DNA of 64,000 nucleotides from Euprymna scolopes (Eukaryota). A program made the position numbers and the translations under genes. Location of the stretch: NCBI GenBank assembly GCA_053919585.1, contig CM132795.1, one strand, 5' to 3'. The notes beneath the pieces were generated by a model. That model had not been told where the DNA came from, ran no database searches, and was given only the letters and a program-made list of their open reading frames with translations. This document shows, piece by piece, positions 1 through 64,000 of the stretch (positions are counted from its first letter, which is position 1; every line of letters starts with the position of its first letter).

Positions 1-1879
1 AAAAAAATCACAGCAAAGTGGGTTTGTATAGTCTTTTTTTTTTTTTTTTTGTAAAAATCCAACACTCCACACAGGATGGTCAAGTTAGATGTCCTCAGGT
101 ACGAAAAATTAAAACGAAAAAACAACGACAGATTTAAATGGGGACAATAAATATTCATGTGACAACCTATATATATATATATAAACACAAATGTAAACAA
201 TTTTCGAACCCCACTGTTATATTTAATACAAATTATAAATTAAATTAGCGTTATATATATATATATATATATATAGTACACATTTCTTTATTTATACAAA
301 TATTATTTGGCTATATATGTGCATATACTTTTATTTGCAATTTCTTTCAAACCCCAACCTTATCGGGCCGATATCTTCAAGTAATTAAATAATTTATAAT
401 GTTCTGCTTTTTATTGAGCATATTTTTATAAACACCGGAATTTGATTTCAGATGGAAAACTATAACAATGCAATAACTCAATGGTATCTGGGGGCGCGTT
501 TAGTTCAGTATGGGGGGGGGGGGAGATGCACCGCTACATAAACTTGCTTGGTGAGTAAGCGACAAGGCGTCACTCCACGTAATGGTGTACCAGCAACCTG
601 CTGGAAAATGCCTTCCTGAAGTTGCATGTCAAGTACATTTTTGCCACAGCGAATGTTAGCATCTGAAGTGTGTACGACATGAAGTTGCATCTCGTGGATA
701 ACCTAAAGGCACTTCGTAGCTGGGGCTGGCTCAATCCTAATGAGCAAAATGTATACTCGTACCCAAGTTCTGCCAACGACGATATATATATAAGGTGCGA
801 GTAATTTTGACTTCGACGTTGGTGTTTATACTATGCACTGATGAAGAGACTTGATATCAATGAAAATCCATATAGTCTCAGAAACGATCGTACACTAATC
901 TGTTGTTTATGCTGCATTCTTAGAACGTATATAAATGAATCTGTCGTAATTTCTTCTACCTCGGATTTATAATTATATATTTGGAATAATAGTATTATTA
1001 GCACAGTACCGCTGTCATTCGGATTACGAAAGACGGGATTGACTGTACTGTAACAATGGAAGCAGTTTCTGTGGTTGGCGCTTCTTTTGATGGTCTATAT
1101 AAATTGTGGCGTTTAAGTTTTGTATTGCATTGTTAAGTATATATTGTGTAGTGTATTTTTCATGTATAAATGTCATAGGTTTATAATAATTTATAAATAA
1201 TAGCATCAACAGGGGAATTTTTGTTTTTTTGTTTTTTGGAAAATGATAAAAGATATCGAACTTGAATTCACTGCAAAAGTGAATGCTTCAAATAAAATAA
1301 TATTTTAGCTTCAAGAAAAGATCTTTGTAGTTCAAGATGTTAGGGGCCCCCTCTTCCTCGTTCTTTTAACACATACATAAAGAAAACCAAAGACGTGAGG
1401 ACAATTTTAAATGGGGGGGGGAAAAAATCAAAAATAAGGGGGAGAAGGTTAAATAAAATAACACTCTGGAAATGTTTGGCACACGGGATGTTTTCAGTTG
1501 TTTGTGGTTTCGAGATTTCAATTTTTAGTCGAGAAGCATACATAAGGTGGGTATTATAAAAATGAAGTTAACACCTTAAAAGGAATATTTGAAGAAATAT
1601 TTTCAAATGTTCTAAAGAAAATTTTTATAAAAAAATCCGTCAAAGTGGTAATTGCAGATACAATAGCTAAAGTATATTCATATGAAATTATACAATTAGT
1701 TGACCAAAACAGAAACCATTGATTTCCTTCGGTGAGTAGAGGACTCCTGCAATTTCCAATCCATCATGGCGTACATTTTATCTCGTATTTTTATTTCATT
1801 TAAATTAATTTGATGAATTAATTTAAATCCTTTTACAGAAAATCATAAGTATTATTTAAATTCGAATATAGAATGGAGT

Positions 1880-2100
1880 GGACCTCCGTTCAGTCTCAAG
1901 AGGCCATGGGTACCTTCCATAAGAGTAGCTGCATGTGAAATTGTGAAGCAAGGGTTGAGCAATCGCCAACATCTTCCTAAGACAGCATTGTTTGATGCCA
2001 GTTGCAAGATGTCCAGGACGACTGGAAACAATGCCAAGAAAAGTGAAGAGCACATACAGCACCTGGTATTCCCAAATAATCACTTATTTTAGTACCGACC
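1880..2100 (-). mobile_element. 5S rRNA-headed SINE-like element (body type 1), 5'-truncated head
   Basis: ACATACAGCACCTGGTATTCCC is the reverse complement of the 5S 3' half; shares CGTTCAGTCTC, GCAAGGGTT and GAAACAATG blocks with 41325-41488. Confidence 0.75.
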
Positions 2101-2335
2101 AAAAAAAAAAAGAACGAAATTTTAATATTATTTATTGATTTTAGACTATTTATTTTTTTTGTTTCTTTAATTCTTTGTGTATTTTAATTGTTTTCTTTGT
2201 GGTTTTGGTAAAAAATAATTTCCAACGAATAGTCCTGAACTTCCAGAGATAATGGCTTCTTGATCCTTTTCCATTAATATAAAAGTTTATTGTACGCAGA
2301 AAAAAGGATCATTTTTACACCCAGTATTTCAGAAT

Positions 2336-2606
2336 TGGTTGGTTGTTTTTGTTTTACGGCATATCAACCATTTTCGGGTTATTTAATGCCGAATCCAAAG
2401 ATTTTGAAGAAAATGTTTTTAATAGAATATATTTGTTGTTTTCAAGGCGGTTTCTATTTAATGCATAGTTGGGAGCCTAACAGGTACTACCACTCCGGGT
2501 CAGAGTGGACCTGGGAGCAATGGTAATTAAAGGGTGGCTCCACACTCACCAAAGCCCACAAGCTGGGGCCTCACCACTAGATATCGTTTAAGGTCATATC
2601 CAGGAC
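2336..2606 (+). mobile_element. ~270-bp interspersed repeat, copy 1
   Basis: Closely similar to 27967-28257, including TACTACCACTCCGGGTCAGAGTGGACCTGGGAGCAATGG. Confidence 0.85.
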
Positions 2607-3606
2607 CAGGATTTCAGAAAGCTTCATTTTTACACACGATGTATATTTTCATTTATTGGCGACGTATTAATTCAAATCTTTGTTTAGAAGCAATTTGTTC
2701 ACATTTAACTGGATGTCCCTTTAATTATTAAATTCCCTTTTTTATTCATTAATCCTCATATTCCATGAGCGATGTTTTTGACAAAGAGGGAAAATTGTTG
2801 TTTTTGGGTCAGAATTCATTCTAACACTTATCGTTGGCAAGTTTTTGACGTTAAATTATTATTTTTTTTAGCTCCTTACATCAATTGATTTCATGCCTTG
2901 TCTGGAGCGATTACTAGAAAACAAATTCATCATAATCAGATGTATCAACAAGGTTATTCGAAAACAAAAAGAGAATAATGTAGTTTGGAAATGTTTCACA
3001 GCTTCCAAACTCCAGTTATGTAAGAAAAAAAGTATGCCATTGAAGAAAGATGAAGAGAGCAACCACCAAAGAGACAGGCCAACCAGATAAGTATTAAAAC
3101 TGGCATGCTGCGTCTGACATCTGGAAAACTGGCTGTAGACCGTGATAAGTAGTAGAATTGTTTGTAAGCATACAAAGAAGCTCTCTTGGATATGTTCATA
3201 AGTTAAGTATGTCAAATAAAGGGAAGCTAAATAGAGTTAAATTATTTTAATCATTAATTAAATTTTTAAAAATAATTAAATTTTGAACCATAAGATTTAT
3301 TTAAAATTTTTTGTAATTTTGATTAGTCTGTGAGTATCACTGAAGATATGTTGAATCGCAGCTTTAATTCGAAACTATTTTTTAAAAATTATAATTCAAA
3401 AAGTGTTTGTCTAAAACTCGCTACATAAACGCTAATATTTTAACGATTCATTATATGATCTGCTTTTGGTGCATGGAGAATTTTAGAGAATGATAGAGAG
3501 AAAAATTTAAAAAATAAACATATGAAAGCAACTGTATTATGGTGTCATGCAAGAGCCTCAATAAAGCTGGTTGACGCCATCTAACACCATGCAGGTGTGG
3601 AGTTAC

Positions 3607-3682
3607 CTCTTGCTCACTGATCTCCAGTGATTTCATATTGTTGCCCACAACCTTCAACTCTTCTTCCAATTCTACGATCTTC
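3607..3682 (-). CDS. TPM: Tropomyosin alternative exon 188-213, variant C, canonical muscle type (76 nt)
   Basis: gtattacag|G AAG...GAG|gtaact; (A)[25 protein letters not shown]. Confidence 0.97.
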
Positions 3683-3744
3683 CTGTAATACAGAATACAC
3701 AATTAGCAAGATTTCAGGCATCCCTCAAGCATTGGCTGTCTTAC

Positions 3745-3820
3745 CTGTTCACATTGGACTTCTATTGTTTTGCAAGTGTTACCAACTACATGAAGCTGTT
3801 CTTCAATGTCAAGCCTTTTA
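3745..3820 (-). CDS. TPM: Tropomyosin alternative exon 188-213, variant B (76 nt)
   Basis: ccattacag|T AAA...CAG|gtaaga; (A)KRLDIEEQLHVVGNTCKTIEVQCEQ; absent from the ORF track. Confidence 0.88.
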
Positions 3821-5193
3821 CTGTAATGGCATAGAAAACAGGGTCATTATTGTTTCTTTTGGAGGGGGTGGGTAGCAAAGGGCAGGACAATGCCGGGGCC
3901 TAGCAGTCCAGGCTAACCCTAACCCTAAACCAATATTATGCCAAAACAGCTTTATAGGCAGCCAGATCAGAGCCAGCAACAAAATAGGTGGGAGTCAGGG
4001 TTGAGCAAAGTTTAACAATAAAAAAAAGGCCAATGGAGGTTTGTTTGTTTTTTTTATCTTGCAGAGGTATAGAGAGAAAAATGTACAAAACGTTGACAAA
4101 TAAAAATAAAAACAAATGAATGGAGCCACGAACCAAACTTGAAAGGTTTTAGTAACTTCACAAATATTGTTCACATGTGATAAAAATTTGGTAAATATGA
4201 TTTTATTTTTTGGTTTTTAATCTTAAGTATCCTTGCATACAGCAAAGGGGACAGGATGTAAACGAGAGTGTACAGTTTTTGTCTATTTTATGACAAATAT
4301 AATATTTTGGGGGTATTCAGTACCGAAACAATACATAGTGTAAACGATTGATTGAAGACAAAGTGCTAAATGAAAAGGAAAGAGAACAAAAAGCAAAAGG
4401 GGCGAGTATAAAGTATTTAGAAAAGGAGGAGAACTATGATGAGACCAAAAATAGATAAGAGGACGCTATTGTGGTACTCCAGAACTGGTATAAAAAAAAA
4501 AAAAATAAAAAAAAAACAGGCTCACTCAAGTATGGAGGCCTCTGTAATAAATGAGAATTTGATGGCTCATATGTAAACTGGAGCAGTGGAGGAAATTGAT
4601 AAATATAGGCATTTTGAGAAGATGCTGTGGGTTGGAGGAACTGAGGAAAAAGGTCAAGGTAAGAGAGAGTATTGGCGTTTTGGCTAGGAATAAAGTGTAG
4701 TATCGTTTTTGATAAACACACTACTCCAAACTCAGGCATAGGAGAAATCCTTCTAAATTGAGAAAATTTGATGTTTGGTTCTTGTGGATTTTCTTTACAT
4801 TAGAAACCAACATTGTGTCTAGCTTTGCTCTCACAGGAAGGCAAGTAATTAGATAATCGAGTCTAAAAATATTAGTATAAAAAGCTGAAGATAAGGGGGT
4901 TTAAAGGGGAGACAAGGACGATTAAAAAAGAGATGCTCGATTTGATTTTTTCCATGAAAGTGTTTTTTCATTGACATCAAAAGAAAAAAATCGAAGAACT
5001 TGGTTCATTCAAAGAAATGGTAAGATAAAAAAAATAATGTGAAGTTTCCTTTTTCTTCAAGTTTTGGTTAGCGATTCATCCAAGTCCTACATGAAAAAAA
5101 AATGATACGTAAAATTGACAGGGCTAAACATAAACATCGACAACACGAAGACAAAAAGTAGTTTCGCTCTCTGGCTAAACACTACAAGCTTAC

Positions 5194-5269
5194 CTTAGAT
5201 TCACTAATCTGTAGTGTTTTAAGGTTTCTACTGATTTGGTTAACTTCTTCTTCCAGATCTTTAGATCGC
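5194..5269 (-). CDS. TPM: Tropomyosin alternative exon 188-213, variant A (76 nt)
   Basis: ttttatag|G CGA...AAG|gtaagc; (A)RSKDLEEEVNQISRNLKTLQISESK; absent from the ORF track. Confidence 0.88.
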
Positions 5270-6462
5270 CTATAAAATCCAACAGCACACATGCTCATCA
5301 AAAAATCACATGCAAGGGACGGGGGAAAACTGTCAATACCCAAAACCAATTTTTAAAAAAAAAAGCAAAGGGCCTTGCCAGTTTAAAAAAAAAATGCCAA
5401 CTGACACGGACTACAAAATGGTTCTTTCTTAAAGTGGAACTCCTGTTTCCTATAATAAATGCAAGGGGATAGAATTCCAAATACTCCAAAGCAATCTAAA
5501 CAATATTGTTAGGATTCCTTAGTATTAGACACTTTTCACATAGATAAATATATCTACTTGTTATATATATATCTTGCCCTACACCGGTATTGAGCACTCT
5601 TATATTATACTCGTTAAAATTTCATTGGCTATTTTACCTCTTGAAAATAGCCTGGAATTATATATATATATACATAGGTGTCTGTATCTTGGAAATTTTC
5701 TAACCTTTTAAACTACAGGTAAAAAATACTTTTACTCCTTCATTGGAACACTCCTCTGCTTATAAGTCAATTAATCCATTGTAATCGTTGTATCAGCTTT
5801 TGCTTCCCAAAATTTCCGTTGGTATTAATTTAGAGATAATCATTCATTTATCATGAAAAACTGTTTCGGGATTTAAAAACAAAATATTGTTTTATATCAT
5901 GGGTCTCCAGCAATGTTGATCGAACACAACAGTCCTTAAAAAAACAAAGCTAGAACCGAATATATATATATATGCATACTGGGTACTAATATACAGGGAA
6001 AATTCGATTACCCATTGATATTTGGCGATTTCATATGTGGAAATATTTTATATTTATTCAGCAAACATATTTTCACTGATTGACTGATGAAACTGTAAAG
6101 TACATCCTAGTCCAACAAAATGTGTTTCTCAGACACACACACACTGAAACGGTCGATATCAATTGTTAATCGAATAATAATAAATATACTGTGCTCTAAG
6201 TATCGTAATTAAGACCTTTGTGTCTATTTTTCTTACGTGTACGTGTACATTCTGAATTAAATCATGTAGAATTACAACAAAATATTGTTTGACAAAGGAG
6301 GTCAAATAATTTTTAAAGTTTTTTTCCTTAATGGATTTTCAATCTCATGGGGGGGGGAATGTTATTAGCAAAATGGATATAATGGTAATTATAAATATTG
6401 ATACTAATACTTATTTAGACTTTAGGTTTACAGTATCATACAATCTAACCCTACGGCATTTC

Positions 6463-6708
6463 ATTTAATCTCGCTCCCTCTCCCCCACCCTATATATATA
6501 GTAATTTATAAAATATATATGGCGATTAAGCTAAACTGAATATTCCGCGTTTCATCCACTCTAGGATTCCTCAGGCTTATGCGCATAAGCCTGAAGAGTC
6601 CTAGAGATGATGAAACGCGGAATATTCAGTGTAGCTTAATCGCCATATATATTTTATAAGTTACTATATATATATATATAGGGTGGGGGAGAGAAAGCGA
6701 GATCAAAT
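6463..6708. repeat. ~245-bp loop-less palindrome carrying two opposed hammerhead-like cores
   Basis: Arms of ~120 bp centred on TTATGC|GCATAA (6582/6583); each arm has CTGANGA...GAAACGCGG; a single-arm relative lies at ~39290-39350. Confidence 0.9.
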
Positions 6709-8667
6709 TGTTAAGTCTAAAAAATCTAAAAGCATTCGATCATTTCAAACGTTTAATCAATATGTTTCACATGTTTTATTTTTTTATTATTTAACTTATA
6801 TTTGTGTCAGTTGGCAAAAATTAGTAAAATAAAACAAAAACAATCTCCACGTGTCACAACCTTTTTAAAATGTTAGTAACTTAGGGGTGTACGAGTTGAT
6901 TTATAATTGTTCAACCAAAGATTGTGGAGATTAAGGTACATCAATCCTTTTGGAGTTCTTTGATTCCGTGACAATATTATGTATTGCATTAATTTGTTGA
7001 GGCTGCCAGAAATTTACATATTTATGCCATACGATTAATGACATATCTCTATGGTCTTGAAATCGAAGCTTTTTTTCACTCTCAGTGTAGCAGTGTGCTT
7101 TCGAGTATCTGGCTTTATATATATATATATATATAATGCATATAGCTCTTAGTAAAAAGAATGGAGGGCTTTGGCAGTAGTTTTAAAATTTAAACTGTTT
7201 TGTGGCGACGTAAAATCTTAGTGTAATAGGTCTTAGATGTGGTGTAAATAGCCGGTTTCAACTCTTAACTTAAAACATTGAAGCGTCATGATATTGAGAA
7301 ACAACTGTGGATGATTAATGCGCGCGCGCGTGTGTGTGCGTGTGCGTGTGCGTGTGCGTGTGTGTGTGTGTGTGTGCGCGCGCGCGCAATTCGGCAGCAT
7401 ATTTTGTTAAATAGGAGAGATTTATGTATATTGGATTTATTGGTATTTTTTTTTTGGTAAATTTCTGACGAATATGTCTGATTGCAAACTCAACAGAAAT
7501 CATTTTACAGACGTGTAATTGTTTTTTTTTTTTAGGGATTATGAGAATAAGATTTATTAAAAAAAACAAAAAAAACAAGCAAATTAGTTAATCTGGTTAA
7601 AACATATCCGAATTATTGTCACTTCTTCAAAAAAGTCAAAAACCATAAAAACTATGATTTCCAAAGTTCGAAACCAAAGAGATTTTTTTTTCAGGCAATT
7701 TCTGTTGAGTTTACATACGTAAAAACTCTATTGTACACGTAACACGGATATTATATATGAAAACTGGTCAGACTTTTCAGTCTAACATGGAACTAGAGGC
7801 AGGAAAGACACGTGGAGAGCAATTTCAATCAGTTAAAATATCACACAAAGAGACTGGATGGTAATTACACATTTAGTAGATCGTAAAATTTGACCATTTT
7901 TTTTGTACGAATATTTTTCCATAAATTTTTACCCTCTTTACGTTTTCCTTTTTGAATAGTTTCTGTGTAAAGAGTTACTTCTGTTTTGGTGAAAAAACTT
8001 TTTCAAATTATAAAAAAAACTTTTTTCTTAAAAATTAAATTAATATATATTTGTAAGATGTTCTTTGTAATTTTTTTTTTTGCTAATAACTTTACTATTT
8101 GCCCGTACTCAATCGTAAGGATATATTCAATTATCATGTTAAAGAAAGATTGGCTCAGGAATAAGACTTATTGATTAATTATAATTCGCCTTGGCTTAGA
8201 ATATTTTCAAACAACAACAAAAAAACCATCCAGTCTCTATTAAAACAGATTAGTGAGAAACCAACAGCACAAACCACAATGGATGTGCGTTATTTGATAG
8301 TCACAAAAAGGCAAAGCATTTTTTGTTTTCAAGAAAAAAAATTCATCAAAGCAAGTAAAACCAGTTGTAACAAATTATTGCTTTGTGAAGCCCCATGGCC
8401 GTAGCAGGAGATGCATTTTCTACAACCAGCTAATAACACACACAAAAAATAAATCACCAAACGATCTCACACAATGCAAGTAAAAACAAATTTCTATTTA
8501 ATTAACATTTTCATTTGTTTTGCTACACTTAATATAGTGCAGTTAGGCAAAAAATAATTAATAGAAAAGAAAAAAAGGAGCATTATTTAGAAAGATGTTT
8601 ATTGTTTTAATAATAATTTTGTTTTTAATTTTTGGATATTAGAATCCTTGGTGATAAGTAGGGATCT

Positions 8668-8763
8668 GACAACAGCATATTCTCTTCATTCGTTTTGACT
8701 CTCGAGTATATATCTGATGCAGTTAGACACAGTTAATCAACCGAGAACCACCAAATATATATA

Positions 8764-8829
<66 letters not shown>

Positions 8830-8890
8830 CATAAGATATAAACGGATATATGCTTAAGAGTCAAACAACGAAAAGAATATGCTGCTGCCA
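8668..8890. repeat. Inverted repeat enclosing a (TA)n tract
   Basis: CAGCATATTCT..CGTT..TTGACTCT (8673-8701) vs AGAGTCAAAC..ACGAA..AGAATATGCTG (8857-8884). Confidence 0.7.
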
Positions 8891-9974
8891 CAGCTCTAGT
8901 AATAAGATATCATAAATATAATGAAAGAAATGCTAATTTATTTTTAAAACGTAGCTCCATTATATAAAGATAGGTTTTGCATGTGTGAGAACCAACAAAA
9001 TTGAAAGATAAGAAAATTGTGTGCAAATGAACTGACATATGAATGAACACTTGATAACTTTTTTTTTAATGTCACCATAAAAACATAACATTAACCTAAA
9101 TTGTGAAGCTATACCAGAAAAAAAATTATTTACTCTTTAGAATTTTTTCTGAAAATTTAAAATCTATACATATTATGCAGATTGGCTCTAATGTTTTCTA
9201 AAGAAAAAAATGGGAAGATCTTGAATCATTATCATAATGGAAATGAATTTGTTATGGATTAAAATAAAAACGTCTCCGCTTGGTTTTAGAACTACAATTT
9301 TAACAAGAAAGCACACATTAGAATATATTATGTTTTCTTTTATACTGGTTTTATTTCAATGCTTCCGCCATCTTTTATATTTAATATTTTGAAGTAAAGA
9401 AATAATTTATAAGTAAAACCTGTAATTTATAAAGAGATTTCATTTTTTGTTTCCATTAAATAACGATATTTACTATTATTATTATCAACATATCATTAAT
9501 TTATTTATAACACATTAATTGCTACGCATAAAATCATTAGCAATTCAAGTGTTATAAATAATTAAATAATAAATATGCCTTTCATGTTTATGTTTTCTTT
9601 TAATTCAAATCACAGACGAGGTTGGAAATACATAACTGTCAATTGCTATATGTTTTAGGAAAAGTTAATAAACGTTTGTGGGAAATATGAAAGCCGCCAT
9701 AGGTGGGTACATTACTCTAGAAAGCGTAAGAATCTTTTGCTTTTAACCATTTAAAAACGATTTTTTTTCTAATTTAAAAACTGGTATTAAAACAAATCTA
9801 GAATATTTTTAAAGATGCAGATTCTTGAGTCTTAAGTCGGAACTCGTTTTATTTCTGCCTAAACTTGAAACCATCTAGAGACCAACCTTTTCACAATTGG
9901 TTAAAATCAATAGATCGATACGTGATTAAGTTATTAAAAGCAAAATATATGTGCAAGTGAAAGAGAAGGTTTAT

Positions 9975-10620
9975 CTCGAGCTTTGGATCTGTGCAGAGAA
10001 AGAGACGAAGAGGTTTTTGTAAGCCTTAAATTGGTGTAAACAAAGAGTATTTGCAAACTTTGGATCCATGCAAAGAATGGGCATGGTTCTTTGCAAGCTT
10101 TGGATCCTGCAGTGAAATAGACGAAGAGTATTTTTTTCACGCCTTGGATCCGTGTAATGAAAGTAAGAATAGGGTTCTTCAGGAGCTTTGGATTCGTGCA
10201 AAGAAACAAGACATAGTTATTTGCAAGCCTTGGATCTGTGCAATGAAAGAGAGGAAGGGTTTTTTTTTACAAGGTTTGGATCAGTATAAAGAAAGATAGG
10301 ATATGGTTCTTTACAAGCCTTGGATCCGTGCAGAGAAAGAGAATGGAGTTATTCACGAGACTTAGATTCGTGTAATGAATGACTGATACAGCTTTTTGCA
10401 TGGCCCGTATCAGTGCAATGAAAGATAGGAGTTTACGAAACTTAGATGCAATAAAAGAAAGGGATTATTTGTGAACTTTAGATCCATGCTAAAAAAGAAA
10501 ACGGTTCCTTCGGAACCTCATACTGCGCAAAGAAAGAAAGAATGGGGGTTTTCGCAAGCTCTGTATCAGTTCAATGAAATGTAGACTTATTGGATCCATG
10601 CTAGGAAAGAGACGGAAAAA
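9975..10620. repeat. Highly degenerate ~40-44-bp minisatellite
   Basis: Recurrent GCAAGCCTTGGATCCGTGCAA..AAAGA blocks at ~43-bp spacing. Confidence 0.8.
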
Positions 10621-12570
10621 TGGCAGAAAATCCTTAGCCAGAAGTGTCTGCGATAAGAAAGAGTTAATTTATGACAAGAACCGAATCCATTTAAAGAGAG
10701 GGCGTTTACATGTATAGATGGATCCATATATAACGGATTAAAAGGGCTTATTGCAAGCATTAAATTTGGGCAAGATTCGAAGTTTCATCATTGGCACTGT
10801 TTATAGAATTCACTTGACATAAGCAGTACCAATATCACTGTATCCGCGCAAGAGAAGAGAGAGAAGTGGCATAACGAGTGTTGTTTTAGTACAAGTCAAG
10901 GATATCAAGAAATAAATTGGTCTACGAAAATATGGCCAAAGAATTAAAGGTTATTTTTATGGAAAATAATTTCTTGTGCTTTTATTATTATTTCGATTTT
11001 AGTAAATTTTTAAGATTAAGCACTTTTTATTACCATTATGCCATACGAACATTCTTCAAGACCTTTCCAATTTGTTCAAAGTAAACGGTTACTTTTGGAA
11101 GAACATGCATTCCTGAGAGCCTAAGTGATCAAAGATCGTTATAATACAGCACACAATTTTCACAGATTGAACAAAGAAGAAACACTGACAATTCGATTAA
11201 ACCTTTAAGAGTTTCTATTCAAGTTTTTATATTTATTTTAATTTGTTAAGTCCCCTTCAAGAACAAAACAATCTTATGTTTTATTTACACAATCAGATAT
11301 TTAAAAAAATAATGTCAAGACGTGTAGACTACATTAAATACAGCCCCAAATATTTATAAGGATTTATAGCTAAAATAATTTTTGAATTGCACCCCAATAC
11401 TTCTTATATGGTTTAATTAAACCGACAATTATTAATAATATCGGAGAGTAAAAAATTGACAAAAAATAATATCTATTAATTATTTTTTTGAATAACAGTA
11501 AACAGTATTTCCCTTTGGTTTTAACAACGTTCCAGTCGTTATGGTCAAGTAGGTATAAATCACACAAGTGCTGAGAATTTTGTAAAACATCGGGCAAAGA
11601 TCATAGTGTAGTATTTGTTCTGATGTTACACTTCACCTTTTCTCTCCTCGGTCAGTGGAGGGGAAATCCTTCATGACTGAGAATTTTTATTTTTGTTCCT
11701 TTTCAGAGTGCCCCTTTTTGGAGAGCTGGATTTTCCCCACATTAATAACCGATATTGTGTCTATCTCTGCCCTCGTGGGGAGGAAAGCAAATAGGAACAA
11801 TATTAGCCACACTTTATCAAGGAGAGTAAAATGTGAACTTTAAATTTATTTTCGGCAACATTGTAACTCCTATTTCTCTTATTTTGTCATTTAGTCCTCA
11901 TATTCCATGAGCGAAGTTTCTGACAAAGGGATAATTGCCGTTTTCTTTATTCACAAGCTATCCCTTTAATATGTATTGTTGATTAGTTTTTGAGCTTGAA
12001 TTAGTATTTTTCTTATCTCCTTACATCAAATGGTTTCATGCCTTGTCTGGGGCGATTTTGTAAAATTTTTTTTTTTCTAAAATTGTTCTTAGTTTGATAC
12101 ATAATGTTTATTTTTAAAAAGTGGTAGCTAAGTTTAAAAGTCAGTGTTTCTTCCAAAAGATGATGACAAAAGAGAAGTTGAAGTTTTTGTATTGAAGACA
12201 TAAGACATGCGATCAAACGGCATGCGTGCGGAGCCATCCTGAGTGCACGAATCATTCGGAAGAATTGGTTAAACTATATTTTGGCTTTTCGAAATTAAAC
12301 AGAGTAGCAGAACTAGGAACTATAGTAAATACTTATCATTCTATTTAAAAATATATAAGACTAATATAAAAGGATAGTGTGTATGTATATTAAAAATAAA
12401 ATTAAAGTGAATTAAAAAAATATCTTAACGAACGGAAGCAGACGGAATTAATAAAAGCAAAGACATGTTTTTACAATACAATTGATGAAATGAAAACAAT
12501 AAAATGAAAACCTTTCATGTCTTAGAACAAAGTCAAATACTTACCTTTCTTCCACTAGTAGATATATGCC

Positions 12571-12606
<36 letters not shown>

Positions 12607-12608
<2 letters not shown>

Positions 12609-13015
12609 GGACCCTCCCATCGATTTAGACATATGAAGTTCCACCACAACAATTAAGTTGCTCGGAAATCCACACAGATGATTTGTTTATAATGGTGAAG
12701 GCTTTGTGTAGAACCAACCATACTTTTTGGCATTACTGCTAAACTTCGTCGGTGCAGATGACTGCCACAGGACAAAGTATACAGTATGCTGCAGATTTTT
12801 ACATCCTTCCCTTATATGCATGTCTTAACGAAGACTGGGGGTGCATCTCTCCCAGTGAACTAATGTGCCCCCAGATACCAACCTTGAAATTTCTACGACT
12901 CGGCGCAATACATATCGTGCCTAACATTCCCAAATGGTCACCCATCTCATACTGGCCAGGCTCCACGTTGCTTAACTTTGGTGACCTGGCGAGAACCGGT
13001 GTGTCAACATGATTG

Positions 13016-13019
<4 letters not shown>
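12607..13019 (-). mobile_element. 5S-like head joined to a ~300-nt interspersed repeat (body type 2)
   Basis: 12908-13019 is 5S-like, with AAGTTAAGC and AGATGGGTGACC on the minus strand; 12607-12905 is the reverse complement of 50861-51220. Confidence 0.75.
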
Positions 13020-13080
<61 letters not shown>

Positions 13081-13082
13081 TC

Positions 13083-13200
13083 AACAGAATGTTTCGTCGT
13101 ATCACAGCTCTTCAGTGCGGCTAGATTAGAACCCATCTCGAATCAGAGTTCGAATCTACAACCATCGTTGATAGGCGGTTGTTCGACCGTCTGACCCATA
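13083..13200 (-). mobile_element. Second, more degenerate copy of the tRNA-head plus hammerhead element
   Basis: Minus strand reads TCTAGCCGCA-CTGAAGA-GCTGTGATACGAC-GAAA-CATTCTG-TT, preceded by weak A/B-box-like motifs (TGGGTCAGACGG, AGATTCGAACTC). Confidence 0.65.
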
Positions 13201-13493
13201 AGATCGAGGCTCGCAAGCGACCTCCTCAAACATTTAGGCTTAAAGAGTCGTAAGAAACTGAAATTCAGTGTTATTTTCTTAATTGCTGTCCACTGATTGT
13301 GTTCAAATTTAATGCAAATCTTGACTATTTGAAGTTTTAAATCGCAAAATGCGTCCACATTTTGCCCTTTCTCCTCAATGTACTTTAAAGGAGGCTGATA
13401 GAAACCAACATTTTGTGAATATTTATTGACAAACACCGGAGTTTCAGTTGATTTACATCTAGGAAACTAACGCGATCCGCGATACAACCAGTA

Positions 13494-13583
<90 letters not shown>

Positions 13584-15258
13584 AACAGACAAATAACTAT
13601 ATTATGTGCAACCTTAATGATATAATACTTGTGACAATTTTAGTCCTTAATTCCTTGATTTAAAATTGAAGAACACCTTCGCAAAGATTCCTGTCAACAT
13701 TTATTATTTTCATTGTTTTACGACTTTGTTCAGTAGAGATGAAAGGTTTTAACAAATACAAAATCTATGGAACATGAAAACGAGACTTTAAAATGGAAGC
13801 CGAAATGACTGAAAAGGCCGAGGGATGAAAGGAAGATAAGTCTAATGAAAAGTATGTATGTCAAAGTATATTTATTTTTAACTTGTTAAGATATGCCAAG
13901 GGTTCTTTCTTGTTTGGTACGTGTATAAGCATCTTTACTTACAGTCAAGCGACTTATCATTGCTTTGTTAAAGAATTCAACCACAGGCGGATGGAATTAT
14001 TTCCACACAACTAGAATATTAGATGTGCTTTCGATAGGCTATTCAAAAAATATAAAATTAACATATTTAATTTATTTTAACCAAAACAATGATAGCGTGT
14101 GAGATGATAGTAGTGGGAATTTAAAAGAAAAAACTTCAAATTAACGAAAGACAACAAAACAGGCGTTTGTAGTTTCCCACTTGTGCGTTGAGCTCTCTGG
14201 TGAAAGAAATAACAGTTGTTACTTGGCGTAAAAGCATAACTTTTCGTAATTATAATGGAGGTCTCCAGAAACGGTTATGTAAACATATGGAATTGTAAAA
14301 TTTTATTTGAAACTAAAATGTTTGTTTCTGATTTCTTTTTTTAAAAACTTCATAAGAGTATATTTCTTAACATGAAGTTCGCCTCCACGCAAAACAATAT
14401 TTTCAAAAACCGAAACTTTATATCAACTGAGAAATCAAATTTCGTAGAAACCTTAGAAAATGTGGCTTGAGTTAAGCAAAGCATTGACTCACACATATTA
14501 CTCAATTCAATGGTGTTCAGAGGTTTATTTCTCCAGGAAATCTTTGCAGTGACACCATCAAAACTTTTATTCTCTACAAAATGCAGTTAGCCTGTCAAAG
14601 GACTACCTTTTTTGCTTGATTGTTCGTGTTCGGTTCAGTTGATGGTGACATCCAGTGTACGGCAAAAGAGTGTCTCTATAACCAATCCAACTCTCAGGGG
14701 ACGAGTAGGTCTGACAGCACATTCTCGTCTTCCCTTTCCGACAGTCAAGAGAATCACCTACTTTGTCTTTTGCTTCTCTGAGAGTTGCAATGATTCTAGC
14801 TAAGAGTAGAATAGATCACAAAGGTCAGGGGATGACCAACGGTTATCACGGTTACCATACTTTTGAGAACATGGTGGCCAATTTCTCAACATGTATATTT
14901 TATATTTTTCGCAAATAAATAATTCAAAGTGTAATAACTGATCATATATTACACTTCATATTTACTGTCTTCGGTCAGTGAAAGAAGTCTTCCTAGATTT
15001 CAGAGTGACCCGTTAAGAAGGGGGAGCGGAAGTTGATCTTACTCCCATTAAAACTGATCTTGTGTTCAAACACGTAATCATAAAAAGGCAAGTAAAAACG
15101 CAATAATCAACCTTTCATGTTTTAAGCTTTCGTCGTCGGCCAATATTAAGTCATTTTCAACAATCTTACAACGACAAATTGTATAAGGAAGGAGAAAAAA
15201 TGAAGTGAAGACATTGATATAAAAAAATAAAAATGGCGACAAAATGGCGGATACTTAC

Positions 15259-15329
15259 GCTTCAGCAGCCTCTAAACGGGCTTCTGCACGCTCAAGGTCA
15301 ACTTCTGTAATGGCCAGCTTACGGGCAGC
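15259..15329 (-). CDS. TPM: Tropomyosin exon, residues 165-188 (71 nt, single copy here)
   Basis: cttatacag|GCT...GAAGC|gtaagt; AARKLAITEVDLERAEARLEAAE(A). Confidence 0.97.
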
Positions 15330-16439
15330 CTGTATAAGAAATATGCGTTAATACTTTGTCTCTGGAGATTTGCAGTTAGTAATGTATTGTTTTTAATACT
15401 TTTTTTTCTACATATATTAGTTTAACGCACACAAACTATCATTCAATTTAACATGCATGTTTAATTATTATTGTTCAACTAATATTTTAAAACAACACCA
15501 TGCATTTTTTTTAAACCGTCATTAAGTATATTTTAAAATATTGTTGAAATTCGTTGTAATATTAATATAATTACTAAAATTGCAGTTTGATGCATTCAAT
15601 GGTTTTCATCTATTCCCATATCGGCTATCTCTCCATTTTAAAATTTTAAAGTTTTTTTTTTCTTTTCTTTTAAATACTTCTGCAAAAACGAAACATCTGC
15701 AGAATTTACCCTAACCCCGTTACGAATTTTGCATATAACGTAAAAATAGAAACGAAAGCTAATGGCGGAAGTAATAGAATAGAATTCTGTTGAATGAAAA
15801 TTAATTATCCTTATTCCAATTCTCCTATGAAAACTTCATTATAGATAATCAACGCTTTAAAAGGAAAAACAATTATTTAATTTTAATCAAGTGTTAAAAA
15901 ATAAAAATATTAGTGTCGCCTATTTCACTCATTTGAAAAAAGTGAACGCCTCATCAAAAAGAGAGAACGCTATGAGCGAGTTAATGGTGACACTCTGAGG
16001 CAGTGAGAAATTTTTATTATTTTGTAATCTAGCTTCTTCAGACAGGTTATGCCATATAGAATTTCCCAATATCTAGAGTGTGTGACGTCATTGATTTGGT
16101 TAATATGAAATCATATTGACTTTATATTTATAATCATTATAAAACACTAGCAAAACCATATGACAAGCATACACTACAGTGCTCCTTCAAAAGCGTGCGT
16201 AACGCATGACAATATGATGTCGTTACAACAAATATATTAATCTACTATCCTCCCAAAAAGAGAGGTAATGCACGGGAGGATGGTACCATAACAGAATAAA
16301 TACTACACTACCTCCCTTTGAATTAAACACCGAAAGATTGTACAGTAATATGTTTCAGTATTAAGCTAAAATAGTAAACTGAATTGAACATTTTGGTTTC
16401 AGACAGATACCAAACCTCCATTATTAATATATAAATACA

Positions 16440-16484
<45 letters not shown>

Positions 16485-17509
16485 AGGAGGAGATAGAGCA
16501 TGATGGAACTGCGCTCAAATGTTTATATAAATTGACATTTGAGATGTTATTTCCGAGTGCTTCTCCCGTTGACCTAATGGTGACGATTATCAACTCGATG
16601 GTTGAAGGTTTAATCACATTATGTGTGAGAGAGAGGGAAACCAAACGTATTGAATTAGTCAAACTGCAATTGAAAATTTCTATAAACATTTTAAAAATTG
16701 CATCCCAAATAATGAAAGGATCAACAGATAAAAACAACTATTTTTATGTCTTCTATGGAAGATCCAAAACGTTTTACAGATTTAATGATAGAAAAAAAAA
16801 AATTGTAAAAATATTATTCATTAATAAAATTAGCCAGCAAGCATATTGAATAGTTTCAAATCAGAAATAAAATGTATTAAGTGTGTCAATAATTTTAATT
16901 ACAAAAACAAAGTTATGTAAAGTTGGATTAAAAAATCTTTTTCTCATTTTTATTTCAAATAAATGTAATAGTTGTCGAACGTACTAATATCGATGAAGAT
17001 AAATTGATTTTTTACATCGTCTAATATTCGTGGTAGTAAAACTAAAGCGAGTATGGATAGTTAATCATAAATGATATCGGAACGACAAATAAAGGAGTCT
17101 TTATATATTCAAGTACAGATAAACTCAAACTCACGGAAATCCACAATCATAGCCGATTGCAAATCTACGTAAAGATTGTAACTTTTAGCACGATCAAAAG
17201 GAAAGTATGCAAAAATGTATTTTGCTTTGGGATTTTTAATAATATTCGATAAATATAAAATAATGATAAAGAATGTCAATATTTATTCAATATCGATCTT
17301 TTAAAGCTGAATAATTATGTTTTTTTTTCATTTGAAAATATTCGATAGGCTGGCTGGAAATTAAAAATAATCGTAACACACAAGACTCATTGAAATTAAA
17401 GACGTACAGTTCTGCATCATTTCGGGAAATTCTAAATGAAAAGTTGTTATCCGAAAATCGAAAAGCTTCCTTCAAATTTGAATACAGATTGTAAAGAGTG
17501 AGAGAAGAG

Positions 17510-17570
<61 letters not shown>

Positions 17571-19404
17571 AACTACTTAGGATAATAACATATAAATAAG
17601 TAACACAATTTAGATAGCTCAATAGCGCAATACTAGAGCTATAAATATTTCTTAAAGTGCCACGTTACAAGGAATAGACAATGATACAGTAAATCATTTT
17701 CAATATATTGGTCTTTTATTAGTAACAACTTACGTATAAATGGTATACAATTATATAACGGTTCATTGATTATACTTTTGCACAACAGAGCCTCTCCTCA
17801 GCGCAAAGCAAGAACCAATTATTAAAAATGCTTTCCATCCTACGAACAGGATTCTGTTATTAACACGGCCAGTATTAATTTTTTTCATCCATCATATGAC
17901 TATTAAAAGTGTCAAGCATACGTTATAGACATTTTATCATAAGAGACACTTAGATTTAGACAAAAGTTTAAATCATCATAGTCTGGAAGAATTTCTCCTT
18001 CACTGACAAAACAGAAAATAAGTATAGCATCAGAACAGACATTACACTTTGCTCCTGGCCAAAATGCCAAGGAAGCTCATTTTTTGTCATTTACCGTATG
18101 CTTATATTGATTAAATGTATATTTCCCTTCCCTAGTTCCTTAGAAGGGTCACATCAGGATTTCGCATATCCCCTTACGGCAGTTACAACGGTTAAAAGAA
18201 CCAATTCCTAAATAATAAGCGATTGATCAGTGTACCGAGTCGGGTGGGCGTTGTACAACCATCACCACAAAAGAAGACAACAAACATCGCATGTGTCATT
18301 TTGTCCTTGGAAGTGACGAAAAAAAATTTTTATAAGTAGACAACATTCAATTTGATGATGCAACCACGTAAATAACACAGGTAGATTTAGTTGCATAGTG
18401 TTAAGAATGTCGTGCGGGCTGTCGCGTCATAGAATACTTGAACTCCAGTCAAGCATTACGCATTGCTTATCATGAGGACACGTCAAATAAAACCAGCAAA
18501 TCATTACCGAGCAGATTTTAGCACTTAACTAAGCCAGCAGTGCGTTGAATTACAGCCGGAATTTCAGGACTTGATGAACGTTGTCTTCACAATCCAATTA
18601 AAACCGTCTGACGACTGGCTAGAGACGCCGGTTATTGTGGAAGATAACCTTTCTCTAAAAGAATAGAGGTAGCTAATAAAATTATTAACCTAAATACTCC
18701 CGATAAAATAGACTGGAAGCAAAATCCCACCTCTTCACTGTAAAAGTTCTCAGAGGACGGAAATCTTATTTTCTATTCTTTATTCACCCCAAACAAGGCA
18801 TATTGCCGCTTTGACGTAAGGGGTGACTATTTGGCACAATGTCTTCAGAGGCACTATGTAGAGGTGAGCAGAAAAATGCCTTTTCACGTTATATTTATAT
18901 TTCTACATGTTAGGAAAGCAGGAAACAGTGTGGGAATTCCGAAGAAAGAAACTATTAGAATGCAAGACTTTCCGGCATCTAGTGGCCTCTACAGTGGAGG
19001 CCCGGAATTCTGCCGCTGTCGGGTTAATCGGGGGTATTTACGTCGATAAGCCTCAGGTGCTCTTTTGATTATTTGATTTCTAAATAAAATAAACTTTTTT
19101 CTATTTGTGATTCTAACCAATTTTTGGTCATTACAAAGTTTTAACTGAATAGTAAAAAAACAAAATAAATTTAATTACATAATCCGGGATTTCATGTGTT
19201 AATTCTACTTGTTTCACTCTTTAATTCTCTATAAATGAGTACCAGATTGGTTATTGGGATAAAGCTGTGTTTATATATAGAAATGAATGACATGCTCCTT
19301 TGTCTACAGACAAAAGCTTCGAAAAAAATAGATCAGTAGTCTCATGTTTGTTTTGTTTTATAGTAAATCTTACAAGCCTTCATGGGTAATATTTTTCTTT
19401 ATAC

Positions 19405-19815
19405 TGTAGGTCTGCAGTCCTTGGAAGGCTGCAGGCACCGAGGAAGTGCCTTGAAGGATGATACAAAAGTAATGAGGAGCGGTGAGACCAGCAGTGAAAG
19501 AAGGGAGAATACAGACGGAAACGGTCTGCATCAGAGCTCTGAGAATCAGACGCCACGAATATCTGTGGCATCTGCAACAGAGCTTGTAGATCCAGAATAG
19601 GCTTGTACAGTCATAGTAGACGCTGCAATGCAATTAACCAATGGACAAAGCATCAGTGCTCTCAGAACCAGACACCACCAATATTTGTGACATCTGCAAC
19701 AGAGCCTGTAGATCTAGAATAGGCTTGCACAGTTAGAGCAGATGCTGTAACTTAGCAACGGACTGGTCTGAAGTGCATAACTCCATTTTCCCCAGACAGA
19801 CGAATACCAACAAAA
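19405..19815 (+). mobile_element. RTE-type LINE 3' fragment with tandemly duplicated C-terminal Cys/His motif
   Basis: Reading frames with stops give TNICGICNRACRSRIGLYSHSRRCN and again TNICDICNRACRSRIGLHS*SRCCN about 122 bp later. Confidence 0.75.
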
Positions 19816-20293
19816 ATACTTATAGAGTCCGAAATTCACTATAGAAAAAGCAATAAAAAAATTATCTCGTACCTTTAATTGGTTAAATGCTACTTCAGAT
19901 TGAAGTGTCATCTAGAACATTTTCACAACGATATTCTTTTTCTTTTCAAAATCAATTGCAAAATAATTGTACATAAAAATAGAAAACGAGGCTAACTGCT
20001 ACTTTTAATGAACATTAAAAGCAGTCGCCATTATAATTTCAAATCCAGAGAAATAAACAAACAAAGACGAACAAGAAGCAACAGCGATAAGATTTGCGAT
20101 ATGATCAACAAAGGCGGCAGTAATGGCGACCATGATGCTTAGCCAAAGATGTGTAGCCATTATTTTAAAAAGAGGCCAAAGCTGCTGGTCATATTTTAAT
20201 CCAAATAAACCATTAAAAAGCCAGTAGTCAATCAAATTTATGTAGCCAGTTAAAAAAAAAAGGTGCTTAGTTAGAATTAAACTTATTTAAAAC

Positions 20294-20570
20294 ACGGCAT
20301 AATCATATTGACACACCGGTTCTTGTTAGATCACGGGTTAAGCAACGTTGAGGCTGGTCACTACCAGATTAGTGACCAATTTGGGAATTTTAGGCGCTGT
20401 ATGTAGGAGGATGTCGACATCTCCCTGCAAGAGTTGCAAAAACCTAACGCCATCATCTCCCCTAACAGGAATATACATGTGACTGGGCCGCTTGTGAATT
20501 TCATACTCCCATAAAACTTCTTCATTTGGAGGAAGTCGGTTAAACCCGCATAGGGTTAGCGTCGTTTCCA
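20294..20570 (+). mobile_element. 5S rRNA-headed SINE-like element
   Basis: 20294-20404 resembles mollusc 5S (CACCGGTTCT..GATCAC..GTTAAGCAACG..GTGACC..TGGGAAT..GCTGTA) with many substitutions, followed by a non-5S body; 3' boundary approximate. Confidence 0.75.
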
Positions 20571-23473
20571 TTTTTTTTTTTTTAATTATTTAAAAAGAAA
20601 AACTTAATAGCAAAAACATCTGTATAATGTATGCAATCGTCACGGAACGAAGACGTCATATTCTCAAATATCATTTAAATTGATCAAATTTTGTTTTTTA
20701 TATAGAGAAAATCATTTGTTTGCGAATTTTAGCGATTATGATAGGAAATTGTAGCCATTAGAATACTGATTTTGATCTTGACGGTTCGGATTGAATTGCT
20801 CTCCTCTTATTTATTAAACATGTTGGTTCAAAACATGACGTCTCACTTCATCATAAAATTTGATTTTCTCTGTTAAAAAAAAAATGTCACTTTACGTGAT
20901 TTTTGGAATATGACGTTTGAATGCCGTGGGGGATACGTACATAAAAGTTGTTGAATAATCATTTTTTTCTGTATTTGTTTATTTAAAAAATGTTTTTAAT
21001 TCTAAATAAGCACCAAAAATAGAGCGGAAGCGGAAGTAGTTGAAAGCAGTCTAATAGGAAGTATTTAATCATTTTTTAAGCATATGATTATTTAAGATTT
21101 TCATATTTTCTTTAGCGTTTATGGATGGGGTTACGTCTCCTGCATTTTATCAGCAAACATACTGTTAAGTTTTTTTTTAATGCTTTATTAAAATCCAGGA
21201 CACATTTCGCTTAATAATTAAACTTTCAAAATACGTTTTCAGTGAGTCTTTCTATAATGAATTAATACATTTAAATATAACAAACAAACAGCAAAAAAAG
21301 CAAACAAGAAAAATCACAACGATAATGTTAATAATTAATCATAATAATAATTATGTAATAATAATTATAAATAATAATTGTAATAATAGTGAAAACATAA
21401 AATTAATAAGTACATAGAATTCAATTATAAAATATTAATTAGACAAAACTGTAAAAATAAAGGTTAAAATATCATTTAAAAAGCAGAGATTTTTAAAAAG
21501 GGAAGACATTTAATCAAATATAATGAATTAAAAATAAAAACGTTTACAAATTAAAAATAAACATTGATTAAGTTTAAATAAAAATTGATGTTCTTTTAAA
21601 TAAATAAAAAACTGAAATTAGTTATTCTGGAGGTTTTCAACGAAATGTTGGTACCACTAGTGGATTAGAGACAATACACTGAAAAGTAAGTACAAGTTAA
21701 ATTGGTATCCTGGATAATAAGGCTTGGAATAATTACAGTACATATTATCGAAGAATCAGTGGAAAATTTCAAAGATTTAAACTGAGTTGGGTGTTTGTGT
21801 CTGAATTGTGTTTGTGGGCGCTATTTCTAAGCGATTAGATATAAGAACGTGAAATTTAATAAAAAATGATCTGTTAGCGATCATATTAAGGGAGCATATG
21901 AGCCAGTGAGATACATCTCTTGGCTATTCTGTAACAGAGAGCGGACGCACGTATGGCAGTTGGATGCAAATGACCGAGCTCTGACACCACGACAAGGATG
22001 ACGAAAAAAAGAATATGTGTGCGGACCAGAAATCACGCTCGGAAATCACGTCAGAGAATCACGCTCGGAAATCACGTCAAAGAAGAACAGAGCTAGATGT
22101 GTTACGCACGGTGGTCGAGAGCGACAAAAATAAAAAAGAATTGTAAATAAATGTTTGCAAATGTCAGTTGTTTCACTAAGGAAAAAAAGTCAGGCGAGTT
22201 ATTCACTTTTTATGTTTCTTGCGACGGAGTTTACAACCTGTTGGGTCCTTACATGTTAACAGCTTTAAATGTGCGTAATCATGCGTAACATTACAATCCG
22301 CCCAACTTGAAATAAGTAAACTCGAGAACATTGGACCAATTCTTTTTGTAATTCGGAACTGGGATACCATGTAGCAGTGCGAATAACAGAGGCTACGTAT
22401 AATAATACTAGAGTATACTCTCCTTCGAAAATGGTGAAAATAAATTGTTTCGTCAATGTTCGCACTAATACCCTTATAAAACTATAGAATCATGCCAGTA
22501 ATTCAAATTTTCATGTATAAATTATCAATCATTTTTGACGATATTAAAAAAATAAAAAAATCACTCGTTGATATTTTATCTATAATGGAGGTTCCCCTTC
22601 CCTCGAATTTATTTCGGACATTGAGGATGTCTAACATGTTATTTGCTTTCTCGATTCTCCTTACAATTTGAAATAGTTTTGTCCAGCACTTTTTACCCAC
22701 ATTATCGTGGTAAAATCGAAGTACACAAACACACATACACACATATAGCAATATCAATCAGGGTTTTATCACTCAATGAAGCACCCCACCATGGACTTTA
22801 TTCATCTATCTCTGTCTATATATATATACATATAGATTATAGATTACATTTTGTCTCTAATTTTCACTGAAATTGATATGCTATAATGTGATTTTATTAT
22901 TATTTTGATAAATATATTTTGGGAAAAGGATGTGGTTCCCGAAATATAAAAAAATATTCCAATCCAGGATCTTAAGAATATCAACAGTAGATCTTATATT
23001 TACTGATATTGTATGTGGTAAATGTATCGAAAATTAAATGGATAATTGTGAAGATTTATGTCTAAAATATTATCTTCGGTTTTAAGTTTTCGCTTATTTT
23101 TTTCACCATTCCGTTTTGTTTTTGTTTCGTTTTTTTTTGCATTGCTATCATCCTTCATAAATATCCATATACTTATTTACCTGCAATGCTGCAAGCAAAC
23201 TACCCTTTAAATGCAAGAATTTTAGTAATACAGAGTAAACATTTCTGTATTTTGCCTTATTTTTCACTAAGTCGCTCATCCTGGCAAGGCTGAGTGCACA
23301 CACACAAACACGCATCACACACTCTCAATGCTCCTTATCTTGAGTTGAGCATATTGAGAAGTGATACACGATATAGGGTTAGCGTATTAAGCGATGCTCT
23401 TTGTGTAAACAAATCGAGCTTAGGGATTCGGACGATGTCAAAAACATCGTTAATTCACTGCCCGCACATCAGC

Positions 23474-23596
23474 TGCTGATTGGTGTAGTGGTTCAAAGCC
23501 TTGACTGTCATACGGGCGGTCGGGTTTCGATCCTGGCTTGAGTAGTTGCATGTCTAGCCGCACTGATGAGCTGTGATACAGCGAAACAGTACTGTT
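23474..23596 (+). mobile_element. tRNA-headed SINE-like element ending in a hammerhead ribozyme core
   Basis: A-box TGGTGTAGTGG (23481), B-box GGTTTCGATCC (23523), then CTGATGA-GCTGT-gat-ACAGC-GAAA-CAG-ta-CTG-TT (23563-23596). Confidence 0.75.
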
Positions 23597-24074
23597 TAAA
23601 CTTAACTCCCGTTTCCTCTACAGATTTTGGTCCTTAACTGAAAGAGATTGTGTAACGTAATTCAGTTCAAATCGCAAAAAATGTGTAATAATGTAAGTAA
23701 ATTTCAAAAGTCTGAAAATATTAGGGTTCATTTAAGAGGGTAAAAGTCTAAATTATGACTACGTTAAGGAAAGGATTTTGTTTTAATTGGATATCAGTGT
23801 TTTCAAAATTGTTCAATGTTTTAACACATTAGGATTTTACTAAGAAAGTTAGTATTGTTCATTAGTCTCATTCGTGTGTATGTTACCAATTTGTTGGCTT
23901 ATAGCAACTTTGATCTGATAAATGACGAGCTTGTCTAAAAGGTGCTGTATGTGGAAGAAAGGTGAAACCTTTGAAAAAAATACCTAAAAATGTCTTTAGC
24001 ATGTACTCCAGCATAACTTGCTAATCTACACGTGTTGACAAAGTGGAACAATCGCCGCGTGTGACGAAGTTCTC

Positions 24075-24655
24075 CGTAAAAAATTTACAATTGGGAGCAA
24101 TTTGAAGTATAGACAACAAAAGAAAAACTCGTAAAAAAACATATAACAAATAAATGTTACTAAAAGCAAACTAAGTTGCCTTTCTACCTGCTTAAATAAA
24201 CGTTTTGTGTTTTAACTTTTTAAAATGTTTAAAAAGAAAGCGTAGAAAAAAAATGGCTGACATTAGACATTCATCTGAAGAGTCAATAATCGCTCAAAAA
24301 TAGAAAATCAGATAAAATACTGGTAGAAACCCACCCAATAAATATCACGGCGACATTTATTGGGTAATTTTTCTACTAGTATTTAGTTTAATTTTCGATT
24401 TTTGAGCTATTACCGATATTCCCCAGATAACTGTATAATTTCAGGCATTTTTTCCTTGTTCTGACACAAAGATTCGATATTACTTTTCAAAGTAAATAAA
24501 CACTTTCAAATAAGTTAAAACACAAAAATATTCAGATAGAGAAAAGAGTAACTTATCTTGCTTTTGGTAACATTTATTTGTTACATATTTGGTTTGTTTT
24601 TTTTTTACTATTTTTTTGTCTGTTTATACAGTAAAATGCCCCAATTTGTTTTATA
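24075..24655. mobile_element. ~580-bp foldback/MITE-like element
   Basis: Long imperfect inverted arms, e.g. ATAACAAATAAATGTTACTAAAAGCAA vs TTGCTTTTGGTAACATTTATTTGTTAC, and CCCAATAAAT vs ATTTATTGGG at the centre. Confidence 0.75.
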
Positions 24656-25094
24656 TTTTTTACTTTTTATTTATTTCTTTTAGTCAACAAAATTTGGTTT
24701 TGCTGAATTTTATTTTATTTGATAGAAATTATCCACTGATCTTTCATAGATAAACAAATTTTTGTCAACAAAATTGTACATGCATTGTCATCACAATTCA
24801 AGCAGTTTAACTCCATGCTGTAAATCTAGTTCTATTTGCTATCTGCATTGTATTTCTTTTTTGTTCAATTATTTTTAAAGAACAAAATTTCTTTTTCTTT
24901 TTTCAAATCAAAGTCGAGAGATCTTTGATTTTTTAAAAACTGCTAGGCAAGCAAATTTTTTTTTCTGTTCAAAGCAATTCCAAACTTTGCTACTAAATTT
25001 CTTTTTTTTTTTTTAGTTTGTTTTTCAAAAATAGCATTTTGCCAAAAAAAATTTTTTTTGCATCAGACTGGCACAGCAAACGCCATGCTGTCAC

Positions 25095-25212
25095 CTCGTC
25101 AAACTTCCGGTCAGCATCTTCAGCGATCCATTTGGCTTCTTCTAACTGTTTCTCCAGCAAGTCAATGCGTTCCTCATCTCCTTGGCTTCTGTTCTCCAAT
25201 ACTTTGCGCCCT
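25095..25212 (-). CDS. TPM: Tropomyosin alternative exon 125-164, variant D, canonical muscle type (118 nt)
   Basis: ctccactag|A GGG...GAG|gtgaca; (R)[39 protein letters not shown]. Confidence 0.97.
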
Positions 25213-25511
25213 CTAGTGGAGCAGAACAGACATGGCTCATAAGTTCAAAAGATAGGTATAAAGGATTATTTTTAGAAAAAAAAAAAAAAAAAAAGGAAAA
25301 AAACGCAAGCGACGCTGGAGGGGAGGTAGATTATTAGTCATGTTAAAAAAAGTAATTAAAGATCATGAACCAAGTAGTCACTGTGGTGATTGTCACATAT
25401 TTTAAACGCACGCAATGCAACGCTTTGGTGGAGGGTCTAGCAGCGACAGTAAGGTATGGGGAAAGGTTCAAGGGGGCGTGGTCATGCTTTATACTTGGCG
25501 CGTGCAATCAC

Positions 25512-25629
25512 CTCATCGAATTTGTGATCAGTTTCTTCAGCAATATATTTCGCTTCTTTGAGTTCAGCCTCAAGCGCGTCGATCCTCTCGTCGTCAACTT
25601 GAGTGCGACTTTCTAGTACCTTTAGCGCT
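25512..25629 (-). CDS. TPM: Tropomyosin alternative exon 125-164, variant C (118 nt)
   Basis: tgctcgcag|A GCG...GAG|gtgatt; (R)ALKVLESRTQVDDERIDALEAELKEAKYIAEETDHKFDE. Confidence 0.92.
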
Positions 25630-25865
25630 CTGCGAGCAGATGTGGAAGAAAGAGTAAGATCTTTAAAAAAGCAGCTCGCAGTTGGAGGGGCCTGGGATCG
25701 GGATAGGTAGGTCAAGAAAAAGGGTGTGTTGATCCTTAATCATACTTATTGCAGACCCTTCAGCCATACAACTGTGAGGATATAGATGGTCATCTAATAA
25801 CCCTTATTGAGAATATTTTTTTTTTGTAATCAAAAAACGTGTTGGCAATATCCAGTAATTATTAA

Positions 25866-26095
25866 CCCTTAACCGCCAGAATCTTTTTTATGCAATTAAT
25901 AATTTTTTAAACATGAAACTCACACGTGACAGAAGTTAACATGCAACTGACGCACGGACATAAACAAAGCCCTCATTCACTTGTTGAACCATACATAGAC
26001 CTTTACTTTGAAGACCAGTTGGGTTGACAAGCCATAAGAGTAAGAAATATCGTTTTTAGAAAGGCGACTTGAAAGTACAATTTGGCGGTAAAGGG
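25866..26095. mobile_element. piggyBac-type MITE (230 bp)
   Basis: TTAA|CCCTTAACCGCCA ... TGGCGGTAAAGGG|TTAA: terminal inverted repeats with TTAA duplication. Confidence 0.8.
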
Positions 26096-26356
26096 TTAAC
26101 AATGCTGTGATCTGAGGCCCAGGTTCAATCCCCACCCAGCGTTCGGTCCCTCATCTGTTTGCAATTCTATCCCTATTTTGAATATTTGGTGAACGATTAT
26201 CTCAGCTTCTTTTCCTAATGTAAAGCAGTACTTTGATAATAAACAATACATCTAAATGAATAAATGAGAACGTTTTTTTATTCCTTCGAAAAAGATCAAA
26301 ACTAATTTAAAATCATTAAATACCATTCTAAAGTTCTCTCAATATTGCTAATTAAC

Positions 26357-26711
26357 CAGCGGCGTAGTAAGGATGGGGGAATTAGTTGCGATCCGCCCTG
26401 GGCGTCACGTGCCGGGAGCGACATTTTGAAGGGATAAAAAAAGCAAAAAAAAAAAAAAAATTAAAATAATTAAAAAAAATAACAAAAACATCTAGACATT
26501 TTATACCAAAATGAGTTTTTTTTTTAAAATATTTTTGTATTTTGTGTCTAATACTATTTTTAAACGGAATTAAAGATCCTTGATTGTAATTTCATGAAAA
26601 TAAATATTTTAGGGCCTCCTAGAATTTTTAAGGTTAACAGATTATCAACAGCCAGCAGGGGTGCAAATCTTACGACCGCATCGGGTGGCAAAAATAGTTG
26701 CTACGCCACTA
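26357..26711. mobile_element. hAT-type MITE (355 bp)
   Basis: TIRs CAGCGGCGTAG / CTACGCCACTA, flanked by an exact 8-bp duplication TAATTAAC (26349-26356, 26712-26719). Confidence 0.85.
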
Positions 26712-27349
26712 TAATTAACTACTCAATATCTAACGATTAACAAACAGTTATCGACACAGTTAGTTGCATAGAAAATCCTGCATCTAACCCACACCTGTCC
26801 TTATGTCTAACTTCCTCGAGAATAAGTAAATAAATACTCGATTTGCTGACATGTTTCTTGATGGAAAATATTTCTAATAAGGGTTAATAGTAGTAATATG
26901 ACCGATTCCGATTTGCATAGCTTCAAGGCCTGTTATAAGTATTGCCTTGGTGGTATCGCAATGGAGAGCAGCTGGATACGGGATTCAGAAAATCGCAGAG
27001 CATTATTAAAGGAGGGAAAGGGCTTGACCATAGAGAGGGAAATAGGAAAGGAGATGAGATAGGATGGAACTCTGAAATAAAATTTCAATTAGTCATCTAC
27101 AGAAAAAAAGAAAAGAAAACAGTTAGATTTTACATATACATAGGCATACAATTTCAAAATAAAAATAAATAATAAACAAAGAGACAGTAAATCGACTACC
27201 AGTCATATCTTTGTTGGGTTTGTTTTCTCGTTAATTTTGTGCGGTACATTAACTGCTATACACCAGCATCTTCTGCTCCAGACATTTTGTTTCTATGTCT
27301 GTTTTTATAAAGGACGATGTGGAAGAAAAGCGCCTTCACAGCAACATAC

Positions 27350-27467
27350 CTCTTCGTATTTCCGTTCGGCCTCGTTCGCCGTCTGATTGTATTGTTTCAT
27401 CATATCTTCCAGGTAGCTGATTCTCTCATCGTCGCCGAGGGATCTGTTTTCTAGTGCTTTCTTCGCT
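27350..27467 (-). CDS. TPM: Tropomyosin alternative exon 125-164, variant B (118 nt)
   Basis: cccacacag|A GCG...GAG|gtatgt; (R)AKKALENRSLGDDERISYLEDMMKQYNQTANEAERKYEE; absent from the ORF track. Confidence 0.88.
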
Positions 27468-27541
27468 CTGTGTGGGGGTAAAAAACCGGATCAACAACAA
27501 AACGTGCATGCATACTAAGATTGCCACCAAATCAAACATAC

Positions 27542-27659
27542 CTCGTCGTACTTTTTCTGCGTTTCAGTAGCGAATAGCTCGGCCTCTTTACACTTCTGTT
27601 CCAATCTTGTAATATGGTCCTCATCCATGGAGCTGCGGTTCCTCAACACCTGGACAGCT
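27542..27659 (-). CDS. TPM: Tropomyosin alternative exon 125-164, variant A (118 nt)
   Basis: ggtggtag|A GCT...GAG|gtatgt; (R)AVQVLRNRSSMDEDHITRLEQKCKEAELFATETQKKYDE; no stops, same length and phase as variant D. Confidence 0.88.
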
Positions 27660-27966
27660 CTACCACCACAGCAAAAGCAGAACACACAGTCACATGCACA
27701 ATAGTTGATAGAAAGTGAATGACAAGGCAAAAAAAGAAATAACAAAACAGGTTCTTTTTTTTTTTTTGGTGGGTTAAAATTACATAGAGGATATGTATAA
27801 AAAAAAGATAGGTCGGTTATTTGTGTGAGGGTTTTTAGGAGTTCTACGTTTAGTGCATATATTTTATTTAAAAAAATCCGTCCCCCTAAAAAACGATACT
27901 ATCGATATCACACTAATAGCGATCTTTTTCATCAGATTCTTTTTAATATTCCGTTAGGTCGATATT

Positions 27967-28257
27967 TGGTTGGTTGGTTGTTTTTTTTTTGTTTTTTTTT
28001 TTTTTACGGCATATCAACCCTTTTCAGGTTATTTAATGCCGAATCTAGTGATTCAAAAGAAACTTTTTTTTAATAGAATATGTTTTTTTTTTTCAAGTCA
28101 GTTTCTATTTAACCCATAGTTGGGACCCTAACAAATACTACCACTCCGGGTCAGAGTGGACCTGGGAGCAATGGCAATTAAGGGGTAGCTCCACACTCGC
28201 CAAAGCCAACAAGCTGCGGCCTCACCATCAGATATAGTTTAAGGTCATACCCAGGAC
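27967..28257 (+). mobile_element. ~270-bp interspersed repeat, copy 2
   Basis: Direct copy of 2336-2606. Confidence 0.85.
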
Positions 28258-29272
28258 CTCGATGTTTGGTTTGTACTAAAAGGGCGGTTATAATTTTTTA
28301 TTTTTAATCGAAATCGCCCCCAGACAAAGCATGAAGCCACTTGATGTAAGGGGCTAGAAAAAGAAATGCTACTTTAAGTTAACAAATTAGCTAACTATAA
28401 GTGTTAGGTCGATTCCAACTCAGGAGCAGCAATTTCTCACCCTTTGTCAGAAACATCGTACATCGAATGCGAGGAGTAAAGGAGTAAATAAACAAAGTGA
28501 GAGTCAGGAGGCTGCCGAAAGTAAATTTTGCTCTTTTACGATATTCGAAAGCAATGCCATACTGAAGAAACAAAAACTAAATGTCAGACAAAAATTGCCC
28601 ATCATCTTCTGAATTGAAAAAGCAAACATAAGTTTTAAAGCGTATATTATTTTCGTTTAGTAAACTTCAAAAAGAACTTAAACTAAACTCGCTGACACAT
28701 ACACCATACATGCAGAAATAGCTTATTAGTCGCCAATCACCATAACTCATAACAAGCGCGACTTATGAAAAACAATAAATTTGGGCTGCTTCGCCATGTA
28801 CGTGTCCAACACATATCATTGCAGTCTCGTATAGATGACCTTTTGTAAAAAAAGTAGCGATCACACACGCGCAAATTCATGTCAAAATTATTAAAACAAG
28901 CATCGTATGCTACATATTCAGGACATGTTTCAGTTGTAACTTTAATAAACCACGACTTCATGCGACAAAAATAAATGTGCGTTCTCTATATTTCAAGATG
29001 GAATTTTTTCAGCCTGAAGACGTCGTTGCTTATTAAAGCTACATCTTAAACATATTCTGGGTGTGTAGCGACTCTGTTTGTTTAAATAAATTTTTTATTC
29101 TAAATAGCTCTGTTTAATACCGAGCACTATTATATAAACGCAGAAGAGATTCTCCAGACATTTTACCATGTGGATACTAATTAAACATAAATTTATATAT
29201 ATATATATATATATGACCACGAATGCAGACTTCAGATAATATACTCTTTGATCAAGATGAAATATATTCATC

Positions 29273-29338
<66 letters not shown>

Positions 29339-29489
29339 GGGGTATAAAATTCTATTTTCCGAACCTTTTGAGAAGTTCGTGAACAGATAGCAACTTCGAA
29401 ATTATAACCATAAAATAGAGACTGGCCGAATACAGAAATGTCTGTCGAGCCAGTAACTTTTCTCTTTTCTTTTCCAAATAACAACCCCC

Positions 29490-29620
29490 ATGCCTGAAGA
29501 CGATCGAAGGGCGATCCGACCGAAACGTTACACAAATAACACTCAAGATGAGAACAATAGTCCGATCAATACAATTAATATAAACAATCAGGCCTCATCT
29601 AAAACATTCAAAACGTTACA
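29490..29620 (+). mobile_element. Repeat with degenerate hammerhead-like core, Penelope-terminus-like
   Basis: CTGAAGA...CGACCGAAACGTT; related copy at ~54325-54440. Confidence 0.45.
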
Positions 29621-31284
29621 ATTTATATAATATTAGTCGTTACAGCAACTTGCTCTCTGAATGTAATAAACTGGTCGCTCTTAAAATTTATCTCTAACCA
29701 AATAGAGATTTTTTATCGTCATAATAATGACTGATTTCAATCCGTATCCGAGCACAAGTCAGCACAAAAATGTCAAATATATAATATCAAATATGTTTAG
29801 ACATTTATTGATACGTTAAGAATGCTCGTACCCTGAACAAACTAACTGAATGTACGTAATTATACGTTTGATATCTATATTTAAAAAAAATATTTTGAAA
29901 GCTACAGTGATAAAGTTGATTAAAAATAATATATATGCACTAAAAGTAGAACCGAGAAACAGGTTCTTTTTTTATTATTTGAAAGTTATTTTTAAGCAAA
30001 CAAAGCAGGAATTATTCTTTTAAGTTTTAAAATTTAGAAATGTGGAAAAAAAATTTTTTTAATGAATTGAAAGCAAGTTTAAATGAAGAAGTTAAAAAAG
30101 AAGTAATGTTGGTTTTGAATTAAAATTAAGATTTATTGTTTTACCTCACGTATACAAATGTACATTTTTAAAATCATTGTTATGTTTAATCATAATTTGT
30201 GTTGAAAAAAATGTAAAATAAATAGACAATATTTGTTTGTGCTTACATTAACAAAGATCAAATGATAAATAACTATTTTGAATTAAAGGTTATACTGTAT
30301 AATTTATATAACATCAAAACAGAATGATCTCATTGTTCTTTTATGCCCTTTGACCTAACAATGATTTAAATGGAAATACAAACGTTTATTCAAAAATACT
30401 TTAAAACGTTTGAAATTTATTTATAATGAAATTATGCTTGTAGAGCAGGAATTTTCAATCAATGGAAATTTAGAGCTGCAATGAGACGCTTAAGAAAATA
30501 TTACATTTTAAAGATCATAATTGAATTTATTTCAATCCCACAGTGAGAGAAGGATCGAAAAGTGGAATTGAAATATCAGCGTCCCTGAGGAGGAGCATTC
30601 TGACCCTGCAAAAGATACTTGGGCAGCCCGGTCGATATTTCCCGATAGAGGCGCCTCAGGTGACTAATAATAAATTAATCCATTCTCATCGAGAGAAGGC
30701 AAAGGCTGTGAGATGGACCTCCTAGAACTGCACAGAGTCAGCATCATATTGCAATCAACATAATGATCTATGCTGTTGATTTTGGGATCGCGGGCCAAAG
30801 TCCCCGACATGATTGAAATATGGGAAGCTGGGTAATCCGATACATAAGGTCAAATATCACGGCATTTGACCGATTGGATAATGTGGAGGCGGTTTTGTTT
30901 GTTGTTCTAACAGCAACGAAGAAAGAGGTTTCGACTGTGAATGTCAGCATTATACGCAGCAACGCTCAAAAGGCTAATTTATTTCGTTATGAATCCTTAA
31001 CTCGGCAGAATTTCTCAAGTACGTCACCATTAAAGGCGTTCTTGAGACGCATATTTGCCATTTACTCGCGTGATTTTGAAAATTGAAAACCGCTTGGAAG
31101 ATTTGCTATAAGTAAGACAAATAAAATTATACGTTGTGCAATATTTTTGTCATTGCAAAATCTGCATTCCACATAATATTCAAGAATTTTTTTTCCATAA
31201 CTTCAGGCGTGTAATCTATTTCCGCACACATTTTACAATAGCAGTATGTTTGCGGGTGTATTTAGCAGTATAAACAAAACAAAA

Positions 31285-31560
31285 TTTATTGGGTGGGTTG
31301 GATTCCTACCAGTATTTTTGGTTAATTTTCGAGTTTTCATCGATTATGGAAACTCCCCAGATAGCTGTCTCATATCAGACATTTTGTCCTGAGACAATTC
31401 TGTTTTGAAGTAAATGCTTTAAAAATAAGTTAAACAACAAAAAAGCTTATTGAGGTAGGCAGAAAAGAGTTATTTATCTTGCCTTTGGTAACATTTATTT
31501 GTTATATATTTCTTGTTTTACCACGTTTTCATTTTGTTGTCTACACAGCAAAATGTCTGT
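31285..31560. mobile_element. Single-arm copy of the 24075-24655 foldback family
   Basis: Colinear with 24355-24640 (ATTTATTGGGT, CCCCAGATA, AATAAGTTAAA, TGGTAACATTTATTTGTTA). Confidence 0.7.
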
Positions 31561-32339
31561 TCTCTTGTTTTAAAATATGTGATAGGCTTGTTGCTTATTG
31601 ATGGTCTTAAATACATCATACTGTCGTTAACCAGTCGTGTGTCAGAGATCAATACGAAGAGAAATTCGTTTTTGCGTTGGAATCTTGGAACCGACTTGGC
31701 AGATAACAGAAAATAAGGACTTAAACACATGTGGCCCTAGAGATCTTACGTGTCGTTGTTCTAAATTTATAAAATAAATAAAGCTTTAATTGAGGAAAAT
31801 AAAAAGTTGTTTATTATTATTAGAAAGGCTTTTCAAAGAAAAAGCTATCATTTTAAGTAGATTTAATTGAAGCATTTGTTTTTCTTGTTAGTTTTTCTTT
31901 GTGGGGGACAATATTGCAATAAACATGAAAAGCAAAACCCAGTGAATTGCTCTTTAAAAAGCGTTTGGGGTGTAAAGCTAGGTTGAACAAAAAATTTAAA
32001 AAAACACAACAAAAACAAAACAAACAAAGCACTATAGCATACAAAAAAAAACGGTTATTGTTTTTAGAAATGTGAAATTTCTATCTAAAGAAACTAATTG
32101 TGAAAACCAGGATGCTGCCAACAAAAATGTTACAACAAAAAACTTGTGCAACAACTAAAGAACTACTACAACAAAAACAGATCATTTAATTGTTTTACTA
32201 TGACTAAAACAAGCATTTTAAGCGGTTCACCCAAATCGCTGCAAGCGTATAATTCCTCATTCGAACTAAATTTACCAAAGCTTCTTAAATCATTTACACG
32301 AAAAAGCACAGTAAAGTAGCACGTTAAGCGCCAATGAAG

Positions 32340-33145
32340 CTTGAAATTTGACGTTTGCAATTTGGGAGAGAGCTGTCAAAATTACATCTCTGCAATAAGT
32401 TGGGAGGGTCTCAAAATTCAACTTTTACAATTGGGGAACCGTCAAGATGTGATCTTTGCAATTGGAGAGGTAGCATCAAATATTTGATCTTTGTAATTGG
32501 AGGAGGACAGAAAAATTCAATTATTGCTATTGGGGAAGGGACATCAAAATTTGATTTTTGTAATTGGAGTAGGGACATCCAAAGTCGATCCTTGCAATTG
32601 AAAAAGGGACGTAAAATTTCGATCTTTGCAATTGGAAAAGGGACGTCAAATTTCGATCTTTGCAATCGGAAAAGGGGCGTCAAATTTCGATCTTTGCAAT
32701 TGGAGAAGGGACGTCAAAATTTCGATCTTTGCAATTGGAGAAGAAACGTCAAAATTTTATCTTTAAAATTGGGGAAGGAACGTCAAAATTTTATCTTTAA
32801 AATTGGGGAAGGAACATCACAATTTGATCTTTGCAATTGGGCAAGGAACATCAAAATTTGATCTTTGCAATTGGAGCAAGGACATCAATTACAATCACAA
32901 TCTTGTAATTGAAGAAGGAATTCAAAATTCTATATTTGCAATTGGATAAGGACATCAAAATTTGATCTTTGCAATTGGGCAAGGAACATCAAAATTTGAT
33001 CTGTGCAATTGGAGCAAGGACATCAAAATTTGATCCTTGTAATTGGAGAAGGGACATCAAAATTCTATATTTGCAATTGGAGAAGGGACATCAAAATTCG
33101 ATCCTTGTAATTGGAAAGGGACAACAAAATTTGATCTTTGCTATT
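32340..33145. repeat. Degenerate ~34-35-bp minisatellite, over 20 copies
   Basis: Consensus approximately TTTGCAATTGGAGAAGGGACATCAAAATTTGATC. Confidence 0.92.
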
Positions 33146-34269
33146 CATGGGGAGATGGCGTAAAAATTTTTTCAGTATTTTCATTTAGGGACGTAAAAAT
33201 TTACTTTTGTTAGCAGAGTTTGTCTTCAAACTAAGTTTATTCAGATACGCCCCCCCCCCTGTTTACATGTTAATTTTATTTTCATGTTATCTTTTGTAAA
33301 TTTTACCCAAAAATATCTGGGCACTACTTAATTCAGGTAAATAGACATTCTTTACTTGCCAAGGTCAGTGCAAGTAATAAAATTAATCTTTTTATAGTGC
33401 CTGAGAAATGTTGGCAAAACTGGTTGGCATTCCACCGTGTCAAGTTTTAAGATTTCTACTCTATTTCTACTTAAAATTAACATTTTCGTTTGTAGTTATT
33501 AGATTTGATCGTTAATGGGGTCAGTATTTAAGGGAGTGGAATGTTAAACGGAAATTAGATATTAAATAAGTTAAAAGCTTTCAATGGGAAAATTCAAACA
33601 ATATTTTAGGTGGGGGGTATAACATTGTAAAAGCGTGCACGTGTTATCCATAGTTCTGATCATCATCATATTCTATGAATTCGAAGATTTTATTGTGGGC
33701 ATTGGTTTCACCGATATTTTTTCCAGTCATAATTCTTTCTAGAAAGACATCGGGTGCTTAAAAGAGGGACCACGTGAAGGTAGCAAACATTCTAAGTGAA
33801 AGTGATTTTTTGTGGAACGAACTAGATTCGAACTTGGAAACATCCAGGTTGTCAATCAATGTCATTAACTACTTGCCCACGGTCGCCTCCCATAATCCTG
33901 CTAATGAGAGGGGGGGGGTCACATAAAAAGAAAACAAAAAAAAATAACGTGGTTTTATTAGTGCTATTCATTTCTTTAAGACTTTCTTAAAGCATTTTAC
34001 AAGTTAAAGAATAAACCGTAGAAGCGCACAAAGCAGCTAAGGTATTAATAACTCGGGTGTTTTAAAAGGGTATCTTTCAACCAGATTTCAATCGGTTATG
34101 ACATTGTTGGTTTACTGAACTTAATAGTACACACTGATAACAGCTATTTACCTACCTTTCCACATGGGAATAATGTGACGTGGTCAATTTCATGTAGATA
34201 AAGCCCAGTGCATAATTACCATAATGCATAATTAATTAAGGTACTCACCAAAAGATTGGAAAGACTGTA

Positions 34270-34580
34270 CGTACACCCGTATGGTATGAACAATGTTAAA
34301 TATATATTGGCAAGATCATTCCACGAAGCAGCAACTTTATGGCAACCTACCTGCCATATCTACTACACACAGGGAGCGACATCTACGATTTGCCGGTCAC
34401 TGCCAGAGGAGCAAGCAAGAGCTGGTGAGAAATATATTGCTGTAGACTCAATGGCACGGGCGCACGAGCATAGAACGACCTAAATTCACGTACATCCAGC
34501 ACAGGATGCCAACTGTGATCCTGAAGAACTGAGGCAGCTGACAGAAGACAACCAGAAGATAGATAGTATAAAAGGCACTC
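34270..34580 (+). mobile_element. Degenerate RTE-like LINE 3' fragment
   Basis: FAGHCQRSKQELVRNILL*TQWHGRTSIERPKFTYIQ matches the GHCxR...GRPxxTY C-terminal pattern. Confidence 0.65.
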
Positions 34581-37322
34581 AAGACCAGTTGGAAAAATTG
34601 CCTGTAAGATCATTCGCAATTGTTTTCAGAAGTCAGTGCGCCTCAAGCTACAGACGATAAACATATCTTTCCCTTTTTAGAAGGAAGCATTGTCTGGGAA
34701 TATGATCTCCAATCACTAAACCAAAATGACCACAAAACACTGATAAACTCTCATCCATAGAATTAATCTATTTTTCGGTATATCAACCACTTATGCATTA
34801 TTCATTTATAAACAATTTATTTAAGAAAGAGTTGTATTTTATCCATAGCTGGAAAGCAAGTAATGACTTTCCAATAGTTCCTTGCGTAAGTATGCACAAG
34901 AAATGCCATGGAATTTTAGCTCATCCCATGATATTGAAATCGGGGAAAAGAATACATGCTTCAAGATGCCTGCTACATCGCTTAAATTACTGACGCTTGA
35001 CATGACGCTTAATCTAAGATAAAAACCGCAAAGAGCAAAGGAGGTAGGGAGGCCAAAATGCAATTAAGTTCTTTAGCTTTTGTGCCAAAAATGGCGAACG
35101 TTTGTGAAAAACGTTCAAGAGGCAGGCATGTAGTTCTAAAGTAATAATTAACGAGGCATATAATTTGAATGGCAAAAGAGTCTTGGACTAAATGAGTGGA
35201 TGAAAGCCATAATGCAAGTAATTAAGGCCGTTGTTTACTAAAATAACATAAAAAATAAGTTTCACTTCGACGAATGCTAACTTGTTATCAAAAATATGAT
35301 CAACAAAGGCAGATTAGCATGCGTTAAAAAAAATCACACGTCTGCAAGTGTCATCACTTAAAAAAAAAATGATTGATCTGAAATCAGTTTTCGGACACCA
35401 TGTTGCTGCAATAACGTTTATCCAAGTCGAATTGAGTCACTACTACTGACCCACACTGCATCTCAAATATGGCGGTTCATGCACGGCGATCATGAGCAAA
35501 GTCGCATGAAATGTCTAATAAATTGCGATTCCACGTTCAAAAGTTTGTAGATCCGAGAATTTAACCTTCTTGCTGCATCCAATCCAGGTTCTCAGCTGTC
35601 CATCGACAAGATTGCACCACACAAACAAAGAAGTAGGGGGGCATTACAGTGTTAATTAGGTTTCTTTCTCATGAACTGTATTCCTCAAGTATTCATTTTT
35701 AGAGTGCTCAATATATAGCAGAGTTTAATAAATAATAATAATAATAATAATGATACAGACTGAGGAAATAAAGCACTATCTATTGGCAGAGTACTACAAA
35801 TAGAGAGGGAGGTTTATTGCCACTCATCCCCCAATAAAAACGACAATAGTCGTTTTTATTCAATGGTGAACGGTTGATGCGATTATCCAAAGCGCAAAAC
35901 GATTCGCAACATTTTTTGAAAGCATCAGAGAGTGCTGAAAATCTGGAGAGACGTATTATCACTCAGACTCCAAGGAACACCACTTTTTTTTTATTGTCAC
36001 TGATGCTGGCTCGCTTAGTGAGAATACTTAGTGAGCAAAATAATATTAGGCAAACAACTAGCTGGATGGATCGGATTTTAAATTGTAAGTGTTTCTTATG
36101 GTTAGACTTCTATTTCTCATAAGGAGTGTAAAGTAGATTATTGAACTTTTGGACGGAGAGATTATCGTTGTAGGAATGGGCAACCTCGGTCAAACGTTGT
36201 CGGTAGGGGCATGAAATACAAGGGAATGATAACTACAAGAGAAAAAATAGCTAAGGCGAATAAAATAAATACGGCATGCAAAAAAACAAAAAAAAAGTGG
36301 TGGCGTTTGCGTGCTTTCAATAAGGTGAACAGAAGCGAATACTTTTGAAAAATTGAAAAAGAAAATCATGGTGGCAACGACTTGATCTAATAATGTATAC
36401 ATTGCAGACAATAAATCTATATATAAATATATATACATGAGGCTCAATAAAGACAACATTTATAATAATAATAGTTGCAAATGTTCAAATCAACACAACG
36501 AATATCAAGGGCATTGCAATTGCTAAAATGGCCAACCGTCCTGGTGCATTCTGGGAAATAGCTATGCGCATGGAAGAAACAGGACTTTACTTTGGCAAAC
36601 ATGGCGAAGTATCTTTCATTGTAATATTGCATCGAACTAATGTTGTACTGAACAGATTACTAATAAGCACAGAACGACAGGGAACAAAGAGATAATTACA
36701 TATTACAAGCCTTGATGTGTTAGCAAGCCAATGCGTATAAGTATACAGTCAAATATGTAATAAAGTTTTATTTAAAAATTAGGAAAATTATAATACATTA
36801 AACATTTCGTTGCCTTAAATGCAGATGTGTTTTTTTTTTTTGTTTTTTTGTTTCAGAGAAAATATTTTCTAGTTAAAAATTGATCCAATAGTTATGAAAA
36901 TAAAATGTTGAGCATAAAAATATTTTTTAATGTAGTATCATACTGTAATACTCACAGGCGTTATCTTCTCCTTTCGTAGAAGAAGTCATCCTAGATATCA
37001 CTTCCTCTATTTTGGAGTACGTCTTCTGTTATTGTTACCAGGCATTAACACCCACTTTTTGTGGGGAAGGAAGAGAGGAAAAAGCTTGCCAGGTTTTATT
37101 TCCTCCCTTTGGAGTAGTAGAGTACATTATACATTCTTCCTGGGCATTATCTGAGTATAATGTTTCCCTCTTTTTTTGTTTAAGTAGAGGATAATGTACT
37201 ATCTATTATGTTGCCATGATGTCATGCTCCCAGGCATTATCCTCTCCTTTGCGGGTCAGCTCTCAGCATAGCAAATATACGCTCTCACCTGTCGCGCATA
37301 TTATTTTAATTATTATAGTAAA

Positions 37323-37375
<53 letters not shown>

Positions 37376-37677
37376 ATTTTATCCTTCACCAGACTATCCA
37401 TTCACGTGAAATCACCTTTTTCCTCACCCTATTCCCTCTGCTTCACTATTTATTACCAAGTAAGATCTATGACTTGCTTGTAGTTTCATCAAATACATTT
37501 GCAAGCAAAATCCAATCCCACATTTTGCTAAATCCTATCCTCTGATGAGAAGGAAAGTATTTCTTCGAAACTCCGCGGATTAAGGACTATCCACTTATTT
37601 TGTGCACCCTTTTAAAAATTAAATGTTTTTAACTCTTTTTCAAAGTGTTTTTTAACAGGTTTTATTAACTACTTGTT

Positions 37678-37736
<59 letters not shown>

Positions 37737-38016
37737 ATAATCTTTTAAATGCTGTCATTCTAATGAATTATATTTTCGACCGTCACCTACGACCTTCATC
37801 AATTTAATGAGAATATGTGTACGGTGGGTACTGATGGCAGGGAAAAAGAGTATAGCTTATAACAGGAAGAAATGCTTATATGGCTAGTACACACACGCAC
37901 ACACAGGTACGCACACATATGTGTTTGTGTGTGCGTGCTTACAATATCATACGATTATGTACTGATTCGCCATTTTCGGTTTTACCATTTCCTATGAAGT
38001 AGACAAAATGTAATAA

Positions 38017-38078
<62 letters not shown>

Positions 38079-38879
38079 AGTTAAAATTACAAATTATGAT
38101 TTACAAAATTCATTGTTTGTACACAAAGAAAAGATAGTTAATTATTTTCTTATTCCATCGAGTTTCAAAAATTTGCCTTTTTTCTTCAGACGAAACCGAT
38201 TAGCAAAGGAAGCTAACATTATAGAAGAATATTTAAATGAGGTTCATGCGTTCAAATATTGTCAAATGGATAATGCGATCAAAGAATTGATTGCGTTTTA
38301 CAAAAATCAAAATATAACTCAATTAAGAGAGTAAATCTTAGACAAGCTATAGGCTCAAGATCTTTTTGGATAAAGCTATATATCTAACAAGGGAAAAATT
38401 GTCCCTGGGTGTACACTTTAATACAGTTTCATGGTATTACCGATTGTCAGCAGTGTACATGACTGATTGCTAACATTTTTTTTAATGAAAAATGTAAGTA
38501 AAACGATAAATGGGGGAGTGAATGTTTTTAAAACGATTTAAACCATGACGCAAATATGGGAATTTTGAAACATCACTTAAAACAAAGACTTTCTGTCACA
38601 CAAAGGCTTGTAAATAAATTGACATTTCAAAGAAAAGAAAAACAAATGAAAACAATACAATGACAAAGCTTAGAACACATTTCTAACAAGATTCTTCAGA
38701 AAAATAATGACAATAATATTCTAAGATGTATTTGTAGCAAAAAGAAACAAGCAACAACAACAAAAATATCGTCAATCTATAAAAGCAAATTGATGTCGAC
38801 ACAAAGGCAGAAAATATTCAACTAATTAAAATGAATCTATTGTCCAATTTTGTGTTTAAAAAAAATACTTTAAAAAAAT

Positions 38880-39030
38880 ACTCCCGACAAACCCGACAAG
38901 CAGCTAAATCCCACCCCTACACTGTAGAGATTCTAGGTGTAAGAAAGCCTTCTACTCCAATAGTCCCCCCAGAACTGCTAGACTTTGGAACTCTCTTCCG
39001 AGATTCTTTTTTCCCAAAGGAAAAATGTTT
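38880..39030 (+). mobile_element. LINE 3' end fragment, same family as 53030
   Basis: CGACAAACCCGACAAGCAGCTAAATCCCACCCC block shared with 53041. Confidence 0.7.
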
Positions 39031-39887
39031 AAAACGAATTTACAAATTTAATGAAAGACTGATAGGTAAATATTCCGAGGACGTATACTAGATCGTAAAC
39101 ACCAGATGCGAAACGATTCTGAGGTTCTTCAGTGTCGTTTTCTGGGTGACTCACCACTAAGTAAAGTTAATAGACAAGATCTTTTATCATTTCATATATC
39201 CAAACTTTTATCATGATATTGATTTTCAATATTTTCTTCACCAGTGCTCAATACATGTGGAGCTAGGTAGTAAATTGTGAAAATGTACGTCAATTAAGCT
39301 ACATAGAATTTTCCGCGTTTCATGCCGATGATGGTTCGTCAGGCTAATTATGTGTTGCATATATATATATATATTCGTAACTTTTTAACGGTTTAAAACA
39401 AAAGTTCTCCAAAAGCTAAAAATCAACTAAAGTTTGAGAAAAGGTTTAAGAAAATCTACAAATTTATGAAAGAAACTAAATAATAACATTAAAAATTAAG
39501 AACCTAAATGTTGATGCTTTTTTTTATTTGTCCTCAGAGATGAATCAATAGGAGAAACACAAGATATCGAAGGTTGACAACGTGGAGCTCCTACTTCTGA
39601 ATTATTAAAGAACTCCTTAATCCTTTGACTTCTGAACATTTCTTTTTTGTTAAATTTTTTTTTTAACATCTATGTTTTAATAAACTCTGTAAGCTTAACC
39701 TTTCATTGTAAGGGAAGATAGTTTTATATCTTATCCAAAGGTTATTACTGACATATTGATGAGATTTATACTCACCAATTGCTCCTATTTTACTGTCCGT
39801 ATGCCAGACCCAATTAAAACGGCCTAATATATAATTTGAAAAACTATCGTTATCATATATACACTGTCAAGCTTACGTAAACTCTTT

Positions 39888-40350
39888 CAGAAGAACCATC
39901 GTTCACAACTCGGTGGTAAAATCCTCCAGAAGAAACCACCGTTCACAATTCTGTGGTAAAATCCTCCAGAAGAAACCACCGTTCACAACTCGGTAGTAAA
40001 ATCCTCCAGAAGAAACCACCGTTCACAACTCGGTAGTAAAATCCTCCAGAAGAAACCACCGTTCACAACTCGGTAGTAAAATCCTCCAGAAGAAACCACC
40101 GTTCACAACTCGGTAGTAAAATCCTCCAGAAGAAACCACCGTTCACAACTCGGTGGTAAAATCCTCCAGAAGAAACCACCGTTCACAACTCGGTGGTAAA
40201 ATCCTCCAGAAGAAACCACCGTTCACAACTCGGTGGTAAAATCCTCCAGAAGAAACCACCGTTCACAACTCGGTAGTAAAATCCTCCAGAAGAAACCACC
40301 GTTCACAACTCGGTGGTAAAAATCACCCAGAAAATAACACCGCTCACATC
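39888..40350. repeat. 40-bp minisatellite, ~11 copies
   Basis: Unit AGAAGAAACCACCGTTCACAACTCGGT(G/A)GTAAAATCCTCC. Confidence 0.97.
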
Positions 40351-40593
40351 TCGATGATTAAATCATTTAAAAAAGTACAATGACTAAATGTAAATGCCGT
40401 CTAATAATTCTTTCCGATATTTTTAACCATAAAAAGTCAGACTTAATGATTATTTCAAAGAAAAAGAAAATAACTTAGAAAAAATAACTTGTGTTGAAAA
40501 AGATTTTAGTTACATCTAAACTATAGAACTGTCCTTTGTCGTCTAAATATAAACTAGATTGTTAAATGCTGACGAACAATAGGGACACGTTAC

Positions 40594-40727
40594 CTCTCGC
40601 TCTCATCTGCAGCCTTCGAGGCGTCTTCAAGTTTGGACTGGGCGGTAGTCAATCTTTCCTCAGATCGTTCAAGATCTTCTTCCAAAAGCTGAATTCGTCG
40701 ATTCAAACCTTGGATTTCAGACTCGCA
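40594..40727 (-). CDS. TPM: Tropomyosin exon, residues 81-125 (134 nt, single copy here)
   Basis: tttctttcag|TGC...GAGAG|gtaacg; translates [44 protein letters not shown](R). Not in the ORF track on this strand. Confidence 0.97.
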
Positions 40728-41324
40728 CTGAAAGAAACGAAAAAATAAATATATTCATTAGAAACCAATAAATATTTTAGTTTTTAAAGAAAATTTAAAA
40801 AAAAAATTAAAACCTAACAAAATAATGAAAAGAATTAAACAGAATATTGTGTTTTTAAAAATACTGGACTGTTGTTTACCCAGTACCACAAAATTGATGT
40901 ATATAAGTTTGAAAAATTAGTACGTAGGCGTCAGATTTTTATTTGCTTCCTGTTTCACCAATGCGCATGTATGAATCGTTCATGTGACAGATTGTGTAAA
41001 AAATACGTAGGTTTGAAAACACTTTTTAAAGATCGTGTCAAGTTGGTCAAATGGTTATCGTACTTGACTCACTGCCTTTAGGTTTCATTTTCAATCTCAG
41101 CTCGAATATTCTTTTTTACTTACAAGAAGTGAACTGTTTAGAAAATATAATATATAATTATTTACTATAATAATTATTAAATACCTACAGGCACTAGTGT
41201 TTCATCCTTTCGGGAATACATAATACACGCATGCACGTGTCTCAGTTTATGAATTAACATATGATATTTATGCATATTTTACGATCAGGCAACGTCGGGC
41301 AGCCTGCTGGCATATATATAAACT

Positions 41325-41592
41325 AGACTTTCGTTCAGTCTCGAAAGACAATGGATATCCTCTGTGTCTTATGTATGTCATTGTGAGGCAAGGGTTATAA
41401 AATCCCTAACCGCATCTCTCCTGACTCGAAAATGGCAGTGACAAGAAGAAGGCGAGGACTAGAAACAATGAGGAGATAAGCAGAGAGCACATACAGCACC
41501 TGGAATTCCCAAATGGTCATTTTAGTACTGGCAAGGCTAAACGTTGCTTAATTTCAGTGATCTAACGAGAACCAGTGTGTCACGTGGTTATG
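41325..41592 (-). mobile_element. 5S rRNA-headed SINE-like element (body type 1)
   Basis: 41489-41592 is reverse-complement 5S-like; its ~165-nt body is homologous to 1880-2050. Confidence 0.8.
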
Positions 41593-43439
41593 AGATATAT
41601 ATTATTCATTAAAATACCCTTGCTAAGGTGAGTAAAATTAATTCTTCTGAACGAAGCAGTTTTGCACCAATTTTATGTTCACGTAGAAGTCTTACATATA
41701 AATATGCTAATAAACCTTATATCTAGAATATTCATTGCAATTGTGATCAAAATGCAATACATTATTTTGATTCTGAAAAGCATCTCAAATTTAAGGCTCA
41801 AGATTAAAGAATATTGAGAAAAAATTGAGCCACATACAAACTTGTTTAATTTGTGTCCAATCACTATGGATGAAATGCAATGCAAATCTGAAATATTTTA
41901 ATTTTCAAATGGGAGAAAGATTGTACCAATAACATGCCTCCTAACAAGCCTTTAATAATCCAAATAAACAGAAATTTGAAAAAAAAAAGATTTGTTTAAT
42001 AACTATATAAATCGAAAGGATCTGAATTTTCATAAAGGGATCTCAACAATATCTGCAGTTTAAAAATCACATTCTGCACATACTATCCATTATTTTTTTT
42101 CAATCCTCTCATAATATCGTTCATCACCTCATTAACCCTTTATCCTCGGGTGATTTTTGGCAACAAAAAATAAAATAGCGTAATCTTTACATTTCTGCTT
42201 GTATTACAAGCACGTCATACAAGCAGGTCTATAAATCTTTTAAACGTTTTTAAAGAACATTGGGCAGTAAGTACAGTGATTGATTTGGACACACGAAAAG
42301 GAGAACGCTAAATGTGTTCAGGCCACATGTGGCGTAATGGAACTCAATACAAAGTATCAAAATATTTTAAAAGCACCCAGCTTTTACCACAAAGCAAATT
42401 TGTATCATATTTCTCTTAAAACTTCTATTCTCTATCCTTCTCTCTTTCTCCCCCTCCTGTTTAAATCTCCCTCTTCACAACCCCTTCTTTCTTCCCTGCC
42501 TACCCATTTCCTATATCTACATATAGGCAGCCCGTTTTTATAGATTCTTTGAAGAATTAGTGGATATAAGAAAGGTAAGTCCTTGATTAAATATTCTCGA
42601 CCTCCCCTAACGAAATCCATGTCAAATAAGTGCCAAAGAATGAATCTTTCCTTTCTTTTTTTTCTAAATTATAGATATTATTAATCCAGAGAAACACTAA
42701 CTAAAAAAACGCCAACTTTGTGGGTATTCGTTTTGTGGTTTTCAGGTTGTAGCCGGACATGCAAACATTCACACAGACAACCATCCTTTTTATTACCTCT
42801 ATAAGGCCGCCATTCGCCCATGTATGGAGTATTGTTGTCACATTTGGACTGATTCATCTGCTACTAGTCTTACTGCTGGATAGGGTTCAAAAGAGTCACC
42901 AATCTGATAGGTCCTGAACTGACATCTAAGCTTCAGCCTCTGTCGCATTATTAATGTTAAATACGTTGTATATTACTACCCTTTCCCTAAAAAAAAGGAG
43001 AAGATAATTTCTGGGAAGATTGTATCATGCTGAACGAAAAGATGCAACATTAACCCTTCAAAGTAGAAAGAAATGCCTTTGATGACGATTTCATAACGAC
43101 AGAACATTTACAACCCCCCCTCCAAATTGGAAAATAACATATTAGTCTTAAGTAGTACAGTTAATAGATTGTTTTAGCTTTTAACAGATATTAAATCTAT
43201 TCGTAATAAATTATAGTTAGTTCATGAAACATTTTGGCCGCAGTGTCTGTATGAACCCTTCAAATCATCGATTAAGGAATGGGAAATTATACTAAAGTCG
43301 TGTCAAAAGAGCCCAAACAATTTCTTACAAGTATTTTGCAGGTTCTTCATGTAATAATCCATGCGCGTAAACTATGTCCATCTTTAAAAGGAAGAAATGA
43401 ACAGTAACAGTGTTATAGGTCGAAAATATTTTTTTCATA

Positions 43440-43700
43440 GAAATCGCTCGAGACAAGACATGAAGCCACTTGATATAGAGAGCTAACAAGAATGAAATAT
43501 GATTATTACAAAGCCAGCAGATGCCTATTGGTCTTAATCTTGGAAAGAGCAAGGCTGTAGGTAGGAGGAAAACAGTGAGCAGGAAGAGAGTTCCACCACC
43601 TTGCAGTTCTTTCGAAATAATCTACTGGAATAGGAAGCTGTATTATAATGAGGTATCAAAACAACGAATTGATGGAGACCACTAGACAACAGGTTAAACG
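43440..43700 (-). mobile_element. LINE 3' end with tail shared by several short repeats
   Basis: Minus strand FERTARWWNSLPAHCFPPTYSLALSKIKTNR followed by the tail ATCAAGTGGCTTCATGTCTTGTCTCGAGCGATTT. Confidence 0.65.
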
Positions 43701-44139
43701 AGCTCGAGCAAAGGAAGCAGATATAGAATAGACAAGATAGAATTCAAGAACACATGTCATAATAGTACTTTTAATAAAAAAAAAGACTGAGACTAGCAAC
43801 ATCGCATCTGATAAAAAAGCATTTCTTGTTTCTTTTGAAAGATTATAGAAAACTTTGCTTTTCCAAATTTTAATCGAAGTAAATTTCGTAAACGACATAA
43901 GTATTAATAGATTGTAGAAAGAACATCGCTGTGCAATTACAGCACGTTCCTCTGTAATTAGCCAATGGAAAAGGAAATCTAAGTTGGAATCTAACTAGTG
44001 ATTAGTTTAATTCTTTGGAAATCTAGCCAAATATTGTTCTCAACATGAAACTGACTATATAAATTAACACTATTAGTTGCTCAAGTGAGCTTCTATCTAT
44101 GGTCCCCCATGCAGAACATTTGCAGCAGATACTCGCGTA

Positions 44140-44370
44140 GCAAATGCAAATTCCACGAGCAAAAGTTCGTTAAAAGAATTGCCCGTCCGTGGAACACAAC
44201 CCCACAGGGATGCTTTCCAGCTGTCTATAATATGGAAGTTTTCAAGTCTAATGTTAACACGTTTCTGTTGGGCCGTTCTTTTTAAATAAACGTTCCACCA
44301 TCACCAATAATCATGGTGTTGTCTCACCGGCCTACCGATATTGTAGCCTTATCCTTGAGTGGCTTTCAGG
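44140..44370 (+). mobile_element. LINE 3' end fragment
   Basis: KRIARPWNTTPQGCFPAVYNMEVFKSNVN, the same WNxxPxxCFPxxY motif class. Confidence 0.55.
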
Positions 44371-44875
44371 TGATGATGAGGAGACCCTCCCGCCTCCCTA
44401 GTAAAAACAAAGTTAAGCACGATAAAAGAGACGAAGCATTACTAACTTGACTATACCCGTACTTAATTTGATTCGGTATTGTGGGTGCGTAAATTATACC
44501 CTGGGGTGTTATTTAGATTCACACCCATAAGTCAAGAATGTTCCCACTTCCACACACACACATATATATATATATATATGTTATTCAAAAATACAATGCA
44601 CAGTTTGTTTGTTTTTTAATTTCACATCAGGTCGAATGCTTATTAAACAAAAGAATGTTCATTTTACGCGTTTTGAATTTTTTTTTCATTTTAGTAGACA
44701 TGGTATTTGAAATGTGATATTGAGATTAGCAAACATACTAAGTGACGAAACTCGTAAAAGATTTAAATTGGAGAACAATCGATTGCACTTCTTACTGGAG
44801 TGGACCATTTTAATTTTTTGATTTTAAAAAATCTAAAATAGCAGATTTCAAAATCTAGATCAATTGACGAATTGA

Positions 44876-45570
44876 TTTTTGATAGTATAGCAATACAGTT
44901 TTTGATAGTATAGCAATACACTTTTTGATAGTATAGCAATACACTTTTTGATAGTATAGCAATACACTTTTTGATAGTATAGCAATACACTTTTTGATAG
45001 TATAGCAATACACTTTTTGATAGTATAGCAATACACTTTTTGATAGTATAGCAATACACTTTTTGATAGTATAGCAATACACTTTTTGATAGTATAGCAA
45101 TACACTTTTTGATAGTATAGCAATACACTTTTTGATAGTATAGCAATACACTTTTTGATAGTATAGCAATACACTTTTTGATAGTATAGCAATACACTTT
45201 TTGATAGTATAGCAATACACTTTTTGATAGTATAGCAATACACTTTTTGATAGTATAGCAATACACTTTTTGATAGTATAGCAATACACTTTTTGATAGT
45301 ATAGCAATACACTTTTGATAGTATAGCAATACACTTTTGATAGTATAGCAATACACTTTTTGATAGTATAGCAATACACTTTTTGATAGTATAGCAATAC
45401 ACTTTTTGATAGTATAGCAATACACTTTTTGATAGTATAGCAATACACTTTTTGATAGTATAGCAATACACTTTTTGATAGTATAGCAATACACTTTTTG
45501 ATAGTATAGCAATACACTTTTTGATAGTATAGCAATACACTTTTTGATAGTATAGCAATACACTTTTTGA
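44876..45570. repeat. 23-bp minisatellite, ~30 near-identical copies
   Basis: Unit TTTTTGATAGTATAGCAATACAC, with a few 22-bp units. Confidence 0.98.
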
Positions 45571-45772
45571 TTAAGAAGATTGTTTTGATTTGAAGAAATA
45601 ACGGTAAAATATGAATTTGGCATTTGAGGAAACTACTAAATGAAATATTTCGCACACTTTATTCTATATCAAAAGTATTCATGTTCTATATGTATTCTTT
45701 GAAAAGGTTAGATTAAGAATATAGTGAAAGAAAATGCTCAAAAAAAGCATAGAAAACAAATAATAATGATAA

Positions 45773-46275
45773 CTAGCGGGACCTGCGGAAATTCCACGGC
45801 GGACTCTTTCGTGTGTAATATATTGATGTTGGCGTTCTGTGAATGTTCAGCTTCAATGGAGACGCCCTAATAGTTTGTAAAACTGCAAAAGTATTTACCA
45901 AAGCTAGCAGAGACGTAAAATACATTTAAATATCATTTTTTAATTTATGCAGATTTCATATGTATTATTAGAGTCAATTTTCTATCGATTCTTGTATAAT
46001 AAAGTTGTAATTTAATATATAGTACTACTTGGAGGCGTCAGCTTGAATCGAAACCGAAACCAAAACTTCTGAAGAATTCTTGATATAATTATTTCCAATA
46101 AAATAGATGATTTGAGTGCCATCAGTTAGAATCAAAACCAAAATTATGAAGAATTCTCGGTAAAATTATTTATTACAAGAAATGGAGGGGTATAACAAAC
46201 GATAATCACTTTGAGGAAAACAGATGTAAGCGTGACGCACAAAATATCACACACGCTATCGTATTAATATATAGA
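45773..46275 (-). mobile_element. Non-autonomous Helitron-like element
   Basis: Minus strand begins A|TCTATATATT and ends with a GC-rich hairpin (CCGTGGAA/TTCCGCAGG) followed by CTAG|T. Confidence 0.6.
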
Positions 46276-47232
46276 TAATAATGACACCAGCACCAACTGA
46301 TACCGCATAAAATAGTAGGTGTGTCTAAGAGGATAAGTCAAAACCTCGACTGAAGGAGCAGGGAGAATGCTGGAACCTAAAGAGGCTCATGATTACTCAT
46401 TTCAGAAAACGCAAGAACTCAATAGTAAAGACTGTTGCAATAACGTAAAAAGAATTGCAATAGTTATCGAAAGAGATGGAGAGTGCTAGAAATTTGGAGA
46501 GACCTGTCACTCAGATTTCAGTGGACATTATTTGTTATTAACAGTGATAATGCCTCATTGGAAAACTCCTAGCGAGTTAATAATGATGACACTCGGTCAT
46601 TGTATCGATTCATGATGAAGCTGTCAGCTTAATAAGCGCGTAATTGTTTACGCAACAAACAGTAAAGATGCGAAATGAAAATTAACGTCCATCTTGAAAA
46701 GGATAGAAGCGAGGTTGGCTATATTTAGCAGAAGAGTCATCAACGCTTGAAGAGCAGAAAATTAAATATATCTTTTGTATCAACATATCGAACAGCTGAC
46801 CATTAAAATCCCGAAGGATCTATTGATGTCAAATACTCTACCACCACTACCAATAAAGAAACGTTGAGGTGGATTTGGGGGGGGGGTCTTAGAATAATCA
46901 CAGGAGCTTAACATGTTTATTTATAAAATAACGCACTCACTGCTGTCAATTTCATTGCTATTTTTAGAAAACGTTTTATATAAAAATTAATCATGACTGA
47001 ACGTTATCCCATGTTTATTTGCAAGTGAAATGATTTGTGTTTGTTATAAAATAAAGAAACTACTGGGTAGAGTTCCATTAAAACTGGTTGCGGAATTGGT
47101 ATCGATAGATCCTGTAGATTATGGAAAGTTAGAGAAAGATATAAAGTTGAAAAAGATTTCTAATAAAAGTGGGTTTTCAATTATGATTCGTAAAATACAA
47201 TATATATATATATATTTATATTATAGTAAAAA

Positions 47233-47275
<43 letters not shown>

Positions 47276-47552
47276 TTATGAAAGTTTTATCGTAATTCGA
47301 AGGTTGAATACATTTTTGAGACACCGTTTGTGTGTGTGTGTGTGTGTGTGAAAGGAGTTGTGCTTGAAGGCTATATCAATGCGGTTCCTAGAAAACCCCG
47401 TAGACACGCGTTAGTAAATAACATATGACAATATTAGAAGGAATTTTCAATTATATTACGTTTATCTACCAACATAATGTTTTGTTCAAGATAGTAGGTG
47501 TTGATGTCCCTAATTTTCAAGAGTAGTATCTCTTCTTCAGAGGCAACATCCT

Positions 47553-47607
<55 letters not shown>

Positions 47608-49954
47608 GTTCCAAACAAGACATGAAGCCACTTGATGTAAGGAACTTACAAGAAATAAAGTTGATTGTCGCAAAGACAAGATATGTTTTTAAAATATATA
47701 ATGACAATTAATGGGTATCAGAACATACGTCACTCAGTATGCACAGGTTGTGTGCTTCGCCACATTGAATAGGTGAAAAGGAGTTTATTTGATATTAATC
47801 AGACCAACAGAATAAAACGGAACAATCTTGAAAATTGCTAACAAACTATTCTCGTATTGTTATTACTATCATACACATTTTCGAAAAACTTGTATTTCTT
47901 TTTGTATTAGGTGTACTAACCGATGTGGATAAGGTTCGAGTTCTATAGGGTCATTGTATCTTTTTCACATGAGAAATATGAGCTATTTGGCCTATTCCTT
48001 TCAGCTATGGGTTAAATCGTAAGTTAGGCGAAATTGAATCCTTGATAACGCAGCTAATTTAGGATAAGATACCAAAAAAAAAAAAAAAAAAAAAAAAAGA
48101 CACCAGTTCTGACTATCACCGACTCTTTGAACATCCTGAGCAAAAGTTTAAAGTTTCATTTTAGAAATTATCACAGAAAAAAAATGCCTAAAGAGTTTAT
48201 CTTTTATTTAAATGTTTACAATTACTTTACTTTCCGACAGAGTGCTGTGTGACATAATAATATAATTAGAAACATGCCGTCCTGTAGTATAATCTTGGTA
48301 TTTGCTCTAAAAATATTATCACTGAATTATTTAAGTAATCGTCAAAAACGGGTATCTTGGAATGCAGCGCTCTATGGACAAATGTATCTTTAGTTGACCT
48401 TTGACAACTAAATATTTACGTTTACTAGCCAAATAGAAAAGTTACTTGCCAAACCTATATGATTTTTAGAATATGACATCTTCGTTCTATGACGAGTATG
48501 TACATCATAAAGATTTTTCTGTGTTTTTTTTTTATAAGTGTAATTCTAAATGTATACCGATTGTTATATTGATACTTGAAAGTATAAACATTCGACTTTC
48601 TTCAGATATTTTTAAACAGCATTTGTTAAAAAAGTATAGTTTTGTTAAACCTTTTATTGTTTAAATTATTTGACTTTGCTCGTTTTATTTAAAAAAAAAA
48701 AAAAAAAAAAAAGTTGAAAAGATATTTTTCACTCAGTAGTGAGCTTTGAAAGAGTGTTGGTGAAAGAAACACAATCACCAAAAGACAAGTGTTGCATTAT
48801 TTCTAGTCGCCACTTTGAAAAATCACTCGAAACTGCGACTGTTTCACTCGCAATGTAGAGCCCTGGAATACATATATATCGAAATACCACACGTTAAACG
48901 GAGAGATCTAATCGGTATAAAAACGATGTGATACTGAAATAGTTATCGGTACTCGAATTAGGGCGAGTTATTTCCCTTTTATTTAGAACTATTAAATGTA
49001 TTTACAAAGAGTTTAAACAGTGTTTATCATTTCATATGGATTTGGAATTAAAGAGAATAGAAAGTGAGTATTGGGTTTACATTCGGCAGCCTCGTAACTC
49101 TCTCTTCTTTTATTTTGTCCATTAGTCCTCGTGGGCCATGAGACAAAGGGAGAATAAGTTTCTGCTCTCTAGATTGTAATCTGTAAAAACTTAGTTGTTT
49201 TTATTAAATATTTTTTTCTTTTTTAGCTTTTTACATCAAGTGCCATCATGCCTTGTCTGAAGCGATTTGCATAAAGAATGAAACATCACTTCCGGACAGT
49301 ATAGGACGTAAAAGAGTTAAAATTATTATGCCATAAAAACATGATCAGTAAAAGCCAGAATGAGTTGGAAAGAAAGTGTCAGAAAGCCATTAATTCTTAA
49401 GAGGACACGAAAGAAAGTTTTATTCTATGTTTGTTAAGTTTGAGATTTAAATGTTATGAACTTATTAGTCATAACATAATATTAGTTTCGGACAAAAAGA
49501 ATACATGAACGAAGTTTGGAACATAACGCATATTACAGGCAGTATGAAAAAAATTACACTATTAAAAGAATACTCTTTGCATTGAGAAAAGGTATAATCA
49601 TAATGATAAAAAGTAAATGTGAAAGAAACAACGTTGTTTTTTTCTATGTTAGTGAAGGCACCAATACGAGACATCATGTCTGTTTAGTGTTCAGTAATAA
49701 TATTCTAATATTCCACGAATAGGAATGGAGTCAACTAATCACAACGACGTAAAAATAAGTTCGGTATCTCGAGGGAGCGGCTTGTATTTAATGAGGGCAG
49801 TTGTATTTGGCGAAAAATAATAACGGAATAAGAAACACCTACAAGGTATGTAGCACAGAATCTTTCCATGGACAGTGTCCATATCATAGATGAATTACCG
49901 GCTACAAACAAATATGAGAAAAAGTTTGTTTTTCTTTAAAGAGACATTGTGTAT

Positions 49955-50010
<56 letters not shown>

Positions 50011-50100
50011 TGGCCTAACAAGACCACAGGGGAGACAACCTAACAAAAAAAAAACGGAGCAAAATTCATCCCAACGCAGCAAAACTAAAACTGGCTTGTT

Positions 50101-50170
<70 letters not shown>

Positions 50171-50821
50171 CTAATTTGGGTATATTTTATTGATTTAAAA
50201 ATATAGGTTCTTTTTAACTAATTGTCATAAAATTTCAACAATAGAATATAATCTTCTAAAAGCCTGCAAATTTTTATGTAGTTTCTGTCCATAGAACCAA
50301 AGATATGAGCATTTCAATATTCAATTTGGCGACGAGTTCAGATGTGTGTGTGTGTGTGTGTGTGTGTGTCAATTATGTAAAAGGGTGTTAATAATTGTTA
50401 ACTTGCTCCAAGTAAAAGCGGTTCGACTTGCGTACAAATCTTACTTAAAAGCAAATGTCTAGAAAGTAATGGCGGAATTCGTTCGTAACGCAACGACTAA
50501 ACGCAGACAGATAATTATAGATATAGCGGTCCTTTAACTAAAGTAATGTTTCCCACGGTCAACTAACGCCAGAAATAAAACGATTCATTGCTGGAAGTTT
50601 CTAAAAAGCTGAAAGTGCCATTTCGGATATGTTAATGAGGAGCTTTCAACAGTGTTTCCTTTAAGTAAAAAAAAAAAGGTCACAGTTCTCGACTCGAGAA
50701 GCAAATTAAGAAAATGTCTTTTGATGATGTACGATAAGTACAAAGTGTTGCTCACATAAATGTTAGTACTTGTTGTTTTGCTTGTAGTTATTGATTAATA
50801 CTTCAGACATTCTAGAATTTG

Positions 50822-50860
<39 letters not shown>

Positions 50861-51220
50861 GCGTCGAGTCGTAGAAATTTCCAGGTTGGTATCTGGGGGC
50901 GCATTAATTCACTGGGACAGATGTATCCCCAGTTTTCGTTAAGACATGCATCTAGAAGGGCATATTGTTATCATATATAAGGGCATATAGTTTTCGTTAA
51001 GGCATGCACCTAGAAGGGCATGGTGTAAAAACCTGCGGTCTACTGCAAACTGTCTTGTGACAGTCATTTGCACCGACAAAGATTAGCAGTAATGCTAAAA
51101 AGTGTGGTTGGTTCTACACAAACCCTTCACCACTATAAACAAATCATCTGTGTGAATTTCGGAATAACTAAGTTGTTATGGAGGAACCTCATACATTGAA
51201 ATCGACGGGAGAGTCCATAC
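50861..51220 (+). mobile_element. Interspersed repeat (body type 2) without 5S head, with an internal ~35-nt duplication
   Basis: Colinear with the reverse complement of 12607-12905; flanked by (TA)n; its 5' part is also seen at 482-535. Confidence 0.75.
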
Positions 51221-51463
51221 CCACAAATATATATATATATATATTGTAAAGGATAGAATAAATCCGATAGTATGAGATATGATGAAAAAGGAGAGATTTA
51301 AAACTCAAGAGTCCAACGTTTCGCTTAACTTTTACAAGGGCTTTATCAAGAAATGAAGTTGAAAAATATCAGAAACCGACAAAACTTTGTAATGAACGAG
51401 TTTTATACGAGTATCTTCCGTTTTCCATCATATCTCATACCGTAATTCATATTACGTGATTGC

Positions 51464-51519
<56 letters not shown>

Positions 51520-52220
51520 CATGTTTCGGACTAGTGAGCTCAATGCTACTTTGTAGATAATTTGGAAACACTTGGATAATAGATTTAAAAGGTTTTTACT
51601 CCACATAAACAATACAATTCATAATCATGGACGTTTCTTTCGTTTTATTATCTTGAGCTATGTAGATGATGAGGCGTTTATGAAAGTGTCCAATGGTGAC
51701 TCGGTATTTATGAATCCATCCGGAGGCGGAAATGCCAGATAATTGGATAATAACTTCAGTAAAATTCCAGTGCGTATAGCATTAAGTGTTGGCCCACATA
51801 AGAAACGAATCGTGGACGCAAGAAAACAGCACTTAAAATAGTTTCCAGCAATTACGGCTCTCAAATCCAACAATATGAAAATTGAAAATTTTATAACAAA
51901 ACAGAATTTATTTAAATAAACAAGTTGATGAATAAGATGGGCGTTCAATACTAGCAGAGATACCCGTTGTAGAGTGGATTCATAACACGAACAGCCATTA
52001 GATTGTTTCATAAAGGGGAAAGAGTAAAGTCGTAAACATTTTGATTGTATGGTTTTAAATATTATCGAAATATATTTAATTAGGTGTTATATATCCATTC
52101 GTTGATGCTATTGATATATAGCGGTGTATTATATATATATATATATATACATACACACACATCAATAAATGGTAATTAGTAAAAACCTGAAAAGAGTGCT
52201 GAATACTATTGCAGAGCAAA

Positions 52221-52505
52221 GATATATTTTTATTTCCGTTTCATCTGCCTAGTTACACATGCTTCGATTACCGACAATTGTATTAACGGTCCAACAATTT
52301 CGTCAGACTTTACAGAAATAATTATTATTATAATGAGGAAAAAAGATATTAGAAAAAGCTACACTTCAAGGCTCAACGATAATTCCATCAGACTTTACAG
52401 AAATATTTCTGTGAAGTCTGATGAAATTGTCGGATCGTTAATACGATTCGGTAATCGAAACATGTGTAACTAAGAAGATAAAACGGTGATAAAAAAATAT
52501 ATATC
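52221..52505. repeat. Inverted repeat with hammerhead-like cores
   Basis: 52221-52320 is the reverse complement of ~52404-52505; the right arm has CTGATGA, a 12-bp stem, then GAAACATGT. Confidence 0.8.
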
Positions 52506-52782
52506 TCCTAAGATGAGTTTGAGCAGATACTAAATTTTTCCTACTAAATTGCATTTATAGAAATATAATATAAATTAATTATATATAATTACAAAGATAT
52601 AAACATTATCTTTAAAATCGGAACCCATCAAGATAAAAGTTAAATACACTAGAGAGAGCGATTAAAGAAATAGAAAAAATATGATAAAAATAAGTAAACT
52701 GCTTAACATTGTGAAATGGAAAAGTTTCAAGACTAAATATTAGAAGAGGGTTTTAAATTATTAAAATTTGTTTAAATGTTAA

Positions 52783-52828
<46 letters not shown>

Positions 52829-53029
52829 TACCACTTATTGCTTCGTGTAAGGACGTGTTCGCAGGCGTAGGCTACTGTTGGATGCCGTTCGTAGCCAATT
52901 TTTCTTTTACTTACGTACATACAAAGATGAAAGCTAGTCATGTTCTCTACAAGTATTTTAGTGGTGATTCTACAAGTATTTTAGTGCCGAATGCTCTGAC
53001 GAACTGCAATCACTTGTGCCCCCCACGAC

Positions 53030-53320
53030 GTGAGCACCCTCGACAAACCCGACAGGCTGCTAAATCCCACCCCAACACTGTAGAGATCCCTAGATGTAAA
53101 AGATCTTTCTGCTCCAATAGTTTCTTCCCCAGAATCGCTAGACTTTGTAATTCCATTCCAGGTCCCTGATTCCCCAACAGTACTGACGTGCCGAAGTTCA
53201 AGTGTAACGTGAACCGACATCTTCCTGCCCAAATCCCTACATAGTACCCCAGTAGTTGTTGCCCCTGATAGTAGCCCCCAACACCAAAGTGGCAATGTGC
53301 CTTGTTTGGAGTGAAAATGT
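53030..53320 (+). mobile_element. LINE 3' end fragment (CR1/L2/Jockey-like C-terminus)
   Basis: RQTRQAAKSHPNTVEIPRCKRSFCSNSFFPRIARLCNSIP; homologous copy at 38880-39030. Confidence 0.7.
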
Positions 53321-54224
53321 AATAAAAAAAAATGTCTTAATAAATATGTATGGTAGCGGTTATGCGTATAAATGTATAAATAAGAGGTATATTAATTGAC
53401 CCAGTAAAAAAAAAAAAAAAAAAAAGAAAACAGTGCGTTTTTAAAAGCCAAAACTACAGCTAGTTTGCAGTTTCCTGTTCCTTTTTTTAATTGGTACACT
53501 ATGCACAAACGTCCATTGCTCATCTCAGGTCTCATCTTGGATTCACGCGTAGTTCTAGTTGCAACAAATTTAACGTTGTCTGGAAAAGAAAAGAAAACGA
53601 AAGACTCCGCATTGCTTCACTTACGCCGTGTGCGACACGCCCAAGCAGATGCTATCGCCTCTTCATTGCTTTATACATTCGAGAAAAAAAGAAGCTATTT
53701 TAAGGTTGCTATGACTACCTAACTACGACAACCCTCCACAGGAATCTGCCATCTAAAACTGAAGTGTTTGTCTGTTCTGGTTGTTTTTCGCGTTCACAAT
53801 TTTCCAGTCGTTCAATAGTACTCCTCAGTTTTTCCTCTCCTCTACCAAAGAAAACAGAGTTTAGACTGTCATAGAAATGCCCATTTGCCCTGTTACTTGC
53901 TTTATATTGCTAATCATGTGCAATTCTCTGACGTCCACCCTCCCAGACTTTGCCTTCTCCCTTTGAGGAGTTAGTTCATCGCTAATCGCCTGAGGTGCTT
54001 TTACCGGGGAATACCGATGGCGCTACCCAGGCATTTTTTTTTTTTTTGAGAAGCCAAAGTGCTCTTTCTCTAGGGTGCTGTCTCTTCAATCCCACTTTTG
54101 GATCCTTGTTTCGAATCATTGCGCCATTATTGGGAAATAAATATGTTATCTTTACTAGTTAGTTTTCGGAGATTTCCAACTGAACCCTTTTATTTAGTTT
54201 ACTAAGACAGACCATGCATTTTTA

Positions 54225-54269
<45 letters not shown>

Positions 54270-56260
54270 TTCTACTACCACCACCAGGGATTGAGCTTTA
54301 AAATTTTAAGGAAATTTCCAGAATGGTATCCGAAGATGGCCGGAGATTAGAACGGCGGAAACACAGTGAAGATAACAACAACCAAGGCAAGGATAACCGT
54401 TCAAAGCATGCGAATACCAAATACGTATCTACGTAAATAGTTTTGTTTCCTGCTTGCATTATATACTCAAACTACATCTAGAGTTCAACTAAACCTTGTA
54501 TGTATAGTCTTGACACATTTGGATGGTTTTGTGGATTGAATCAAATCAAATAAACTTCCGTGCGTTGAATGAGGGTAATTGAAATCCTATTCATTATAAA
54601 GGACACGGGACGATTGTGATGCATCAGTAAAACATGTGATCATAGGGGAAGTGTCCACTGTGTAAATTCGTTTACGACTACGTAGCGAGGGTCTCGGTTA
54701 ACTACAAACATATCAAGTTGTTTTTTTTTTTTTTTTTAATCTTAAAAGACCACCCACGGCGTTATAAGGATAATAAGGAAAGGTTTGGGCTGAAGGGCTC
54801 AAATATACACGATTTTACTGTACTGGAAAATGAAATTAAACTATGCGTTTTTATTTGTATCGAAATGAAATAAATTAAAAGATTAGAAGAAATACATGCT
54901 TTAATGACCCCTTTAAAGTGTAATCGTACAATCTAAGATATAAAGGGCAAGTATCTGTGTGTATGTTTGTATGTCCGAATATAAGAAGAAAAAAACCCCC
55001 TACAAAACAGACCTACAAAGTTCTTATATCTCCTATCAGGGTTTCCCTGGATGAATAATACCTAAAATTTTAAAAGTACAAAAAATATTCATTCTCTGGG
55101 GGTCAACTGTGCCGGGTTTCGTGGGGTGGGGGCGGTTTTTCATTGTTATTATGTAATAATTTAGAAATAAAATGCCAATTCCACGAAGAATGCATTATAA
55201 TGAAAGAGAGCTACCTGTATGTGTGTGTCTAGCTAGATACGAATGGGCTGGGCTGAAGAAAAGAGGGGTTTGGCGAAAGGAAGGAGAAACCGGGAAAGGT
55301 GGAAAAGAGAAAGATAGACTTATAAAGAGAAGTAGATGTTTTAATATAAATATGTTGCGCTTTTGCATCGGACAATGCCGGATAGCCCATGATAAAAGAA
55401 AATACGTTTTCAAAATAAATAAAATACACATAAAAATATCAGGCGTTCAAAATAGTAGCATATTTGATTGCTGATTCGCGAAACAACACTTATTTAAGAT
55501 GGCAGCCTCATCTCGGGCGTCAATTTCACAAAAAATGTTTAATAATAAGAAGGAGGGGTTGAACATAAGAACATATTGAAATGACACGAGTAATTCGAGA
55601 TTTTATTTGTCAAAGAAGAGATTGTTTGGCCTGTGTATGGGTGTGTAACAAAGAGAGAGAGAGTTCTTGGCGTGGTCAATGAACGTTTCCGTGTGGAGAA
55701 AAGAATCCAAGCACAAGAAAAGAAAAGAAAGAAATAAAAACGCGAACTGATTCTCGCACAGCCAATGGTATGTAAGCAGCACAAGCAGAGCGAGCGCATG
55801 CGTACAGGAACATACGACAACCGGTCTCTATTTAATAGTAGTTCTTTTTTTTAATTTATGGTAGTCAAACCTGGGAAAATGCCGATCTTTTTTGCCCAAT
55901 CATAATAGAAACAAGTGTTCGTGTATACATATTATACGTATTTGATTATTATAGTCTCATGGCTAACGTTGTCAGTTAAAAAGCTAGCGAAAAATGAGGT
56001 ATTTGATACAATTTTTAAAAAGGGTGTGCGTGTGTTTTTAATACTATTTATTACTAATGAGTCATCACTTAACAAGGCTAAAAACTTCTCGAGTCAGGTT
56101 GTTAACGAGATGGAAAGATTGTTTGTTGAATGATGATGAATATTATGAGAGGATTGAATAAAAATCGTGTATTTTAAAAAGTAATGTAGCCTAGTTTAAT
56201 TTTAGCCATGGGGTGCATCGCCAACACAAGTAAAATAATATTATGATAAAAATGGTTATA

Positions 56261-56337
<77 letters not shown>

Positions 56338-56515
56338 CTACTTCATTTAATCACACAAATTAATATATGGAGGTATAATTTTATGCGTTAATTTTTTCGT
56401 ATTTACTTCAACAGTGCTCAATACATAGGCAGAGCTAGGTAGTAAGTTATGAAAATATGATAATATATATATATATATATATTATCTATAATTTACAAAG
56501 AGATATAAATATTGT

Positions 56516-56703
56516 CTTTAAAATCGGAAACTATCAAGATAATCAGAAACTCAATATACTAGACAGAGCGTTTAAAGAAATATGCTAAAAATAAAATATT
56601 GCGAAATATTCAATATTATTTTTATCATATTTTTTCCTATTTCTTTAATCGTTCCGTTTAGTATGTTGAGGTTTTGATTATCTTGAGAGGTTCCGATTTT
56701 AAA
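56516..56703. repeat. Imperfect inverted repeat (MITE-like); one-arm relative at ~52605-52700
   Basis: TTTAAAATCGGAA..TCAAGATAATCA vs TGATTATCTTGA..TTCCGATTTTAAA. Confidence 0.7.
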
Positions 56704-58654
56704 TGATTTTAAAGATATATATATGTTTCTAGTCGTTGGCTTTCGGAGCACGATTCAAGTCAAAGAAACTGGAGGCGAAAGTATCGTTTCTCCTCATCTA
56801 TATTACTCAGAATTATTTAAATCGCTTTATGCACATATAACTTTAGCTTGTCGTAAATTTAGAAAATCCTTTGGTAATAGATATTTAAAATCTCATGCAT
56901 GACAATGCGTGAAGAATCCTTGCAATTCCTGCTGAGGGAAGTTGTGATTGGTACTCTTATAGATTAGCCAACTATTACTGCCCAAACTTTGGACTAGGAT
57001 TAAAGTGTCATATCTAGTGGGGTATATTCTCTTTCTCTTCTGTGTTCCTCTTGATTCTCCCTCTTCAAACTTTATCTATTCTTTTTCTTTTGCTCACACT
57101 TATACTCTACTCCCATATAGAGACCGACCTGGTTGTTAGGCTGTCTTTTGATGAAAGAGTTTAGAGGACATTACTTATCCTCGTTTTTATTTTTATTTCT
57201 TATTTATTTTGCTTTCTATTTTCCACATTTCTCTTACCACTGTCGATTAATTTGTAAATTCTTCAGGAGAGTGGGACTGGAGAAACGTATAACATTATAG
57301 GCCTTGCGTGACTAAAAAGAAACATTGATCTTCATGTTTTCTTCTCTAATGAGTTACCACTTGTTCAGGAAATAAACCATTCGAGGATAACGGTTAACGA
57401 GATGGATAGATTGTCAGTTGAATATTATGAGAGGATTAAAAATGATGAATCGAATGAACTAAGTTTGATTAATTATGGGGAAGAGTTTATGACAAGCATT
57501 ATGTTGAAATAGCCCTACGATAACGTGTCCCAGATGAAAAACCTTTGCAAAGAATCTATGTGTATAGATAAATGCTAGTAGATTTCCGCCTGTACATATT
57601 TTGATAAAACTTTTTCTAAAATAAACGACCAGATTTGCTTTAACTTTATTACCATTCAACATGTACTCGACGCCATTCGATCATATCAACATGATTAAAA
57701 TGACTGAATTTTTACGCATACTGATTAATCGTCAAAATGGTGTTACACAGACGAATTTCAATAAAACAGTCATCCAATAAACAGAGTTCGCCCACTGGCA
57801 CCAAATTCACTATTGATGGTCTGAAAGCGTAGTTCGCTAACAATTATGCTACAACAATATTCGCATCATTTTCTAAGCTTAAATTTGGCAAAATATCAAG
57901 AATACGCGGCATCTAAAGAATATCGAATAATGGTCTGCAATTTCTCTAGAATGGTTTGAAAGCTATTACAAAAGACCTGTTGATGTCAAAAGCAATCGAT
58001 ATTTAAAGATATCGATTTCTAAGATCAATAACGAGTAATGGTACTAATATAATGCTATTTTTAAATGATTGGATACGAAGTTTTTCATCGTTTTTCTTGG
58101 CATTTTGACTAAGAACAAAGTGTAGTATCTGTTTCGATGCTACATTTAATCTATTTCATCCTTGGTCAGTGAAGAAGAAGTCTTTTCAGACCCGGGGCGA
58201 GTTTTATTTTAGTTCCAATTCAAAGTCTCTGTAAGGGGAGCTAGATTTCCCTTACATTAAAAACAGGTTTTGGATCTAACTTGCCCTCGTGAGGACGCAA
58301 GTAAATAGGAACTTTGCTACCTGACTTTAACAGAAGAGTTTAGCTAATTCAAGGAGAGGAGCATCGAACTCCCTCGAGTAGGCACTTGTAGTGAAAAAAA
58401 AAAAGACGAAAATGAACTCGTTAGCATTCCGTGGTATAGGGCGCCTCAGGTTACTGGCGATAAACCAATCCGGAACGATGAAGACCATCTGACCATCCTA
58501 AGTATAATCAATGACAGTTTGTTTAAAGTTAAGGTGGTTTGTGCAGAGCCAGCCTCATTCCCTCGCCCCGACCAACAGGACAGGATCAAGACAGCTGAGG
58601 GCCAAGTAGATGCAAGAGATGCCGGAAGTGTTGACGGCCTCTTACAAACAATGC

Positions 58655-58728
58655 CTGGTACTGACTAGTCTCAACGTAGTTTAACTTTAGTGATTTTACT
58701 AGAACCGGTGTCGACGGGATTATGCCAT
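58655..58728 (-). mobile_element. Degenerate 5S-like SINE head fragment
   Basis: TTAACTTTAGTGAT...AGAACCGGTGT is the reverse complement of the 5S-like head seen at 12908 and 41489. Confidence 0.55.
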
Positions 58729-59526
58729 ATATTGAGTTATGTATACAACACCTAAAAGTCTCTTCATGCCAAACTTGGTGCAATTTTAACCAATAGTTTT
58801 GGAACTTATAAGCATTTATAATTATTTTAATAGTTGCATTTAATTTTGAATATAGTAGGGCATTTATGTCATAGCGAATTTAGTGCAAGTATATAATTTT
58901 GTAAACAATTTTCTTTGACGTTTAAACGCAACTAAAATTTTGTAAAAATTTCAAAATATGTCAAATGACTTTTTAACTCGACTGAATCAAAAAAATATTT
59001 GAGATTCCTTCCTGAACAAATTCTCCACCCAAATAAAAATGAACAAAAAAAACAACCTGATCCGATCTATGCAAAAAAGGGAAATAGGGCATGGGCGTGG
59101 CCGTGTCAGCTGATAGGGTAATGAGTTAAGAGGGGGTGGCTGTAGGAAACCAGAGAAAGCATTCCAATATGAAATAGAAAATCTAATTGAAAGATAATAC
59201 AATCATAATATGAGTTAAAAGTTAATATTTTGGAAATCGAGTTCAAAAAATATCCCAGTGTAAAAAATGTTTGAAATAAATTGTATGAATTAAAAGAAAT
59301 ATAAAGCGTAAAAAAAATGAAATTACAAGGGGTATATCTAGAGAAATAGTTTAGAGAATTTAATATGAACAATAATAAAACTATAAAACAGAAGGTACGA
59401 ATATTTTCTTATAAACAATAGGGGAATATTACAAATATTTAATATTATTTAACCCACAAATGGAAAACAAAGAGAGATTGGGGGAATAAAACGAAAAGGA
59501 AGACTAATTTGGTGATTAAAAAATTA

Positions 59527-59605
59527 TTAGGTTGGTGCAAAAATAATGTCGTTTTTTGCCGTATATATCTGATTAAAAAAAAACATTATTTTTGCACCAA
59601 CCTAA
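59527..59605. mobile_element. Mariner-derived mini-MITE (79 bp, MADE1-like)
   Basis: TA|TTAGGTTGGTGCAAAAATAATG ... CATTATTTTTGCACCAACCTAA|TA. Confidence 0.9.
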
Positions 59606-59678
59606 TACCTGGCTTTACAAACTCACTGTTATATTATATAATAACCTAATCGCAGCTGAATGTGTGACCTGACGGGTC

Positions 59679-59834
59679 NNNNNNNNNNNNNNNNNNNNNN
59701 NNNNNNNNNNNNNNNNNNNNNNNNNNNNNNNNNNNNNNNNNNNNNNNNNNNNNNNNNNNNNNNNNNNNNNNNNNNNNNNNNNNNNNNNNNNNNNNNNNNN
59801 NNNNNNNNNNNNNNNNNNNNNNNNNNNNNNNNNN
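59679..59834. other. Assembly gap (156 N)
   Basis: Run of n. Confidence 1.
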
Positions 59835-60814
59835 TTCCGCAATTTTTTTTAAATTTTTTTTTCATTACTTTGATGACATCCTACGGAAAGGAAATGAGGA
59901 ATCCTCTGTGTAGCTTAATTGCCATAAATATATTTTCATAACTTACCTTATTCTATTCACATATTGAGCACGGTAAAAGTAAATACCGAAAATCGATACA
60001 GAATATAGTATATCTCTTTCTAACAGTATATGCGATATTTTAGACATACACACGCACACATATCTAAACTAATGAACCGATCATCATGAATTTTAGAATA
60101 TATATTCTAGGAAACACGGTAACATGGGCACATTACTTTTTGTAAACTTCATCATTTAGATACTCCCACAGAGGAGGAAAACATTAAAATTTAAAACCAA
60201 TGTAATATTCATCACTTAAAGCAGCCTGGGACGGGTACCCACACTTTTTTCATATATATAAAACCTTTAGATGGGATTATTGATTAAAATAGAATAGTAA
60301 AGTTTTAAGACACTGGATGTATATATAAATATTGATTAAAATAGGTTTACTATGCAAGAAATAAATTATCAGTGAAAGTTATAAACGTTTACAAGTTTTG
60401 ACGAACGTCTCGATGGAGTGGGTTCAGTTGACTTAGTAAATACGGCACAGCAATAATAATAGCCAATGCGTATAGTAACTAACGCTTTATCTCTAACACA
60501 ATCCCCCGTTTTTCTATGGGAAACTTTCAAATGAAGTTCCATATACAACCCCCCTCTTTGTTGACTAAATCGGCAAAGAAAACATTGTATTTAAAATAAG
60601 CGATTCATTTTTAGTGTTTCAGTGTTCGATTTTTTTTTCTTTTCAGAAAACACTCGAAAATGTCTACATTTCGTTTTGACTACTGGGTTACCAATTATCA
60701 AGCATAAAAGCCATTAGAGGATGGGGCTAATGAAACGGAACGATTAACAGCCGAGAGACGAAGAACACTATGCGAGTACTAACATTTATCAAAGGTATGA
60801 ACTGCGTTTAATTA

Positions 60815-61307
60815 CACTATGCAACACTTTAAAAAGTACAGGGGATCTCTGGACATGTTTATATGCGCAATGGCATAGAAAATTTCTGGTCTGCTTTTTT
60901 TTGTTGACTTGGCTACAGTTTTCGGTACAATTATCACTTTCAAGAATTTTGCGGAGAATCTTAGTGATGCGAATGATAAACATGGAGAGAGACTCCAAGA
61001 TATTCCAGTGATGGGGAAACATTTTAAAGGAAAATGGAATCCTGACATGTTGCAGACTACTGCTGGAATATAAAAAAAGGAGGATGACACACAACATAAG
61101 AGAAAAGGACAGATGTTGTTTAAACTGACAATTCTATATATTTGTTTTATTCATAACCAATAATAAAAAAATTATTTATAGTACATGAAAATGGTGCCTA
61201 ATCTAGAGAAATAGAAGTAAGATTTAGTATAAGGATATTTTTCTTATACCGAAACAGGTTTTACGTGGAATATACTATTTTCTTAACCTGAAATTTGTTG
61301 CACAATG
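60815..61307 (+). mobile_element. Internally deleted DNA transposon, probably Chapaev3-type
   Basis: TTA|CACTATGCAACA ... TGTTGCACAATG|TTA (3-bp TSD); internal degenerate transposase C-terminus FAENLSDANDKHGERLQDIPVMGKHFKGKWNPDML followed by frameshifted ADYCW. Confidence 0.7.
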
Positions 61308-62051
61308 TTATCAGCTGAGAGATGAAGGGCACTATGGGAGTGCTAACATATTTAAAGTATGAAATGCGTTTAATTATCTACGGGGCGGTTTAAGACATTA
61401 TTTTTCGACATTAAATTTAAAGACGACCAAGTTGTAATCACCAGGGAAGCAATCTTACGAAAATGTGTTCCACGGTGGAAAATCTTCGCAAAGATTCCGC
61501 TTAATACTGGGCACATGAAGAGAAAAACGGAAAATAATTTTCCGGTGTAGTAGCAAGACTTGTCGGTGATCCCTGAAGCGGCTGAGTGATAAAAAAGCAC
61601 CAATAGTTTTTAAGTTACTATCGTTTAAGTTAAACGTTTAAATGAACCGATAAATAGATGCTTGGGAGAGGAACATTTAAAAGATGCTGCCATTAATATG
61701 ATGCGTGCCAGATCGAGGACGAATGCACAAGATTAGAAATGAAAACCAATATTAATTGAAATTGGTTTATTATGGACCTCGTAGCTGAAGTGACATGAAT
61801 GAATAACAGCCGAGAAAGTAACGGAAGTTGGTCATATACGCGGTGACTTATTAGTTTTAATAAAGCCATCGGCATGAAATCTTGACGCACAGGTCACGAT
61901 AATATGCTGGCAGTTTACCACAACGTGTGCTATCACGAGAGACAAGATCGATCATAGTCAAACGTATAGCCGGCAATCTTAATTGTCAAAATAAAATATC
62001 GCTAATTAGATCGGATAGCTTTAGGCTAAGAAATTTATCCTAACAACCATA

Positions 62052-62055
<4 letters not shown>

Positions 62056-62131
<76 letters not shown>
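62056..62131. repeat. (GA)n microsatellite, representative of many (TA)n, (GT)n and (GA)n tracts in the window
   Basis: Direct reading. Confidence 0.98.
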
Positions 62132-62134
<3 letters not shown>

Positions 62135-62367
62135 AGAAAAAACCGTTAAAAAATGCAATAAAATATGTTAATTTGCAAATTTAATATAAAACTAAACAGA
62201 GTGACCAGAAAAAAAAGATGTCCTGGCGTCACAGATATGTGTGCTAAACAAAAAATGGTGACGACACAGACAAATTTGCTTATGTCACAGCGCGATAAGT
62301 AATTTATTCAAAGCTTTCGCTGTAGATTTCATGAATATCAGAATTAGAATTCAAATGTGCTTATATA

Positions 62368-62400
<33 letters not shown>

Positions 62401-63737
62401 TTGTATTAAACTAAAAAATGTATTTTTACGAGACAACTCCAAACTCATTTTCGTACGAGTATAAACAATCATTGTGCTGTTGCTATTTATTTTGATAAAT
62501 ATCTGCAACACATTTTCTGTGACGTTAGCACATTTTTCTGTGACGTCGCAACATTTTGTTTAGCGTGAAAAAAAATAAAAAAAATGTAAAAAAACAAAAA
62601 ATAGAAACAAAATGCCAGATTCGGTTGTTTTACGATATATCAACACTTTTCCGTTATTTAACGTGGGAACAGCTATTTTAAACAGTTTCTATTAATTGAA
62701 ACAAAAAAAAAATTGCTATTTTACCCAGACCTATGATATAATTGTGGGCTAATACTATTCCAAATTGTATAAGTGTTTAATTAACCAGAATAGGTTTAAT
62801 AGGATTTACCTAGATATAACTGGTTCCATAGTCCGTGATCGAATCCATCATGTCAATGGTTAACCTAATAATAAAAAAGCTACAGAGATTGGCCAATATA
62901 CGATAAGACTTCGTGACACATTTCCAAATTCTACATAATGATCTCGAAAACACTTCTTTAGTTTCATCAATATTCTCTTACTTAGTAGCACCAACAGTTG
63001 CAGAATCTCAAAGTTATATGTGGTGTTGGTTGGCATAACAGACGCGATATACACTCTGCTCTTACTCGGCAAATATTGATGTGATAATCTAGCTTCAGAC
63101 GACCATGTGTTCTGCGAGTGACCACCAAATATCACCAGATCTAACTTCTTATGACTTTTTAAATCTAAAAGTACGTGAAGGGCAAATTATTTGAAACCAT
63201 GGGGGAATTACAGAAATTAATATAGCAGTACACTGGATTATGCCCAATATTCTGCAAAGGATCTGGACATGATCATGGACCCTTTTTGATTCATGCCATC
63301 TCACAAGTTATGTCTTCACAAGCGCTGTGTGTGTCATCCAACTGAACTGTATCCTTATGTTAGCATCAAGAAAAGAAAAATCGCTAACGATTTCATCATA
63401 AGCCCTACAACAGTAACCAACAAATCTGGTTCTTTTCTTTCTGGTTAAGACCCAGATTCGAGGAACGTTTCCAAAAAGCGTAATGCACCCAGGAGATGTT
63501 GAAAGCAGAGGTTATCATTCTTGTGGAAACACCCTCCAGTTTCTTTTATAGTCGTCTGGAAAAAGTCCAGGTGATGCTTCCACATATCAGAACGGATGTT
63601 ACAACGACTTCAAAAGTGTTTTATTTTGGCTGACATGTTTTCCAGATTTTTACCTTACCCTATCCGACCCGACTTTACTGAGTCATACTTTTAGTTCGCT
63701 CCCTATGTGTAACTCTTCTGTCTGCATCTTTACTAGC

Positions 63738-63791
<54 letters not shown>

Positions 63792-64000
63792 TGAACGTGT
63801 CTGTGTGTGTACATTTCCCTATGGAATAACTCAATTTTAAGTCTACAAACTCGAAATTTGATATACAGGGTACTGAGGTTTGGGAAAATCTTTGTAATCC
63901 GTTTTCGGCCAGAAATTTGGTTGTTAAGGGGTCAAAGTTCAACGATTTGACCTGTGAGAACTCTACCAAACTCCTCCGCCAATTTTGGGTCTAAACGCTT

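What the first reader, a model, noticed from the sequence alone, without database searches (positions are those of the whole stretch)
3607..27659. Two-cluster (4 x 3) mutually exclusive exon system in a cephalopod-type tropomyosin gene
Seen: four intact 118-nt paralogues of exon 125-164 and three intact 76-nt paralogues of exon 188-213, all with GT-AG ends, identical phases and no stops, separated by one single-copy 71-nt exon. Three are invisible in the ORF track and would be easy for annotation to miss. Neither 118 nor 76 is divisible by 3, so including none or two from a cluster frameshifts. Established: tropomyosin genes use mutually exclusive exons, and vertebrates use only a pair (6a/6b) at the second position and a single exon at the first. 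Inference: up to 12 combinations of the actin/troponin-contacting core, probably tissue-specific. I cannot confirm whether this has already been described.
Basis: partly seen in the sequence, partly recalled or inferred. Interest (0 to 1): 0.88.

Follow-up and report, generated by a model that had tools for sequence, protein, structure and literature searches.

The report
Tropomyosin gene's swappable exon sets
This cephalopod tropomyosin gene carries four interchangeable copies of one exon, all shown here to be used one at a time, and three copies of another, but such clusters are already annotated in octopus and published for other invertebrate tropomyosins, so it is a well-supported ordinary case.

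Summary
A minus-strand tropomyosin gene has four 118-nt paralogues of the exon for residues 125-164 (4A, 4D, 4B, 4C). It also has three 76-nt paralogues of the exon for residues 189-213 (6B, 6C, 6A). All have AG/GT ends, the same phase and no stops.

Raw poly-A RNA-seq of the same organism shows each 118-nt exon spliced from exon 3 and to the 71-nt exon. No reads join two cluster members, and the usage ratios differ between samples. Skipping or double inclusion gives an early stop.

Octopus bimaculoides has the same 6B-6C-6A order and a 61-nt 6C-6A intron. All three variants appear in annotated octopus isoforms.

Novelty is low:
- Octopus RefSeq/ENA annotation already lists 30+ isoforms using variants A, C and D and all three exon-6 variants. 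It also has a second 71-nt exon and alternative exons 8 and 9.
- Mytilus shows a 4/2/3 pattern.
- C. elegans lev-11 has a validated trio of the same 118-nt exon.

In this genome the second 71-nt exon survives only as a copy without an AG acceptor.

Verdict: real, expressed mutually exclusive clusters; a new member of a known kind.

The parts
40594..40727 (-). Constitutive exon 3 (134 nt, residues ~81-125); ends in a split AG codon
   Evidence: Pfam PF00261 E=3.5e-11. Its last bases form the 'behind' loose ends of all four 118-nt exons.
27542..27659 (-). Exon 4A, 118 nt, residues 125-164 variant A
   Evidence: AG/GT ends, open frame. 974/829 reads join it to exon 5a and 1116/940 to exon 3 in X23/X24. 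32/39 aa identical to octopus variant A.
27468..27541 (-). 74-nt intron between 4A and 4D; holds a UGCAUG 30 nt after 4A and 45 nt before 4D
   Evidence: Length, motif. No 4A-4D joint reached the listing threshold.
27350..27467 (-). Exon 4D, 118 nt, variant D
   Evidence: AG/GT ends. 356/431 reads to exon 5a and 431/433 to exon 3. 23/39 aa identical to octopus variant D.
25512..25629 (-). Exon 4B, 118 nt, variant B
   Evidence: AG/GT ends. 150 reads to exon 5a in X23; a contig of word depth 25000 in X6 covers exon 4B, and X6 has a contig loose end at 25631 matching exon 3. Closest to the canonical mollusc type: 28-30/39 to Mytilus and Ostrea.
25095..25212 (-). Exon 4C, 118 nt, the cloned-muscle-type variant; 39/39 identical to octopus
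   Evidence: AG/GT ends. 198/100 reads to exon 5a; dominant in X6. Pfam E=2.2e-11.
15259..15329 (-). Exon 5a, 71 nt, residues 165-188; the partner of all four exon-4 variants in the runs examined
   Evidence: Its first bases form the 'before' loose-end consensus at all four donors, agreement 1.
15112..15182 (-). Second 71-nt copy (5b relic), orthologous to the octopus alternative exon TVRRLKVVEHELGIAEETSLHNK; open frame and GT donor, but AT instead of AG at the acceptor
   Evidence: tblastn E=0.001; sequence; heptad core kept; no Pfam hit; no sign of use.
5194..5269 (-). Exon 6B, 76 nt, residues 189-213 variant B; (U)GCAUG 25 and 45 nt upstream
   Evidence: AG/GT ends. Orthologue in O. bimaculoides L002 1934-2009 has 9 aa changes with the core kept. 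The upstream 27 nt are identical between species. Used in octopus isoforms.
3745..3820 (-). Exon 6C, 76 nt, variant C
   Evidence: AG/GT ends. 25/25 aa identical to octopus, 6 silent differences. Used in octopus isoforms.
3683..3744 (-). 62-nt intron between 6C and 6A, with a CUAAU branch-point candidate 42 nt from the donor; 61 nt in O. bimaculoides
3607..3682 (-). Exon 6A, 76 nt, canonical variant
   Evidence: AG/GT ends. 25/25 aa identical to octopus, 3 silent differences. Pfam E=8e-7.
3545..3606 (-). Conserved intron stretch just after 6A, with two UGCAUG motifs (+14 and +56) identical in octopus
3902..3981 (-). Conserved intronic block 80-160 nt upstream of 6C, predicted to pair with the 6C polypyrimidine tract, acceptor AG and first exon bases
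   Evidence: Alignment. The same closing helix appears in the consensus fold and in each species alone; energy z-scores are only -1.6 and -1.9.

Best explanation
Window 3.6-40.7 kb holds the middle of a cephalopod tropomyosin gene (exons 3-6, minus strand). Tandem exon duplication has produced two clusters of mutually exclusive exons: four versions of the 118-nt exon and three versions of the 76-nt exon.

Shown:
- One 118-nt member is spliced between exon 3 and exon 5a in each mRNA.
- All four members are used, and their proportions differ between samples.
- Members are not joined to each other at the detection limit.

Shown from sequence: 118 and 76 are not multiples of three, so skipping or double inclusion puts a stop codon in the next exon or the one after.

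Inferred: exclusivity is enforced in two ways. Very short introns between adjacent members (74 nt for 4A-4D, 62 nt for 6C-6A) place the likely branch point about 42-51 nt from the upstream donor. That is at or below the spacing known to block splicing between exons 2 and 3 of mammalian TPM1. For the more widely spaced members, frame-shifted products would be removed by nonsense-mediated decay.

Inferred: exon choice is set by tissue-specific factors. UGCAUG (Rbfox-type) motifs are concentrated next to the alternative exons. A conserved intronic block can base-pair with the 6C acceptor.

The resulting proteins keep the coiled-coil core and differ on the surface of the actin/troponin-facing middle of the molecule.
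For: Exon anatomy and frames.

Family: PF00261 hits at identical profile positions for all four 118-nt variants; heptad a/d core and D137 kept.

Expression and exclusivity:
- Stranded poly-A reads give depth 49-1317 on the four exons against 0.1-16 in most intron bins.
- The loose ends at all four donors equal the start of exon 5a (X23: A 974, D 356, C 198, B 150).
- Acceptor-side loose ends equal to the end of exon 3 are listed for all four exons: raw reads for 4A and 4D in both runs and 4C in X24, and an X6 contig for 4B.
- No joint between cluster members reaches the 3-read listing threshold.
- A dominates in X23/X24, while C dominates in the X6 contigs.

Conservation:
- Octopus isoforms carry variants A, C and D and all three exon-6 variants.
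- O. bimaculoides genomic DNA has 6B-6C-6A in the same order, with AG/GT ends and a 61-nt 6C-6A intron.
- Only exon-proximal intron sequence is alignable.

Regulation leads:
- 7 of 14 sense-strand UGCAUG motifs in the 37.5-kb span lie within 200 nt of exons, binomial p=3e-5.
- The two motifs after 6A are identical in octopus.
- A conserved helix masks the 6C acceptor.

Precedent: C. elegans lev-11 has a 118-nt trio 5a/5c/5b and the pairs 4a/4b and 7a/7b (PMC4165533). Recurrent tandem exon duplication in tropomyosin is reviewed in PMC3342872.
Against: - No reads were laid on the 76-nt cluster in this species (one read-laying run allowed), so use of 6B and 6C here rests on orthology.
- 6B has diverged fast: 9 of 25 residues differ from octopus.
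- Absence of double-inclusion reads cannot separate a splicing block from decay.
- Introns of about 60-75 nt are spliced efficiently in many invertebrates, so the steric argument may not hold in cephalopods.
- The UGCAUG enrichment is weakened by an antisense control that is also enriched (3 of 7).
- The 6C helix has unremarkable folding z-scores, and none of its pairs is kept through a change on both sides.
- Tissue identities of the runs are coded, so tissue specificity is shown only as a difference between samples.
Confidence: 0.85

Rival explanations
1. Some copies, especially 6B and possibly 6C, are decaying pseudo-exons in this species. The real system would be smaller than 4 x 3.
For: 6B differs from octopus at 9 of 25 residues and 19 of 76 bases. 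6B and 6C give no Pfam hit. The neighbouring 5b copy shows that exon copies do decay here, since it has lost its AG. No RNA evidence was obtained for the exon-6 cluster in this species.
Against: Both keep AG/GT ends, frame, length and heptad core in two species whose introns are otherwise unalignable. 6C has 6 silent and 0 replacement changes. The 27 nt before the 6B acceptor are identical in octopus. Both are used in annotated octopus isoforms. All four exon-4 copies proved to be expressed.
Confidence: 0.08
2. Exclusivity is produced by competing RNA base-pairing (a docking site and selector sequences, as in Dscam exon 6) rather than by short introns and decay.
For: Members separated by 299-1720 nt cannot be excluded sterically. 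A conserved intronic block pairs with the 6C acceptor. A U-run and an A-run bracket exon 4C.
Against: The inverted-repeat scan of the exon-4 cluster found only A/U runs and a transposon-like pair. No element is complementary to several members. The 6C helix masks one exon rather than choosing among several. No second-species sequence for the exon-4 cluster could be fetched.
Confidence: 0.1
3. The copies come from assembly duplication, or belong to separate tropomyosin genes or pseudogene fragments rather than to one transcript unit.
For: None beyond the tandem arrangement.
Against: Paralogues are only 38-64% identical in protein, so they are not assembly duplicates. Each is spliced to the same exon 3 and exon 5a. 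The arrangement is the same in an independent octopus assembly.
Confidence: 0.01

Closest known systems
Octopus bimaculoides LOC106871823 (RefSeq 'tropomyosin Tod p 1.0102', isoforms up to X34) and the Octopus vulgaris CAI97216xx models
   Same: Orthologous gene. Annotated isoforms use exon-4 variants A, C (39/39 identical) and D and all three exon-6 variants. Genomic order 6B-6C-6A with a 61-nt 6C-6A intron.
   Different: The isoforms I could retrieve show no B variant. They do use a second 71-nt exon (5b), which here lacks an AG acceptor. Octopus also shows alternative exons 8 and 9 and alternative N-termini, which lie outside this window.
C. elegans lev-11 tropomyosin (exons 4a/4b, 5a/5b/5c, 7a/7b, 9a/9b)
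   Same: Several mutually exclusive clusters in one tropomyosin gene. These include a trio of homologous 118-nt (3n+1) exons, the same length and frame class as the 118-nt cluster here. Validated by RT-PCR (PMC4165533).
   Different: Three members rather than four. Intervening introns are 155 and 123 nt. Fidelity there did not depend on mRNA decay. Duplications in different phyla are considered independent (PMC3342872).
Mytilus tropomyosin (RefSeq isoforms up to X28)
   Same: Four distinct exon-4 variants, two exon-5 variants and three exon-6 variants among the retrieved isoforms. Mytilus variants 1 and 4 resemble B and C.
   Different: Predicted isoforms only. Orthology of individual variants with the cephalopod ones is not resolved with 39 residues.
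Vertebrate TPM1/TPM2 mutually exclusive exons (2a/2b, 6a/6b)
   Same: Same exon sizes (118, 71, 76 nt) and the same 76-nt alternative position. TPM1 exons 2/3 are excluded because the branch point lies about 41 nt from the upstream donor; here the candidate lies at 42 nt. Chicken beta-tropomyosin exon 6B is repressed by an RNA stem; here a conserved helix could mask 6C. These precedents come from my own knowledge of Smith and Nadal-Ginard 1989 and Libri et al. 1991 and were not checked in the library.
   Different: Vertebrates have pairs only and a single 118-nt exon.

Membership tests
Tropomyosin (Pfam PF00261) | Sequence match to the family profile | tested here: met
   Exon 3 E=3.5e-11; 4C 2.2e-11; 4B 1.1e-9; 4D 1.6e-7; 4A 4.4e-6; 6A 8e-7; 5a 0.008. 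Only exon 3 (43.5), 4C (44.1) and 4B (38.6) reach the 38.6-bit whole-protein cut-off; the other pieces are too short. 85-100% identity to octopus tropomyosin exons.
Tropomyosin (Pfam PF00261) | Unbroken heptad coiled coil with apolar a/d core | tested here: met
   All seven variants keep L130, D137, L144, I141, A155, Y/F162, or L/I193, V/I200, L/I207.
Tropomyosin (Pfam PF00261) | Canonical metazoan exon sizes 134/118/71/76 nt with conserved phases | tested here: met
   The 118-nt (3n+1) exon length matches the C. elegans lev-11 exon-5 trio.
Mutually exclusive exon cluster from tandem exon duplication | Homologous adjacent exons of equal length and phase with their own splice sites | tested here: met
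Mutually exclusive exon cluster from tandem exon duplication | Each member is spliced to the same flanking exons | tested here: met
   Exon-4 cluster: loose ends equal to the exon 3 tail and the exon 5a head at all four members. Exon-6 cluster: not tested with reads in this species; supported only by octopus isoform models.
Mutually exclusive exon cluster from tandem exon duplication | No mRNAs with two members or none | tested here: met
   No joint between 4A, 4D, 4B and 4C reached 3 reads in two libraries, each with about 1,400-1,700 donor-junction reads among the listed rows. All-skipping (exon 3 to 5a) could not be seen in the stretch laid. Decay could hide rare events.
Mutually exclusive exon cluster from tandem exon duplication | Frame or stop penalty for double inclusion or skipping | tested here: met
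   Stops 11-22 codons after the aberrant junction in every tested combination.
Steric-hindrance exclusion (TPM1 exon 2/3 type) | Branch point too close to the upstream 5' splice site for the intervening intron to be removed | tested here: inconclusive
   Introns of 74 and 62 nt, with yUnAy candidates at 51 and 42 nt from the donor. Real branch points and the minimal spacing in cephalopods are unknown.
Docking-site/selector RNA competition (Dscam exon 6 type) | One conserved element complementary to a sequence next to each member | tested here: not met
   The inverted-repeat scan of 25000-27750 gave only A/U runs and a transposon-like pair. No comparative data for this cluster.
Rbfox-regulated alternative exons | Conserved (U)GCAUG close to the regulated exons | tested here: met
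   7 of 14 motifs lie within 200 nt of exons, p=3e-5. The two after 6A and the GCAUGs before 6B are conserved in octopus. The antisense control is also enriched (3 of 7).
Rbfox-regulated alternative exons | Binding and dependence on the factor | not testable with these tools
   Needs CLIP or knock-down.

The most novel reading that the evidence does not exclude
Exon choice in the three adjacent clusters (118, 71 and 76 nt) is coordinated by a conserved cis code. The code combines UGCAUG motifs, placed after favoured exons and before rival ones, with an RNA helix that masks the 6C acceptor. Only a subset of the 12 or more combinations would then be made. The decayed 5b exon in this lineage would mark a recent rewiring of that code relative to octopus.
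Probability: 0.15. Interest if true: 0.5.

Novelty: new member of a known kind. Interest (0 to 1): 0.3.

Why it matters
Tropomyosin isoforms tune how actin filaments bind myosin, troponin and other partners. They are also the main shellfish and cephalopod allergen. Four versions of residues 125-164 and three of 189-213, all keeping the coiled-coil core, give cephalopods a graded set of filament surfaces.

The case is useful as a cleanly documented example with junction-level RNA support. It adds short conserved introns and conserved flanking motifs that can be tested in minigenes. It does not change current understanding, because recurrent tandem exon duplication and multi-member exclusive clusters in invertebrate tropomyosins are published, and the octopus isoforms are already in public annotation.

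Tried and rejected
- Irimia et al. 2010 (PMC2912468), the key paper on tropomyosin exon duplication, is not held. I relied on the 2012 review instead.
- The representative search with exon 3 returned mostly fragments and read-through gene models, which served only as bridges to full-length proteins.
- Fetching the octopus exon-4/5 genomic region failed. Only one product (P0157) is on record, and its locus covers exons 6-9 only. P0347, P0343, P0268 and P0352 are not on record. I therefore could not compute dN/dS for the 118-nt exons, find an octopus orthologue of B, or check the octopus 5b acceptor.
- No 284-residue muscle isoforms or decapodiform proteins appeared in the three homology searches, so B-type use in other cephalopods remains unchecked.
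- Upstream exons (1a/1b, 2, N-terminal extension) and exons 7-9 were sought and are not in the window.
- A docking/selector search in the exon-4 cluster gave nothing convincing.
- Literature searches for cephalopod tropomyosin splicing found no dedicated paper in the held library.
- An AT-AC (U12) reading of the 5b acceptor was considered and rejected, because all upstream donors are GT and not U12-like.


Full report
**What is there**

Six-frame scanning and tblastn with the exon peptides show a tropomyosin gene on the minus strand. The window holds:
- exon 3 (40727-40594, 134 nt)
- four 118-nt paralogues of the next exon: 4A 27659-27542, 4D 27467-27350, 4B 25629-25512, 4C 25212-25095
- one 71-nt exon (5a, 15329-15259)
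- three 76-nt paralogues: 6B 5269-5194, 6C 3820-3745, 6A 3682-3607

Every copy has an AG acceptor preceded by a pyrimidine-rich tract, a GT donor, the same phase and no stop. Paralogue matches have E-values of 3e-6 to 4e-14 for the 118-nt copies. The much shorter 76-nt copies give 3e-4 to 0.09, and no further copies appear at E up to 100.

All four 118-nt peptides align to the same positions (85/86-122) of Pfam PF00261 Tropomyosin. All seven variants keep the apolar a/d heptad positions, and the four 118-nt variants also keep D137. Only variant C has G126. Exons 1-2 and 7-9 are outside the window.

**One correction to the observation**

Octopus isoforms use an alternative 71-nt exon (TVRRLKVVEHELGIAEETSLHNK). 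Its orthologue is present here 76 nt downstream of 5a (15182-15112). It is 71 nt long, open, coiled-coil compatible and followed by GT. The dinucleotide before it is AT, not AG. The only AG between the 5a donor and that point is the one inside the donor's own GTAAGT. In the two RNA libraries examined, the downstream loose ends of all four exon-4 variants were uniformly exon 5a (agreement 1). In this lineage the second 71-nt exon looks like a recently disabled copy, or one used very rarely through a non-canonical site.

**Are the exons used, and exclusively?**

RNA runs of the same organism were found. Two raw-read poly-A libraries (X23, X24) and two contig sets (X6, X5) were laid on 25000-27750.

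Depth on the four exons is 49-1317, against 0.1-16 in most intron bins. It lies on the strand expected for a minus-strand RNA.

| Exon (donor place) | Reads to exon 5a, X23 | Reads to exon 5a, X24 |
|---|---|---|
| 4A (27541) | 974 | 829 |
| 4D (27349) | 356 | 431 |
| 4B (25511) | 150 | not among the listed rows |
| 4C (25094) | 198 | 100 |

At every donor the unaligned part of the reads is the reverse complement of the start of exon 5a. At the acceptors (27661, 27469, 25214, 25631) it is the reverse complement of the end of exon 3. These acceptor rows are raw reads for 4A and 4D in both runs and for 4C in X24. For 4B the listed row is an X6 contig.

No joint between any two members reaches the three-read listing threshold. 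Each of the four exons is therefore spliced exon 3 > member > exon 5a, one at a time.

Proportions differ between samples. A > D > C ~ B in X23 and X24, whereas the X6 contigs give C (word depth about 142,000) >> B ~ A (about 25,000-36,000) > D (about 8,000). That is regulated use, although the tissues are coded and unknown to me.

**Consequences of mis-splicing**

Conceptual splicing shows that any single choice keeps the frame. Skipping exon 4, including two 118-nt members, including two 76-nt members, or including 5a plus 5b all give a stop in the next exon or the one after, 11-22 codons beyond the aberrant junction.

Introns inside the clusters are 74 nt (4A-4D), 1720 nt (4D-4B), 299 nt (4B-4C), 1373 nt (6B-6C) and 62 nt (6C-6A).

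**The 76-nt cluster**

A locus from the O. bimaculoides assembly (L002) contains 6B, 6C, 6A, exon 7, 8a/8b and 9a/9b in the same order. AG/GT ends flank each 76-nt exon, and the 6C-6A intron is 61 nt.

| Exon | Differences from octopus |
|---|---|
| 6A | 3 silent changes, no replacements |
| 6C | 6 silent changes, no replacements |
| 6B | 19 bases and 9 residues; all a/d positions kept |

Outside about 150 nt around the exons the introns are not alignable. The conserved flanks and the conserved tiny intron are therefore under constraint. All three variants occur in annotated octopus isoforms. I consider their use here very likely but not shown.

**How it probably works**

- Shown: single inclusion, regulated proportions, and the frame penalty.
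- Inferred: for the adjacent pairs 4A/4D and 6C/6A, the intervening intron places the best yUnAy branch-point candidates about 51 and 42 nt from the upstream donor. For 6C/6A this is the geometry that prevents splicing of exon 2 to exon 3 in mammalian TPM1 (my knowledge; the steric principle is summarised in PMC4165533). Whether 62-74-nt introns are unspliceable in cephalopods is untested.
- Inferred: for the widely spaced members, decay of frame-shifted mRNAs is the obvious backstop.
- Lead for choice: UGCAUG hexamers are concentrated near the exons. Seven of 14 in the 37.5-kb span lie within 200 nt of an exon, p=3e-5. The antisense control is also somewhat enriched. Two sit 14 and 56 nt after 6A and are identical in octopus. 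GCAUGs sit 25 and 45 nt before 6B and are conserved. One sits inside the 74-nt 4A-4D intron. By the established position rule for Rbfox proteins, these would favour 6A and 4A and disfavour 6B and 4D.
- Lead for 6C: a conserved block 80-160 nt upstream of 6C is predicted, in each species separately and in the consensus, to pair with the 6C pyrimidine tract, acceptor AG and first exon bases. The energy z-scores are modest (-1.6, -1.9) and no pair of this helix is kept through a change on both sides. This is a lead reminiscent of the stem that represses chicken beta-tropomyosin exon 6B, not a finding.

**Comparison with what is known**

The homology searches show that O. bimaculoides RefSeq carries isoforms numbered up to X34 and O. 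vulgaris about 34 models. Among those retrieved, the variants seen are exon-4 A, C and D, exon-5 a and b, exon-6 A, B and C, two versions of exon 8, two of exon 9, and alternative N-termini.

Mytilus isoforms show four, two and three variants at the same three exons. Read-through gene models from gastropods contain three 118-nt-type copies. One of these (in P0151) is 34/39 identical to cephalopod C, and another is of the B-like canonical type. The B/C split is therefore probably older than cephalopods.

C. elegans lev-11 has an RT-PCR-validated trio of 118-nt exons plus two further exclusive pairs. Recurrent tandem duplication of tropomyosin exons across bilaterians is a published theme. No paper in the held library treats cephalopod tropomyosin splicing specifically.

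**Verdict**

The feature is real and, for the 118-nt cluster, directly shown to be a four-way mutually exclusive choice. It is a new, well-documented member of a known kind, not a new kind. The pieces that go beyond existing annotation are:
- expression of variant B
- the disabled 5b copy
- the conserved short introns
- the conserved UGCAUG motifs and acceptor-masking helix

Noticed in passing
window 15112-15182 (-): A second 71-nt exon copy, orthologous to the octopus alternative exon 5b. It is open, heptad-compatible and has a GT donor, but AT replaces the AG acceptor. No sign of use in the two RNA libraries.
   Followed up: partly
window 3902-3981 (-) with 3795-3835: A conserved intronic block pairs with the pyrimidine tract, acceptor and first bases of exon 6C in both this genome and O. 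bimaculoides. It is a candidate acceptor-masking helix.
   Followed up: partly
window 27698, 27512, 15504, 15457, 5314, 3593, 3551 (first base, minus strand): UGCAUG (Rbfox-type) motifs cluster within 200 nt of the tropomyosin exons. The two after 6A are identical in octopus.
   Followed up: partly
window 25002-25039 and 25260-25299: A U-run upstream and an A-run downstream (RNA sense) bracket exon 4C and could pair to loop it out. They may simply be low-complexity sequence.
   Followed up: no
window 25858-26103: An inverted-repeat element in the 4D-4B intron (arms 25858-25889 and 26072-26103). It shows higher depth than neighbouring intron, reads on both strands, several variant letters and a 73-nt skip. 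It looks like a dispersed repeat (MITE-like) transcribed from many copies.
   Followed up: no
window 27541-27638: A few reads 'go back' within exon 4A, with 20 nt of exon 5a in between (2-4 reads per run). They are probably template-switch chimeras and were not pursued.
   Followed up: no
window 39903-40299 and 44763-45655: Two tandem-repeat arrays lie in the introns flanking exon 3. One has a period of about 40 nt and lies just downstream of exon 3. The other is a longer array whose repeats give long spurious ORFs.
   Followed up: no
proteins P0017, P0151, P0002, P0270: Public gene models in other molluscs read through tandem alternative tropomyosin exons and so concatenate several copies of the same exon. 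These are mis-annotations that still reveal the exon clusters.
   Followed up: partly
L002 7880-8248 and 10000-11557 (O. bimaculoides): The octopus locus shows further alternative pairs at exon 8 (AAEAERTVSKLQKEVDRLE / TECAERECNLLHKGKAVLE) and exon 9. These lie outside this window.
   Followed up: no
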